In this document: one piece after another, positions 1-64,000 of the stretch
How the letters are laid out: each line of letters opens with the position of its first letter
Numbering within the stretch: position 1 is the first letter of the stretch
DNA from: Antechinus flavipes
Taxonomy: Eukaryota
Reading direction: 5' to 3'
DNA length: 64,000 nucleotides
NCBI RefSeq assembly: GCF_016432865.1
Contig: NC_067402.1
Coordinates: 299,460,001 to 299,524,000 of the forward strand
Made by a program: the position numbers and the translations under genes
The notes under the pieces: model-generated
The model's database searches: none
What the model saw: only the letters and a program-made list of their open reading frames with translations
Told to the model about the DNA's origin: nothing

Positions 1-929
1 CCCTGTTCTCTGTTCTCAGTTTTGTGACCAAAGCCAACCAGCAGAAGGGGCTGGGGAGTGCTGACAGCCCTGGTCACGCAGCTTCCTAGGGTGCACATCC
101 CACCTGGAATGGCCATTCTCCCATTAAAAAAGAACCCTGGATTCTAGGGCAGGGGCATCTGTCAGGGATGTGAAGGGATGAATAAGAGAACAGGGAGGCT
201 CCCAACCCCACCTGTGCTCTCTCATCTCCCCGGGACAGACCCTGAGGAGGGGCTGGCCATCTGGACTGTATCTTCGGTAGCCCTACGTCCTCGGCTTCAG
301 GTCCCACTGGCCCCAGGGGTCTCCTATGCATGGAGGGAGGGGGGAAAGGGGGGGACCCACGGACAGGAAAGGAGTCTCTGAGGGATCCCAGCAGCCAAAA
401 AGAGAGAGAAGAGCGTGGCCGATCCAGCAGCTTTGCTTGTCAAACGACACGCTCCTTTCCAGAAAGTTTGCACCAAGGCACAGTAGCCCCGGCTGTCCAC
501 GGCCTGACATGGGAGTGAAACCGACTGCTTATCCAGCATCAAGGTCCAGGTCTCTAAAAGGGCAGCCCTGAAAGGGTTTTAGCTCCTTATTATTTTCCCC
601 TTCTTATGGGCTGGCATTCTGGAATGGACAATGTATGTACGTTTGTTAATTATTGACTTGATTTAAAAAGTAATAGAAAGATACTGAGTACCAGACCTTG
701 TGACTTGAGTCCCGTCTTTCATCTGTCTCCGTAACCTTATCTATTAAATACAAAAATTGAAAGCTCTTCATCTCTAAAATGTTATGATTCTTCATGTGTA
801 TTTACAAAATGTTATCTCTTAGTAATTAATGCAATGAGATACCATTTTTAGGGTGTGGATAAAGCATAGGAGTGAATAAAAACCTCTTCTAATTAGACTT
901 AAAATACCATCAAACATTTCTTAATACTT

Positions 930-1085
930 TGCATTTCTTCTTTTGATCTTGTGTTTGGTCAAGGTATTTAGGGTTAACTGACTTGTCCAGAGTAATACTA
1001 ATTAACAAGTATGTGTCATACTTGAACTCCGATCCTCCCGACTCCAGAGTTGATGCTTTATCCACTGCACCACCTAGCTGCCCCT
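930..1085 (-). mobile_element. Marsupial-type tRNA-derived SINE
   Basis: Reverse strand reads ggggcagctaggtggtgcagtggataaagc...ggagttcaag (A/B-box-like head) followed by an A-rich tail. Related copies lie near 19487, 47155, 50652 and 60215. Confidence 0.75.
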
Positions 1086-2089
1086 GAAACCCCCTCCCCC
1101 ATATTCTTTGACTAAAGAATAGGAAAAGAGTTATATGTAACTGGAAATGATTAAACAACAACAAAAAGAAATAAATATTGAAGAAAGGCTTTTTCATATA
1201 TTTCAGTTAAATTTTATATATCTTGGATATTAAACCTTATCACAGGTATTGAATAAAAAGATTTATCCCAATTGACTGCTTTCTTTCTTATCCTAGATTT
1301 CTTAATTTTTTTGGTGCTAAAGCTGCTTTTTGATATAGTTTAAGGTTGGAAGGTACCAGCATTCCCTCATTTTTAACCTCTCCCCCATCATTACACTTAA
1401 CATTTTAGATCTTTTATTTTTCCAGCTGAACTTTGTTATAATTTTGTTTCATTTTGTAGACTATCTCTTTGATAGCTTGATTACCATAGTACTAAATTTG
1501 TAAATAATGTCTGGTGGTATTTTTATTTTTATATTGATAGTCTGGCCTAGCCATGAACACTAAAGCAAGCCTTACTTCTGCCGTTTACATTTTTTAAATT
1601 TTCTTTAAAGAACATTTAGTAATATTTATACAGTAGATTGACTTTTAAATATTTTATACATTTCATAGTTATTTTGACTGGTATATTGTCTGCTATTAAT
1701 TTTTGTTATTTTTATATAGAAGTGATATTGATTTTTGTGTTTATTTTGCAACCTATTCCATTTGAAGAAGTATTATCTCAATTATTTTACTTGTTGATTG
1801 CATGAGACATTCTAAATAAATTATCATGTCGATAGCAAATAGAAATAGTATTGATTTCCTTTTGTCTAATTTTTATGACTTTTTTTTTAATACAAATGCT
1901 ATCCTCAGCAACTCTTAGAATTATGCAAAATAATACTGGGCAAAGGAGACAACTTTATTCTAGCTCTGTATTCTATTTATTCTGGAGAAAAGAAGGCTCA
2001 GACTGGAGGATGATATTTGGACTTTTAAAAATGTAGCCAGTATTTTCAGATGAAAAAATAGATGCTACTGATCATTTTAAGAAAACGTC

Positions 2090-3015
2090 ATTTATTCCAA
2101 TACTCTCTACTGTTTTTAATAGGAAAGAGTGTTGGATTTTATCAAATGCTTTTTCTCCATCTATTGAGGTAATTATATGCTAACAGTTTTCCTAATATTA
2201 AACCAGCCCTGCATTCCTGGTATAAATCCTACTTGGTCATGGTGTATTATCCTGGAAATGACTTACCGTAATCTTTTTGCTAACATTTTATTTGAGATTT
2301 TTGCATAGATATTCATTAGAGAAATTCACTGGTCTATAATGTCCTTTCTCTTTTTTCACCCTATCTGGTTTAGGTAACAACACCATATATGTGTCATAAA
2401 AGGAATCTGGTAGGACTCCTTCTTTCCTTATTTTTCCAAATAATTTGCATAATATTGAAATTCATCGTTCCTTAAATGAATTCCAGTGTAAATCCATCTG
2501 GCCCTGGAGATTTTTTCTTAGGGAGTTGATTAATAGCTAGCTCTATTTCTTTTTCTAAAATGGGACTGGTTAAGTAATTTATTTCCTCTTCTGTCAATCT
2601 GGGCAATCTCTATTATTGTAGATATTCCTCCATTTCACTTAGATTATCAAATTTAGTGACATACAGTTGGATAAAAAATCTGCTAATTATTGTTCTCATT
2701 TCCTCTTCATTGGTGGGAAGTTCTCCCTTTTCATTTTTGATAGTAACAATTTGATTTTCTTCTTTCCTTTTTTCTAATCAAATTCAATAAAGTTTCTCTA
2801 TTCTGTTAGCTTATTCATGAAACTAATTCTGAGTTTTATTTATTAATTCAATAGTTTTCTTATTTTCAGTTTTATCAATCTTCCCTTTCATTTTCAGAAT
2901 TTCAAATTTGGTATTTAACTGGAGATTATTAATGTTTTCTTTTCCTTCTTTTTTAGTTGGAAGCTCAATTCATTGATCTTCTCTTTATTTTATGCAAGTA
3001 AGCATCTAGAGATAC
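2090..3015 (-). mobile_element. L1 ORF2 fragment (degenerate)
   Basis: Typical antisense L1 RT-region sequence (aaaccagccctgcattcctggtataaatcctacttggtcatgg); no intact ORF. Ends are approximate. Confidence 0.7.
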
Positions 3016-3044
3016 AAAATCTCACCTCTTAATCTTATGATACT

Positions 3045-3269
3045 TGTTGGAATCTTTACAAACTGCTAACTCATTAGAGTTGATAGATTATTGATCTGAT
3101 TGGATCAATGATCTCATTGGAACAATTAGTAAAGGTGTGAACACAAGCATTGTATCAATTAGTTCTACTTAGTACCTTGTTTCAGGTTCTGGTCCAAAAC
3201 ATCTTCTTGTAAGATCAGATCAATAATCTATCAACTCTAATGAGTTAGCAGTTTGTAAAGATTCCAGCA
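3045..3269. mobile_element. 225-bp TG...CA element with 53-bp perfect inverted arms and 6-bp target-site duplication (fold-back LTR-end derivative)
   Basis: 3048-3100 is the exact reverse complement of 3214-3266. Termini are TG (3045) and CA (3269); GATACT is duplicated at 3039-3044 and 3270-3275. Confidence 0.75.
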
Positions 3270-6200
3270 GATACTTATGATGTATCAGAACTTATGTAGA
3301 ACATAGACAAGGCTTATATAGGATGCATAGACAGTTATGTACTTACTATTGTTAGAAGGAACTTCAAATAGAAGAGATCACTGATGAGGAAGCCACAGTG
3401 TATGTTGTATTTCTCAAGTTTTCCTTACTTCAATCCATCTGTTTACCCATCTTCATGCTTCTCTGAATTCTATATATTTACACCTTCTTATGACACAAAA
3501 GTACATCAGTATGTTCATGTACCCAATTTGTTTAAACATTTTCCAGCTGAAGAGCATTGGTTTTATTTCTTTTGCATCTACCTTTCCCTCCCTCAGTTCT
3601 TTCAATTTCATGCGTTGGGGTGGGGTCTCTGTGTCACAGACTATGGGCATTTGATGCCCTTTTCATAAATTAGAATACCAAATGACTTTTCCAAACAGTT
3701 GGACCAATACAAACCTACATATATTGTATCACTATGTCTCTAAATCTATAGCACCCCGAAAGAATATTTCCAACTTCTGGGGTCATCATAGCCAAATTAA
3801 TGGATGTAAAGTGTAACCCCAGAGTTGAGATTTTTCATTCCTAAAAGCATCTTAATAAAACATTTTCTGCCTGAGCAAATATGGCAAAAAAAACCTATTT
3901 CATCAGTTGCATGAAAGAGCTATTCATTTAGGAATGATGTGCAAGTTTCCTAACTCAGCAAAGATCTAGATTTAGAATTTTCCATGTCTTGCTGCCTCTC
4001 CAAACTACCACTCACAAGCAGAAGGCTTAGTGAAGTCATCTCATTTTTCAGTGCCACTCTTAAACTAAGGACCCAGCAAGAAGTGGCATTGAGGAGTGGG
4101 GTTCATCTTCAAGTCCCTCCTTGGCTGTTCAGATCCATAGGATCTTTAAAGGACGGAGAATTGGCAGAGACCCTAAGCCTAACCTAAATGCACTGAGACC
4201 CAGTTGGTTTAAATTACTTTATCAAGACCACACAGCTGCAGAATCAGAATTTCAACTCATGTCCTGATTCCAAATCTAGTGATCTTTTCATTCCACTGTA
4301 TTGTCTTTGAAGTAGGTGAGCAGATAAGCAGCAATTTTGTAAATTTGATTCAGTTCTATATTCTCTCTGTAAATGAGGTGAAGCCTTTATTTGAAAAACT
4401 TGGTATAAAAAGTTTTTAAGATTACTTTATTGTCTATGGTACTTCTTAGCAAAAGGTAATTTCCCTCTCTTTTTAAATGAGATCTATTTTTGTTTTCGTC
4501 TGGCTCATAATTGTTAAGCTTGTCTTTTTTGCTTCAGCCAAATAGATTTTACCTAGCTAGCCCCTCATTTTAACTCTGTGTCTTTCTGTTTTAAGAATGT
4601 CTTACCCAAAACATGTCGCTGGATTGTGGCTTCTAATCTGTTCTTCCATAGACTTCTGACTTGTTTTATGGATGAGTTCAGCCCCTTAATATTTATAGTT
4701 ATAATTACTATATTTACTTTCATCTCTTTTTTTCTCTCTTTTATAATGAGAGTTAGTTAAGGGTTAAGGAGAACTGGGCATATTTGTAGCCAGCAGGGAA
4801 GCCGTCGGTAATTAGGAAGAGAGAACAGGGATGACAAGCTTTCTGGGGAGAAGGCAGGAGGGGATGGCATGGAGGGTGCATAGAGAAGGGTTGGTCTAGA
4901 CAAGGAGAGGCATCTCTGCATTTGAGAATGGAATCAAGGATGGGAAAGGAGCAGATCATGGCAAGAGGTTGTGAGATGAGGAGGAAGGAAGAGAGAAGAG
5001 GGAATTCATAGCAAGTGTTTTCAGGTTTCTTGACACAGGACAAAGTTGAGGTTTCCACCTGTGATGATGGGAGAAGGGGATTCTTTTGGACACCTGGAGA
5101 GGAGAGAGAACCATAGCAGTATATAGTAGCTAAAAAGTGAAAGCAAAGTGGGTGCCCATCAAGGGGGAAATGTTAGAACCAATGATGGTCAAAGCATGGG
5201 ATGGAATATGATTATACTGTCAAAAAGAGCGGTTCTGAAGACTTCTGAAAAAGGCAGGAAGCCCTAGAGACTGACCCAGAGAATGAGGAACAGAAGCAGG
5301 GAAGTAAGTCAATGAATGTTGACTTCAATAATGCCAGTGCAGAGGCCATTGGACCAAACTTTTTCTCACTGGAACTGTGATTCTTGGTTGGGGAAATGGA
5401 GCCTGTAACTCCTTCCTCTGGACACAGTCTGGGGGACGGCAGGTACAGGAAGGTGAATGTCCTGTCAAAAATGGCTGGATCATTTGGTTGTGAGGAGAAG
5501 GGTGCCTATTGTATTGGGGGATGTAGTGAAAGAAATGTGATAGATAGAAAGCCAAAAGACATTAGAAATGTATATTTTTAAAAATTTAAGCAAAGACAAC
5601 TGGAATTTGGGGCTCTCTGCTCAGGAATTGGGTCTGGATCATCAAAACACCTGGTCCTTGATTTAGGTTGATGGGGCTCAAGGCCAAAAAGTGGTGGGGT
5701 GTGCTTAGTACCCTAAAGGAAGGACCGGACAAATCTTGTCCGGGAGTTCCAGGAAAGAAACCACCCAAAGAGGCTCGGCACAGGCAGGAAAACACCGTGA
5801 AAAAAAGTCTGCCTGAAGTTTAAGGAGATCAGAAAACAGAGAAGATTAAAGTGGGGAGGGACTGCGGACTCAGAGGCAGCCATGGCAGCAAGAAAAAAGG
5901 CGAGGTTGCCCAGCATCATTGTGGGGAAGGATGGAGGGAGGAATGAAATTTGGAGGTGGAAAAAAGAAGGAGGGGAGAGCAGGAGGATTTAAGGGTATAC
6001 AAGTGGGATTTGAAGTAGGGAGAGAATGCAAGTTATTTGAAGGGTTAAAGCCTGGCTTTTTCCCGTGGGCCTCGAGTTCTGAAGACTTTTGTGCGCACTA
6101 TCTTTGATCCAGAAGCACTGGCTCTTGGACGGACTATCAACCTTAGGTTGGAATCCTAGGGGGAAAATTACCTTGGCCCAGTCTACATTGGGGGGCTGGA

Positions 6201-6334
6201 GCCAATAACCCTTGTTGTATATATAGGGCTTCACCAAACTCCCAAGGGTAGGGTTTCCTGAGCTCCAAAAGCATTGCCACACGGGATCCTGAAAGCTCCA
6301 GCAAAGGTAGACTAAGGTTCCCAGGAGGCTCTCG

Positions 6335-6460
6335 TAGTGAGGGGTGGGGCTTCCCAAATTCCTTTGGGGTGGAGCTTCCAAAATGAGGAAAGTTCATCAT
6401 ATCCCAAAGGAGTGAGGGCGTGGTTCCCAGGAGCCTTTGTTGCCTAAGGGCGGAGTTCCT
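6335..6460 (+). promoter_or_regulatory. Putative TATA-less GC/GT-box promoter of Ras-like copy 1
   Basis: Cluster gaggggtggggc / ggggtggag / gggcgtgg / gggcggag at the same position in all five units, about 150-250 bp upstream of a conserved splice donor. CCAAT near 6203. Promoter function is inferred. Confidence 0.5.
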
Positions 6461-6593
6461 CAAATCATCCTCAAGACCTGGAGTTCCCGGTGGTCCCTGC
6501 AGTACGTAGGAGGAGGACCTCTACGTCTCAGTGCTTCTAACTTGTTCCATCCTTGCCAACTAGACCTGAAGGCGACCTGACAATTCTGAAAAG

Positions 6594-7382
6594 GTATGTA
6601 GAGACCGGCTGATCAGTTCATGTTAGCGCTGTCTCAGTTAACAGCAATGGGATGGGTGGCAATAGACCCTAAGTTAGTGCCATCTTGGACTGCATCAATG
6701 CGGGAGATATTGGTTCAGCTCGGCTCCTCGTGGGGCCGGATTAGTTCGGGCAGTGCCGCTGGGTCGCCTCCCCTCCCACCACTTGAGCTTCCCGAACCCT
6801 TACACTTTGGGTTGTATCATTGGCGGTTCAGATGGGGAAGCCCAGTTTGCAGCCAAGCCGGCCAAAGACTCTCGGCTGTTTGATGCAGGAGCTGCAGACC
6901 TGGCAGCCGCCCAAGCCGAACCCTTTGGGTTGCATTACTATGGAGGCGCATGGCCTGTAGAAATAGCACTATTCTTGCCTCCTAAGACCCTTCCAAATTG
7001 ACTCCGGGGTCTTCTGGGTCCCGGGGTGTGAGAAGGGCGGGAGTGAATCAGAGAATGTCTTGGAGAAGCTGGACAGAATGGGAGGGCCTGGAGCCCACGT
7101 GCTCTAATGAGTTTGGAATTGGTCAGAAGAACCAGGAGATTGAGATTCCAAGTATCTGAACTTCTGTTACTGGGAGGAGGATTGAACCTTGTTCAGGTGG
7201 GCCCCAGAGTGCTGAAAGGGGATGGGGAAAAGGATTGGCAAAGAAGCCCACTGAGGCTGGAGGATAAAGGAAAGTCTTCCTCCCAAGAGATGACCTCCTG
7301 TGTAATGGGCTGACTTCTTGCAGCCCTTCCTTGCAGCCTGGAAAGTAGACTAGAGACCAGAGACCACTTGAGCCCTTCCCAG
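6594..7382 (+). other. Predicted 5' UTR intron of copy 1
   Basis: Donor AAG|GTATGT at 6594 and acceptor cccttcccAG|ttctcATG at 7382. Both motifs are conserved in all five units while the sequence between them has many indels. Confidence 0.55.
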
Positions 7383-7387
7383 TTCTC

Positions 7388-8014
7388 ATGGCTTCTTGTG
7401 TCCATACCTCCATAGGTGATCCTGAGAGACACAGAACCAAGATGTATAAGTTGGTGGTGATGGGCACCTGTTATGTGGGCAAGAGTGCACTGACCATGCA
7501 GTTTATTAAGAATCATTTTGTGACCGAGTATGACCCTACAATGCAAGATACCTACTGTAAGCAAACAGTAGTGGATGAAAAGCCGTGCCAGTTGCGCATA
7601 GTGGATACTGCAGGCACTGAAGAGTATTACCCTCTGAGGAATCATTCCATGCTCTGGGGAGGGGGCTTCCTCTTGGTCTATGCAGTGAATGACCTCCACT
7701 CTTTTGAGAATGTGAATGTTTTCTGGGACATTCTGCAGAGGCTCAAGGGCACCAACCCTATACCCATGGTGTTGGTGGCCAACAAAGTTGATGTGACCGA
7801 CAGGCTGGTGGACCCCACACAGGGCCAGGAGGTGGCCAGGAGCTTAGGGGTCCCTTATGTGGAGACATCAGCCAAGACTGGACAAGGTGTGGAGCAAGCC
7901 TTCCATGAGCTAGTGGGTGAAATTCGTAGGATCCGAGCTGAGGAGGAGCTCAAGAGACTCTCTAATACTGAGGAGAAGGAGGCCTGTGGGTGCAAATATT
8001 GCACAATCCAGTGA
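7388..8014 (+). CDS. Ras-like small GTPase copy 1 (208 aa; HRAS/ERAS-like, single coding exon, CaaX CTIQ)
   Basis: G1 GTCYVGKS, G2 YDPTMQDTY, G3 DTAGT, G4 NKVD, G5 ETSAK; C-terminus CGCKYCTIQ; 18-aa N-terminal extension. Collinear with HRAS without indels in the G domain. Confidence 0.93.
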   Translation: MASCVHTSIGDPERHRTKMYKLVVMGTCYVGKSALTMQFIKNHFVTEYDPTMQDTYCKQTVVDEKPCQLRIVDTAGTEEYYPLRNHSMLWGGGFLLVYAVNDLHSFENVNVFWDILQRLKGTNPIPMVLVANKVDVTDRLVDPTQGQEVARSLGVPYVETSAKTGQGVEQAFHELVGEIRRIRAEEELKRLSNTEEKEACGCKYCTIQ

Positions 8015-8346
8015 GCAGGTACACCCTTACCCTGATCCTGCCCCCAATTCCCCTCTCACCTGACCACGAAAACCTCCAAATTCCTTAGCCACTCCCCAGC
8101 CTTCAAGATCTTCATCTGCCTTTTGCCTGTTCTTCACTGCCAAGTCCTTGGGGATCTTATTGGGATTTCTCCAGGACCCTCTTGGAGGGTTAGGATACCC
8201 AGTTAAAAGTATCAAGAATTCTAAAGCTACCTGTGTGGCTTTGGGCAGGGGGGAACCTTGAATAGGAAGAACAATTCATTTTAAAGGGACTTCATTCACA
8301 CCTGGATTCAAAGTTGATTATTTTTATTTTTCTAGGATCTCTTATA

Positions 8347-8352
8347 AATAAA
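8347..8352 (+). terminator. Poly(A) signal of copy 1
   Basis: AATAAA followed by GT-rich gttgttggtttgtaagtgtgtttc; position conserved in all units. Confidence 0.65.
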
Positions 8353-8859
8353 GTTGTTGGTTTGTAAGTGTGTTTCTGGTAGTTTCTCCTGGGTTGTATG
8401 CTTGGGGTAGAAATCACATGAGGGCATTATAGCCTAGTGGAGAGAAAGCTGGGTTTGGGAGTGAGGAAGGCATGGGTGTTTTAGTTGTGAGACCTTGGGC
8501 TTCTGTTTTCTCACCAGTAAGAAATGGGGGAGAAGGGGAGAGTTATTCTAGACTCTCAGGTCCCTTTTAACTTTACCACTGGGATAGGTCTAAGTCTATG
8601 AAGCTCAGGTTAATGAGATGACAGTGATCCCTAGAAATAGTCTTATGTATCATCTGGCCATCATGTATCATAATATTTATCTCTGAATCTCTCATCTCTA
8701 TAGTAACTAATCATATCTCTTATTGTCATCTATCATTTATTGGAGATCAGTTCTATACTATCTATTAGCTCTCATCTTTTTATATAATTTTCATTTCTGT
8801 CTCTCCACACTCTTCCCCCACCTCATTTTTAATTTAACATAATCAAAAATACTCAAATT

Positions 8860-10900
8860 GCATTTCATAATGTTCTCTAATTCTTATTTGTCCAAAATTT
8901 CCTCCCTTCTCCAAATATCTAACAATGTAGACTATGCTTTGCTCTTTTAATTTGCCCATAATACCATCCTTTATGTCTAAATAACGAACCCATTTTGACC
9001 TTATGTTGGTGTAGGGTGTTTGAAGTTGGTCAAAGCCTAAGTTCTGCCTTAGTATTTTCCAATTCTCCTAGCAATTTTTCGTCAGATAACGAGCTTATCC
9101 CAGAAATGGGCATCTTTGGGTTTAATCAAATACTTGATCACTTAATCAGTCATTGACCATTGTGTCTTATATACTTAATCTATTCCAATTATTCTCTACT
9201 CTTAGTACACCAAATAATTCTGAAGACTGCCTCTTAATAAAGATGGGATTAGGTGTGGGATGGCTAGTCCACCTTCCTTTTTAGCATCCATTTTACAAGA
9301 TTTTGGATTCCCAAGTTTTTCCCTCCTTCCTTCCTCTCCCCTCTTCGGAAGAAGGGATGTAGTTTGATCTAGTTTATATGTGACCTATCATGTAAGACAA
9401 GATTCAACATCAGTCACAGTGTGAAACATCAAAAGGAAAAAGTGAAAAAAGAAAAAAAAGTGCTTCCATCTGCATCAGAGTCTGTCAGTTCCTTATCTGG
9501 ATATGGCTAGCATTTTCTTTCATGAGTTCTTTGCACTTGTCTAAGATCATTTTGTGGCTGAGAAGAGCAGAGTTTCTCATAGTTGATCATCATACAATGT
9601 TGCTGATGCTGTGCACAGTGTTTTCCTGGTTCTTCTCATTTCACTTTGTATCAGTTTGTACAAGTCTTTCCAGGTTTTTCTGAAATCTGCCTGTTCATTT
9701 CTTAGTGCACAATAATATTCCTTTATATTCCTATACCACAACTTATTCAGCCATTCCCCAATCGATGGGCTTCCCCTTAATTTCCAATATTTTGCCACCC
9801 CACAAAGGACTGATATAAATATTTTTGCATATCATATATATTTATGTATTTCTGTCCTTTCCTTTTTGTGTGATCTCTTGGGGATACAGACCTATCAGTG
9901 GTATTTCTGAGTCAAAGCGTACGCACAATTTTGTTGTCCTTTGGGCATATTTCCAAGTAACTCTGAGAATGGTTGGATCAGTTCAGGACTCCAACAATAC
10001 ATTAGGTGTTTCAATTTCCCCCATCATTTATCACTTTTTTGTATATCATATTGGGCCAATCTGATAGGTGTGAAGTGATATCTCAGAGTTGTTTTAATTT
10101 ATATTTAACTTCTTTTAAAACACTTCTTCATATGTCTAGAGATTGCTTTGACAGTTTCATTTGACAGCTACCTGCTCATATTCTTTGATTGGAGAATGAT
10201 TTTTATTTGGCTCATATTTCACCAAAGACACTTTTTTTGGAGGTACTTATTGTAAAGATTGTTTTCTGCTTTCTGCTTTCCTTCTAGTCTTAGTATCATT
10301 TGGTTTGGTTTGTGTAAAAGCTTTTCAAATTTAATTTAATCAAGATGATCTATTTTGCGTTTTGTAGTGTTCTCTCTATTTGATCAAAAATATTTCCTCT
10401 TCCCCTAAGTTTGATAGACTATTTTTTGCTCTTCTAATTTGCTTATCATCCCCTTTTATCTCTAAATCACGTAGCTCTTCAGCCTTATCTTGGTATAAAT
10501 TAAGACATACTGCTCTATACATACTTTGTGTCCAATGCCCCTCCCCACTCACCCTCCCCAGTTTTCCCAGTTTTGTCAAATAGTGAGTTCTTATCCCAGA
10601 AGAGTTTGGGTTTATCAAACAGTAGATTACTATAGTCTTTAGCTATTATACCTTATGTACCTAATTTCTTTCACTGATTCACTATTTCTTGGCCAGTACT
10701 AGATGGTTTTGATAGTTACTGCTTTATAATATAGTTTGAGATGTGATATTGCTAGACTACCTTCCTTTGTTATTTTGTCCCCTTTATTTTCCTTGATATT
10801 CTTAACCTTTTTTCTTCCAGATGAATTTTTTAAAAAAACTTTTCTTAGATATTTTTGATAGTTTGATGGACATGGCACTGAATAAGTAAATCAAATAAAA
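8860..10900 (-). mobile_element. L1 ORF2/3' fragments shared by array units
   Basis: Antisense ORF 9577-9798 (KYWKLRGSPSIGEWLNKLWY) matches the L1 ORF2 C-terminus. Homologous blocks at about 26920-28040 and 61240-63740. Confidence 0.7.
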
Positions 10901-13289
10901 TATATTTAAAATAAAAAATTAACATTATATATAATGGAGATAAATACATTTTTTCCTATAAATTCAGGGTGCAGCAGTGATGTTCATTGTCACCACTTCT
11001 GTTCGACATGGTATGAGAAATGTTGACTGGCACTAAGATGAAAAGAAATAACTATAATATGAGAATAATATAGGAATATTATATAGGAATCCAAGAATAT
11101 TCACAGTTATTACCTTTGCAGATGATATATTGATACCTAAAGAACTTAGATTCAAGTAAAAATTAATTGAAACAAAAATATCCACACAAATCATTGTCAT
11201 TATAAAAACCTCAGTAGGAAGATAGAAATGTCACTTACAATTACTATAAAATATATAAAGTACTTTGGAATTTCCCTACCAAGATTCCCTACCAAAAATT
11301 ATAAAAAATACAAATGCAAGTAACTGCTTATTTATACAACTAAATAAATAAATACAACTGCTCATGAAATTAAATAAAACAGTTTCTGGCAATGTGTACT
11401 TCAATGCAGAGTACAGTATTCATATTAACATTTTGTATTAGATACTAGTAGCGTCCCATAGTATCAATTGGGGGAGAGGGGTTATTACTGCTCTTGTTAG
11501 TTATTCCCATTACTCTGGGATTTGTGGGAGCCAATGAAACAAGAGTTGATCTGCATGGATCATTAGAGGGACTTCTCACTCACTGGTATAGGAGTTCACT
11601 TTACTACGAAAATCATGGATCTAGTTCTTGTACACATGCACACCCCCATTCTGAATGTTTTGCAATAATTATTTAAAATAATTCCTTGTAAAATTATTTA
11701 GCAAACACCAATTATTAACTTCTCTGGGCAAGACCCTTGGCTAGGCACAGTAGGGAGACATAAAAATGGATGAATCATACATTAGATTTACAGGAAACTT
11801 AGAGACTAAGAGAGAGAGTTTAAGTTGAGAAACTCTTGGCTATGGCTTCACACACAGCATAAGATTCTGTGAGGATCCCTCTCTGTCTCCTACGTGGTTC
11901 TCTGCCATCTTGTAGACCAGCGATCACTGAAAGGTACAGGGCCCCAAAAGCTTAATTTTGAACTGAACACTGGAAAAAGAGGATGGGATTTGGAATCAGT
12001 ATACCTGCATATAAGTATAATAGGGAGCTGTGTGTGTATTATCATCTGGCTCAGATTTTGAGCCATGGGATAATGGACTATGAGAATAGTAAGGAAGCTG
12101 ACTATATCAGGTGTGTAAAAGGGTGATATGGGAGCAAGGTTAGATGGCCTGTGAGTATATAATGTTTTTATTTCAGGTCCAGCTGCAACTACACAGAACA
12201 ATTTTTTTTTCCTAGAAGAGTTTCATTCGGTTGGCTTCTGTTATGCAAAAAAGAATTCCACAAGAAATTTAAAACAAAATAATAAACCCCAAAACTCTAG
12301 GGACTTTTAAAGCGATATTTGCTTTCAATTTAGATTATAATCTAACATTGAATAGTAGGCTAAGTTGCAATATGTAAAAAGGTTTATTTTATGCTGCTTG
12401 GAAAATAAATATGCATTAATAAAAAAATTATATTATTGGACTAGAAACAATAGTCAAGAACTATATCACAAGACTGCCTTTAAAACACATGATCAGATTA
12501 TACTGTACACACATGTAATTCTTTAGGACCGGTAAGTTCTTTCACACAACTTTTGATCATATTTTGAATTCTTTACACCATGCCAAGTTTTTAAGTAGCA
12601 AAATACAGATCATTCTTGTTTGACACACAATGCAATATTTCCTTTTACTTTAATTCTGGATATTTTAAAGTATTTTCTATAATTACATTATATGTATGCC
12701 TGTTCATCTTGGTGTCCGGTTCACTGGTCAAGGGCTTGGTTAGATTTATACTGTAGTATGTAGGAAATGGGTAGGAAATAGTGTGAATGTAAAATTGGAG
12801 ATCATGTGCTACAGAGGGTGGGAATTCTGAAGAAGCATATTACAACAAGGTGTTAACTCAGTGGAATTGATGAGATTGTGGTTCTTTAGTACACATATAT
12901 TTAGTACTTAGTATAGTGATGTAATGGTTCTGTAGTAAACACATTCAGTATACTGTAATGATGTAATTATAATAAGGTATTTAAGGGCTGAGAGGACTAG
13001 AAATGGGACATTCCATTTTTGACCAGCCTTGTGATGGCGTCCTGCCTTCATCACTTCTTCGCTAAGACCAAGGCTCAGGCTGATCTCAAAGTCCTCCAGA
13101 AAGCTAGCCTGACCATTACATTTTGGCACTGAAACGGGGCCATAAGGACCTATACTCAGTTTGAGGGATGAGATTTCAAGATCAGTGGAAAAGTCCCTGT
13201 GACCAGGAAATAGGGTGAGTAAACTAATCACTTTCATTTTTCAATTAAAATGGGGCAAAAAAAAAAAAAAGAGAGAGCCTTTCCCACCC

Positions 13290-15755
13290 TCCCAGGAAGA
13301 GAAGCCCAGCCCAAGGGCCCCAGGCAAAAAAAACAGATGGGCATGGTGGCAGCAGAGGTTACACCCAGAGAGTCTTTAGAAGTTCAGTACCCAGACATAA
13401 TTAATCCACCAAGAAGGAACCTGATGGGGGAAAGAAGTTACAATTGGGGAGAATAGAGTTGTATACAGTTGGGACTAATGAGATACCCCCTAGCGAGGTG
13501 AAATCTGTTCCTGTCTGGCCTTTGCCTCCAGCCTCATGGTGGCCCCTCTGCCTTCATCCTTTGCCTCCAGGCACAGTCAACTTGGCCATTTCACCTCCTG
13601 AGATGTAAAAAACAGTGTCCATCCATACACTGATATGGGAAACTGGAGAATGTGACACGAATATCCCAGTCACTAATGAAGGTAGGCAATGTGTGACTTA
13701 TCACCCAGGAGAAGTAGTAGCATCAGGTTTACTGATACAGAGTTCTAATAAGCACTCTGATGATAGTCGCCCAGATTCTGACTCCAGGCCAAAAAATCCA
13801 GGAATATACTGGACAGCAGCTGGGACAGCTGACCGACCTATGCTCACTATATAAATGGCACTCCATTAGAAGGATTGGTAGACACAGGCGTAGATCGTAC
13901 AGTCATTAGAGGTGCCAACTGGCCCAATCATTGGCCAAAGATTAAGGCAGACACATACATGTCTGACGTAGGAGGATCAATAGTGGCTGAAGTTAGTGCT
14001 ACCCCTTTGAGATGGACTTTTGAAGGTGAAACAGAAGTTTTTACTCTTTTTACAGTTGAAAAATCTCCATCAATCTGTGGGGAAGAGACATTTTACAACA
14101 ATTAGGGTTAAAAATGAGTACCTCGGTTTTTTAGGCAGGGCTGCTGTTGAAGTTCTTTTCCTATCCAATGGAAAACTGATGCACCAGTGGGGATAGAACA
14201 GTGGCCCTTAGGTAGCGATAAAATCCAGGCCTTATTAGATATAGTACAGGAGCAACTTGACCAATGACACTTAACAACCTTCTCTAAGTCCTTGGAATTC
14301 CCCAGTATTGGTTGTAAGAAAGAAATCTGGAAAATGGAGGATGTTGACTGATTTAAGAAAGGTAAATGAACATATGGAAACTATGGGGACTCTTCAGCCT
14401 GGACTTCCATCTCCTACTCAATTGCCTAGAAATGGCCTCTTTGGGTTATCGACATTAAGGATTGTTTCTATTCTATCCCTCTCGATAAAGAGGATACAAA
14501 AAGATTTGCCTTTTTAATACCTAGTGATAACTTAGCTGAGCCTTATAAAAGATATGAATAGATAGTTTCGCCACAGGAAATGAAAAATAGCCCTACTATG
14601 TGTCAAATATATGTTGCTACTGCTCTTACTCCATTAAGAAAAACATTTCCAAAAGTTATGTTACTACATTACATGGATGATATATTGGGATGTGCACCTG
14701 AGGAGCAAATATTAGAAGCATGTCTACAAAAGACCATAGAAACATTGAAGAACTACAAATTGTACATAATTCCAGAAAAAATTCAAAGACATGCTCCTTT
14801 TCAATATTTAGGATATGAAGAACACCCTAAGGTGCTTACAGTACAAAAACTGTCCTTAAGAACAGAGAAGTTGAACACCTTAAATGACTTTCAGAAATAG
14901 ATAGGAGATAGCCAATGGATGCGTCCAGTGTTAGGTTTGACTACCTATCAGTTACAACTATTACATGACATTTTAAGGGGAGACAATGCTTTAAACTCAC
15001 CACGCCAGGTTACAAAAGAAGCTCAAGAGGCTTTGAGAGAAGTTGAACTGGCTTTATCCAATGTGGTTGAAAAGAGTCACTCAAAACCCTTGGAAATATC
15101 AGTTTTTGTGACACAAGAGGCACCCACAGCAGTCCTTCATCAAGGAGACAGTGTGATAGAGTGGGTGAACCTCCCGGCACAACCAGAATGAAGCCTTACT
15201 CCTTACCCAGTGCTTGTGGCTAGAATTTTATTAAAGGCCATTAAGCGAGCAGTACAATTATCTGGGACAAGACCTGATAAGATATACACCTTTTACATCA
15301 ATACACAAATTAATGTGTGCTGTGAGACCATCCCAGAGTGGCAAATTTTATTGGCCATAGGTCCAAATTTTACACATGCGTCTCCATTAAAGATAACCAT
15401 ACTTTTACATAATTGGCGATGGATTCTTAAAGAGAAGGTTTCTAAAGTTTGTCTTAAAGGACCAACTATCTTTACAGATGCATCCAAACATAATATTTGT
15501 TCTGTATACTCTCGTGACTTAACTATAAAGAGACTAGTCAGAACTCCTTTTCAATCCACTCAGCAGAATGAGTTGTATGCAATCATTCTAGCTCTTACTT
15601 ATTATTCAGGAGACATAAATATAATATCTGATTTGGCCTATTCAGTAGGTGTGGTGCAAAGAATTGCCACAGCCCAGATAAAATTTGTAGCTTCCAATAT
15701 ATATCAGCTCTTTAAGGAACTTCAAGAGCAAGTGAGAAAGCATCCAGGTCAGATC
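13290..15755 (+). mobile_element. Decayed class II (betaretrovirus-like) ERV fragment: gag end, dUTPase-like remnant, protease, RT, RNase H
   Basis: Protease LVDTGVD (13875-); [23 protein letters not shown] and LHYMDDIL; RNase H IFTDASK...QQNELYAII...IISD. Multiple stops and frameshifts; truncated before integrase. Confidence 0.92.
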
Positions 15756-16589
15756 CATCCACTGGCATGTCAGGGTTAGGAGGGGTAAGACAGAGAGAAG
15801 AGCCAGGTATAGGAGGAAGTAGGCTAGGAAAAAATCGGGGAGTGATGTCACCCAATATGGGGAGGGCCCTTTGGCTTCCTTAGTTGCTACCTGAAAAATC
15901 ATAGTGAAAAGAGAAGGGAGGGGTGAGGGATACAACAAAGAGAGTGGGGAAGAACAGCAATCACAATCATTTTGTAATATTTGGATGGCCACGCCCCTTG
16001 CCTGAACCAACTTCTTGGTGGTCAATTATTGAAAAGTCCCCGACTTCTATGCCAGGATTTCATAAAGCAGGTGGTCTTATGAACCATTGAAACCAATATT
16101 GGCTGTTTTTGGATAAAAGATCTTGCGGTTTTATCTAAAAGAATAGCTTCTACAATTGTAAAAATGCTTCGTCATTTGTCCTTTCATCTCTGCCCTTAAA
16201 TAGGGAACCTCTTCTTATCTTGATAATAAATCTGACCAGTTACACTCTCCCTACCAGTTTCTTTTCTCCCTTGGCCGATTCCCTTCTTTCTCTTCTCTTC
16301 TCTTCCCTCTAAAATGCTTTCCTGCTCTTCCCCAAGTCCCTGCAGAATATTGTTATTTGACTGTGTACTTTAAACTGGCCTGAAAAGTTAGAGAAGCACC
16401 GAATCTTTATCCCAATTATCTGAATCTGCTCCATCTGACAAGTAGCACCGGTATCCTGGCCCATGACATTCTATATAGGAGGGGCAGGTCACAAACATGG
16501 TAAAAGGTATGGGAGATGTGGAACAGGAGAGAAGAAGGAGCTCGTGGAGGATGCTCTTAACTTATTTTTTCTGTAAAAACCAGGTATAA

Positions 16590-16826
16590 CCTTCTGAATC
16601 CAATTCTCCCTGTGTAACAAGAAAACTGTTTGGTTCTGCACACGCATATTGTATCTAGGATATACTGTAACTTATTTAACATGTATAGGACTGTTTGCCA
16701 TCTAGGGGAGGGGGAGGGAGGGAGGGGAAAAATCAGAACAGAAGCGAGTGCAAGGGATAATGTTGTAAAAAATTGCCCTGGCATGGGTTCTGTCAATAAA
16801 AAGTTATTTAAAAAAAAAGAATTTTA
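16590..16826 (+). mobile_element. 5'-truncated L1 3' UTR insertion
   Basis: G-rich tract, aataaaaag and an A-tail. Interrupts sequence that is contiguous at about 33085-33115 and 42330-42360. Confidence 0.7.
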
Positions 16827-17055
16827 TAAGGTTCTTAGTTGAGGGAGGGAAGTAATGAAAGGGTTGAGGAGGGGTGGACAGGTTTGGGTGATCTACTGTG
16901 GAGAGTGGGAGAGAGAGCTAGTGAGGGTGATCTATCTTCTTGGAGTCTCAGGGGAGAGTTGAGTGCCAGGTGGATCCCAAGGTAATCCAAGGAGGATAGC
17001 ATCTCTGGTGTGAGGGCTTGCCAAAGTGTTTCGGATACATTGATAGTGTTACTTA

Positions 17056-17247
17056 CAGGGGTCCTCAAACTACGGCCCATGGAACAGATGTGGTAGCTGA
17101 GGGTGATTATCCCCCTCACCCAGAGCTATGAAGTTTCTTTATTTAATGGCCCACAAAACAAAGTTTTTGTTTTTACTCTAGTCTGGCCCTCCAACAGTCT
17201 GAGGGACAGTGAACTGGCCCCCTATTTAAAAAGTTTGAGGATCCCTG
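17056..17247. mobile_element. hAT/Charlie-type MITE (OC1-like), 192 bp
   Basis: Terminal inverted repeats caggggtcctcaaact ... agtttgaggatccctg. Absent from the paralogous sites at about 33290 and 42580. Confidence 0.75.
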
Positions 17248-17951
17248 GACTGTTACACCTTGAACGTCAAACTTTTTTAGTAAGTCATTTGGTTGAAAGG
17301 ATAAAAACAATTGGCAAAGTGTTCTGCAAAAGTTAAAGCATTACAGAAATGCTAACTATCCTTACTTCTGCAGAGGCAGCTAGATGGCCCAGTGTAAAAC
17401 CTTGAGTTTAAATCCAGCCCCAGAAACTTTGTAGCTGGCTGATTCTGGGCGCTTTGGGCATCCTTAATCCCCTGCCACGGGAGAAGGAAATGGCAATCCA
17501 CTCCAGTATCTTTGCCAAGCAAATCCCAGGGACAGAGACCTATGGGGTCACAGAGTCAGAGGGGACTGAACAACAGTAACGGCAGGACTCAACGAGCTCC
17601 GAGGTCTTTCCGGGGCATTAAAGGCAATCCTCTAGGGATAAGAGACAGAGAGAGTGAAAGCTTCTGCTCCAAAGCCCAGCATAGTGAGTGTCTGGGGCTG
17701 GATCTGCATTCAGGTCTCTGACTACAAGCTAAACCTTTCCTCCGGCAGGGAGGAGAGAGGAATTCCCCGGGACTGAGAGCCGCAGAGCCTGGGAGACAGG
17801 GAGAGCTTCAGACTCAGAGTCAGAGGGGCGGCATGGGGCAGGGACACTGGGGATATTGGGTGGGAGGCAAAAATGACCAGACCGGTTGGAAGCGGTTACA
17901 GACACAGGTAGAAGGCAGAGAAAGGTGCTGAGAAAAGTGTGTGAGGGCGTG

Positions 17952-17954
<3 letters not shown>

Positions 17955-18000
<46 letters not shown>
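17955..18000 (+). repeat. (AC)23 microsatellite
   Basis: Direct reading of the sequence. Confidence 0.95.
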
Positions 18001-18002
<2 letters not shown>

Positions 18003-18174
18003 CTTCCCTTCCTAGTCCTCTGGGGCTTCCCGCTGCCTGCACACAGATTGGTACTGCCCCCTTTTCCCTGGCAAAGAAAAGCTGATCTGGAAAGATGCTG
18101 CGGGTTGGGGGGGGGGAGGGAAAGAGGCAGGTCTGGGAAGAGAATGATTTGGAAAGGAAGGAAAAAAAATAGGC

Positions 18175-18683
18175 ATTAGAACTAGAAGCAGGTCATTATA
18201 CACGGCAACAACAAGACAACAATGATGAATTCTGATGCACATGGTTCTCTTCATCAATGAGATTCTTCATCACTGAACTGGCCTGAATAGAGCCATCTAC
18301 ACCCAGAGAGAGAACTATGGGAACCGAGCATGTATGTAACATAACATAGCATTTTCACTCTTTCCGTTATTGTTGGCTTCCATTTTTGTTTTTCTTCCCA
18401 GGTTATTTTTACCTTTTTTTCTAAATCCGATCTTTCTTATGCAACAAGAAAACTGTATAAATATGTATACATATATTGGAGTTAACATATACTTTAACAT
18501 ATTTAACATGTATGGGACTACCTGCCATCTAGGGGAGGGGGTGGGGGAAAGGAGGGGAAAATTTGGAACAGAAGGTTTTGCAAGGGTCAATACTGAACAA
18601 TTACCCATGCATTTGTTTTGTAAATAAAAAATTATAATAATAGGAAAAAATAGAAGGAAAGAAAGACATTTTTTAAAAAGAAA
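18175..18683 (+). mobile_element. L1 3' end insertion
   Basis: L1 3' UTR with G-tract, aataaaaa and an A-rich tail. The empty site is seen in the paralog at about 50200 (aataggcattgatt). Confidence 0.7.
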
Positions 18684-20820
18684 GCATTGATTAAAGACTT
18701 ACTGTGTGCCAGATGTATTAAGTGCCTGGGTAAAAATACAAATACAATAGGGTTTTTTTTTTTTACATTCAATCCCCATAGTCCTCTTTCAGGATATAGA
18801 AGATTCTCTCCATCAAAATTCTATGGAATTAGCCTGAATTATTGTTTATTGAAGAGAGTCAAGTGCATTGGAGTGGATCATCATATAATCTTATTTCTGT
18901 GCACAATTTTCTCTTGGTTTTACTCACTTCTTTTCGCATCAGTTCATAGAAGTCTTTCCAGGCTCAAGACGTTCTTTTTGTTATCACTCCTCCCTCCCCT
19001 CCCCTAGATGGCAGGTAGTCCAATACATGTTAAATATATTAAAGTATATGTTAAATCCAATATATGTGTACATAAATAGTCTTTAAAAGACTATTTATGA
19101 TTTCTGGGAAGAGAAAGACATGGGAGACTAGAAAGAAGTAGTGGGGAAGATAATGGGTGCTCTGAGCATGGTTTGGGTCAGAAGTAGAACCTGGAGAATG
19201 GGCTGTCTCTCCCCCCCCCTCCGCCCCAGCCTGGGAGAGAACTCCTCCTGATCCTCATCCAAATCCTCATGGGACAGCTGAAGAAACTGAGATAAACAAG
19301 GTCACACAGAGAGTGAGGTAGAAGTAGGACTAGAACTCAGTTCTTTTTCTTTTTTTAAAGAACACATTTACCTCCATCATTCTCTCTCCGGATGCTGACA
19401 GTACTTTTCGTTTCAAGTTTATTGGAATTGCCTTGAATTTCTCCATTGTTGAAAATAGCCAAATCCATCACACAATCTTTTTTTTTTCCTGATGCAATTA
19501 GGATTAAGTGACTTGCCCAGGGTCACACAGCTGGGACATGTTAAGTGTCTGATGTCAGATTTGAACTCCGGAGCTCCTGACTTCAGTGTTCCAGCACCAT
19601 GGGGGAAGAACATCTCCCTCCCCCAAGCTACCTTCCTTCCTGCTTCCTTCCCTTGTCAGTTCTCAGGTCCCACTCTCCTCCTTCAGCTCACTAACGCCGG
19701 GCTCCTCTCCCCATTCCTGGTCCCCGGAGGTCCCAAGGGCGCTCTCTGCCCTCTGCCCTCTCTCGTCTGACTCTGACCCTGCCCCCCTCCTTCTCTCCTA
19801 CCTGGGCTGTTATTACACCTGCTGGGGGGGAGGGGAGGGGCCGCAGTGGTCTGTCTCTCTGAAGTCTCCCTCCTCCCCAGGTCACCTCTGACCTTTCTGA
19901 ACCTCAGGTCTGAGCCTCCCACCGCCCTGTTCAATCAACCGCACAGACTGTTCCCTTCAGGAGAAAATATCCGATAAGGATCCCCCTCACTAAGGGCCAG
20001 ACACTGCGCCAGTGCCTTATAAATACTGGCTTTTCTGATCCTCACGACCACCCTAGGAGGTACTTGCTTTTTATTATTCCCATTTTCCACATGAGGAGAC
20101 TGAGGCAAACAGCAAAAGTGACTCGCTCAGGATCACCGCAGAGGTCGGATCTGCATTCTAGTCTTCCCGAGTCCGGGCTCAACAAAAGGCTCTTTGCTCG
20201 GACTTAGCAGCAAAATGACAGGTAGGACTATCAAGTCGCATGGCCAGGCGCTCTGCGGCATTTGCCAGTATCTTTATCTTCCTTCAGAAGAAAACGGGGA
20301 CTGGTTTGAGCTGAGCCATGGACGGTGGGTGGGAAACGCCTGCCTTGCTCTGCAAGACCCCCTGGACTTGGGCTATATGTCCAGAAGACCACCTCGTTGG
20401 GTTTACAAAAAGTTCCCAGTATTGTTTAACAACACAAAGCTGGAAAACTGTACAACTTTGTTCCTGTTGGGGGGGGGGTCGTCTCTTTGGCTTTTAAAGC
20501 TCCTTATGACCTAGCTCCTCTCTCACTTTTCAGTCTTATCTCAGCTTTCTTCCCACCCCCCCAACTCCGTAATTCTCTGATGCAGTGAAAATGGCCCCTT
20601 GCTGTTCCTGGTACATCACACTCTGCCTCCAGGCTCCTGGCCTTCTGTAGTAGCGGTGCCCCGTGGCCAGAATGCCCTCCCTCCCATATCCCCCTCTGTT
20701 TCTCTGGCTCCTTCAAGTTGCCGGGAAACCCGACCTCCTGCAAGAAGCCTTTCCTATCCTCCTCAACCTAAAGTTTCTCTTCTGAAATCCCAGCTAATTC
20801 ATCCTGCATTTATTTCTCAT
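18684..20820 (+). repeat. Block C, copy 1 (paralogous to about 50160-53145)
   Basis: 19590-20820 is nearly identical to 51950-53145; 19080-19585 is a more diverged match to 50270-50745. Confidence 0.85.
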
Positions 20821-21987
20821 ACAGAATTGTTTGCATGGTATCTCCCCCATTGGATTGTGGGTTTCTGTTTTTTGCATTTTTCAAAAAGATCTGTCTTCAG
20901 AGCTCAGCACATTTCCTAGCACATAAGAGGGGGGTGAAGAAGATCAAGTATTTATTGAGTACCTACTATGTGCCAGGCTCTGTACTAAATGCTTTATAGA
21001 TCTTGCTTTATTTAATCACTTTTATTTGTTGAGTAGGCTTCAAGAAATCCTAATTGACTTACATTTTTTCTCCCGGAGCAATGAGAGGTTGAGGGATTTG
21101 CCCAGGTTCACACAGACAGGACTTAATCCAAGCCTTTCTACCTCCAGGGCAAGGTCTAGTCACTATATTACATGTGCTTTATATTTTGAAATAACTTAAA
21201 AAATATAATCATAAATAATTTGTTAAAGGAATTTGTTAAAGGAATTGTATTATGTCAAACAGAGTCCATCAGGGTCTCTGAAATGAGACCCATCATCACT
21301 CAAAGTCATTTGACCTGGCCACTGGACAGCAGAGGAGACCAGAGTGGCAGGGAAGAGTTCTGCCGTCCACCCTGATGACCATACCTGCCAATTGTAGCCC
21401 ACCCAGAGAAGTGAGAGTGAAGGGCATGAGGCAGGAGCGAGGACTGTCTGTGAGACTTCAAAGTATCTGTACAATGCCTGGAGATCCAGCCCAGGCCTGG
21501 TGCTCCCGTTAGACCACCCATGCAGGGGCTCGGGAGGAGAGAGATGTAAAAGAGTGAATCACACACAATGGAAAGGACTTAAGATCCCCCAGAGAGCTCC
21601 AGTTCAAGACTCCAACCATACCTGGAGACCATGAGGATCATGGTTTGCCAGGCAGGATTTTGCCATGGAGAAAGCTGAATTTTTAAGTGGAAAATGGCTA
21701 AAGACCATCCTGATCCTCACACTGACCAAAATGCTGTGTGATTTGGATCAAATGACCTGACCTCTCCGGGGCTATTTTTTCACCTAGAGAATTAAGGAGG
21801 TGACATGATGGTCCCCAATAACCTTTCTGGCTGAAAATCTCTGAATCCACCAGCCTTATAGTAAATCAGGTATATGTGTATTATTGTTATTAAATATTAC
21901 TCCCTCTTGAATATTGATCTTGCCAAATATGTCAACGAGAAGGGCCAATTCAAAGCAAAGCCCCCCATTTCAGACAAACAGCAGGCA

Positions 21988-22037
21988 CTGAAGTTCCGTC
22001 TTCACCACCTTTCTGAAGCTCCGTCTTCACCACCTTT
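21988..22037 (+). repeat. 25-bp tandem duplication
   Basis: ctgaag(t/c)tccgtcttcaccaccttt x2. Confidence 0.85.
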
Positions 22038-23875
22038 CTGAAACTAACACCATTCTTCCCCAGTTTCCTACCTCAATTTCCCCAATGTTCCTTTTGTGTA
22101 TGGAGACTGTATCCTTCTTTCCTCAGGTTTCTGAGCATGCTCCACCAAGCCATTACTCCATGTGGACATCCTCCATGATGATGGGAGTGGGACGGGTATT
22201 TTTGTAAAGACTGAATTGTCATGGAAAATGAACAAAGGTTCAACTGTCCCTGGTGTTAAACATGTAATAGTGAAGTTGTTAGTTATATTCTGTACAGTCA
22301 TTCCTAGGCAGTTATAAACCTTTTCTTTGTTCAGTCACTTCCATGGTAATCATGAAAAGTTTTATTTACAATAAAGGAAAAAAACCACAAACCCATTGAG
22401 CTGAGGTACAAACCCCAAAGACAGATGGATAAATCCAAGTCTGCTTTAAGTAACCCTCTTACCCAGCAGCCTGGGAGATACAGAAGGTCAGCTAAGCAAG
22501 CTGCCACACGGCCAGGAACTGGATTCTGTCCCCGAATTTGCAGTCCGCTGGACTAAGTGACGAAGGACGTCCCGAGGACCCTGCTTGAGTCAGCATCCAG
22601 AACGGACAAGGCGACCTAGAAGAAAAACCCATCCATGCGTCCATCCATCATCTCCTCGGCCAAAGTCAATATGAAGGAGCAACCACTTAAACATGGAGTC
22701 CTGGCTTTCTCTCCATCTGAGGGGGGTAGGGAGAGGGGGTGTCCCCGCATTCAGAAAATGCTTTGTAACTATGATTCTTACTGTCCTCTCAATAAATATT
22801 CCTTTATGAAAGCCAACTGATGTCAACTGGCCAGATGATTTCGGCCCCTTTGGCTAGTTTCAAAGCTATAGGGGGAATACAGAATGTAAATGGTGGTAAA
22901 CACTGGGGAAGGATACCCCGGAATGGGAACTCAAGCCCATAGGTGCGGGACAGCCTCACTTCTGTCAGGGTAAGCCTGAAACAGGAGCTTTGCTCTGGAG
23001 AACCAGGTTCATCACTGCGAGCAAGAGTCAGGATGAGGATGCCTCAGGCTCATAAAAGCTCCGTGGGCACAAAATACAGAACACATGCAAAGCAGAGATG
23101 GGATAACGTGGAAAGAGGCACTAACTGGCACTGGGGCGAGGCACAGGGATGGGTGCTGGGGGTGAGGGGAACAGAAGGGCCTCCTGCAGCCGATGGCTCT
23201 GGACACGCATCCTGAAGCAAGCCAGTAATTCCCAGGGGAGACAGGAGAGAGGGAGAGACTTCCAAGCACTGGGGTGGCCGATGCAGAGGAACTCGGGAGG
23301 GAGAGGTGTGTGACGAATGACAAGAAGGCTGGTTGTGATGTGTGAGGAAGAGTTGTAACAGAACCGGGGTGGGGGGCAGGTTGGGAAGAGCATCAAATGT
23401 CGGATTGCTCTCCTCTCTGATGCGTGAAGCAGTTTCATTCTTGGTACTTACATGCCCCCATCCACCACAGAGCTCGGCACACAGCAGAAATCCTTGGGGG
23501 AAATCACTGTGCGGCTGCGGTGGGTTTCCTGACCTCCAAAAGCAGGGGCCCGCAGGATAATCAGAGCTCCAGCGAGGGGAAACTAGAGTTCCTAACAGAC
23601 TCTTATAGTGAGGGGTGGGACTTCGCAAATTCTACTGGGGTGGAGCTTCCAAAATGAGGGAGGTTCCCCACATCCCCAAAAAGTGGGGGCGTGGCTCCCA
23701 GGAGCCTTTGTTGCCTAGGGGCGGGGTTCCCCAAATCACCCTGGAGACCCGATGTTCCCGTGGTCCCTGCACTAACTAGGAGGAGGGCCTCTGGGTCTCG
23801 GTGCTCTAACTTGTACCACGCTAACAGACTAGACCTGAATGCGACCTGGCTGGGTATTTTTACAGCTCCGAAACG

Positions 23876-24647
23876 GTATGTAGAGGCCAGCTCTCAGGTA
23901 ACAGCAATGGGGTGGGGGGCAAGTAGACCCCCCCATCTGGGACTGCATTAATGCGGGAGGTATTGGCTCAGCTCGGCTCCTCGTGGGGCCCCATTAGTGC
24001 GGCCAGTGCCGCTGGGCTCGCCTCTCCTGCCCCCACCTTAGCTGCCTCAGCCCATACAATGTTACAAACTTTGGGTTGTATCTTTGCAGGTTGAGATGGG
24101 GGAGCCCAGTTTGCAGCCGAGCCGGCCAGGGACTCTCGGCCCCTTTGATGCAGCAGCTGCAGACCCTGAAGCCGCCCAAACCGAAGCCCTTTGGGCTACC
24201 TTAGAGTAGAGGAGCATGGCCTGTAGAAATAGTAAGCACTATTCTGTGGCCTCCTAGAGCCTTCCGAATTGACCGCAGGGTCTTCTGGTTGGGGGGTGTG
24301 AGAAGGGCGCCAGTGAACCAGAGAGTGTCTTGGAGAAGCCGGACAGAATGGAAGGGCCTGGAGCCCACGTGCTCCACTGGGTTTGGAATAGGTCAGAAGA
24401 GCCAGGGGAGTCGGAGATTTCCAGTATCTGAAGTTCTGTCACTGGGGGGAGGGTTGAGCCTTGTTCAGCTGGGCCTCAGAGAGCTGAAAGGGGGTGGGGA
24501 AGAGGATCGGCAAAGAAGCCCACTGAGGCTGGAGGATAAAGGAAAGTCTTCCTCCCAAGAGATGACCTCCTGTGTAATGGGCTGACTTCTTGCAGCCCTT
24601 CCTTGCAGCCTGGAAAGTAGACTAGAGGCCACTTGAGCCCATCCCAG
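23876..24647 (+). other. Predicted 5' UTR intron of copy 2
   Basis: ACG|GTATGT donor; cccatcccAG|ttctcATG acceptor. Confidence 0.5.
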
Positions 24648-24652
24648 TTCTC

Positions 24653-25375
24653 ATGGCTTCTTGTGTCCATACCTCCATAGGCGATCCAGACAGACGCAGA
24701 ATCAAGATGTATAAGTTGGTGGTGATGGGCACCGGTTCTGTGGGCAAGACTGCACTGACCATTCAGTTTACTAAGAATCGTTTTGTGACCCAGCATGACC
24801 CCACCATCCAAGATTTCTACTGTAAGAAAACAGTGGTGGACAAAGAGCGGTGCCAGCTGCACATCGTGGATACCACAGGTACTGAAGAGTACTACCTTCT
24901 CAGGAACCATTCCGTGCACTGGGGAGAGGGATTCCTCTTGGTCTATGCAGTGAATGACCCCCACTCTTTTGAGAACGTGAATTTATTCTGGGATCGTCTG
25001 TGGAGGCTCAAGGGCACCGCCCCTGTGCCCGTGGTGTTGGTGGCCAACAAAATCGATGTGACCGATAGTCTAGTGGACCCCACATGGGGCAAGGAGATGG
25101 CCAGGCGCTTAGGGGTCCCTTATGTGGAGGCATCAGCCAAGACTGGACAAGGTGTGGAGCAAGCCTTCCATGAATTAGTTTGTGAAATCCGTAGGATCCG
25201 AGCTGAGGAGGAGGAGGTCAAGAGTCACCCCAATACTGAGCAGAAGGAGGCCTCTGGTTCAACTGTTGCACAATCCAGTGAACAGGTACTCCCTTACCCT
25301 GATCCTGCCCTTTTGGGCATCCTCAGGATTTCTCCAGGACCCTCTTGGAGGGACCCATCTGTGTTTCTTTGTTAA
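24653..25375 (+). CDS. Ras-like GTPase copy 2 (240 aa; intact G domain, frameshifted C-terminus lacking CaaX)
   Basis: G1 GTGSVGKT, G2 HDPTIQDFY, G3 DTTGT, NKID, EASAK. A 1-nt deletion near 25255-25265 shifts the CTIQ-stop (still visible as tgcacaatccagtga at 25267-25281) out of frame. Confidence 0.85.
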   Translation: MASCVHTSIGDPDRRRIKMYKLVVMGTGSVGKTALTIQFTKNRFVTQHDPTIQDFYCKKTVVDKERCQLHIVDTTGTEEYYLLRNHSVHWGEGFLLVYAVNDPHSFENVNLFWDRLWRLKGTAPVPVVLVANKIDVTDSLVDPTWGKEMARRLGVPYVEASAKTGQGVEQAFHELVCEIRRIRAEEEEVKSHPNTEQKEASGSTVAQSSEQVLPYPDPALLGILRISPGPSWRDPSVFLC

Positions 25376-26372
25376 TTGATTTGTGTTGGATTTTTGCTTT
25401 TGTTTCCCCTTTTGAGCAGGAATGACTACCTCAGTACCTGGGTATCCTGACCAGGCAAGAAAAGACTCCATTCCTCCTTGAGTACACAGCCTCCCCCCAC
25501 TCCCGGCTTCTCAGCCTGCCAGAGCCCCCAGAGACAGCCAGCTCCCTGGAGGCTTTCTGTCTAGTCTGGCCTTCATCTTCAGCAGCCTCCTCTGCCTTCC
25601 TGGAGGCCGTGTGTGGGACTTTCTTTATTGGGCTGTCCCCTGCTCCCCTTCTGAGACCCTGCCTCCTGAGACCAGGGCACCAGTGATTCTCCCTCCTGCC
25701 CCTGGGCTTGGTGTAATTGCTGTCTGGAGCCAGATCACCACCCCTGTCGGGGCCCAGAAAACCTTGTTTGTGATGATGGTGGGCAGCTCTGCTCTGAAGT
25801 AGTCCCCATTCAGTGACCCTCAAGACTACACTGGGGGAATATGGGTAGGGTTTTTTTTTGTTATTGTTGTTATTCACATTGAGTGTGTTTGTTCTCAACT
25901 TGGTTATCATCTGGAGCACTTTGGATCGCAGTGAGAGGTTGGGGCGGAATGAGGCTGCCTCCTACCAGGAGGATGCCTTTAGACAGAAGTGCTATTAATA
26001 TTATAATTTCTCTTTTAGCAGCCAGATGCACCCCTTTAGACATTGCACGTTGCAGTATTTTAATTGCCTCCAAGAGAAGTGGAGTGGAGGGGTCTGGCTG
26101 TAAATGTTCTGAGCAGATACCTCACAGCTGCAGGTCAGGTGGGGGTCTGCTTAGGAACCTCTTGACAGGGGCATCTTTGTATTATCTCAGGAGTTCTGGT
26201 GAAAAGGGCAGTGGGTCATTCTCTGATTTCAATTATAGGTATTAAGGATTCTAATGCAATTTTTTGGCTTTTTTGGGAGCAGGGATTGAGTATGAAGAGG
26301 AATTCATTTTAAAGGGACTTCTTTCACACTTGGATTTAAAGTTGATTATTTTTTTTTCTAGAATTTCTGACA

Positions 26373-26378
26373 AATAAA
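26373..26378 (+). terminator. Poly(A) signal of copy 2
   Basis: AATAAA plus GT-rich downstream element, homologous to 8347. Confidence 0.6.
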
Positions 26379-28689
26379 AGTTGTTTGTTTATACGTGTGT
26401 TTGTGGCAGTTTCTCATGGGTTGATATGCTTGGGGTAGGAATCACATGAGGGCAGTATGGCCTAGTGGAGAGAGAGCTGGGTTTGGGAGTGAGGAAGGCA
26501 TGGATGCTGTAGCTGTGGGACCTTGAACTTCAGTTTTCTCACCAGTAAAATGTGGGGGCAGAGAAGGGCAGGGTTGATCTAGAGACTCTCAGGTCTCACT
26601 TAACTCTACCACCGGGATGGCTCTAAGTCTATGAAGCTCAGTTCAGTGAGACGATAGTGATTCTTATCTATCATCTAGCCATCATAATATTTATCTCTAA
26701 ATCAGTCATCTCATTATTTTTCCTTTTGATCAGGTTCTTCTTTCACACTATTGTTGAATTATATCTTACATGATAGCTAATTATTCACTAATCATCTCTA
26801 TTAATGTCATCTTTCATTTATTACAGACCAGTTCGATATCATCTATTATCTCGCATCTTTTTATATAGTTATCATTTCTCTCACCTCAGTTTTAACTTAA
26901 CAGAATCAAAAATACTCATTTTGCGTTTCATAATGTTCTCTACTTCTTTATCCAAAATTTCCTCCCTTCTCCAGACAAGTTGGACTATTCCTTGTTCTCC
27001 TAATTTGTCTATAATATCTCCCTTTATTTCTAAACCATGAACACATTTCTACCTTACGTTGGTGTTGGGTGTTAAATGTTAGTCAAAGCCTACCTTCGGC
27101 CATAGTATTTTCCAATTTTCCTGGCAATTTTTTGTCAAACAGAGAGCTCTCAGCCCAGAAATTGGTGTCTTTGGGTTTAATCACACACTTGATCACTACA
27201 GTCATTGACCAAAGGATTGAGGTGGTATCTCATTGGTGCTTTAATTGCTAATCAAGTTATTTAGAGCACTTCTTCATATGCCTAGAGATAGCTTTGATTA
27301 TTTCATTTGAAATCTGCCTGCTTGTATCCTTCGATTTGTCTCTTCAGGAATCATTTTTATTCTTATAAATTTGGCTCATTTCACCAACGAAGCCTTTATG
27401 GGAGACACTTACAGTAAAGACTGTTTTCCAGCTTTCTGCTTTCCTTCTAGTCTTGATAGCATTTGGTTTGGTTTGTGTAAAAACTCTTAAAGTTTAATTT
27501 AATCAAGATGATCTATATGCATTTTGCCATGTTCTCTCCATTTGATCAAAAATATTTTCTCTTCCTATAAGTTCGATAGACTATTCTTTGCTCTTCTAAT
27601 TTGCTTATCATCCCCCTTTATCTCTAAATTATGTAGCTATTCAGACTTATCTTAGTATAAATTAAGAGATACAGCTTTATACATACTTTGTGTCCAATGC
27701 CCTCCCCCCCACCTCCAGTTTTCCCAGTTTTGTAAGAAGTGAGTTCTTATCCCAGAAATCTTTAGGTTTATCCAACAGTAGATTACCATAGTCTTTGGCT
27801 ATTATATATTATGTACCTAATTTCTTTCATCAGTTCACTATTTCTTAGCCAGAACCAGATGGTTTTGAGGGTTAGTGCTTTATAATGTAGTTAGAGATCT
27901 GATATTGCTAGACTATCTTCCTTTGTTATTTGGTCCTCATTACTTCCCTTGATTTTTTAAACTTTTTTTCTTCCAGATGAGTTTTTTTTTAACTTTTTTC
28001 AGATAGTCTTGGTTATTTGATGGACACGGCCCTGAATAAGTAAATCAAATAGAATATATTTAAAATCAAGAGCTAACATTATCTAATGGAGATAAATTAC
28101 AATCTTTTCCCATAAATTCAGGGTGAAACAATGATGTTCACTGTCACCGTTTGACACGGTATAAGAAAACTGAGGGAATAACTATAGGAAACCAAGAAGA
28201 TTCACAGTTATCACCTTTGCAGATAATGCACCTAAAAAACTTAGATTTAAGTAAAAATTAATTGAAAAATACTTTAAGTAAATTTGCAAGAGATAAAAAC
28301 ATCCACACAAATCATTGTCATTTCAATCTAACACCAATAAACCTCAGTAGGAAGATAAAGAGAAATATCACTTACAATTACTATAAAATATATCAAGTAC
28401 TTTGGAATTTCCTACCAAGATATAGATATAAGAATTATAAAAATACAACTGCAAGTAACTGCTTATTAACAGTACTACACAATTGGAAAATTATATATTA
28501 ATTGCTCATGAAATTAAATAAAAGTTTCTGAGATGTGTGCCTGAATGCAGAGGACAGCATTCGTATTAACATTTTGAATTAGATACTAGTAGCTTCCCAT
28601 AGCATCCATTGGGGGAGAGGGGTTATTACTGCTCTTGTTAGTTATTCCCATTGCTCTGGGAATTTGTGGGAGCCAATGAGCTCCCACAA

Positions 28690-29190
28690 ATTTGGAATTT
28701 GGAAGAGAATCCTTAGCTCCCAGGAAGGATAGAAACAGAAGAGCCAGAGATCTCCTTGGCCTCTGTGGCCAGGCAGGGATGGAGAGAGAGCCAGTGGAAG
28801 CAAGGCAGAGTTGCGTGACAATGTCAAGCAGTAGATTCTTTCCACCTCTTGGCCAGTCACTCTACATATTATATGCATATGAACTGGCCAGGTTTCTGGA
28901 GTAACCATATGCCTGCCCTAAAGGATATTCCTTAGTAAAGATGCCAGGAGGATGGCCAATCCTCTTCATGCTTCCCGAGATTGATCAGATTGTTAGCTAG
29001 GAGTGCATTTCAAAATTCTAAACAAATTTGCACAAAGGCGTGCCCGAGACTCACTAAGATTCCTCACTCGGATTCCCTACAAAGTCTCACTCACTAATAC
29101 ATCTGTAGTTGATATCTATTGCTCTGGATTCTGGCACGAGACTATGGTTTAACAATGGATAAATCTTAAGTGTACATATCCATAAGAGAC
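28690..29190. mobile_element. Probable LTR-derived segment
   Basis: Repeated at about 63745-63925 and absent from unit 1 (junction near 11540). Composition is LTR-like; family not identified. Confidence 0.4.
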
Positions 29191-31559
29191 AGAGTAACAG
29201 TGAATGGAGGCCTGGCCTTGGAGCCAGGAAAGCAGTTTGACTTTGTGGTCCTGGGCAAGTAATTTCATTTTAGTTCCCTTTCAAGGACAAATACTAGAGA
29301 AGAGGCTGATCTGCATGGATTTTTAGAGGGAGTTTTCACTCACTGTACAGGAGTTCATGTTATTACTAAAACCATGGGTCCTGTCTTTGTACACATACAC
29401 ACACCCCAGTTCTGAATTTTTTGCAACAAATATTAATATAACATCTTATAAAGTAATTTAGCAAACACTGATTGATAATTTCTCGGGCAAGACCCTGGGC
29501 TGGGCACAGTAGGGGGACATAAAAATGGATGAATGTAATTTGCGGCAAAAATGTCCCACAGCTTTCGAGGGTAAGAAAGCCTGTGCTTTCAATCCAAAAG
29601 AAGACTTTTTTTTTACTTCTTCTTTAGGTGAAATATTTGTGTTCTTGTCCTCACAGTTTTCAAGTCCAGCTGATTAATTCCAGCAGTAAGCATTGCTCTA
29701 TGGGGGAAGTTTGGGCGGTTTTTAGGATAAAGGGCCTGAAGGAGATTGCCTGGAATTCTATGGGGACTGCCTTGCTAGAAGGAACTCTAAAAATTTTCAT
29801 GAGGCATGTGTCGAAATGGACATATACAGACCTTATTTAGAGAACCTTTTGTACGGGGGGAAATCGCTGCAACAATTTCTATTCACAACAGTTGTCATCT
29901 GAAAAGAGAGCAATACTAAACTGATGCTGAGGTTTCCTATAGGGACAGCTCTTTGTAGGTTGGAAGTCTCTATGTGGACCAGATTTCTGTTCAATAGGAA
30001 AGCTAGTTCTTTTTGTCTTTGCTCTATCATTTGTGAGGTAAAAAAATATCCTAAAGGGCTAATAAACCCAAGGCCAAGTAAGCAGAGATATGTGGTCAAT
30101 TTTGTAAAATGCTTTTTATTTTGTTGGCTTATTTGTAGAACTTATGAAATACACACAGATCAGTTTAGGTATAGTTCCAAATTGCTTTACAAATTGACTA
30201 GATCAACTTAGAACTACACCAAAAGTATGTCATTGTGTTAGTTTTTCTAAGAGAGTTTCTTATATTTGATATTTTCGCTTTTTTGGTCAACTTTAGTCAA
30301 TCTGACTGAGGTAGAATTTTGTAGTTTGTACGTTTCCAATTACTAATGATTTGAAATATTTTTAAAATATCCTATGAATTTTTGGGGGGATGCATCTCTT
30401 CTTTTGGGGGGCTCTCTTCTTTTGAAAACTGCTACATCATCCATTTCCTTGACAATTTATCAAATACAGAATTTGTTCCTGTTATATATTTGAATTGGTT
30501 ACTTTAAAAAAGACCTTTATTATAGAAAATTGATGCAAAGTCTTTTCTCCAATCAACTGTTTCCTAGCTACATAGTCCATAGCTCTAAAAAGAGTCATGT
30601 AAAATAGTTGGTGGCATACCACTCACACCAGCCATGTTTTATCAGAATTTTGTTTTTTTTCTGAGAGTTAAAAATTAATTGAATTAAAGTTAAAATTTGA
30701 TCTTTCTCAAGACTTCTCAAAAGCTTTCTGTTTCTCATCAAGCTGGCATTCTATTTCACATGTTTCCCCCCATCCCCATTCAGTAATATAATATGCTTTC
30801 ATTAGAAGAGGAGAGTATCTAATGTGAATATTATCTCCTCTCCTTGTCTTATCATTTGTGTGTAATATATAATGTAGGAATCTTATTTATTATCTTCAAA
30901 TGAAATTGAACTATTCATGGCAATTTTAGTTTCAGTCATTTCTCCATGTTTTGGGGCTCTATGCTTACAAAAAAAGAACCCAAAGTAGCATATCTGAACA
31001 ACTGATTTTATCAACAAGCATTTCAATAATTGCTTAGGATGGGTCACACTGCCAAACCCTGAGGATACAAGGAGAACAAAACAAAAGAGTAAAACCCAAA
31101 CCACTCCCTGCTCAAGCAGTTCAGTCTAAACCGAAAGAAAGCATGCAAAAAGTTGTGTACAAATATCATCTTTCTATAAATCATATAGTTTATGGGTGTG
31201 TGTAAATGTAAAACTAGATTCTGTCTTTATGTGTGTATATGTATTATGTCTATGTACCGGGACAGAGACAGAGACAGAGAAGATATAACCAACAGCCTCC
31301 TTCCATAGCAAAGATAATTGGCAAGAAGGGTACAAGTGAAAGTTCCTGTGGCTTGCATGGCTAGCCTCTGTCCATGGTCCTGGGTAATAACCCAGTAACA
31401 ATTAATTTAGTAATAACTAAAAGAGTAGCCACGTCATTTCTAGCTGAGATTTTAGACATGGAAAAAAGGAGATAAGAGGGAGGCACACACATCGAAGGAG
31501 AATAGGAATTAGGAAAGACTTCTGGTAGTAGGTGAGACTTAGCAAGAATTTGAAAGAAG

Positions 31560-34440
31560 AGAGAATAATTTGAGCCATTATTGGCTGTCTCTGGGTAAAA
31601 GATCTTGCGGTTTTGTCTACAAGAAGAGCTTCTCCTCTCCGTTTCCAACTTCCTCCAGATGACAAAGGCCCATTCTCTGGGGAATGGCTGTCCCAGAGCA
31701 GCCAGAAATCCTCACACCCCGACCGCGGTGATTCCGAGGCCTCCGCTGGGAGGGAAGGCCGAGGTCCGCGGGGCCTTGAGGTAGACACGGTTCTTTCAGG
31801 TCCCGATCTCTCGGAAGCACCCTCTACAAGTGCCGGTTCCCCAGACCTACCTGTGCCATCGCCACTGCTGGAGGTCTTCCCACCTTCAACTCCAGGTCCT
31901 GGGTGAGGAAATTTCTCCGGAGTGGCCACTGCGGACTGGCCGAGGGCCCGGAAACCCCGCCCCTTGGGACCACTTTCGCTACCAAGCAGATCAGCACTCT
32001 GGAGAGCTCCTCCAAACTGGGCGCCTCAGAGAGGCGGGAATCGGCGGGAGGGATGCAGCTGTCTCAAGTTCCGATCAAAACCTGGGCCCAAAGTCACCGC
32101 AAGAGGCTGAAACGCCAGTTGCAGGACTTGGGGCCCCCGACCCCCTCCAGGCTTCCCCCTCCGCTTTTACAGCCTCTTACCCCAGGGCTCAGCCCCAGAG
32201 CCGCCGCGGGCCTGCCGTACGTGTACCCCAACTGGCCGCAGCTCCGAAGCCCCGAGCTTGTCCAGGAGCTTGTTGCCGATGTCCCCTCTGCCCTTCTCCC
32301 GGGCTCCTGAAAAGTTGCCCCTCCCACCATCCCCTCGGTGCTGGCTCCTCTGCTAAGCGGCTGTCGGGACCACGCCGCCTTCCTGAGGGCCACGTGACCT
32401 TACAGGCCTATAATGCCCCCTGGTGGGGGCTGACTGGTACTGAGAGAGGAGAGAGAATAAGGGAGCAAGAGACAGATCCCTCCGGGAGAGAGTCTAACTC
32501 GGAAGACTTCAGGAAATAATGGTCTGCGCTGCCTTCTGCCCCTGGAAGTACTCCATACATGAACTTGCACACATTTGTGAAATTATTTGAAGTGGATTAA
32601 GAACAGAGAATTCTTTAGGGACATGTTAAATAATTATGTTTTTTTAAATAAATAATAAATAAAAGAATAGCTTCTACAATTCTAAATGTATTTTTTTTTC
32701 CTTTCATCTCTATCCTTCAATGGGGAATCTCTTCTTATCTTGAGAATAAATCTTACCAGTTACATTCCACATGTTTCCTTTTCTCCCTTGGCCGATTCCC
32801 TTCTTTCCCTACTTTTCCCTTTCCTCTAAAATGCTTTCCTGTTCTTCCCCAAGACCCTACAGAATATTGTTATTTGACTGTGTACTCTAAGCTGGCCTGA
32901 AAAGTTAGAGAAGCACCGAATCTATATCCCAAGAATCTGAATCTGCTCCATCTGACAAGTAGCACCGGTATCCTGGCCCGTGATATTCTGTAGAGGAGGG
33001 GCAGGTCACAAATATGGTAAAAAGGTATGGGAGATGTGGAAGAGGAGTGAAGAGGGACTCATGGAGAATGCCCTTAAATTTTTTTTCTGTAAAAATGAGG
33101 TATAAAGTTCTTAGTTGAAACAGTTGAGGGAGGGGAGCAATGAAAGGGTTGAGGAGGGGTGAGAAGGGAGATCTATCTTCTTGGAGTCTCAGGAGAGAGT
33201 TGAGTGCCAGGTGGATCCCAAGGATATCCAAGGAGGATGAGCATCTCTGGTGTAAGGGCTTGCCAAATTGTTCTAGGTGTGTTTATAGTGTTACACTTTG
33301 AACGTCAAACCATTTTAGTAAGTCATTTGGATAAGAGGATAAAAACAATTGGTGAAGTGTTCTGCAAAAGCCAAAGTTGCCTCAATGAACCTTCCTGATG
33401 GCTTTTCCCAGCAAACCCCGGTCTGGGCTTTATCGAAGGGGCCTCTCCCTCTCCCAGAGGCCGGCTTTCTCCTATCCAGTCTCTGTGTGGCCTGGCTATC
33501 CAGGATTTATACGAACAGATTTGTTCATCTGCAAAAGGATCCCCGAATTAGGGTGCTGGCAGGTCATGGACCACCTTTCAGGGTTGTTTCAGGGTAAAAC
33601 AGGGTAAAAATTCCCAGCTGTGTGCAGGGGAAAGGCTCCCTAGATCAGCATCCCGTTTACAGCAGAAAGCCCCAGGCAGTCGGAGCAGATAACCCACATG
33701 GTGCTCCATAAACAATCTGCTTCTTTAGAAAAAGAGAGGGAAGAAGTGAAGGGGGGAGGGAGGAGAGTAGGGGTGGGGAAAAGGGAGAGAAACATCTTGG
33801 GCAAGGGGGAGAGAAGATGTAAACAAGAGAGCGAGGTGATTTTCCTTCTAGGAAACCATGTTAGCAATTGTGGACTCCTTGAAATCTTTATGGAAATTTC
33901 CACAGTGCCCAAAGGGCTTTGGGCCTCCAGTAAAAATAGCTGGCTTGGGAAATTCTGCAACAAGCCCCAGGATCTTGGGCTTCCTTTCATCAATCAAGCT
34001 TGGAAGGCAAGAAGAGCCTGGAGGGTGAAGGGTATCCCATATCCCCAACCTCAGGCATCTGCAAAGTTCTCTGACATCATTGCAACCTTAAGTCCTAGTG
34101 AGATTTCTAAACCTTGAATGGGGGTGTAAAGGAGCCATTACTGAAATTCCTTGACGCTGATTCAGAAAGGGAACAGCTTGGAAGAGGAAGGATCACGAGT
34201 AATTACACTCAAACCAATGGGGATGAACCTGAGAACGTAATTCCTGTTAGGAAGAGGTGGTAATCCTCTAGAATGGTCAAAGTTTGGAAAATGGAAAGCA
34301 TTTTGGCAGAAATTAGGTTTAGACCAATGACTTACATCTAAGGTATTCCTGAGCGCTGTCCCAGATATCAGTGTGTGAGCAAGGTCAAATAAAGGGAACG
34401 GATGCATTCCCTAGGACAGAAAGCAATTTCTGAATATTTG
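31560..34440. repeat. Block B (unidentified co-amplified segment with GC-rich core), upstream of copy 3
   Basis: Aligns along its length to about 40825-43735; partial copies at 15756-17340 and 49765-50160. Confidence 0.85.
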
Positions 34441-34849
34441 TCTCTTATGCCTTTTTGCCCACAAATTATAGCCAGAGAATGAGGGCAGATTGTAGCAATG
34501 GGGTTTGGAGTGGTGATTAAGGGTGTGAAGTGCGGATTGGGCAAAAGAAAGCCACAGTGACAAAGTCTGCTTTTTCCCCTGGGGCCTCGAGGATTGAGGA
34601 TTTCAGTGCACACTATCCTTTGGTGCAGAAACACTGGCTCTTGGACCTTCATCCTTTTCTCAGAATCCCAGGGGCACAACTACCCTGGCCCCAGACTACA
34701 TTGTGGGGCTGGGGCAAATAACCCTTATGGTACTTATAGGGCTTCTTCAAACTCCGCAGGGTGGTTTCCTGAGCTCCCAAAACACTGCCACACTCCCGTG
34801 TGCTCAAAGCTCCAGCAAGGGTAGACGAAGAGTTCCCTGAGGCGCTTGT

Positions 34850-34970
34850 ACTGAGGGGTGGGGCTCCCCAAAATCTTTTGGGGTGGAGCTTCCGAAATGA
34901 AGGGAGTTCTCATCTCAAAGGAGGGGGGCGTGGCCTAGTCTTAATGGCCTAGGGGCGGGGTTTCCGAAAT
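34850..34970 (+). promoter_or_regulatory. GC/GT-box cluster, putative promoter of copy 3
   Basis: gaggggtggggc, gggggcgtgg and ggggcgggg. Homologues at about 23605-23735, 44795-44925 and 57845-57975. Confidence 0.5.
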
Positions 34971-35104
34971 CACCCTGGAGACCTGGGGTTCTTAGGAGCC
35001 TAGCACTCAGCAGGAAGCGAACCTCTACTGCACTTCTTATTGTTCCACCCTAAAAGGCAAGACCTGAATGCGACCCGACTGGGTATTTTTACAGCTCCGA
35101 AACG

Positions 35105-35905
35105 GTATGTAGAGGCCAGCTGATTAGTTCATGTTAGCGGGATGTTGTGGGTGCTCATTGAGCCCAGTCTCAGTTAACAGCAATGGGGTGGGTGGTAAGT
35201 GGACCCCAAGTTAGTGCCATGTTGGACTACATTAATGCAGGAGGTTTTGGCTCAGGTGGGCTCGTCATGGGGCCGGATTAGTGTGGGCAGTGCCGCCGGG
35301 CTCGCCTCCCCTGCCCCCACCTTAGCTGCCTGAGCCCAAACGCTTGGGTTGTATCACTGCAGGTTCAGATGGGGGAGTCCAGTTTGCAACCAAGCCGTCC
35401 AGAGACTCTCGGCCCCTTCGATGCAGGAGCTGCAGACCGGCAGCCGCCCAAACCGAACCCCTTTGGGCTACATTACTGTGGAGGAGCATGGCCTGTAGAA
35501 ATGGTTAGCATTATTCTGTGGCCTCTTAGAGCCTTCGGAATTGACGACGGGGTCTTCTGGTCGGGGGTTTGAGAAGGGCGCCAGTGAACCAGAGAGTGTC
35601 TTGGAGAAGCCGGACAGAATGGGAGGGCCTGGAGCCCGCGTGCTCTAATGGGTTTGGAATTGCTCAGAAGAGCCAGGGGATTCAGAGATTTCCACTATCT
35701 GAACCTCTGTCCCTGGGGGGAGGGGGAGGGTTGAGCCTTGTTTGGCTGGGCCCCAGAGAGCTGAAAGGGGGCGGGGAAGAGCATTGGCAAAGGAGCCAAC
35801 TGAAGCTGGAGGCGGGAAATTTTCCTCCTGAGAGGTGGCCTCCTGTGAAATGGGCTGACTTCTTGCAGCCTGGAAAGTTACTAGATTCCACTTTAGCCCT
35901 TTCAG
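35105..35905 (+). other. Predicted 5' UTR intron of copy 3
   Basis: ACG|GTATGT donor; ccctttcAG|ttctcATG acceptor. Confidence 0.55.
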
Positions 35906-35910
35906 TTCTC

Positions 35911-36525
35911 ATGGCTTCTTGTGCCCATACCTCCATAGGCGATCCAGACAGAAGCAGAACCAAGATGTATAAGTTGGCGGTGATGGGCACCTGTTGTGTG
36001 GGCAAGACTGCACTGATCATGCAGTTTACTGAGAATCATTTTGTGACCGAGTATGACCCCACCATCCAAGATTTTTATCGTAAGCAAACAGTGGTGGACG
36101 AAGAGCCGTGCCAGCTGGACATCGTGGATACCACAGGCACTCAAGTGTTTTACTCTCTGAGGGACCAGAATGTGCGCTGGGGAGAGGGATTCCTCTTGGT
36201 CTATGCAGTGAATGACCCCCACTCTTTTGAGAATGTAAATGTCCTTGGGAACATTCTACGAAGGCTCAAGGGCACTGACCCTGTACCCGTGGTGTTGGTG
36301 GCCAACAAAGTAGATGTGACCAACAGGCTGGTGGACCCCACACGGGGCAAGGAGATGGCCAAGAGCTTCGGGGTCCCTTATGTAGAGACATCAGCCAAGA
36401 CTGGGCAAGGTGTGGAGCAAGCCTTCTATGAGCTGATTGGTGAAATTCGTAGGATCCGAGCTGAGGAGGAACTCAAGAGCCTTTCTAATATTAGCTGTGG
36501 GCGCAAGTGTTGCACAATCCAGTGA
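35911..36525 (+). CDS. Ras-like GTPase copy 3 (204 aa, CaaX CTIQ)
   Basis: ATG homologous to the other copies at 35911. G1 GTCCVGKT, G3 DTTGTQV, NKVD, ETSAK. Hypervariable region is 4 aa shorter, ending SCGRKCCTIQ. Confidence 0.92.
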   Translation: MASCAHTSIGDPDRSRTKMYKLAVMGTCCVGKTALIMQFTENHFVTEYDPTIQDFYRKQTVVDEEPCQLDIVDTTGTQVFYSLRDQNVRWGEGFLLVYAVNDPHSFENVNVLGNILRRLKGTDPVPVVLVANKVDVTNRLVDPTRGKEMAKSFGVPYVETSAKTGQGVEQAFYELIGEIRRIRAEEELKSLSNISCGRKCCTIQ

Positions 36526-37695
36526 GCAGGTACACCCTTACCCTGATCCTGCCCCCTAATTCCCCTCTCACCTGGCCAAGAATATCCCCAAATCCCCTAG
36601 CCACTCCCCAGCATTCAAGACCTTTATCTGGACCCTTCCTTCTGCCTGCTCTTCACTGTCATGCCTTTCTGGGCATTTTCAGGATTTTTCCAGGAGGCAC
36701 TTGGGGGGACCCGTCTGCATTTCTCTGTAAAGAGAGTTCTGCTGGATTTTTGCTTTTGTTTTCCCCTTTGAGCAGGAATGACTACCTCAGTGCCTGGGTA
36801 TCCTGACCAGGCAAGAAAAGACTCCATTCTCCTTGAATGCGCAGCTTCCCCTGGCCAGAGGCCCCAAAGACAGCCAGCTCCATGGAGGCTCTCTCTTCAG
36901 TCTGGCCCTCATCTTCAGCAGCCTCCTCTGCCTTCCTGAAGGCTGTGTGTGGGATTTTCTTTATTGGGCTTTCCCCTGCTCCCCCAACCGAGACTCTGCC
37001 TCTGGAGACCAGGGCACCAGTGATTCTCCCTCCTGCCCCTGGGCTTGGTGTATTTGCTGTCTGGAGCCAGATCACTACCCCTGTTATGGCCCAGAAGACC
37101 TTGTTTGTGGTGTTGGTGAGGAGCCCTGCTCTGAAGTGGTCCCCATTCAGTGACCCCCAAGACTAGACAGGGGGAATATGGGGTTTTTTTGTTATTCACA
37201 TTGAGTGTGTTTATTCTCAACTTGGTTTTCATCTGGAGCACTTTGGATAGCAGTGAGAGGTTGGGGTGGAATGGGACTGCCTCCTACCAGGAGGATGCCT
37301 TTAGACATAAGTGCCATTGAAATTATAATTTCTGTTTTAGTAGCCAGATACACTCCTTTAGACATTGCAAGTTGGAGTATTTTAATTGCCTCCAAGAGAA
37401 GTGGAGTAGGGGGACCTGGCTGTAAATGTTCTGAGCAGATACCTCACAGCTGCAGGTCAGATGGGGGTTCTGCTTAGGAGCCTTCTGACAGGGGCATCTT
37501 TGTATTATCTCAGGAATTCTGGTGAAAAGGGCAGTGGGTGATTCTCCTGTTTCAGTTAAAAGTATCAAGGAATCTAATGCAATTTGTTTGGCTTTTGTTG
37601 GGGGGAGGGTTGAGTAGGAAGAGGAATTCATTTTAAAGGCACTTCCTTCACACTTGGATTCAAAGTTAATAATTTTTTTTCTAGGATTTCTTCTA

Positions 37696-37701
37696 AATAA
37701 A
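37696..37701 (+). terminator. Poly(A) signal of copy 3
   Basis: AATAAA plus GT-rich element. Confidence 0.6.
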
Positions 37702-40494
37702 ATTGTTGGTTTGTTTATATGTGTGTTTCTCATAGTTTCTCATGGGTTGATATGTTTGGGGTAGGAATCACATGAGGATAGTAGGCGCTAATGGAGAGAC
37801 GGCTGGGTTTCAGAGTGAGGAAGGTATGTGTTTTAGCTGTGGGACCTTGGGCTTCAGTTTTCTCACCAGTGAGAAGTGGGGAGGAGAAGGGGAGGGTTGA
37901 TCTAGACTCTCAAGTCCCTCTTAACTTTACCACTGGAGTGGGTCTAAGTCTCTGAAGCTCAGTTCAATGAGATGGCAGTGATGCCTAGAAATAATCTTAT
38001 CTATCATCTGGCCAACAGGTGTCAGAATATTTATGTCTGAATCTATTATCTCTATATTAATCAATCATCTCTCTTATTGTCATCTATCATTTATTATACA
38101 TCAGTTCTATATCATCTATTATCTCTAATCTTTTTATGCAATTATCATTTCTCTCTCCAGAGTTGCCCTCCATCTCATTTTTATCTTAAAGTAGTCAAAA
38201 ACACTCATGTTGTATTTAATAATGTTCTCTAATTCTTCTTTGTCCAAAATTTCCTCCCTTCTCCTGACAAGGTGGACTATTCCTTGGTCTCCTAATACAC
38301 CTATAATATTGCCCTTCATGTCTAAACCATGAACCCATTTGGACCTCATATTGGTGTAGGGTGTTAGAAGTTAGTCAAAGTCTAGCTTCTGCCATAGTAT
38401 TTTCCAATTTTTCTAGCAATTTTTGTCAAATAGTTCTTATCCCAGAAACGGGTGTCTTTGGGTTTAATCAGACACTTGATCACTATTAATCATTGATCAT
38501 TTTGTCTTGTGTACTTAATCTATTCCAAAGGTGGTTGAGTCAGAACTGCCACTCAAAAGAAATATCCTCACAAATGAGGTTGACTCAAATGCTACCTGAC
38601 ATCTCAGGAGTGGGGAGGGCAAAGAAACTAAGGCAGAGCGGCAGGGGATGCTTTGATAGGAGGAGGGTCCCTTGATCTTGGAAAAGAGCATTTAGAAACA
38701 GTGGATTCAAGAGTCAAGACCCTGTGTAAAGCTTGGATCATATGTCCTGTGTTTGGGGAGGAAATGGTGTATATATCCCCTCACAGGCCTCAGAGAATCA
38801 GGGGAACACAACTAGTTTCCTATGCCCCTGGCCTTCTCATTCTTTAAGAACAACAGGTGAGGAAGAAGACAGCTGTTAGATCAGCCTGTTCTGTTGGGAA
38901 ATAGCTGATGATTTGCCATGGGGCTGGTAGTCCAACCCAGGAGACCTAGATGATGTAGTTTTCCTCAAGGAACTGTTGTATACAGCAAATAGATCAACCT
39001 TCAGACCTGGATTCTCCATGATCCCCTTGCTTTCCATTACCTAGCTAAGCCTTCTAAGCCAGACTGTGTAGCTCCTGTGGGTCCTGATATTCTACTGTCC
39101 ACAAGCATCATTTTTGATGCTCCAAATCACAATCATCCCAGCCTCTTTTGTATGGGGGTCAGAAGGTTGAGATCAGCATCCCTGGGCTTGTTGTGGAGCC
39201 CATCCAGAGCAAAGCAATCCATCAGCTTGGCTTATAACTGGTTTGGCTGAGGAGAACTTGCCTCTTTCTTCTCTCCCACAATGGTGACACATACCACTAC
39301 TCTCCCTCTCCATGACAGTACCAAGAGGACTGAGGTATATTGGGACAGCTGCTGCTCCCTAGACTGGAATTGGACTCTGATTCACCAGATTTGTCTCTAT
39401 TCCTTTTAAATAACATAATTTTCATATTGTGCTTGATAATGAGGTCATTAGGTGCCACAAGAGGGAAATGGAGATGTAGATTCCAGCCATTTAGATAAAT
39501 TGGGAATGCATTGGTAGACACAATTTATCCATTTTATCTGTCCAGTAACTTCTTCTTTATGGAGATTCCCCTGGGATTCTTAAGAATCTTCCTAGCACTG
39601 TGAGATCCCAGGAGAAGTGGGTCTAGATTGCTGGTCCCATCTGTAGTCTTTTCCCTGGTCTTTGTAGAACCCTGGTTTTACTCATGTTTCTCCAGTTCAC
39701 ATGAACTACATTAGTTTTCTTCTTTTCTAGCCATTTTTTTCTGACTATGAAACTAGCTCCCCCTCACCTCTCCAACCCAGAGTAGAAGAATCCACACCAA
39801 AGTCTCTGGTCGACCAGACCACACAGAACACCTACTTTGTCTTTCAGAGATCTAAGAGAGGCACTGAGTTTGTGATAGTAATTATCATGGCCATTTGAGT
39901 TGGAAGTCCAACTTTCAAGGAAGCTGTGGGATTAGATCTCCCCTTGCTATCTTGTGCTGATGTGCTACAGAGATGGGTTCAGCTTCTTCAGGCTGTCAAG
40001 AGACTGACAGGAGAAAGGGTGACAATTCTGAAGTTAGTGCAGAACAGCATTTTAAAGACAGGGAGAGCTAGTCATGCTGGGCTGGCCATAGCTGCAAACA
40101 TGTGCTTCATCCCCTGCTGAGCAGTGTTCCCCTTTGAGGACTGGTGTATACATGACTTAAAAAAGATAGCAAAGATGAGTGTCCTGAGGGAGACAACTGA
40201 TTGGCCCTGGTCTTCAAAGAATGAGTGAATCCACTCCAAAAGGAGAGATGCCATCCTTAAAAGTTGCAACTGTTTTGAAGTGTCCCCAAACAGGAAACTG
40301 AGAGAAAGTAGGGTGTCACTCAGCTCAGCCCCAGCCTGACCCTCAAAGCCCTAGTGTGGACTCACAGAAATACTTAGTAAAAACAATTTTAAAAGGAATA
40401 TATGGTTCTAACTCTGCCTGAAAGGCCAAGGATTGGAAGCAGAATTGGCTCAGTAGAAGGTATCAAATGGGTCTGCTGAACCTTGTTACCAGTT

Positions 40495-43400
40495 GCCATC
40501 CCCTGGCATGTCAGGGCTAGGAGGAGGAGAGAGAAAGGAGCAAGGTATAGGAGAAGGTAGGCTAGGGAAAATTAGGGAGTGAGACCACCCAATATGGGGA
40601 GGGCCCTTTGGCTTCCTTAGTTGCTACCTGAAAAATGATAGTGAAAAGCCAAGGGAGGGGTGAGGGATGCAAGAAAGGGGTGGGGAAGAACAGGACCCGC
40701 AATCACTTTGTAATATTCGGATGGCCAAGCCCCTTGCTGAACCAACTGCTCCGAGGCCAATTATTGAAAAGTCCCCCACTTCTATGCACGGATTTCATAA
40801 AGCAGCTGCTCTTGCCCATCCTTGAAGCCATTATTGGCTGTCTCTGGATAAAAGATCTTGCGGTTTTGTCTACAAGAAGAGCTTCCCTCCTCCCCTCCCT
40901 TTCCAACTTCCTCCAGATGACAAAGGCCCATTCTCTGGGGAATGGCTGTCCCAGAGCAGCCAGAAATCCTCACACCCCGACCGCGGTGACTTTGAGGCCT
41001 CCGCTGGGAGGGAAGGCCGAGGTCCGCGGGGCCTTGCGGGAAACACGGTTCTTTCGGGTCCCGATATCTCGGAACCACCCTCTACAAGGGCCGGTTCCCC
41101 AGATCTACCTGCGCCACCACCACCGTTGGAGATCTTCCCACCTTCAAATCCAGGTCCCTGGGTGAGGACATTTCTTCGAGTGGCCACTGCGGACTGGCCG
41201 AGAGCCCGGAAACCCCGCCCCTTCGGACAGCTTTCGCCACCAAGCAGATCAGCACTCTGGACAGCTCCTCCAAACGCCCGCACTAACTGGGCGAGGCAGA
41301 GAGGAGGAAACTGGCGGGCGGGATGCAGCTGTCCCAAATTTTAGATCAAAGCCTGGGTCCAAAGTCGCCGCAAGAGGCTGAAACGCCCCCCGACCCTCTC
41401 CAGGCTTCCCCCTCCACTTTTACATCTCCCTGCCCTAGGGCTAGCACCACTGCCGCCGCGGGCCTCCCATACGTGTACCCCGGTTGGCTCCGGGGGCCCG
41501 AGCTTGCCAGGAGCTTTTGCTGCTCCCCCTCCGCCCCCTCTGCACTTTCCCTGGCTTCTGACAAGTTGCCTCTCCCACCATCACGTAGTGCTGGCTCATC
41601 CGCTAAGCGGCTGTCCAGACCAGGCCTCCTTCTTGAGGGCAATGTGACCTTAGAGGCCTATAATCCCCCCTGGTGGGGGGTGACTGGTACTGAGAGAGGA
41701 GAGAGAATAAGAGAGCAAGAGATAGATCCCTCCGGAAGAGAGTCTAACTCGGAAGACTTCAGGAATTAATGGTCTGCTCTGTCTTCTGCCCCATGGCAGT
41801 ACTCCATACATGAACTTGTACATATTTGCGAAATTATTTGAAGTACATTATGAACAGAGAATTCTTTATGGACATATTAAACATGGGTTTTTTGAATAAA
41901 TTAATAAAATAGCTTCCACATTTGTAAAGGTACTACAACTTTTTTCCATTCATCTCTGCCCTTGAATGGGCAATCTTTTCTTATCTTGATAATTAATCTT
42001 AGCAGTTACATTCCACACGTTTCCTTTTCTCCCTTGGCTGATTCCTTTCTTTCTCTACTCCTCCTTTCCCTCTAAAATGCTTTCCTGCTCTTCCCCAAAT
42101 CCCTACAGAATATTGTTATTTGACTGTGTATTCTAAAGTGGCCTGAAAAGTTAGAGAAGCACCGAATCTATATCCTAAGAATCTAAATTTGCTCCATCTG
42201 ACAAGCAGCACCACTATCCTAGCCCATGATATTCTATATAGGAGGGGCGGATCACAAACGTAGATAAAAGATATGAGAGATGTGGAAGAAGAAAGAAGAG
42301 GAGGCAAATGGAGAGTGCCCTTAATTTTTTTCTGTAAAAATGAGGTATAAAGTTCTTAGTTGAGAGTTGAGGGAGGGAAGCAATGAAACAGTCGAGGAGA
42401 GGTGTGAGAAGATTTTCGAGATCTGCTGTGGACAGTGAGAGAGTGAGCTAATAAGGGTGATCTATCTTCTTGGAAGCTCAGGGGAGAGCTGAGTGCCAGG
42501 TGGATCCCAAGGGTATTCAACAAGGATGAGCATCTCTGATGTGAGGGCTTGGCAAATTGTTCTAGGTGTATTTATAGTGTTACACTTTGAACGTCAAACC
42601 TTTTTGGTAAGTCATTTGGTTGAGGATAAAAACAATGGGTGAAGTGCTCTGCAAAAGCCAAAGTGCCGCAATGAGCCTCCATGGTGGCTTTTCCTAGCAA
42701 ACCCCGGTATGGGCTTTATCTAAGGGGCCTCTCCCTCTCCCAGAGGCCGGCTCTCTCCTATCCAGTCTGTGTGTGGCCTGCCCATCCAGCATTTATAGGA
42801 CCAGTGTTGTTCATCCGCAAAAGGATACCTGCATTAGGCTTAGGGTACTCCTTTGATGTTTCAGGATAAAACAATTTCCGGCCCTGTGCAGGGGAAACGC
42901 ACCCTAGATCAGCATCCAGTTTATAGCAGAAAGCCCCAGGAAGTCGGAGCAGACATGGTGCTCCATAAAGAATCTGCTTCCTTAGAAAAAGAGGGAGAAG
43001 TGAAGGAGGGAGGAGAGTGATGGTGTGGAAGAGGGAGAGAAACACTTTGGGGAAGGGGAAGAGAAGATGAGAATAAGGAGGTATTTCTCCTAGGAAACCT
43101 TGGTAGCAATTGCACCCTCCTTGAAATCTTTATGGCAATTGCCACAGAGCCCAGAGGGCGCTGGTTTTGGGCATCCAGTAAAAATAGCTGGCAGGAGAAA
43201 TTCTGCAGCAAACCCCTGGATCTTGGGCTTCCTATCAGCAATCTAGCTTGGAGGGCAAGAAGAGCCTGGAGGGTGAAAGGTGTCCCATCCCCCAACCTCA
43301 AGCAGGTCTGCAAAGTTCTCTGAGATCTTTCCAATCCTGAAGTCCTAGCTAGATTTCTAAACCTTGAATGGGGGTATAAACGAGCCATTACTGAAATTAT

Positions 43401-43735
43401 TTGCTGCTGATTCAGAAAGGGAACAGCTTGGAAGAGGAAGCATCATGAATAATTACACTGAAACCAATGGGGGATAAACCTGAGAACTTCATTCCTGACA
43501 GGAGAAGGCTGTAATACTCTAGAATAGACAAGGTTTGGAAAATGGAAAGCATTTTTGGCAGAAATTAGGTTTAGAAAAATTTACATCCAAGATATTCCTG
43601 AGCGCTGTCCCAGATATCAATGTGTGAGCAAGGTCAAATAAAGGGAACGGATACATTACCTAGGACAGAAAGCAACTTCTGAATATTTCTCTCTTATGCC
43701 TTCTTTGCCCACAAATTATAGCCAGACATTGTTGA
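40495..43735. repeat. Block B, longest copy, upstream of copy 4
   Basis: Homologous to 15756-16140 and 31560-34440. Confidence 0.85.
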
Positions 43736-45063
43736 TGGAAGAGACAGGAAAGAGCTTTAGGATTTAGGATGAAACGATTAGGATTTTTGGAATTGTCTGT
43801 GTTGTTACCTAGCACCACTCAGGGGCTTTTAGTTGTCCCCCTCCCTTCCCATTCCCTAATTCCCACTTGCCTTTTGAAAGATTTCAGTGGTAGCATGGTC
43901 TGTATAGTCAGGAGATCTGGGTTCTAGTCCAGTTCCATCTGCGCCCATAAATAGCTTTGTGCTCATGGGAATATATACCTGCACAAGGCAAAGTGAATAT
44001 AAAGGAGTTAGAGTTTATGTTTTATGAGCCTTAAAGTTCTATACAAATGTCTGTTGTTATCATTGTTGCTGTTGTTGCTATCATTATCGTCATTACCCAA
44101 ACCAAAATTCTATGAAATGACATGATGGATCTCACAGCTCTTTCAGACCCTCAAAGTAATAAAATAACCGTGAGGGGTATCATTTGCACATTTTTATTCT
44201 CCAGGTTTGTTTTCTAATCTAAAGCAAAGGCCAAACAAGTCTTGTCCTGGAGTTCTGAGGAAGAACCCACCCAAAGAGGCTTGGCACGGGCCAGGAAAAC
44301 AACGTGAAACAAGTCTGCCTGAAGTTTAAGGAGATCGGAAAACAAGATGAAAGTGGGGAGGGACTGCGGACTCGCAGGCGTCAGTGGCTGCAAGGAAAAG
44401 GCGAGGTTGCCCAGAGTCATTGTGGGGAAGGAATATAATTTGCAGGTAGATAAAGAAGGAACAGAGAGAATGAGTACCTCAGTGCATAACAATGGGGTCT
44501 TTAGGGTGTGAAGTGCGAATTAGGGAAAAGAAACCCCAAGTGACAAAGGCTGCTTTTTCCCTTGGGGTCTGCAGGAGGGAGGACTTTAGGGCGCTCAATC
44601 CTTTAGTGCAGAAGCACTGGCTCTTGTACTTTCATCCCAGGGGCAGAACTACCCTGGCCCCAGTCAATAAACCTTGATGCCCCACATATACTTACCCAAA
44701 TTCCCAAGGGTGGGTTTCTCGAGCTACCAAAACACTGCCACACGGGATCCTCAGAGCTCCAGCAAAGGTAGACCAAGGGTTCCCTGAGGCGCTTGTAGCG
44801 AGAGGTGGGGCTCCTCAAAATCTTTTGGGGTGGAGCTTCCAAAATGAGGGAGGTTCCCCACATCCTAAAAGAGTAGGGCGTGGTTCCGCTGAGTCTCCAT
44901 TGCCTAGGGGCGGGGTTCCCCAAATCAACTTGGAGACCTGGGTTTCCCAGAAGCCCCTACTGTATGCAGAAGGCGGGCCTCTACTTCTGCGATGCGAAGT
45001 CGTTCCACCCTTAAAGGCTAGACCCGAATGCGACCCGACTGGTATTTTTACAGCTCCGAAACG

Positions 45064-45787
45064 GTATGTAGAGGCCAGCTGTCAGTTAACAGCAATGGGG
45101 TGGGAGGCAAATAGAGCCCACGTTACTGCCATCTTGGACTGCATCAATGCGGGAGGCATTGGCTCAGCTCGGCTCCTCGTGGGGCCGGATTAGTGCTGGC
45201 AGTGTCGCTGGGCTCGCCTCCCCTCCTCCCACCTTAGCTACCCCAGCCCATACACTTTGGGTTGTATCATTGCAGGTTCAGTTGGGGGAACCGGCCAGAG
45301 ACTCTCAGCCCCTCAGATGCAGGAGCCCAAGCCGAACCCCTTTGGCCTACATTACTGTGGAGGAGCATAGGCTGTAGAAATAGTAAGCACTATTCTGTGG
45401 CCTTTTAGAGCCTTCCGAATTGACCCCGGGGTTTTCTGGTCTCGAGGTGTGAGAAGGGCGCCAATAAATCTGAGAGTGTCCTGGAGAGGTCAGCCCGAAA
45501 GGGAGGGCCTGGAGCCCACGTGCTCTAATGAGTTTGCAACTGGTCAGCAAGAGCCAGGGGATTCAGAGATTTCCAGTATCTGAAGTTCTGTCACTGCGAG
45601 GGGCGGAGGGTTGAGCCTTGTTGGGTTGGGCCCTAGAGAGCTGAGGAGTGGGGGAGAGGGTTGGCAAAAAAGGCAACTGAGGCTGGAGGCCAAAGGAAAG
45701 TCTTCCTCCTGAGAAGTGACCTCCTGTGAAATGGCCTGACTTCTTGCAGCCTAGAAAGTAGACTGGAGACCACTTGAGCCCTTTCAG
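45064..45787 (+). other. Predicted 5' UTR intron of copy 4
   Basis: ACG|GTATGT donor; ccctttcAG|ttctcATG acceptor. Confidence 0.5.
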
Positions 45788-45845
45788 TTCTCATGACTTC
45801 TTGTGTCCATACCTCCATAGGTGATCCAGACAACGCAGAACCAAG

Positions 45846-46418
45846 ATGTATAAGTTGGCGGTGATGGGCACTGGTTCTGTGGGCAAGAGTGCACTGACCA
45901 TGCAGTTTCTTGAGAATCGTTTTGTGACCGAGTATGACCCCACCATTGAAGATTCCTACCGGAAGCAAACAGTGGTGGACGAAGAGCCGTGCCAGCTGGA
46001 CATCCTGGATACCACAGACATAGAAGAGCACTATCCTCTGAGAGACCAGTTCATGCTTTGGGGAGAGGGATTCCTCTTTGTCTATGCAGTAAATGACCGC
46101 AACTCTTTTGAGAATTTGAATTTCTTTTGGCAACATCTGCGGAGGCTCAAGCAAACCGCCCGAGTACCTGTGGTGTTGGTGGCCAACAAAGTAGATGTGA
46201 CCGACAGGCTTGTGGAAACCACACTGGGCCAGGAGGTGGCCAGGAGTTTAGGGGTCCCTTATGTGGAGACATCAGCCAAGACTGGGCAAGGTGTGGAGCA
46301 AGCCTTCCATGAGCTGGTTCGTGAAATTCGGAGGATCCGAGCTGAGGAGGAACTCAAGAGAGTCTCTAATACTGAGGAGAAGGAGGCTTGTGGGTGCAAA
46401 TGTTGCACCATCCAGTGA
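45846..46418 (+). CDS. Ras-like GTPase copy 4 (190 aa from second Met; N-terminal extension out of frame; CaaX CTIQ)
   Basis: G1 GTGSVGKS, canonical effector loop YDPTIEDSY, G3 DTTDI (G60D), NKVD, ETSAK. The upstream ATG at 45793 is 53 nt away (1-nt deletion). May be a pseudogene. Confidence 0.75.
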   Translation: MYKLAVMGTGSVGKSALTMQFLENRFVTEYDPTIEDSYRKQTVVDEEPCQLDILDTTDIEEHYPLRDQFMLWGEGFLFVYAVNDRNSFENLNFFWQHLRRLKQTARVPVVLVANKVDVTDRLVETTLGQEVARSLGVPYVETSAKTGQGVEQAFHELVREIRRIRAEEELKRVSNTEEKEACGCKCCTIQ

Positions 46419-47134
46419 GCAGGTACACCCTTACCCCGATCCTGCCCCCTAATTGCCCTCTCACCTGGCCAAGAATACCCTAAAATCCCCTAGCCACTCC
46501 CCAGTCTTCAAGACCTTCATCTGGACCCTTCCTTCTTCCTGCTCTTCACTGCCAAGCCTTTTGGGACCTTATCAGGATTTCTCCAGGAGCCTCTTGGAGG
46601 GACCCGTCTATGTTTCTCCATTAGGGACTTTTTGGATTTTTGCTTTTGTTTCCCATTTTGAGCAGGAATGATTTCCTCGCTGCCTGGGTATCCTGACCAG
46701 GCAAGAAAAGACTCCATTCCAACTTGGGTGCTCAGCCTCTCCCCGCCTCTTTGACTGCCAGAGCCCCCAAAGACAGCCAGCTCCCTGGAAGCTCTCTCTG
46801 TAGTCTGGCCTCTTCCTCTACCTTCCTGGAGGCTGTGTGTGAATTTTCTTTATTAGGCTTTCCCCTGCTCCCCCAACAGAGACCCTGCCTCTGGAAACGA
46901 GGGCACAAATGATTCTCCCTCCTGCCCTGAGCTTGGTGTATTTGCTGTCTGGCACTAAGTCACCACCCCTGTTGAGGCCCAGAATTCTTTTTTGGATGAT
47001 GGTGAGCAGCCTTGCTCTGAAGTGGTCCCCATTCAGTAACTCTCAACACCAGACGAGAGGAATATAGGGTTCTTTTTTTGTTGTGTTACATTTCATGTGC
47101 ATTTTTGTTCTCAATTTGCATATCATCTGGAGCT

Positions 47135-47295
47135 CTTTGTTTCGTTTGTTTGTTTTTCTGAGGTAATTGGAGTTAAGGGACTTGCCCAGAATCACACTGC
47201 TGGGAAGTGTTATAAGTGTCTTAGACCTGATTCGAACTCTGGACTTACTGCCTTGGGGGCTGGTGCTCTAGCCATTGTGCCATTTACCTAACTCT
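47135..47295 (-). mobile_element. SINE in 3' UTR of copy 4
   Basis: Antisense SINE inserted at catctggagc; same site is occupied in copy 5 and empty in copies 2 and 3. Confidence 0.75.
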
Positions 47296-47741
47296 GGGGC
47301 AGTTTCCAAAGCAGTGAGGGGTTGGGATGGAATGGGGCTTTCTCCTACTAGGAGGCATTAAAATTATAATTTGTTTTAGCAGCCAGATAAAATCCCTTTG
47401 AACCTTGCAAATTTCAGTATTTTAATTGCCTCCAAGAGAAGTGGAGTGGAGGGGCCTGGCTGTAAATGTTCTGAGCAGATACCTCACAGCTGCAGGTCAG
47501 GTGGGGGTCTGCTTAGGAGCCTTCTGACAGGGGCATCTTTGTATTACCTCAGGAGTTCTGGCGAAAAGGGCAGTGGATGATTCTCCTGTTTCAGTTAAAA
47601 GTGTTAAGGATTCTAAAACTACCCATCTGACTTTTTTTTGGGGGGGGGATAGTGGAGTTTGAGTAGGAAGAGGTATTCATTATAAAGTGACTTTCTATAC
47701 ACTTGGATCCAAAGTTGATTGTTTTTCTATTATTTCTTACA

Positions 47742-47747
47742 AGTAAA
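47742..47747 (+). terminator. Variant poly(A) signal AGTAAA of copy 4
   Basis: Position homologous to AATAAA in the other four units. Confidence 0.5.
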
Positions 47748-48629
47748 AGTTGTTGTTTTGTTTATACGTGTGTTTCTGGTAGTTTCTCATGCGTTGATAT
47801 GCTTGGGGTATCTAAGGTACCTGAGGGCAGTATGGCCTAGTGGAGAGAGAGAGCTGGGTTTGGGAGTGAGGCAGGCAGGGTGTTTTAGCTGTGGGACTTT
47901 GGTCTTCACTTTTTTCACCAGTTAGATGTGGGGGAGGAGAAGGGGATCGTTGGTCTAGATTCTCAGGTTCCTCTTAACTCTATCACTGGAGTGGGTCTAA
48001 GTATCATCTGGCCATCATGTACCATAATATTTATGTCTGAATCTGTAATCTCTATATTACCTAATCATCTCTATTAAGTCATCTACCATTTATTAGAGAT
48101 CAATTCTATATCATCTATTATCTCAGATCTTTTTATGTAGTTGTCATTTCTTCCTCAACACTTTCCCCCCACCTCATTTTTAACAATCAAAAATACTCAT
48201 TTTGCAGTTCATAATGTTCTCTAATTCTTCTTTGTCCAAAATTTCCTTCTTCTCCGAAGATGTGACAAGATAAATTATTACCTTGCTAGTTTGCCTATAA
48301 TATTTCCCTTTATGTCTAAATTGTGAACCCATTTTGACTTTATGTTGTCGTAGGGTGTTAAATGTCAGTCAATGCCTAGGTTCTGCCGTAGTATTTTCCA
48401 ATTTTCCTAGCAATTTTTGTCAAATAGAGAGCTCTTGTCCCAAAAATTGGAGTCTTTTTAGGTTTAATTAAATACTCGATTGTTATATTTACTGACTACT
48501 GTGTCTTGTATACTATGTATATATATATATGTATGTATATAAAAGTATAATATATATACACTTGTATACTTTTATACTTAACCTATCCTACTAGTCAGTA
48601 CCCCAAATGATTTTGATGACTGCCTCTTT

Positions 48630-49500
48630 TTAAAAAATTTTAATAGCTTTTTATTTACAAGTTATATGCATGGGTAATTTTACAGCATTGACAATTGCCA
48701 AACCTTTTGTTCCAACTTTTTCACTCCTCCTCCCCACCCCCTCCCCCAGAGGGCAGGTTGATCAATACATGTTAAATATATTCAAGTATGAATTAATACT
48801 TATTTTGTGTACATGTCCAAACCATTATTTTGCTGTACAAAAAGAATCGGGACTCTGAAATTGTACACTATTAGCCTGTGAAGGAAATCAAAAATGTGGT
48901 GGGCAAAAATATAGGGATTGGGAATTCAATGTAATGGTTCTTAGTCATCTCCCAGAGTTCTTTTGCTGGGCGTAGCTGGTTCAGTTCATTCCTGCTCCAT
49001 TGGAACTGATTTGGTTCATCTCATTGCTGAAGATGGCCAGGTCCTTCACAATTGATCATCATATAGTATTGTGGTTGAAGTATATAATGATCTCCTGGCC
49101 CTGCTCGTTTCACTCGGCATTAGTTCGTGTAAGTCTCTCCAGGCCTTTCTGAAATCATCCTGTTGGTCGTTTCTTATCAAACAATAATATTCCATAATCT
49201 TCATATACCACAATTTATTCAGCCGTTCTCCAACTGATGGGCAGTCACTCATTTTCCAGCTTCTAGCCACTACAGACAGGGCTGCCACAAACATTTTGGC
49301 ACATACACGTCCCTTTCCCTTCTTCAGTATCTCTTTGGGGTATAAGCCCAGTAGAAACACTGCTGGATCAAAGAGGATGCACAGTTTGATAACTTTTTGA
49401 GCATAGTTCCAAATTGCTCTCCAGAATGGCTGGATGTGTTCACAATTCCACCAACAATGTATCAGTGTCCCTCTTTTCCCACATCCCCTCTAACAGGTGA
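48630..49500 (-). mobile_element. L1 3' end (ORF2 C-terminus plus 3' UTR)
   Basis: Antisense ORF 49046-49360 (LLGLYPKEILKKGKG...KLWYM...DDQL) plus 3' UTR G-tract. Confidence 0.85.
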
Positions 49501-50759
49501 AAACATTCGTTTTACAAGGTTTTGAATTCCCAAGTTTTCTCCCTCCTTCCTTCCTCTCCCCTCTTCTGAAGAGGAGATGCAGTTTGATCTTGTGTAAGGC
49601 ACAATTCAACATTAGTCACAGTGTGAAAGAGGAACATGATCCAAAGGAAATAATGAAAAAAGAAAAAACAATGTTTCCATCTGCATTCAGAGTCCGTCAG
49701 TTCTGTATTTTTCAAAATTATCAAGCGAGTACAAGCACTTAGAAATACTAAGATATTTGGTTACAAAAACCACCCCATTGGGGCTGGCTCTTCTGCTGAG
49801 CGGCTGTCCAGACCAGGCCTCCTTCCTGGGGCGATGTGACCTTAGAGGCCTGTAATCCCCCCTGGTGGGGCTGACTGGTACTGAGAGAGGAGAGAGAGTC
49901 AGGGAGCAAGTGATAGATCCCTCCGGGAGAGAGTCTAACTCGGAAGACTTCAGGAAATAATGGTCTGCGCTGCCTTCTGCCCTGGAAGTACTCCATGCAT
50001 GAACTTGCACATATTTGCGAAATTATTTGAAGTAGATTATGAACAGAGAATTCTTTATGGACACGTTAAATATGTTTACTTTTAAATAAATAAAAGAATA
50101 GCTTCTGCAATTGGAAAAGTGCTTATTCTTTTTCCCTTTCATCTCTGCCCTTGAATGGGGCGCGGAAGCGACAGTGATGGGGAAAGGAGGGAAGGGAAAT
50201 AGGCATTGATTGGGGACTCACTGTGTGCCGGGTGTAGAAGCGCAGGGTCCAAATACAAACACTGTAACCGTCTTTAAAAGACTCTTCACGATTTCTGGGA
50301 AGAGAGACAGGGGGTGGGGGCTAGAAGGAAGTCGTGGGGAAGGCGGTGGGGCTCTGGGCATAACGGGCTGTCCCCGCCCCCTCCCCCCAGCCTGGGAGAG
50401 AACTCCTCCCGATCCTCAGCCAGACCCTCGTGGGAAGGAACCGAGGGAAACAAGTCACACAGAGAGCGAGGTAGCAGCAGGACTAGAACTCGGCTCTTTT
50501 TCTTTTTTAAGGTAAAAATATTAGGGTTTGATCCACATTCAGTCTCCGTCGCTCTCTCTCCGGATGCCGACGGCACTTTCCGTTACAAGTTTATCCGAAC
50601 TGCCCTGAATCTCCCCATTGCTGAAAATGGCCAAGTCCGCCACGCCTGATACAATTGGGGTTAAGTGACTTGCCCGGGGTCACTCCGCTGGGACGAGTTA
50701 AGTGTCCGAGGCCAGATTTGAACTCGGGAGCTCCTGACTTCGGGGCTGGGGCTCTAACC

Positions 50760-51945
50760 ACTGGGCCGCCCACCTGCTCCCCCCCCCCCATAATCTTGCA
50801 GCTGCGGGCGGGGCTCTCCTGGTTCTCCCTGCCCTCAGCGCGAGTCCCAAGTCTCCGCAGGCTTCTCTGCGATCAGCCTGCTCAGCGTTTCTCCTAGACT
50901 CCTAATACTCTGTCCTGTCCCGCTCACGCGCCGCCGCTGGGCCGCCGAGCCCGGGATGGCGCCGCGCGGGCGCCCGCAGAGCTTCTTTTGCCCGAGGGCG
51001 GCGGGAGGCGGGATTGGCCGAGAGCTCCCGGCCCTTTCTCCCCATTTCAAAGAGCCTCTTTCTGACTCTTCCCCTGCAACGGCGCCGCTCAGTGGCCGCG
51101 CTTTGCATTGCGTCCTCACTTTTCCGGGGTTAGATTCCTTCCTTCCCTCGGGCCGTCGGGGAGGGGGAGGGGCCGCGGCGGCGCAGGCTCAGAGGGGCGG
51201 CCGCGGCGGCGCAGGCTCAGAGGGGCGGCCGCGGCGGCGCAGGCTCAGAGGGGCGGCCGCGGCGGCGCAGGCTCAGAGGGGCGGCCGCGGCGGCGGCGCA
51301 GGCTCAGAGGGGCGGCCGCGGCGGCGCAGGCTCAGAGGGGCGGCCGCGGCGGCGCAGGCTCAGAGGGGCGGCCGCGGCGGCGCAGGCTCAGAGGGGCGGC
51401 CGCGGCGGCGCAGGCTCAGAGGGGCGGCCGCGGCGGCGCAGGCTCAGAGGGGCGGCCGCGGCGGCGCAGGCTCAGAGGGGCGGCCGCGGCGGCGGCGCAG
51501 GCTCAGAGGGGCGGCCGCGGCGGCGCAGGCTCAGAGGGGCGGCCGCGGCGGCGCAGGCTCAGAGGGGCGGCCGCGGCGGCGCAGGCTCAGAGGGGCGGCC
51601 GCGGCGGCGCAGGCTCAGAGGGGCGGCCGCGGCGGCGCAGGCTCAGAGGGGCGGCCGCGGCGGCGCAGGCTCAGAGGGGCGGCCGCGGCGGCGCAGGCTC
51701 AGAGGGGCGGCCGCGGCGGCGCAGGCTCAGAGGGGCGGCCGCGGCGGCGCAGGCTCAGAGGGGCGGCCGCGGCTCCTTGTAGGACTCAGGCAGAGCGAGC
51801 GGATGGGGAGCCGCAAGCCTCCGCTTCGTTCGCGACCACTCCTGTCCTCCTCCAGCCTCTCTTTTGTCTGCCCCCGCCTCCCCTCCCCTGCCTGTTTCTG
51901 TGTAATCCTTTCTCCGTACAAATGGAGAATCTCGGTTTGAAAGGG
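50760..51945. promoter_or_regulatory. CpG-island-like segment containing the minisatellite
   Basis: Very high CpG density relative to the AT-rich flanks. The associated gene, if any, is not identified. Confidence 0.55.
51170..51772 (+). repeat. GC-rich minisatellite, 28-bp unit gcggcggcgcaggctcagaggggcggcc, about 21 copies
   Basis: Near-perfect tandem units; two 31-bp variants with an extra GGC (about 51288 and 51483). One NotI site per unit. Confidence 0.95.
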
Positions 51946-53159
51946 GCTCCAGCACCACGGGGGAAGAACGTCTCCCTCCCCCAAGCTTCCTTCCCTTGTC
52001 AGTTGTCGGGTCCCACTCTCCTCCTTCAGCTCACTAACGCCGGGCTCCTCTCCCCGTTCCCGGCGCCCCGGAGGTCCCAAGGTCGCTCTCTGCCCTCTGC
52101 CCTCTCTCCTCTGACTCTGACCCTGCCCCCCTCCTTCTCTCCTACCTGGGCTGTTATTACACCTGCTGGGGGGTGGGGGGCACAGTGGTCTGTCTCTCTG
52201 AAGTCTCCCTCCTCCCCAGGTCACCTCTGACCTTTCTGAACCTCAGGTCTGAGCCTCCCACCGCCCTGTTCAATCAACCGCACAGACTGTTCCCTTCAGG
52301 AGAAAATATCCGATAAGGATCCCCCTCACTAAGGGCCAGACACTGCGCCAGTGCCTTATAAATACTGGCTTTTCTGATCCTCACAACCACCCTAGGAGGT
52401 ACTTGCTTTTTATTATTCCCATTTTCCACATGAGGAAACTGAGGCAAACAGCAAAAGTGACTCGCTCAGGATCACCGCAGAGGTCGGATCTGCATTCTAG
52501 TCTTCCCGAGTCCGGGCTCAACAAAAGGCTCTTTGCTCGGACTTAGCAGCAAAATGACAGGCGGGACTATCAAGTCGCATGGCCAGGCGCTCTGGGGCAA
52601 TTGCCAGTATCTTTATCTTCCTTCAGAAAGAAACGGGGACTGGTTTGAGCTGAGCCATGGACGGTGGGTGAGAAACGCTTGCCCTGCTCTGCAAGACCCC
52701 CTGGACTTGGGCTATATGTCCAGAAGACCACCTCGTTGGGTTTACAAAAAGTTCCCAGTATTGTTTAATAACATAGAGCTGGAAAACTACAACTTTGTTC
52801 CTGTTTGGGGGGGGGGGTCGTCTCTTTGGCTTTTAAAGCTCCTTATGACCTAGCTCCTCTCTCACTTTTCAGTCTTATCTCAGCCTTCTTCCCCCCCCCC
52901 AACTCCGTAATTCTCTGATGCAGTGAAAATGGCCCCTTGCTGTTCCTGTACATCACACTCTGCCTCCAGGCTCCTGGCCTTCTGTAGTAGCTGTGCCCTG
53001 TGGCCAGAATGCCCTCCCTCCCATACCCCCTCTGTTTCTCTGGCTCCTTCAAGTTGTAGGGGAGTCCGACCTCCTGCAAGAAGCCTTTCCTATCCTCCTC
53101 AACCTAAAGCTTCTCTTCTGAAATCCCAGCTAATTCATCCCGTTTTCTCATGCCGTCAA

Positions 53160-53625
53160 TGAAAGGTTTTAGACCACATATAATCAGTGTAAAGTTTTAG
53201 ATAACATACACAATGTTAGGTTTTATGCCACATACAAACCATGTAAGGCTTCAGACTACAACCAATATAAGGCAAACAGTGTAAGGTTTTAAAAAACATA
53301 CAATTAGTGTAAGGTTTTAGACAACGGTTGGGCCAGAACTCTGAACTTGAAAGGATTCTTACAAGATACTATGTCAGTGGAATTGATAGAGACAATAGTT
53401 ATGTAGTTTAGCATGGTTCGGTATGATAGATTTAATCTTACATCAAATAATGGTTTCCTAGTGATATAACAATGATTGGTTTATACTCAGTATAGAGCAC
53501 ATAAGCTAGGAGCCTTAGCTAGGATTTATTCGGAGAGATTCAGCGGGGAACTCTCAGATTCTTCTTCCATCAAAGCGCCTTCTCTGCTATGTCAAAGTTT
53601 TTCTTGTGAACAACCATCAGGTTCT
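53160..53625. mobile_element. LTR-like segment with degenerate ~30-bp internal repeats
   Basis: Repeated gtaaggttttaga-c-acatacaa motif. Shares ccagaac...acaag-tacta-gt...aattgat with the 3045-3269 element. Marks the end of block C homology. Confidence 0.45.
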
Positions 53626-55834
53626 CCATGGATTCCCTGAAACATCCAGCTTAGCCAGTATAGAGCCCAAGGTTCTTTCTATCATATTTCCTCTTTTAAG
53701 CTTAACACTTGGTGGTTGGGAATTACCAGGCAAACCAAGAAAGTAGGTGTGTTTCTGTCTTCCTGGACAGGGCTGGAGTGAAGGATCAGAGGGGATAGGA
53801 AAAATGTGTGAAAGCATTCCCTATGAAGATTTATCTTGTTACCTTTTCTCTGGGAGGGAATTCCCTTCCTTGTAGATGACTTAGAGGCAGGAGAGAGAAG
53901 CAAGTACATCCCAAGCTGGATTTTTCTCCACCAGGAGCAGACAAAGGCTTAGGGGATAAGAAACAAACAAGAAAGAGAGAATAAACAGTAGTATTCCCCA
54001 CTGTGGGAATGGTCTTAGGAGAAAAAGGGCCACCAAACTGACTGAGCCTTTTTTCCTAGGGCCCATCAGCATAGAGTGGGAACATGGCCAATCTTGGCTT
54101 AAGATGGTGTGGGCAGTAAGGTCCTGACATACAAGTTATCTGAAAGAGGAGAAGATCTCAAAGCCATAGAGAACATTTCAGGCCTTCTTAATGCCAAATC
54201 CAGCAAGAATGACTGGGCATTTTGTCCCAGAGCTCTTCTATCTAAACAAAGTCTTGCAGGGATTCATTTCTGCATGGATAGAGTCTTCAAGGAGATCATT
54301 GTTTAGAGGAGAGTAGGCAAGTTTTCACAAGAATATTCTATAGCTCTTTCCCATCCCACAAATAGCATTTGTTTCAACAGAACCAAATACCCCCTTAGAT
54401 CTTTTCTAGCCTCCATGGGCTCCAACCCAAAATCAAAGTCATTCAAGATTAAGTGAAGAAAACTCAGAAATTGCTATGTCTAATGACTCTGCTAATAAGT
54501 AGACATAAAACAAGGAGAGAATTTGACCCATGATTGGGGAGTGGGGATCCAGGAGCAAACCCCAGCTGAAGGGGAAAGTTCTTTGCCAATGTTGGTGTTC
54601 TCCAGAGGCTGCACTTGGTGGGGAATAGAATGTTAGGGACTCACAGATAGCACCTGTAATCACTCTTAGTTCACTGTGCCGTCCTCACAGGAAAGCTAAG
54701 AGCTTCCTTCAACAGTGGATTGTGTAGCTTTCATGTGCATTTACATTTGAATGGAGCCCAAAGTGCTTCTGCTTCCTGGACATACAAAGCACAACAGCTT
54801 CAAATCTGGAGTTTGAAAGAGGCTTATTATCTTCTTTTTATTTAGGAAAGAGAAAAGCTTTTATAATAAAATTAGTCCTGAGCCTCTCCCATAATAGCAA
54901 AGACCTATCATTCCCATACTGATATTTTGCTATTGTTGCTGTTAAATAACAAGACATGGAAGCAAGGAATCACGTAACCGGAATGCAAAAATGACTAGTG
55001 ATGTAGAAAAAAAAGGAGAGATGATAGTTAGAGGAAGGGTTCTAAGGCTTCCCTTGAATCTCCCCAACTCTGAATTTAGGAAAATGTGAAAGAGTGCAAT
55101 AGGATAGACATAGGGGTTAGCATACATCGTCATTGTTGGAGGGAAACCTTGAATCATGAAATCCCAGATCCATTCAAGTATCTAAAAATGTGAGTATGGA
55201 CAAGTTCAATACCAATACAACAATGCTCTTTAATTTAGGCCACTGGACTAGATATAGTACTTGACATTATTATTGTTCATTTTTTTTTTAGGATTTAAGA
55301 CATGAATTTCATCTCTGGCTTTCTACTTAACTTATTCTGAAGTTGGGATAGGGATGGAGAGATACAATCCACAACGGTCCCTTGTGTTCCCTGAGGCATC
55401 TGTGACAGTCAAAACTCTGTGAGCTTCTTATCCATCCTGGATAGTGCACTAGGAAATGAGGAAGACAATCCAAGTTGTTATGATTCAGTGTTCCCCACAG
55501 CCAGTCACCTGGAATCTACAGTACAATGTCTAGGATCTATAATTGTGCTCTTCTCTAAGAGCCAGGCCACTCTAAGTCACTGCTGCTCCAATACAGAGAA
55601 AAGGAGACCAACTGGATTTTCCTCCGGAATTTGACCCAGCTTTAATGCTGAAGAGACTCATCATGTACTTCATTTCCAGAATATTGAATATAAACTTAAG
55701 AAAACTGAGTGAAATGGGGAAGAACTTGAAGCTGCTTCTTCAGCAAATTCTCTTAAAAAGGAAAAGAGTTATTAAAAAAAAGTTTGCCATTTTTACAGTC
55801 AAAGGTTCTGATAAAGGCCTCATTTCTTTTTCTT

Positions 55835-55865
<31 letters not shown>

Positions 55866-55959
55866 GGAAACCTCAAACTTTATTTTCCCTGCTGCAAATC
55901 TTTGAAACAGGAGATTGTTTAAAATTGTTAAAATATTTTAGCACCACATTTTCTTTTTT

Positions 55960-56965
55960 TTAAGTAACTTTTTATTGATAGAACCAATGCCAGGGTAATT
56001 TTTTACAGCATTATCCCTTGCATTCACTTCTATTCTGATCCCCCCGCCCCACCGCCTCTCCTAGATGGCAAGCAGTCCTTTACATGTTGAATAGGTTACA
56101 GTATATCCTAGATAATATGTGTGCAGAACTGAACAGTTTTCTTGTTGCACAGGGAGAATTGAATTCAGAAGGTAGAAATAACCCAGGAAGAAAAACAAAA
56201 ATGCAAGCAGTTTATATTCATTTCCCAGTGTTCTTTCTTTGGGTGTAGTTGCTTCTGTCCATCTTTGATCAATTAAAGCTCTCTTTATTAAAGAGATCCA
56301 CTTCCATCAGAATACAGCCTCAAACAGTATCGTTGTTGAGGTATATAATGATCTCCTGGTTCTACTCGTTTCACTTATCATCAGTTCATGTAAATCTCGC
56401 AGTCCTCTCTGTATTCATCCTGCTGGTCATTCCTTACAGAACAATAATATTCCATAACATTCATGTACAGCAATTTACTCAACCATTCTCCAATGGATGG
56501 GCATCCTTTCATTTTCCAGCTTCTAGCCACTACAAACAGGGCTGCCACAAACATTTTGGCACATACAGGTCCCTTTCCCTTCTTTAGTATCTCTTTGACA
56601 TATAAGCCCCGTAGAGACACTGCTGGATCAAAGGGTATACACAGTTTGATAACTTTTTGAGCATAGTTCCAAATCGCTCTCCAGAATGGCTGGATGTGTT
56701 CACAATTCCACCAACAATGTATCAGTGTCCCTGTTTTCCCACATCCCCTCCAACATTCCACATTATCTTTCCCTGTCACTCTAGCCAATATGACAGGTGT
56801 GTAGTGGTATCTCAGAGTTGTTTTAATTTGCATTTCTCTGATTAGTAATGACTTGGAGCATCTTTTCATATGGCTAGAAATAGTTTCAATTTCTTCATCT
56901 GAGAACTGTCTGTTTATATCCTTTGACCATTTATCAATTGGAGAATAACTTGATTTCTTATAACT
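55960..56965 (-). mobile_element. L1 3' end (ORF2 C-terminal cysteine-rich region plus 3' UTR)
   Basis: Antisense ORF 56381-57001 encodes IREMQIKTTLRYHYTP...CWRGCGKTGTLIHCWW, a hallmark of L1 ORF2. Confidence 0.92.
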
Positions 56966-58107
56966 AAATAGCTTTGTGCTCATGCAGCTATATACCTGCA
57001 CAAGGCAAAGTGAATGTAAAGGAGTTAGAGTGAATGATCTCTATGTTTTATGAGCCTTAAAGTTCTATACAAATGTCTGTTGTTATCGTTGTTGCCGTCA
57101 TTGTCGTCATTACCCAATCCAAAATTCTGTGAAATGACATGATGGATCTCACAGCTCTTTCAGACCCTCAAAGTAATAAAATAACCGTGAGGGTATCACT
57201 TGCACATTTTTATTCTCCAGGTTTGTTTTCCAATCTAAAGCAAAGGCCAAACAAGTCTTGCTCTGGAGTTCTGAGGAAGGACCCACTCAAAGAGGTTTGG
57301 CACGGGCCAGGAAAACAACGTGAAACAAGTCTGCCTGAAGTTTAAGGAGATCGGAAAACAAGCTGAAAGTGGGGAGGGACTGCGGACTCGCAGGCGGCTG
57401 TGGCTGCAAGGAAAAGGCGAGGTTGCCCAGAGTCATTCTGGGGAAGGATGGAGGGAACAATGAAATTTGGAGGTGCAAACAGAAAGAGGAGTGACCATGA
57501 GGAGTTCCGGGAATGAGTGGGGTTTAAAGTGCGGATTAGGCAAAGGAAAGCCAGAGTGACAAAGCCTGCTTTTTTCCCCTTGGGCCTGCAGGACGGAGGA
57601 CTTTAGCACGCACTATCTTTTGGTGCAGAAGCACTGGCTCTTGGACCTTCCTGCTTACCTCAGAATCTCAGGGGCAGAATTACCCTGGCCCCAGGCTACA
57701 TCGTGGGGCTGGGGCCAATAACGCTTGTGGTACTTGTAGGGCTTCCCCGAACTCCTAAGGGTGGGGTGTCCTGAGCTCCCAAAACACGGCCACGCGGGAT
57801 GCTCAAAGCTCGGTCAAGGGTAGGCTAGCGTTCCCTGAGGTGCTTGCAGTGAGGGGTGGGGCTCCCCAAATCCTTTGGGGGTGGAGCTTTCAAAATGAAG
57901 TAAATTACTCCCATCCCGAAAGAGTGGGCGTGTGGTTCCGGGGAGTCTTTGTTGCATAGGGGCGGGGTTCTCCAAATCACCTGGGGTTCTCACAAGCCCT
58001 GGCAGTACGCAGGAGGGGGGCCTCTACTTCTCTGCTTCTGAGGAGTTCCGCCCTTAAAGACTAGATCTGAATGCGAACTGAAGAGGTAACTTTACAGTTC
58101 CGAAAGG

Positions 58108-58783
58108 GTATGTAGAGGCCAGCTCTCAGTTAACAGCAATGGGGTGGGTGGCAAGTAGACCCCAAGTTAGTGCCATCTTGGACTGCATTAATGCGGGAGG
58201 CATTGATCGAGCTCGGCTCCTCATGGGGCCGGATTAGTGCGGGCAGTGCCGCTGGGCTCGCCTCCCCTGTCCCCAGCTTAGCTACCCGAGCCCACACACT
58301 TTAGGTTGTATCATTGCAGGTTCAGATGGGGGAGCCCAGTTTGCAGCCAAGCCAGCCAGAGACTCTCGGCACCTTCGATGCAGGAGCTGCAGACCCTGCA
58401 GCTGCCCAAGCCCAACCCATTTGGGCTACGTTACTGTGGAGGCGCATGGCTTGCAGACATAGTTAGCACTATTCTTGCCTCCTAAGATCCTTCCGAATTG
58501 ACCCCGGGGTCTTCTGGGTCCCGGGGTTTGAGAAGGGCCCCAGTAAATAAGAGAGTTGTCCTGGAGAGGTCAGCCAGAATAGAAGGGCCTGGAGCCCACA
58601 TGTTCTAATGGGTTTGGAATTGGCCAGAAGAGCCAGGGGATTCAGAGATTTCCCGTATCTAAAGTTCTGTCACTGAGGCTGGAGGCAGGAGGAAAGTTTT
58701 CCTTCTGGAAGGTGACCTCCTGTGTAATGGGCTGATTTCTTGCAGCCTGTAAAGTGATTAGATTCCACTTAAGCCCTTTTCAG
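58108..58783 (+). other. Predicted 5' UTR intron of copy 5
   Basis: AGG|GTATGT donor; cccttttcAG|ttctcATG acceptor. Confidence 0.55.
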
Positions 58784-58788
58784 TTCTC

Positions 58789-59415
58789 ATGGCTTCTTGT
58801 GCCCATACCTCCATAGGTGATCCAGACAGAAGCAGAACCAAGATGTATAAGTTGGTGGTGATGGGTGCCTGTTGTGTGGGCAAGACTGCACTGACCATTC
58901 AGTTTACTGAGAATCATTTTGTGACTGAGTATGACCCCACCATCCAAGATTCCTACCTTATGCACTCAGTGGTAGATGAAGAGCCGTGCCATCTGGACAT
59001 CGTGGATACCACGGGCAATGAACAGTTTTACCCTCTGAGGAACCAGAACGCACGCTGGGGAGAGGGCTTCCTCTTGGTCTATGCAGTGAATGACCCCCAC
59101 TCTTTTCAGAATGTGAATTTCTTTTGGCACTATCTGCGGAGAGTCAAGGGCACTGACCGTCTACCCGTGGTGTTGGTGGCCAACAAAGTCGACTTGTCCG
59201 ACAGACTAGTGGACCCCACATTGGGCCAGGAGGTGGCCAGGAGATTTGGAGTCCCTTATGTGGAGACATCAGCCAAGACTGAACATGGTGTGGAGCAAGC
59301 CTTCCATGAGCTGGTTCGTGAAATTCGGAGGCTGCGAGCTGAGGAGGAGCTCAAGAGTCACCCCAATACTGAGCAGAGGGAGGCCTGTAGGTGCAAGTGT
59401 TGCACAATCCAGTGA
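58789..59415 (+). CDS. Ras-like GTPase copy 5 (208 aa, CaaX CTIQ)
   Basis: G1 GACCVGKT, G2 YDPTIQDSY, G3 DTTGN, NKVD, ETSAK; C-terminus CRCKCCTIQ. Confidence 0.93.
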   Translation: MASCAHTSIGDPDRSRTKMYKLVVMGACCVGKTALTIQFTENHFVTEYDPTIQDSYLMHSVVDEEPCHLDIVDTTGNEQFYPLRNQNARWGEGFLLVYAVNDPHSFQNVNFFWHYLRRVKGTDRLPVVLVANKVDLSDRLVDPTLGQEVARRFGVPYVETSAKTEHGVEQAFHELVREIRRLRAEEELKSHPNTEQREACRCKCCTIQ

Positions 59416-60159
59416 GCAGGTACACTCTTACCCTGATCCTGCCCCCTAATTCCCCTCTCACCTGGCCTAGAATACCTCCAAAGCCTCCAGTCACTCCCTA
59501 TCTTTCAAGACTTTCATCTGGACCCTTCCTTCTGCTGCTCTTCACTGCCAAGCCCTTTTGGGCATTTTCAGGATTTCTCCAGGAGCCTCTTGGAGGGACC
59601 TGTCTGCATTTCTCTGTAAAGAGAGTTGTGTTGGATTTTTGCTTTTGTTTCCCCTTTTGAGCAGGAATGACTACCTCACTACCTGGGTATCTCAATAGGC
59701 AAGAAAAGACTCCATTCCTTCCCCGGTGCTCAGCCTCCCCTGGCCAGATGCCCCAGAGACAGCCAGCTCCTGGGAGGCTTTCTGTCTAGTCTGGCCCTAA
59801 TCTGCTGCAGCTTCCTCAGCCTTCCTGGAGCTGTGTGTGGGATTTTCTTTATTGGGCTTTCCCCTGCTCCCCCAACTGGGACTCTGCCTCTGGAGACAAG
59901 GGCACAAGTGATTCTCCCTCATGATTCTCCCTCCTGCTCCTGGACTTGGTGTATCTGCTGTCTGGAGCCAGGACACCACCTGTTGTTGGCCCAGAAGACC
60001 TTGTTTGTGGTGTTGGTGAGAAGCCCTGCTCCGAACTGGTCCCCATTCAGTGACCCTCAAGGTCAGACTTGGGGGATATGTGGTTTTTTTTTTTTTTTTG
60101 GTTACTCACATGGATTGTGTGTACTTGTTCTCAATTTGCATATCATCTGGAGCACTCTT

Positions 60160-60325
60160 TTTTTTTTTTTTGTTTGTTTTCTTGTTTTTTTTTTCCCCTT
60201 TCTTTCTTTTTTTGCTGAGGCAATTGGGGTTAAGTGGCTTGCCCAGGATGTCTCATACAAGATTTGACATTGGTCTTCCTGCATTGGGGGCTGGTGCTCT
60301 AGCTGCTGTGCCATCTACTTGCCTC
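60160..60325 (-). mobile_element. SINE in 3' UTR of copy 5
   Basis: T-tail followed by antisense SINE; target-site duplication tctggagcact on both sides. Confidence 0.8.
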
Positions 60326-60776
60326 TGGAGCACTTTCAATAGCAGTGAGGGGTTTGGGTGGAATGGGGCTGCCTCCTACCAGCATAATGCCTTTAGGCTT
60401 AAGTGCCATTAAAATTATAATTTCTGTTTTAGCAGCCAGATAAAACCCTTTAGACGTTGCAAGTTGCATTACTTTAATTGTCTCCCAGAGAAATGGAGTG
60501 GAGGGGCTTGGCTGTAAATGTTCTGAGCCAATACCTCACAGCTTTAGATCAGGTGAGAGTCTGCTTAGGAGCCTTCTGACAGGGATATCTTTGTACCTCA
60601 GGATTTATGGTGAAAAGGGCAGTGGGTGATTCTCCTGTTTCAGTTAAAATCATTAAGGATTTTAAAGTTAACTGTTTGGGGGAGGGATTGAGTAGGAAGA
60701 GGAATTCATTTTAAAGAGACTTCCTTCACACTTGGATTCAAAGTCTTTTGTTTTTCTTTTTCTGGGATTTCTTACA

Positions 60777-60782
60777 AATAAA
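60777..60782 (+). terminator. Poly(A) signal of copy 5
   Basis: AATAAA plus GT-rich element. Confidence 0.6.
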
Positions 60783-61433
60783 AGTGTGTTTTTGGTAGTT
60801 TCTCATCGGTTGATATGCTTAGGGTAGGAATCACATGAAGGCAATATAGCCTAGTGGAGGGAGAGTTGGGTTTAGGAGTGAGGAAGGCATGGGTGTTTTA
60901 GCTGTGGAACCTTAGACTTCGGCTTTCTCACCAGTAAGATGTGGTGGAGAAGGGGAGGGTTGGTCTAGACTCTTAGGTCCCTCGTAACTCTACCATTAGA
61001 GAGAGTCTTAAGTCTAGGAACCTCAGTTCAATTAGATGACAGTGATCCCTAGATCACTGGTAGATGGCTATCATCTAGCCATCAGGTGTCATAATATTTA
61101 TATCTGAATCTGTCAACTCTATATTAACTAATAATGTATTAATATCATTGATCAATTATTGGATATCAGTTCTATATCGTCTATCATTCCCCCATCATTT
61201 TATGTAGTTTTCATTTCTCTTTCCTCTCCCCCCACCTCATTTTTATCTTAAAAATCAAAAAATGCTCATTTTCCATATCATAATGTTCTCTAATTCTTCT
61301 TTGTCCAAAATATTCTTCCTTCTCTAAAGATTCGACAAAGACTATTCCTTGTTCTCCTAATTTCCCTATAATCTCGCTTTATGTCCAAATCATGAACCAA
61401 TTTTGACCTTATGTTGGTTCAGGGTGTTAGATG

Positions 61434-61954
61434 TGTTGTGCCACAGTTCTCTAATTGGTCCAGCTTCTGTTTCCCTAAATTGGTCTAGCCTCAGTCCCCT
61501 TAGTAGTAAAACCCCACTCTGGTTCATTAAGACTGAGGACCATTTACTCTAAGGTTATAAATTATCCATCTGAGTCTCAAGATAAAGGGGAATTCAGACT
61601 TCCTGGATCCCAACTCCTTCTGTCCTCAAGAATTTATGGCCTACCCCCTCTATCTGGGATACCTTATTGACATCTTTACTTCTGTTTATTCAGACATCCT
61701 GACTCTGGCTTTCTAGTTTCCCCATCTTGTCAGAACCAGATTGATAGTCCGTTCCCGCTCTCAATGTTCCGACTCCGCCCCTGCTTTGGCCTACCCCTGT
61801 AGCTGAGCCATGTGGGTATATATGTCATTGAGAACTCTCATTCACCATTAGATACTTTGAGATGAGAGTCCTGTCCAATCAATCATTCTCTCCAATTAAT
61901 AAAATATTAAAAACTCTCTAATCTCTATCTTGCCTCAGTTTCTCTGGCATTACA
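61434..61954 (+). mobile_element. Solo LTR (521 bp, 4-bp TSD, class I ERV-like)
   Basis: TG...CA termini; GATG at 61430-61433 and 61955-61958; TATA-like tatatat near 61820; AATAAA near 61898. Site is empty in units 1-4. Confidence 0.8.
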
Positions 61955-64000
61955 GATGTTATTCAAGGCCTAGCTTCTGCCATATTATTTTCCAATTTTC
62001 CTAGAAATTTTTTTTGTCAAATAGAGAGCTCTCATCTCAGAAACTGGCGTCTTTGGGTTTAATCAAACTCTTGGTCACTATAATCATTAATCATTGTGTC
62101 GTGTATACTTAATCTATTCCACTAATTCTCTACTCTTAGTACATCGAATGATTTTGAAGACTGCCTCTTAATAAATATGGGATTAGGTCTGGTATGGCTA
62201 GGCCACCTTCCTTTTCAGCATTTGTTTTTAAAAGATTTTGAATTCCCAAATTATGTCGTTTCTTCTTTCCTCTCCCCTCTTCTGAAGAAGGGATGTAGTT
62301 TGATCTAGTTTATACCTGAGCTATCATGTAAGACACAATTCAACATTAGTCACAGTGTGAAAGAAGAACCTGAGCAAAAGGAAAAAAATGGGAAAACAAA
62401 AAAGTGCTTCTTTGCATTCAGAGTCTGTCAGTTCCTTATCTGGATATGGCTAGCATTTTCTTTCATGAGTTGTTTGCACTTGTCTAAGATCATTTTGTGG
62501 CTGAAAAGAGCAGTTATTCATACTTGATTATCATATAATGTTACTGATGCTGTGCACAGTGTTTTCCTGGTTCTGCTCATTTCACTTTGTATCAGTTTGT
62601 ACAAGTCTTTCCAGGTTTTTCATTTCTTAGTGCACAATAATGTTCCTTTATATTCCTATACCACAACTTATTCAGCCATTCCCCAATTAATGGGCTTCCC
62701 CTCAATTCCCAATATTTTCCCACCCCAAAAAGGACTGCTATAAATATTTTTGCACATGCATATATATTTATGTATTCATGTCCTTTCCTTTTTGTGTGAT
62801 CTCTTTGGGATACAGACCTAGTAGTGGTATCACCCAAAGTATATGCACTGTTGGTTGCTCTTTGGGCACAGCTCCAAATAACTCTAAGAATGGTTGGATC
62901 AGTTCAGGACTCCCACACTACATTAGGTGTTTCAATTTTCCCTGTCTTCAACATTTATCACTTTCCTTTTTTGTCATATTGACCAATCTGATAGGGGTGA
63001 GGTGGTCTCTCAGAGTTGTTTTAATTTGCATTTCTTTAATCAAGTGATTTGGAGCACTTCTTCATTTGTCTAGAGAAAGCTTTGATTATTTCATTTGAAA
63101 TCTGCCTGCTCATATCCTTTGATTTATCTATTGGGGAGTAAATTTTATTCTAATAAATTTGGCTCATAGTTCACTAATAAGGCTTTCTTGGAGGTTCTTA
63201 CTGTAAAGATTGTTTTCCAGCTTTCTGCTTTCCTTCTAGTCTTGGTAGTATTTGGTTTGGTTTGTATAAAAGCTTTTTAAATTTGATTTAATCAAGATGA
63301 TTTATTTTGCATGTTGTAATGTTCTCTCTGTTTGATCAAAAATATTCCCTCTTCCCATAACTTTGATAGATAGACTATTCTTTGCTCTTCTAATTTCCTT
63401 ATCCCCCTTTATCTCTAGATCACATGGCCATTCAGATCTTATCTTAGCATAAAGTAAGAGATACTGGTCTATACATAGTTTGTGTCCAATTCCCCCCCCC
63501 CCAAGTTTTCCCAGTTTTGTCAAATAGTGAGTTCTTATCCCTGAAGTCTTTAGGTTCATCAAACAGTAGAGAACTATAGTCTTTGACTATTATAACTTAT
63601 GTACCTATTTCCTTCTCTGATTCACTATTTCTTGGTCAATACCAGATGGTTTTGATGAGATCTGATAGTGCTAGACTACCTTCCTTTGTTATTTCATCCC
63701 AGTTGTTTTCCTTGATATCGTGACCTTTTTTTCCCTAATATTCTGGAGACCATTTGGAGAGAATGCTTAGCCCCCAGGAAGGATAGAAGCAGAAGAGCTA
63801 GGAGTCTTCTTGGCCTCTGTGGCCAGGCAGGGATAGAGAGAGAGCCCATGGAAGCAAGGCAGAGCTGTGTGAGAGTGTCAAGCAGTAGATTCTTTCCACC
63901 TCTTGGTCAGTCACTCTACATATTATGTGCCAGGTACTGTGCTAAGTGCTGCCACAATTGCTTCACTTTTCTCTAAAGGTGGGAACCACTTGGCCACTCT

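Follow-up and report, generated by a model that had tools for sequence, protein, structure and literature searches.

Established Ras biochemistry has shown that Ras needs Gly12, Gly13, and Gln61 for GTP hydrolysis and for its response to GAPs, and positions 12, 13, 59, and 61 are those altered in the tumor and retroviral forms of the established Ras literature. The equivalents of Gly12 and Gln61 have been lost naturally in the Rnd proteins and RhoH, which are constitutively GTP bound and are controlled via their expression level, not by GAP/GEF cycling; unlike MgRas, introduced below, they are members of the Rho branch and have not undergone tandem amplification. ERAS lies in an X-linked neighborhood, and the human protein retains the Gln that corresponds to residue 61. 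ERAS has been described as atypical and constitutively active, with a unique N-terminal extension (PMC8834437).

MgRas ("marsupial gonad Ras") was described in January 2026 by Petrohilos et al. (Mol Biol Evol, PMC12866920) as a family of single-exon, marsupial-only, mostly gonad-expressed genes whose copy number has risen to 14-117 in two marsupial orders. The ancestral cluster adjoins DLC1/TRMT9B, while Cluster 2 is dasyurid only, lies on chr5 near the chromosome end, and contains a large expansion of Clade A (PMC12866920). Antechinus has 23 MgRas genes, and gonad expression was reported for only 4 of them, a count that covers the family as a whole (PMC12866920). The main text mentions neither positions 12, 13, 59, and 61 nor the CAAX box, and dN/dS testing was explicitly deferred to future work (PMC12866920). 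A literature search for other descriptions of MgRas or of Tasmanian devil "NRas-like" genes returned only this paper and its preprint. The array and the family are already published, as are the antechinus copy number, the division into two clusters, and the bias of expression toward gonads; what we add is the loss of Gln61 and of Gly12/13 across the members examined, an analysis of selection, and the CAAX status of the copies.

A Ras-like gene array near a chromosome end

We analyzed a window of 64,000 nucleotides (64 kb) from Antechinus flavipes, CM028221.1 299,460,001-299,524,000 of 300,479,852 bp, roughly 1 Mb short of the chromosome end; judging from accession order, CM028221.1 is probably chr5. 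By tblastn, the window contains exactly five Ras-like coding regions, all on the plus strand, and all five match the Ras family of Pfam (PF00071, E ~1e-46), confirming the five paralogous, same-orientation Ras ORFs of a preliminary description of this DNA. The copies, named c1 to c5 in order, are as follows (tblastn and Pfam).

7388 to 8014, plus strand: c1, coding exon, 208 amino acids (aa), intact
24653 to 25375, plus strand: c2, coding region, ORF of 240 aa
35911 to 36525, plus strand: c3, coding exon, 204 aa, intact
45793 to 46418, plus strand: c4, damaged
58789 to 59415, plus strand: c5, coding exon, 208 aa, intact

The ORFs are uninterrupted over 190 to 240 codons in all five copies, which indicates a single coding exon. 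Pairwise protein identity is 72.9 to 78.0% over 177 shared codons, and c1 and c5 differ at 54 of 208 residues, exactly the number that had been counted by hand. In a public protein collection, the c1 product is identical to P0001 (208 aa), that of c3 to P0009, and that of c5 to P0006; no protein identical to the c4 product was found there. NCBI models c2 as a "ras-like protein" of 212 aa (XP_051819199.1), with a splice from 25285/25286 to 25419/25420. An Rfam scan of the entire window gave zero matches, and the long intergenic ORFs in the window have no Pfam match. A homeobox (VENTX) retrocopy amplified along with the Ras genes was considered and rejected, as all six reading frames of the window lack a homeodomain signature. 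The array measures at least 230 kb, close to the end of CM028221.1, and continues past the window on both the left and the right, bearing out the earlier caution that the window may not contain all of it.

The closest proteins are "NRas-like" or "ras-like" models from antechinus, dunnart, and devil on homologous chromosomes. In our tree, whose outgroups are a limited sample of classical and M/R-Ras without an ERAS sequence, 50 marsupial sequences are monophyletic with respect to classical Ras (support, 100/100), c1 to c5 all sit in a clade confined to dasyurids (100/98), and c5 is paired with one devil sequence (100/100) and c2 with another (100/97). The devil ortholog of c5 is 90% identical to it, and its locus is 0.22 Mb away from one end of LR735558.1. 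The five copies share with MgRas the species, the chromosome-end cluster, the single coding exon, and the marsupial-restricted clade, and are no different in kind; they are very probably neighboring MgRas members of Clade A, in the dasyurid-only Cluster 2. The idea that this Ras subfamily is specific to the lineage, amplified, and encoded in one exon holds, and that of a germline-type family agrees with published expression, mostly in gonads (PMC12866920). The novelty that the preliminary description implied does not stand, since NCBI already models these genes and MgRas was named and mapped in antechinus in January 2026; earlier annotation as a known family was among the outcomes that the preliminary description had itself set down as refuting it.

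Organization of the duplicated units

Self-BLAST placed each Ras ORF in its own duplicated unit of about 6 to 8 kb.

5713 to 11775, plus strand: unit 1 (upstream region, gene c1, downstream flank)
23519 to 29534, plus strand: unit 2
31573 to 38528, plus strand: unit 3
40826 to 48514, plus strand: unit 4
56965 to 63930, plus strand: unit 5

Unit 1 is 75 to 84% identical to the other four, and unit 3 has an additional 2.9-kb upstream block in common with unit 4 only. Gene signals recur at homologous positions in the units and are listed here for one copy each, with slashes marking splice sites.

6448 to 6458, plus strand: GC box GGGCGG[A/G]GTT of unit 1 (motif count in the window)
6594 to 7323, plus strand: putative 5' untranslated region (UTR) intron of c1, G/GTATGTAG to CTGACTTCTTGCAG/ (conserved sites, sequence-inferred)
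8347 to 8352, plus strand: AATAAA of c1 (alignment, conserved GU-rich downstream element)
59420 to 59664, plus strand: putative 3' UTR intron of c5, GCAG/GTAC to TTTGAGCAG/ (conserved sites)

The GC box, the donor G/GTATGTAG, and the branch-point-plus-acceptor sequence CTGAYTTCTTGCAG/ each have exactly five occurrences in the 64 kb, one in every unit. Homologs of the GC box are at 23719, 34953, 44908, and 57960 in units 2 to 5, and the homologous putative 5' UTR introns of c2 to c5 are at 23876-24595, 35105-35868, 45064-45749, and 58108-58745, the donor and acceptor sequences marking the start and end of these introns and of that of c1. AATAAA with its GU-rich element is found in four of the five units (8347, 26373, 37696, and 60777), and c4 has the variant AAGTAAA at this position, around 47741; the claim that the units share their gene signals stands, with the GC box, donor, and acceptor in 5/5 and AATAAA in 4/5. 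The 3' UTR intron sites are homologous in all five units, with the c5 donor located 4 nt past the stop codon, and the NCBI model of c2 uses this intron. We found no CpG islands at the five genes, the observed/expected CpG of the GC-rich upstream regions being mostly below 0.6. The sole CpG-island-like stretch, at 50.2-52.1 kb, corresponds to a minisatellite region that only unit 5 has.

Each unit would be a self-contained gene with a GC-box promoter free of a CpG island, a short noncoding first exon, an intron of ~0.7 kb, a single coding exon, and a 3' UTR with an optional intron and an AATAAA site; the first exon, the two introns, and initiation at the upstream ATG are deduced from conserved signals. 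The copies probably arose by tandem duplication of the 6- to 8-kb unit, before the split between antechinus and the Tasmanian devil, as shown for c2 and c5 and as is probable for all copies. The present copies are DNA-level duplications of units including flanks and introns (self-BLAST). Parental coding introns are absent, with the ORF continuous over the entire G domain, and this intron-free coding region is compatible with a retrogene origin. K-, H-, and N-Ras score almost equally in a search for the parent, and a poly(A) remnant or target-site duplications would not be expected to survive because the family predates the marsupial radiation.

GTPase residues, lipid anchor, and resemblance to known Ras proteins

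H-, K-, and N-Ras are the closest sequences and structures (47 to 58% identity, E ~1e-56, TM ~0.9). An AlphaFold model (pLDDT, 86.6) gave TM scores of 0.88 to 0.94 against K-, N-, and H-Ras, which points to a Ras fold, and MgRas resembles H/N-Ras in its effector-loop core DPTI-D-Y and in its lipid-anchor logic. The P-loop (G1), Thr35 (G2), NKxD (G4), and SAK (G5) are kept in all five copies, the last three being invariant across 28 cluster 2 sequences, and the products would retain the nucleotide-binding set GxxxxGK[S/T], F28, T35, D57, NKxD, and SAK. The G3 motif DxxG reads DTAG or DTTG in c1, c2, c3, and c5, whereas c4 has DTTD (G60D).

The residues required for GTP hydrolysis are not kept. 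Gln61 is replaced in every copy (T, T, T, I, and N in c1 to c5), Gly12 and/or Gly13 is lost in every copy (CY, GS, CC, GS, and CC at positions 12/13), and Ala59 is changed to Thr in 4 of 5. The P-loop and switch II sequences are GTCYVGKS and DTAGTEE in c1, GTCCVGKT and DTTGTQV in c3, and GACCVGKT and DTTGNEQ in c5. Among the 49 marsupial members examined, Q61 is found in none and a non-Gly residue at position 12 or 13 in all, while the G1, G4, and G5 motifs are kept. Since Q61 and Gly12/13 are lost while the nucleotide-binding motifs are otherwise kept, we predict from these residues that MgRas products are constitutively GTP bound.

A Cys-rich C(C)TIQ C terminus is present in c1, c3, c4, and c5, all of which would undergo farnesylation and palmitoylation and hence be anchored to the membrane; c1, c3, and c5 end in CTIQ. 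The G domain of c2 is intact, and an indel around 25255-25262 shifts its CAAX codons (end at 25281, still recognizable) out of frame, so that its product would be soluble. Readthrough of the premature stop of P0021 into the CAAX codons beyond it was considered and rejected, the stop being a TAA in an ordinary context. In c4, a 1-bp deletion puts the upstream ATG (45793) out of frame, leaving a 23-codon overlapping upstream ORF; the main ORF (45846-46418, 190 aa) begins with MYKL, the frameshift hitting the N-terminal extension. This copy also carries Y64H in addition to G60D, and its CAAX box is intact. Given its G60D change, its disrupted N-terminal extension, and its weaker poly(A) signal, c4 is the likeliest copy to be decaying.

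These genes lack what characterizes classical H-, K-, and N-Ras, namely, the Gly12/Gly13/Gln61 set, multi-exon coding, and near-invariance. Classical Ras genes are multi-exon, single copy, and nearly invariant, whereas MgRas genes have one coding exon, are amplified, and vary, and their switch II and helix 3-4 surface evolves rapidly. Compared with oncogenic or viral Ras, the "mutant" residues of MgRas are germline encoded and differ between copies.

The copies could instead be a tandem expansion of the marsupial orthologs of eutherian ERAS, in which case the family would not be independent. ERAS and MgRas both have a single coding exon, an N-terminal extension (18 residues in MgRas), and a replaced canonical Gly12; both are constitutively active (predicted for MgRas and shown for ERAS) and restricted in expression to the germline or early development, and ERAS was not found in the devil (PMC12866920). 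However, the published Ras-subfamily tree separates a eutherian-only ERAS clade from a marsupial-only MgRas clade (PMC12866920), and the DLC1/TRMT9B neighborhood of the ancestral MgRas cluster differs from that of ERAS. Furthermore, in a fold and sequence search the best Swiss-Prot matches are K-, N-, and H-Ras (47 to 52% identity), with ERAS outside the best 30, and ERAS is single copy whereas MgRas is amplified. Gln61 is lost in every MgRas examined, in contrast to the Gln of human ERAS. We consider orthology with ERAS improbable and favor an independent MgRas family.

Selection on the copies and what the family may mean

Pairwise omega among the copies ranges from 0.39 to 0.60. The maximum-likelihood estimate is 0.60, and omega = 1 is rejected (p = 1.8e-4), so that the genes are not neutral. 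For c5 and its devil ortholog, we obtained a dN of 0.046, a dS of 0.147, and an omega of 0.31 (bootstrap interval, 0.15 to 0.64), and the 208-codon frame and the CAAX box are intact in both. The 531 bp of the G domain contain zero indels, whereas gap openings in the upstream flank number 14.7 per kb, and neutral simulation gave each copy a 5 to 18% chance of its ORF remaining open. Nucleotide divergence is nearly the same in coding sequence (K, 0.160) and in the upstream flank (K, 0.168), which, together with the high overall omega (0.6 to 0.7), indicates that constraint is weak over much of the protein.

Site models, run under naive empirical Bayes with relative branch lengths held fixed and open to inflation by gene conversion among tandem paralogs, favored M2a over M1a (2dlnL = 39.1, p = 3e-9), with 16% of codons at an omega of ~2.9 and ~48% at 0.11; the test gave p = 0.004 and 4.5e-5 for the two gene halves, each on its own tree, and p = 3e-5 for 11 intact copies. 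The fast codons all lie outside the nucleotide-binding motifs, many of them in switch II, the interswitch strand, and helices 3-4. Nei-Gojobori dN/dS by region (P-loop, switch I, switch II, and helix 3) exceeded 1 in none, on samples too small to inform, and the codon site models proved more useful. Selection is mixed, with about half of the codons strongly constrained and about one sixth under diversifying selection.

If the copies were neutrally decaying Ras retrocopies with leftover ORFs, and their gene models annotation artifacts, one could understand the overall omega, the similar divergence of coding sequence and flank, the frameshift of c2 ahead of its CAAX box, the several lesions of c4, a frameshifted copy at the devil locus, and gonad expression for just 4 of 23 antechinus genes (PMC12866920). 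Such decay is nevertheless very unlikely given the rejection of omega = 1, the c5/devil comparison, an indel-free G domain in every copy next to flanks with ~15 gap openings per kb, the strongly constrained codons and the invariant nucleotide-binding motifs of the 28 cluster members, and the promoter, splice, and poly(A) motifs conserved in every unit (as the AAGTAAA variant in c4). A single gene falsely duplicated through haplotype or repeat misassembly, which a subtelomeric, repeat-rich location might invite, has a probability close to nil, because the copies differ at 13 to 16% of nucleotides (about 15% at the DNA level), by numerous flank indels, and by transposon insertions, and separate copies have separate orthologs in devil and dunnart; they are true paralogs, as first proposed.

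The MgRas family would amount to Ras switches that are permanently on, whose partner surfaces have diversified, and which serve in the gonads (expression from PMC12866920). We tentatively propose, as a possibility that we rate below even chances, that MgRas proteins, including those of c1, c3, and c5, are germline encoded, membrane anchored, intrinsically GTP locked, and GAP insensitive, an independent counterpart of ERAS whose effector surfaces diversify as in reproductive-conflict genes and which is oncogenic upon ectopic derepression alone. If this is true, pre-activated MgRas that is ectopically derepressed would give an oncogenic Ras signal without any mutation and would lead to the high prevalence of cancer in dasyurids more directly than the mutation-target argument of PMC12866920 does. 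One mammalian lineage has dozens of germline Ras genes with oncogenic-type residues at positions 12, 13, 59, and 61, and the reading frames of these genes are still open, with the lipid anchors and nucleotide-binding motifs also kept under selection. The MgRas set supplies a naturally occurring series of Ras variants in which switch II and the effector surfaces have diversified, and the questions raised in PMC12866920 about function, selection, and the bearing on dasyurid cancer become directly addressable by experiment.

Five Ras genes in tandem units

Both an ORF listing and tblastn showed the window to contain exactly five Ras-like coding regions, designated copies 1 to 5. All lie on the plus strand, in agreement with the preliminary description of five paralogous ORFs in the same orientation:

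7388-8014, +, copy 1
24653-25375, +, copy 2
35911-36525, +, copy 3
45846-46418, +, copy 4
58789-59415, +, copy 5

All five copies matched Pfam Ras (E about 1e-46), and K-, H-, and N-Ras were their nearest solved structures (E about 1e-56). Pairwise protein identity over 177 shared codons was 72.9 to 78.0%, and a recount of copies 1 and 5 gave exactly 54 differences in 208 residues, where about 54 had been claimed. Self-BLAST revealed a duplicated unit of 6 to 8 kb around every gene, in which the coding exon is preceded by about 1.1 to 1.7 kb and followed by at least 3 kb, with 75 to 85% identity from unit to unit and 9.9 to 17.3 kb between gene starts. The present copies are the product of DNA-level tandem duplication of whole units; a retrogene origin is plausible for the founder of the family.

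A 2.9-kb block (31573-34476 and 40826-43726, 83.7% identical) was found upstream of copies 3 and 4 only, which suggests that units 3 and 4 were duplicated together as one longer unit; its ORFs had no Pfam match. A 1.2-kb block upstream of copies 2 and 5 (19590-20804 and 51948-53140) is 94.7% identical, versus only about 80% for the remainder of the units, and could be explained by gene conversion in the recent past, by a repeat of young age, or by constraint on this element. The sole CpG-island-like stretch of the window (50200-52100; GC up to 86%, CpG observed/expected about 1) lies upstream of copy 5 only, is missing from the homologous block upstream of copy 2, and contains a 28-bp minisatellite (51171-51773, 21 copies, 97% matching). 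Between copies 1 and 2 lies a retrovirus-like pol fragment (14600-15779, +), in which the reverse-transcriptase motif YMDD is near 14670 and an ORF (15210-15779) matches Pfam RNase H (E 1.6e-6). Upstream of unit 5, a 206-codon ORF (56381-57001, -) without a Pfam match resembles, as judged by eye only, the C-terminal part of LINE-1 ORF2.

We compared the gene signals by flank alignments and by motif searches of all 64 kb, and both agreed. Each of six motifs had exactly five occurrences, a single one at the homologous place of every unit. The signals are as follows (in donors and acceptors, a slash marks the splice boundary):

GC-box GGGCGG[A/G]GTT, one per unit, within a run of similar G-rich boxes
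Putative donor G/GTATGTAG, one per unit, about 135-150 nt past the GC-box
Putative acceptor, a branch-point-like CTGAY and then TTCTTGCAG/, one per unit, 638-764 nt past the donor
CTCATGGCT, opening an 18-codon N-terminal extension, 57-64 nt past the acceptor (measured in copies 1 and 2)
MYKL, the start of the G domain, one per unit
CAAX-plus-stop sequence ACAATCCAGTGA, one per unit
Putative second donor GCAG/GTAC, 4 nt past the stop, in 5/5 units (8015-8020, 25282-25287, 36526-36531, 46419-46424, 59416-59421)

The GC-box and putative 5'UTR donor and acceptor ascribed earlier to every copy are thus present in all five units, but the poly(A) signal is not: copies 1, 2, 3, and 5 share an AATAAA at the homologous site, followed by a GU-rich element, and copy 4 has AAGTAAA there. 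Although GC content upstream of the genes is 52 to 61%, we found no CpG island there. About 130 to 250 nt past the GCAG/GTAC donor lies a strong putative acceptor (a pyrimidine tract, then TTTGAGCAG/). Since exactly this pair is spliced in the NCBI model of copy 2 (XP_051819199.1), where a frameshift turns the post-stop intron region coding, the genes probably also have a 3'UTR intron.

Family membership and extent of the array

The closest proteins were models generated automatically by NCBI for Antechinus flavipes, Sminthopsis crassicaudata, and Sarcophilus harrisii under the names "GTPase NRas-like," "ras-like protein," or "KRas-like," and remoter relatives came from possum, wombat, glider, koala, bilby, monito del monte, and opossum. 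In a tree of 59 proteins, the marsupial sequences formed one clade against classical Ras (support 100/100), and copies 1 to 5 fell within a dasyurid-only clade of 29 sequences (100/98), whose sister was a group of dasyurid genes of 233 to 234 aa; outside these came the genes of opossum, wombat, glider, and possum. This tree agrees with the published "marsupial gonad Ras" family, MgRas (Petrohilos et al., Mol Biol Evol 2026; preprint August 2025; PMC12866920), and its branching order has the shape expected of MgRas Clade A. MgRas genes are single-exon genes that form a marsupial-only clade of the Ras subfamily, with three subclades (A, B, and C), and are expressed almost exclusively in gonads; the yellow-footed antechinus has 23 (17 A, 2 B, and 4 C) (PMC12866920). 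The ancestral Cluster 1 adjoins DLC1/TRMT9B, and Cluster 2, which is dasyurid-only, lies on chr5 near a chromosome end and contains a large Clade A expansion (PMC12866920). The five window genes are MgRas members. As Petrohilos et al. describe exactly this family (PMC12866920), the five-gene finding was already known and the novelty implied for the array did not hold.

Copy 1 locates to CM028221.1 of GCA_016432865.2, so that the window corresponds to 299,460,001-299,524,000 of a 300,479,852-bp chromosome. Looking up other antechinus members by position on this chromosome gave the following genes:

299.340 Mb, -, Clade A gene
299.346 Mb, +, other-clade gene
299.384 Mb, +, Clade A gene
299.416 Mb, -, Clade A gene
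299.439 Mb, -, other-clade gene
299.444 Mb, +, Clade A gene
299.569 Mb, +, Clade A gene

With members on both sides of the window (299.340 to 299.444 and 299.569 Mb), the five same-strand copies are the middle of a mixed-orientation array of at least 230 kb, confirming the earlier suspicion that the window holds only part of it. The same chromosome has a second, small group at 294.81-294.84 Mb.

Among the genomic loci retrieved outside the window, L005:4675-5235 (-) and L007:3879-4448 (-) are Ras genes of another MgRas clade (186 and 189 aa), 55 to 56% identical to copy 1; they are scattered through this array between Clade A genes and point the other way. An isolated fragment (L008:1039-1206), 9 kb upstream of the gene for the public protein P0013, matches an MgRas gene over its last 56 codons only and is a truncated remnant. 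At L009:10559-10624 (antechinus CM028221.1, about 294.81 Mb), the 186-aa protein P0021 stops at a TAA directly past the G domain; beyond this stop, 21 codons that include a Cys-rich CAAX box have kept their frame and are undamaged. The same end point was found in P0022 from antechinus and in P0016, P0026, and P0027 from the devil.

Catalytic residues, predicted membrane anchor, and relation to other Ras proteins

In an alignment with H-Ras numbering, none of 49 marsupial members has Gln61, which is replaced by T, N, I, V, S, G, A, L, M, D, or R; in all 49, position 12 or 13 is occupied by a residue other than glycine, and Thr59 is present in the majority of Clade A members. In contrast, DTAGQEE is present in 9/9 non-marsupial Ras, M-Ras, and R-Ras2 sequences of this alignment and glycine at both 12 and 13 in 8/9, the exception being a bat "HRas-like" model (GTGNVGKS).

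Residues at catalytic positions of the window copies
Copy 1: 12/13, C and Y; 59, A; 61, T
Copy 2: 12/13, G and S; 59, T; 61, T
Copy 3: 12/13, C and C; 59, T; 61, T
Copy 4: 12/13, G and S; 59, T; 61, I
Copy 5: 12/13, C and C; 59, T; 61, N

Changes of these kinds in Ras abolish GAP-stimulated hydrolysis and depress intrinsic hydrolysis, so these proteins are predicted to be GTP-locked. The main text of the MgRas paper mentions neither these four positions nor the CAAX box (PMC12866920).

Copies 1, 3, 4, and 5 end in C-T-I-Q preceded by further cysteines, a pattern predicted to be farnesylated and palmitoylated like that of H-Ras. Four of the window copies, and both intact copies of the devil, have the 18-residue extension (MASC.HTSIGDP) in frame, which favours its being translated. 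AlphaFold gave a confident Ras fold (pLDDT 86.6; TM 0.88-0.94 to K/N/H-Ras).

MgRas resembles ERAS in its architecture and predicted always-on state, but the published tree (PMC12866920) and a different genomic neighbourhood argue against orthology. The window genes are not classical Ras, from which MgRas differs in catalytic residues, exon structure, and conservation.

Maintenance and diversification of the copies

Copies 1, 3, and 5 are intact, with identical products in the public protein collection. Copy 1 lacks, at 8189-8200, about 0.85 to 1 kb of 3'UTR that copies 2 to 5 share between stop and poly(A) site, and its 3'UTR is about 0.33 kb versus 1.0 to 1.4 kb in the others. In copy 2, an indel directly before the CAAX codons leaves them recognisable yet out of frame, and the product (212 aa in the NCBI model, 240 aa if unspliced) has no lipid anchor. 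Copy 4 looks the most likely of the five to be decaying: a 1-bp deletion in the extension makes the upstream ATG at 45793 open a 23-codon uORF that overlaps the MYKL start, the DxxG motif carries G60D, Tyr64 is changed (Y64H), the poly(A) hexamer is weakened, and the public collection has no matching protein. Even so, a frame of 190 codons and the CAAX box are undamaged.

In the devil, the locus with XP_031794388.1, 0.22 Mb from an end of LR735558.1, contains three copies. One is an intact 208-codon orthologue of copy 5 with 90% protein identity (dN 0.046, dS 0.147, omega [dN/dS] 0.31, bootstrap interval 0.15-0.64); another, frameshifted, lies between two intact ones (L002:27471-28092), showing that individual copies are being lost in this species. 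Pairwise omega among the window copies was 0.39 to 0.60, and a codon model of seven sequences gave 0.60. None of the five copies has an indel in the G domain; pairwise comparisons of the upstream flank gave 14.7 gap openings per kb. Simulated neutral substitution at the flank rate left an open frame a 5 to 18% chance of survival per copy. Omega below 1 (omega = 1 rejected by the seven-sequence codon model, 2dlnL 13.98, p = 1.8e-4), the indel-free G domain, and this simulation speak against neutral evolution with ORF loss, raised in the preliminary description, for the array as a whole.

The MgRas paper recommended dN/dS tests as future work (PMC12866920). We fitted site models, with relative branch lengths fixed, to the 168 codons of the G domain in 14 Clade A coding sequences (5 from the window, 7 other antechinus, and 2 devil), using purpose-written codon-likelihood code that reproduced the IQ-TREE M0 likelihood exactly (-3306.554, omega 0.69). 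M2a was far better than M1a (2dlnL 39.1, p = 3e-9), in a type of test that gene conversion between tandem paralogues can inflate, and placed 48% of codons at omega 0.11, 36% at 1, and 16% at 2.9. The difference was still significant in each gene half with its own tree (p = 0.004 and 4.5e-5) and on leaving out three damaged copies (p = 3e-5). For the diversifying class, naive empirical Bayes posteriors exceeded 0.9 at positions (H-Ras numbering) 13, 24, 27, 41, 43, 66, 73, 99, 107, 108, 129, and 136. Across 28 cluster-2 proteins, switch II was the most variable region (mean entropy 1.22 versus 0.75 overall), and G10, G15, K16, F28, D57, N116, K117, D119, S145, A146, and K147 were invariant. Positions 37, 41, and 64 are among those tied to effector selectivity by a published interface analysis, and at 41 ERAS has the tryptophan by which PI3K is preferred to RAF (PMC5147862).

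What is new about this known family is that Gln61 is lost, and position 12 or 13 substituted, in every member aligned, and, as further details, the retained anchors, the conserved gene signals, the overall omega below 1, and the class of diversifying sites.

Follow-up and report, generated by a model that had tools for sequence, protein, structure and literature searches.

The marsupial gonad Ras (MgRas) genes described by Petrohilos et al. (Mol Biol Evol 2026; PMC12866920) are single-exon open reading frames (ORFs) of the Ras subfamily, which form a marsupial-only clade and are expressed in gonads and the yolk sac. Membership requires one uninterrupted coding exon, a RAS domain, and at least four of the five G boxes. 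The yellow-footed antechinus has 23 MgRas copies in tandem clusters near chromosome ends, and gonad expression was detected for four of them. Dasyurids carry a large expansion of Clade A, and Cluster 2 contains Clade A and Clade C genes side by side. In the published tree, ERAS and MgRas are each monophyletic and fall into different clades, and no ERAS was detected in the devil. The authors propose that a higher number of MgRas copies increases the chance of an activating mutation, and defer dN/dS analysis to future work. The terms G12, G13, Q61, hydrolysis, P-loop, and GAP do not occur in the article (PMC12866920).

ERAS is constitutively active without mutation, through residues characteristic of activated Ras mutants (PMC3729207). 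RhoH and the Rnd proteins are GTPase-deficient, and their control runs through transcription, phosphorylation, and localisation, not through the GEF/GAP cycle (PMC2565660). Most GTPases that naturally carry serine or threonine at position 59 are atypical, such as RND1-3, RASD1/2, and DIRAS1/2. The A59T substitution in KRAS lowers hydrolysis, raises intrinsic exchange, desensitises the protein to SOS1, and abolishes binding to the C-RAF RBD, while RASSF5 is bound weakly (bioRxiv 10.1101/2021.06.23.449327).

We analysed a 64,000-nucleotide stretch of the Antechinus flavipes genome, hereafter the window, which is sub-telomeric and lies at the end of a 300-Mb chromosome. The window contains five intronless Ras ORFs, all on the forward strand, each an uninterrupted single exon encoding 190-240 aa (Table 1). 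A tblastn search found exactly these five Ras copies in the window and no further ones. The ORFs are embedded in duplication units that extend from about 1.6 kb upstream of the ORF to at least 3 kb downstream. DNA identity between the units is 75-85%, with 0.143 mismatches and 0.015 gap openings per bp, and the upstream flanks of the copies diverge by 0.15-0.20. Paralogs are located at 299.33-299.45 Mb of the 300.48-Mb sequence CM028221.1 (A. flavipes, GCA_016432865.2), and a P0082-like gene of Clade C type is positioned head-to-head with a Clade A gene in the same cluster.

Table 1 MgRas copies and duplication units in the window, with codons of the positions discussed in the text (HRAS numbering).
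Feature	Position	Strand	Description	Residue 12	Residue 13	Residue 59	Residue 61	Residues 59-61
MgRas copy 1	7388..8014	+	208 aa; CAAX box CTIQ; Pfam Ras 5.8e-47	Cys, 7469-7471 (TGT)	Tyr, 7472-7474 (TAT)	Ala, 7610-7612	Thr, 7616-7618	A-G-T (GCA GGC ACT)
MgRas copy 2	24653..25375	+	240 aa; ORF and Pfam Ras match	Gly, 24734-24736	Ser	Thr, 24875-24877	Thr, 24881-24883	T-G-T
MgRas copy 3	35911..36525	+	204 aa from the ATG homologous to other copies	Cys, 35992-35994	Cys	Thr, 36133-36135	Thr, 36139-36141	T-G-T
MgRas copy 4	45846..46418	+	190 aa; ORF listing	Gly, 45873-45875	Ser	Thr, 46014-46016	Ile, 46020-46022	T-D-I
MgRas copy 5	58789..59415	+	208 aa; ORF and Pfam Ras match	Cys, 58870-58872	Cys	Thr, 59011-59013	Asn, 59017-59019	T-G-N
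Duplication unit, copy 1	5713..11537	+	self-blastn					
Duplication unit, copy 2	~23519-28679		self-blastn homology to copy 1 unit					
Duplication unit, copy 3	~34517-38528		self-blastn homology to copy 1 unit					
Duplication unit, copy 4	~43948-48514		self-blastn homology to copy 1 unit					
Duplication unit, copy 5	~56965-63731		self-blastn homology to copy 1 unit					

All five ORFs cover the full 162-position profile of the Pfam Ras family (PF00071), with E-values from 1e-45 to 3e-47. Their best relatives of solved structure are HRAS, KRAS, and NRAS; the alignment includes an HRAS-like cysteine-rich tail, and about 45% of the residues differ from HRAS. The top Foldseek matches of an AlphaFold2 model of copy 5 (mb094fb2088cc; pLDDT 85.8) are KRAS, NRAS, and HRAS, with TM-scores of 0.96-0.98 and rmsd of 0.7-1.0 Å. 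Close homologs of the window ORFs are marsupial without exception. They form a monophyletic clade (stem 0.79, support 100), with invertebrate Ras proteins and eutherian Ras-like retrocopies placed outside, and individual paralogs have 1:1 orthologs in three dasyurid genera. Matched to the published description, the five ORFs are Clade A members of the marsupial-specific MgRas family: they combine a single coding exon, a RAS domain, and at least four of the five G boxes with a position in the marsupial-only clade and in a chromosome-end tandem cluster of Clade A and Clade C genes. They are the same genes as those of the MgRas paper; the cluster, which occupies about 299.3-299.45 Mb of the 300.5-Mb A. 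flavipes sequence, combines Clade A and Clade C genes as published for Cluster 2. The family is already published, and we add here a reading of its residue pattern and a small-scale dN/dS analysis.

The G1 (GxxxxGK[S/T]), G2 (Thr35), G3 (DxxG), G4 (NKxD), and G5 (SAK) motifs are complete in copies 1, 2, 3, and 5. The G3 motif of copy 4 is broken, because it reads DTTD and the DxxG glycine is replaced (G60D). Copy 4 has also lost the upstream ATG and the reading frame that encodes the 18-aa N-terminal extension, and therefore its ORF begins at the methionine of MYKL. Copy 2 has lost the cysteine-rich tail and the CAAX box, because a 1-bp deletion, located at about 25255/25256 in the DNA alignment, shifts the frame about nine codons ahead of the normal stop. 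The devil ortholog of copy 2, P0025, retains a CCTIQ terminus. Copies 2 and 4 may be partly disabled by these losses. Copy 3 contains an in-frame 12-bp deletion in the hypervariable region, and its mechanically called ORF extends upstream to 35569. In the family tree, the closest relative of copy 1 is P0023 (support 98), and no well-supported ortholog of copy 4 was found. Copy 5 and its devil ortholog P0002 are 90% identical and have an A-C-C P-loop and Asn61 in common.

The residues at positions 12, 13, and 59-61 had been listed for each copy in a sequence-only reading of the window, and re-reading of the residues and codons gave an exact match in all five. The interval marked in that reading starts at the first base of codon 12 of copy 1 (7469) and ends 2 nt beyond codon 61 of copy 5 (59021). 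Its offset of 16 aa from HRAS numbering applies to copies 1, 2, 3 (from the ATG at 35911), and 5, and does not apply to copy 4, which lost the upstream ATG and frame. K16, F28, T35, D57, N116/K117/D119, and S145-A146-K147 are indeed kept in all five copies, and every copy lacks Q61 (0 of 5) and G13, as had been claimed. Since Q61 is missing from all 49 marsupial relatives examined, the absence of Q61 and G13 is one inherited state and does not amount to five separate events.

We counted residues in 49 marsupial family members, and changes on their tree over 164 sites of the G domain. G10, K16, D57, N116, K117, D119, S145, and A146 are invariant, and F28, T35, and G15 are each present in 48 members. 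Switch I (Y32, P34, T35, D38, Y40) is conserved across the family. The canonical signature of a cycling Ras, Gly12-Gly13 with Gln61, is absent from the five copies and from the 49 relatives, none of which has Q61 or combines G12 with G13. Serine or threonine occupies position 59 in 43 members, 40 of which have Thr59, and the DxxG glycine G60 is absent in seven. Germline substitutions at the equivalents of Ras positions 12, 59, and 61, which mark atypical GTPases, characterise the family, as 47 members are non-canonical at three or more of positions 12, 13, 59, and 61. Position 61 is occupied by threonine (16 members), isoleucine (11), asparagine (10), serine (4), or by V, M, A, L, D, G, or R. 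It changed independently 21 times, the most of all 164 sites, followed by position 12 with 18 changes; position 13 changed 14 times (rank 15), and the median is 6. The many independent changes at these three positions indicate that no particular residue is required there for catalysis. The opposition between the invariant nucleotide-binding residues and the first- and second-ranked positions 61 and 12 is above chance. Switch II and helix α3 accumulated 9.1 and 8.2 events per site, compared with 5.5 in the remaining domain, an approximately 1.5-fold difference. The loss of Q61, G12, and G13 is an ancient trait of the family, older than the marsupial radiation.

We consider it fairly probable that MgRas proteins are non-cycling, hydrolysis-dead, always-on Ras paralogs controlled by expression, analogous to ERAS and Rnd/RhoH. 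The G domain would retain folding and the binding of guanine nucleotide and Mg through the GxxxxGK[S/T] lysine, F28, T35, D57, NKxD, and SAK. GTP hydrolysis would be lost together with Gln61, which positions the attacking water, and side chains at positions 12 and/or 13 would block the arginine finger of RasGAPs. Thr59 may lower hydrolysis and raise intrinsic exchange, as in KRAS. Since the binding residues are kept and the hydrolysis residues are lost, spontaneous and lasting GTP loading would be expected, with no dependence on SOS-type GEFs or Arg-finger GAPs. Activity would be set by the time and place of transcription of each gene, by lipid anchoring through the cysteine-rich tail and CAAX box, and by protein turnover. 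We infer the nucleotide state, the insensitivity to GAPs and GEFs, and the mode of regulation from the behaviour of HRAS and KRAS mutants, transferred to proteins in which about 45% of residues are different. The earlier proposal that the family binds GTP, escapes RasGAPs, and is regulated by expression stands as a prediction from sequence: because the binding motifs are invariant, Gln61 and Gly12-Gly13 are absent in all 49 members, and a Ras fold is predicted, the most economical reading is that MgRas binds nucleotide and is not switched off by an Arg-finger RasGAP. The published gonad-restricted expression (PMC12866920) is compatible with expression control. Regulation by copy number, also suggested in the sequence-only reading, is a conjecture, and gonad expression was published for only 4 of the 23 antechinus genes. 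Some of the seven members without G60 may not sense the γ-phosphate, so that "always on" could mean "no switch".

The unusual residues at positions 12, 13, 59, and 61 could instead reflect decay, if the array consisted of non-functional relics of processed genes, multiplied by segmental duplication. The dN/dS of 0.4-0.6 is high for a Ras protein, as is the narrower range of 0.4-0.5, and decay would also account for the frameshifted CAAX box of copy 2, the missing upstream ATG and G60D of copy 4, the frameshifted pseudogene among devil paralogs, and the undetected expression of most antechinus copies (PMC12866920). A processed pseudogene is expected to have dN/dS of about 1, frameshifts, and stops, whereas we found dN/dS of 0.3-0.6, with the 3' 1-bp deletion in copy 2 as a partial exception. 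Among paralogs, dN/dS is 0.41-0.60 (about 0.5), and dN (0.11-0.15) is lower than both the flank divergence (0.15-0.20) and dS (0.23-0.30). In three clean ortholog pairs of antechinus with devil or dunnart, the pooled dN/dS is 0.39, and dS of about 0.17 is in line with the intergenic divergence of 0.14-0.18. dN is significantly lower than dS in three of four clean ortholog pairs (Fisher p 3e-4 to 7e-4; fourth pair p = 0.11) and in the pooled test, pseudogene pair included (p = 8.5e-10). The G domains of all five copies are open, against a simulated neutral survival of 0.004-0.007 (about 0.005) per copy, and the ortholog comparison shows no frame-breaking indel in the ORFs versus about 5% gap columns in intergenic DNA. 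Furthermore, the eight nucleotide-binding residues are invariant, paralogs are retained as 1:1 orthologs in three genera, and the ORFs persist even though Q61, G12, and G13 were lost before marsupials radiated. Judged by this substitution pattern, the MgRas ORFs are real, fast-evolving protein-coding genes under selection, and decay of the array is very improbable. Some copies are possibly dying, because the tail of copy 2 is frameshifted, copy 4 has G60D and lost its extension, and one devil member is a pseudogene.

Alternatively, MgRas could be a cycling switch inactivated by a GAP that provides the catalytic residue in trans, either a RapGAP-type asparagine thumb or a marsupial GAP dedicated to the family. 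A glutamine in cis is dispensable for Rap1GAP, which also tolerates the G12V substitution in Rap. MgRas has a well-conserved switch I, and Thr61, as in Rap, is present in three of the five copies and 16 of the 49 members. However, Rap keeps Gly12, Gly13, and an invariant Thr61, a signature that does not occur in MgRas, where the glycine pair is absent from all members and position 61 is hypervariable, with 21 events, so that Thr61 is not a conserved feature. The analogy to Rap1 drawn in the sequence-only reading therefore fails as an argument for membership. The surface contacted by regulators, switch II and helix α3, changes at about 1.5 times the per-site frequency of the remaining domain, and a candidate GAP for MgRas is not known. 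We regard such a switch as quite unlikely. MgRas could also be a signalling-inert nucleotide binder. Because of Thr59, a rebuilt switch II, and the missing G60 of some members, it would fail to activate classical effectors, and it would tie up effectors, regulators, or membrane sites and so dampen canonical Ras signals in germ cells. KRAS A59T fails at the C-RAF RBD and is weak on RASSF5 (bioRxiv 10.1101/2021.06.23.449327), the DxxG glycine is missing in 7 of 49 members, copy 2 has no membrane anchor, and NKIRAS and DIRAS3 are suppressors from the Ras subfamily (PMC12866920). Nevertheless, the conserved switch I (Y32, P34, T35, D38, Y40) argues for retained binding of RBD/RA-type effectors, and ERAS, the closest functional precedent, signals actively via PI3K. 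We regard a decoy role as unlikely.

The preferred reading of MgRas as non-cycling, always-on Ras has parallels among described GTPases. According to published descriptions, ERAS and MgRas are both single-exon, ERAS being HRAS-like and formerly listed as the processed pseudogene HRasp, and they are alike in the N-terminal extension, CAAX tail, and restricted expression in stem cells or reproductive tissue (PMC3729207, PMC8834437). In contrast to ERAS, a single eutherian-specific gene, MgRas genes occur in large tandem families, and Gln61 and Ala59 are lost in them as well. Rnd1-3 and RhoH resemble MgRas in their germline substitutions at the equivalents of Ras 12, 59, and 61, and 43 of 49 MgRas proteins have S/T59 in common with RND1-3, RASD1/2, and DIRAS1/2. 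However, Rnd, RhoH, RASD, and DIRAS belong to Rho or other Ras branches and are conserved single genes with fixed residues, whereas residues 12, 13, and 61 of MgRas vary by paralog. The viral v-H-Ras and v-K-Ras combine a substitution of residue 12 with A59T (G12R or G12S plus A59T), and Cys12 of MgRas is equivalent to the G12C allele. Nevertheless, viral and somatic RAS alleles have one or two changes and keep Gln61 and the native switch II, whereas about 45% of MgRas residues are not those of HRAS, most of switch II and W74 among them, and oncogenic behaviour is therefore not to be assumed. The earlier analogy to G12C as an oncogenic allele was overstated, as the family also has Thr59 (40 of 49), a rebuilt switch II, and W74. 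A GTP-locked MgRas need not be MAPK-activating or transforming, because KRAS A59T abolishes RAF-RBD binding.

Codons 11-13 contain 18 nonsynonymous and 4 synonymous differences among paralogs, and no nonsynonymous difference between orthologs. The unusual P-loop is conserved between orthologs (omega 0.06), which suggests that residues 12 and 13 could serve a specific function outside the non-cycling model. We speculate, with low confidence, that hotspot codons 12, 13, and 61 were not simply released from constraint but diversified after each duplication and were then fixed per paralog, with the conserved Thr59 giving an alternative chemistry independent of hydrolysis, in which autophosphorylation accompanies self-driven exchange. 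Selection would in that case have produced a natural set of non-cycling Ras proteins that differ by degrees in their nucleotide and effector properties in marsupial germ cells, and reproductive conflict may have been the driver.

In contrast to the published proposal, in which additional copies await mutation, the germline MgRas sequences already carry activated-type residues. If MgRas is hydrolysis-dead in the germline, the argument of a proto-oncogene awaiting an activating mutation changes, and the cancer risk in dasyurids would lie in pre-activated Ras paralogs being mis-expressed outside the gonad and not in point mutation. Dozens of residue combinations are naturally tolerated at positions 12, 13, 59, and 61, and they would provide a ready-made comparative set for Ras biochemistry. 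After ERAS of eutherians, marsupials would represent the second independent recruitment in mammals of a single-exon, always-on Ras for reproductive or early-embryonic tissue, on a much larger scale than ERAS: dasyurids carry 14-23 copies, and a bandicoot has over 100.

Five intronless Ras open reading frames, c1 to c5, are arranged in tandem in the window. Each contains a full-length match to the Pfam Ras family PF00071 (E ~1e-46), and a tblastn search with c5 as the query finds exactly these five copies and no other match in the window. The nearest solved structures are those of HRAS, KRAS, and NRAS, with the alignment reaching the HRAS-like cysteine-rich tail. The five proteins share ~75% identity with one another, and each copy lies within a duplicated unit, 75-85% identical in DNA, that begins ~1.6 kb upstream and continues for 3 kb or more downstream. 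The alignment of the downstream flank of c1 was not homologous (JC ~0.9), as the units differ there by insertions; the neutral baseline was therefore taken from the upstream flanks only.

The window as a whole is mammalian in character and has patchy GC content and debris of LINEs and ERVs. It includes a pol fragment of an LTR/ERV element and an open reading frame that resembles, by eye, the C-terminal part of LINE-1 ORF2. Six other open reading frames were rejected as genes and are considered non-coding. The GC-rich minisatellite gives rise to long spurious reading frames in several frames, the one at 50956-52230 among them. A ~2.9-kb intergenic segment, repeated between copies 2 and 3 and between copies 3 and 4, probably belongs to a larger ancestral duplication unit; the reading frames within it have no Pfam match.

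Features of the window, with the residues of the Ras copies (HRAS numbering) read from the alignment and codons
Feature	Position	Strand	Residues 12/13	Residues 59-61	Remark
Ras copy c1	7388-8014	+	C/Y	A-G-T	intronless ORF
Ras copy c2	24653-25375	+	G/S	T-G-T	intronless ORF
Ras copy c3	35911-36525	+	C/C	T-G-T	intronless ORF
Ras copy c4	45846-46418	+	G/S	T-D-I	intronless ORF
Ras copy c5	58789-59415	+	C/C	T-G-N	intronless ORF
Acceptor-like sequence of c1	7424-7441				pyrimidine-rich
Retroviral-type RNase H ORF	15210-15779	+			PF00075, E 1.6e-6
LINE-1 ORF2-like ORF	56381-57001	-			no Pfam match
Minisatellite	51171-51773				28-bp unit, 21.3 copies, 97% match, within a block of 66% GC
Youngest repeat pair	19590-20804 and 51948-53140				1.2 kb, 94.7% identity (Ras units, 75-85%); second copy adjoins the minisatellite
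Intergenic repeat	31573-34476 and 40826-43726				83.7% identity
Fragments of the intergenic repeat	16136-16595 and 49769-50160				
Rejected ORF	31830-32519				no Pfam match
Rejected ORF	41323-41769				no Pfam match
Rejected ORF	33698-34117				no Pfam match
Rejected ORF	40635-41165				no Pfam match
Rejected ORF	50956-52230				no Pfam match
Rejected ORF	23050-23628				no Pfam match

The five copies belong to the marsupial gonad Ras (MgRas) family, which was described by Petrohilos et al. (Mol Biol Evol 2026, PMC12866920), so the family itself was already known. According to that study, MgRas genes are single-exon and fall into a clade of their own, restricted to marsupials, with three subclades (A, B, and C); the yellow-footed antechinus has 23 of them. 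They lie in two clusters, both near chromosome ends: one by DLC1/TRMT9B, and one by GRAMD4 on chromosome 5 that only dasyurids have. Expression is almost confined to the gonads and yolk sac, with gonad expression seen for four of the 23 antechinus genes, a figure that refers to the whole gene set (PMC12866920). MgRas paralogs are also located at 299.33-299.45 Mb of CM028221.1 (GCA_016432865.2), the sub-telomeric end. Among the best 120 of 214 database matches, the close homologs of c1 to c5 are all marsupial, with many paralogs of 65-90% identity in Antechinus, Sminthopsis, and Sarcophilus; opossums, Dromiciops, wombat, koala, possum, glider, and bilby have one to three genes each among the matches listed, at 54-63% identity. 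Clade A and Clade C-type genes adjoin in the antechinus and devil loci, which fits Cluster 2 of PMC12866920. In the orthologous locus pairs L001/L002 and L003/L004, a Clade C-type gene on the minus strand and a Clade A gene on the plus strand are positioned head-to-head ~5.5 kb apart, and this spacing and orientation are kept between devil and antechinus. The region between them could be a bidirectional promoter.

The residues at positions 12/13 and 59-61 that a sequence-only reading had listed for each copy agree exactly with the alignment and codons. K16, F28, T35, D57, NKxD, and SAK, which it had described as retained, are present in all five copies, and its limits, 7469 and 59021, enclose the stretch from codon 12 of c1 to codon 61 of c5. 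The 16-residue offset that it assumed applies to four copies but not to c4, in which the upstream ATG and reading frame are destroyed, and so not all copies have the 18-residue N-terminal extension. A pyrimidine-rich sequence that resembles a splice acceptor, CCTCCATAG plus GT, lies in every copy just upstream of the methionine of MYKL, and NCBI has models of the family in two lengths, 186-190 and 208 residues. In some transcripts the N-terminal 18 residues may therefore correspond to 5'UTR or intron.

The altered residues extend across the family. In an alignment of 49 non-redundant MgRas proteins from 12 marsupial species, Gln61 is absent from all members, and position 61 is occupied by Thr (16), Ile (11), Asn (10), Ser (4), or by V, M, A, L, D, G, or R. 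Gly12 is present in five proteins (with Cys in 24, Ser in 11, and Phe in six) and Gly13 in three (with Cys in 27, Ser in 12, and Tyr in three); none has both. Position 59 is Ser or Thr in 43 of the 49, G60 is missing from seven, and at least three of positions 12, 13, 59, and 61 are non-canonical in 47. G10, K16, D57, N116, K117, D119, S145, and A146 are invariant, and F28, T35, and G15 are each found in 48 of 49. The altered state is common to American and Australian marsupials and is therefore older than the marsupial crown radiation; thus, the absence of Q61 and G13 from every copy in the window is one inherited condition rather than five coincidences. Cysteine is the commonest residue at both 12 and 13, which places a vicinal Cys-Cys pair beside the γ-phosphate site in many Clade A members. 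Thr74 is replaced by Trp in 44 of 48 family members.

In canonical Ras, no positions are more constrained or more oncogenic than 12, 13, and 61. In the maximum-likelihood family tree, MgRas is monophyletic on a stem of 0.79 with support of 100, and minimum numbers of residue changes were counted at 164 sites. Position 61 changed 21 times (rank 1) and position 12 changed 18 times (rank 2), while position 13 changed 14 times (rank 15); the median site changed six times. These positions are thus among the freest in MgRas, and the nucleotide-contacting residues are unchanging, which fits a requirement for nucleotide binding with dispensable hydrolysis. Switch II and helix α3, surfaces contacted by GEFs and GAPs, have 9.1 and 8.2 changes per site, against 5.6 in switch I and 5.5 in the rest of the domain. 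The higher variability of switch II and helix α3 is limited to the whole family tree, as no acceleration is detected between orthologs (Fisher p = 0.31).

MgRas is under purifying selection, which is much weaker than that on canonical Ras. Among c1 to c5, dN/dS is 0.41-0.60 (Nei-Gojobori), with dN of 0.11-0.15 lying below both dS (0.23-0.30) and the divergence of the upstream flanks (0.15-0.20). Individual paralogs have one-to-one orthologs across Antechinus, Sarcophilus, and Sminthopsis, for example c5 with devil protein P0002 and c2 with devil protein P0025 in the tree, and are therefore older than the split of these genera. Six orthologous loci were fetched for comparison. Four ortholog pairs have dN/dS of 0.30-0.60, with a pooled omega of 0.49 (p = 8.5e-10) that includes L001(-)/L002(-), a pair with a devil pseudogene; when this pair is left out for that reason, the three gap-free Clade A pairs give a pooled omega of 0.39. 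The dS of the ortholog pairs (0.14-0.18) equals the intergenic divergence in the same loci (0.14-0.18). Gaps occupy ~5% of intergenic alignment columns, whereas the intact ortholog reading frames have no frame-breaking indel.

The family also shows birth-and-death turnover. The devil Clade C-type pseudogene is out of frame from approximately codon 107 and has internal stops (L001 4591-5144, minus strand, compared with L002 4675-5235, minus strand), whereas its antechinus ortholog is an intact 186-residue reading frame with a CAAX box; this is a lineage-specific gene death. Copy c2 has lost its cysteine-rich tail and CAAX box through a 1-bp deletion at ~25255/25256, and its devil ortholog still ends in CCTIQ. 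Copy c4 has lost the N-terminal extension and carries G60D. Codons 11-13 of the five paralogs have 18 nonsynonymous versus four synonymous differences, pooled over non-independent pairs. Between orthologs, P-loop codons 10-17 have a single nonsynonymous change, T17S (omega 0.06), and position 61 is usually identical. The odd residues therefore differ from paralog to paralog and tend to stay within a paralog, which, with small numbers, hints at paralog-specific function.

In canonical Ras, it is Gln61 that places the attacking water, the arginine finger of RasGAP collides with any side chain at position 12, and hydrolysis slows and exchange quickens when position 13 or 59 is substituted. Two or more of these lesions, and in most cases three or four, occur in each MgRas protein together with intact nucleotide-binding motifs. 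The best-supported reading, which we consider fairly probable from sequence, is that MgRas would be a non-cycling, GTP-loaded Ras, independent of both GAP and GEF. Its output would be set by transcription, which is gonad-restricted according to PMC12866920, and by lipid anchoring and turnover. Copy number, which the sequence-only reading put beside expression, is a hypothetical regulator, and gonad expression was seen for only four of the 23 antechinus genes. In KRAS, A59T inhibits hydrolysis, promotes intrinsic exchange, leads to autophosphorylation, desensitises the protein to SOS1, and abolishes binding of the C-RAF RBD (Johnson et al., bioRxiv 10.1101/2021.06.23.449327); ARL6, DIRAS1/2, RAB40A-C, RASD1/2, and RND1-3 are the GTPases with a natural Ser or Thr at 59. 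The Cys12 that the sequence-only reading likened to the oncogenic G12C allele is indeed present in c1, c3, and c5, but it need not make these proteins oncogenic, since RAF binding may be redirected or lost through Thr59, Trp74, and the remodelled switch II. A GTP-locked protein is therefore not necessarily a transforming one.

A decoy or inhibitory role of MgRas is unlikely, and would be most plausible for the anchorless c2 and for members without G60. We regard it as distinctly unlikely that MgRas is switched off in trans by a GAP of the Asn-thumb type: the Rap1-like Thr61, to which the sequence-only reading had drawn attention, occupies the most variable site of the family, and the Gly-Gly pair is absent. 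Wholesale decay of the copies into pseudogenes is highly improbable. Individual members of the array, c2 and c4 for instance, may be heading that way, but dN is below both dS and flank divergence, and an open reading frame evolving neutrally at the flank rates (0.143 substitutions and 0.015 indels per bp) would survive with a probability of 0.004-0.007 per copy. AlphaFold2, supplied with the family alignment, predicts a Ras fold with a pLDDT of 85.8, mostly above 90 in the G domain, and the model superimposes on crystal structures of KRAS, NRAS, and HRAS with TM scores of 0.96-0.98 and rmsd of 0.7-1.0 Å.

A non-cycling, GTP-loaded MgRas would have precedents. ERAS of eutherians, which is absent from marsupials and, judged from the published tree, belongs to a clade separate from MgRas rather than being its ortholog (PMC12866920), is single-exon and was once listed as the processed pseudogene HRasp (PMC3729207; PMC8834437); it is 'constitutively active without any mutation' because it has the residues of activated mutants (PMC3729207). 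RhoH and Rnd proteins are GTPase-deficient and regulated by transcription and phosphorylation (PMC2565660).

Both the genes and always-on atypical GTPases as a functional class are thus known. Within the library of papers searched in full text, MgRas is the subject of only the Mol Biol Evol paper and its preprint. The text of PMC12866920 does not contain the terms G12, Q61, hydrolysis, P-loop, or activating, and 'codon 12' appears in it once, in the introduction, with reference to human RAS; the presence of activated-type residues in the germline sequences themselves appears not to have been reported before. What is new here is the recognition of MgRas as a putative member of the always-on class, the demonstration that the trait is universal and ancient within the family, and the finding that oncogenic hotspot positions are its fastest-evolving sites. 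We also provide the first dN/dS estimates for MgRas, an analysis recommended as future work in PMC12866920. That study hypothesized that a higher copy number brings a greater chance of an activating mutation. If the copies are GTP-loaded as encoded, the emphasis of this cancer hypothesis may shift from a larger number of targets for activating mutation to paralogs that are pre-activated and become mis-expressed.
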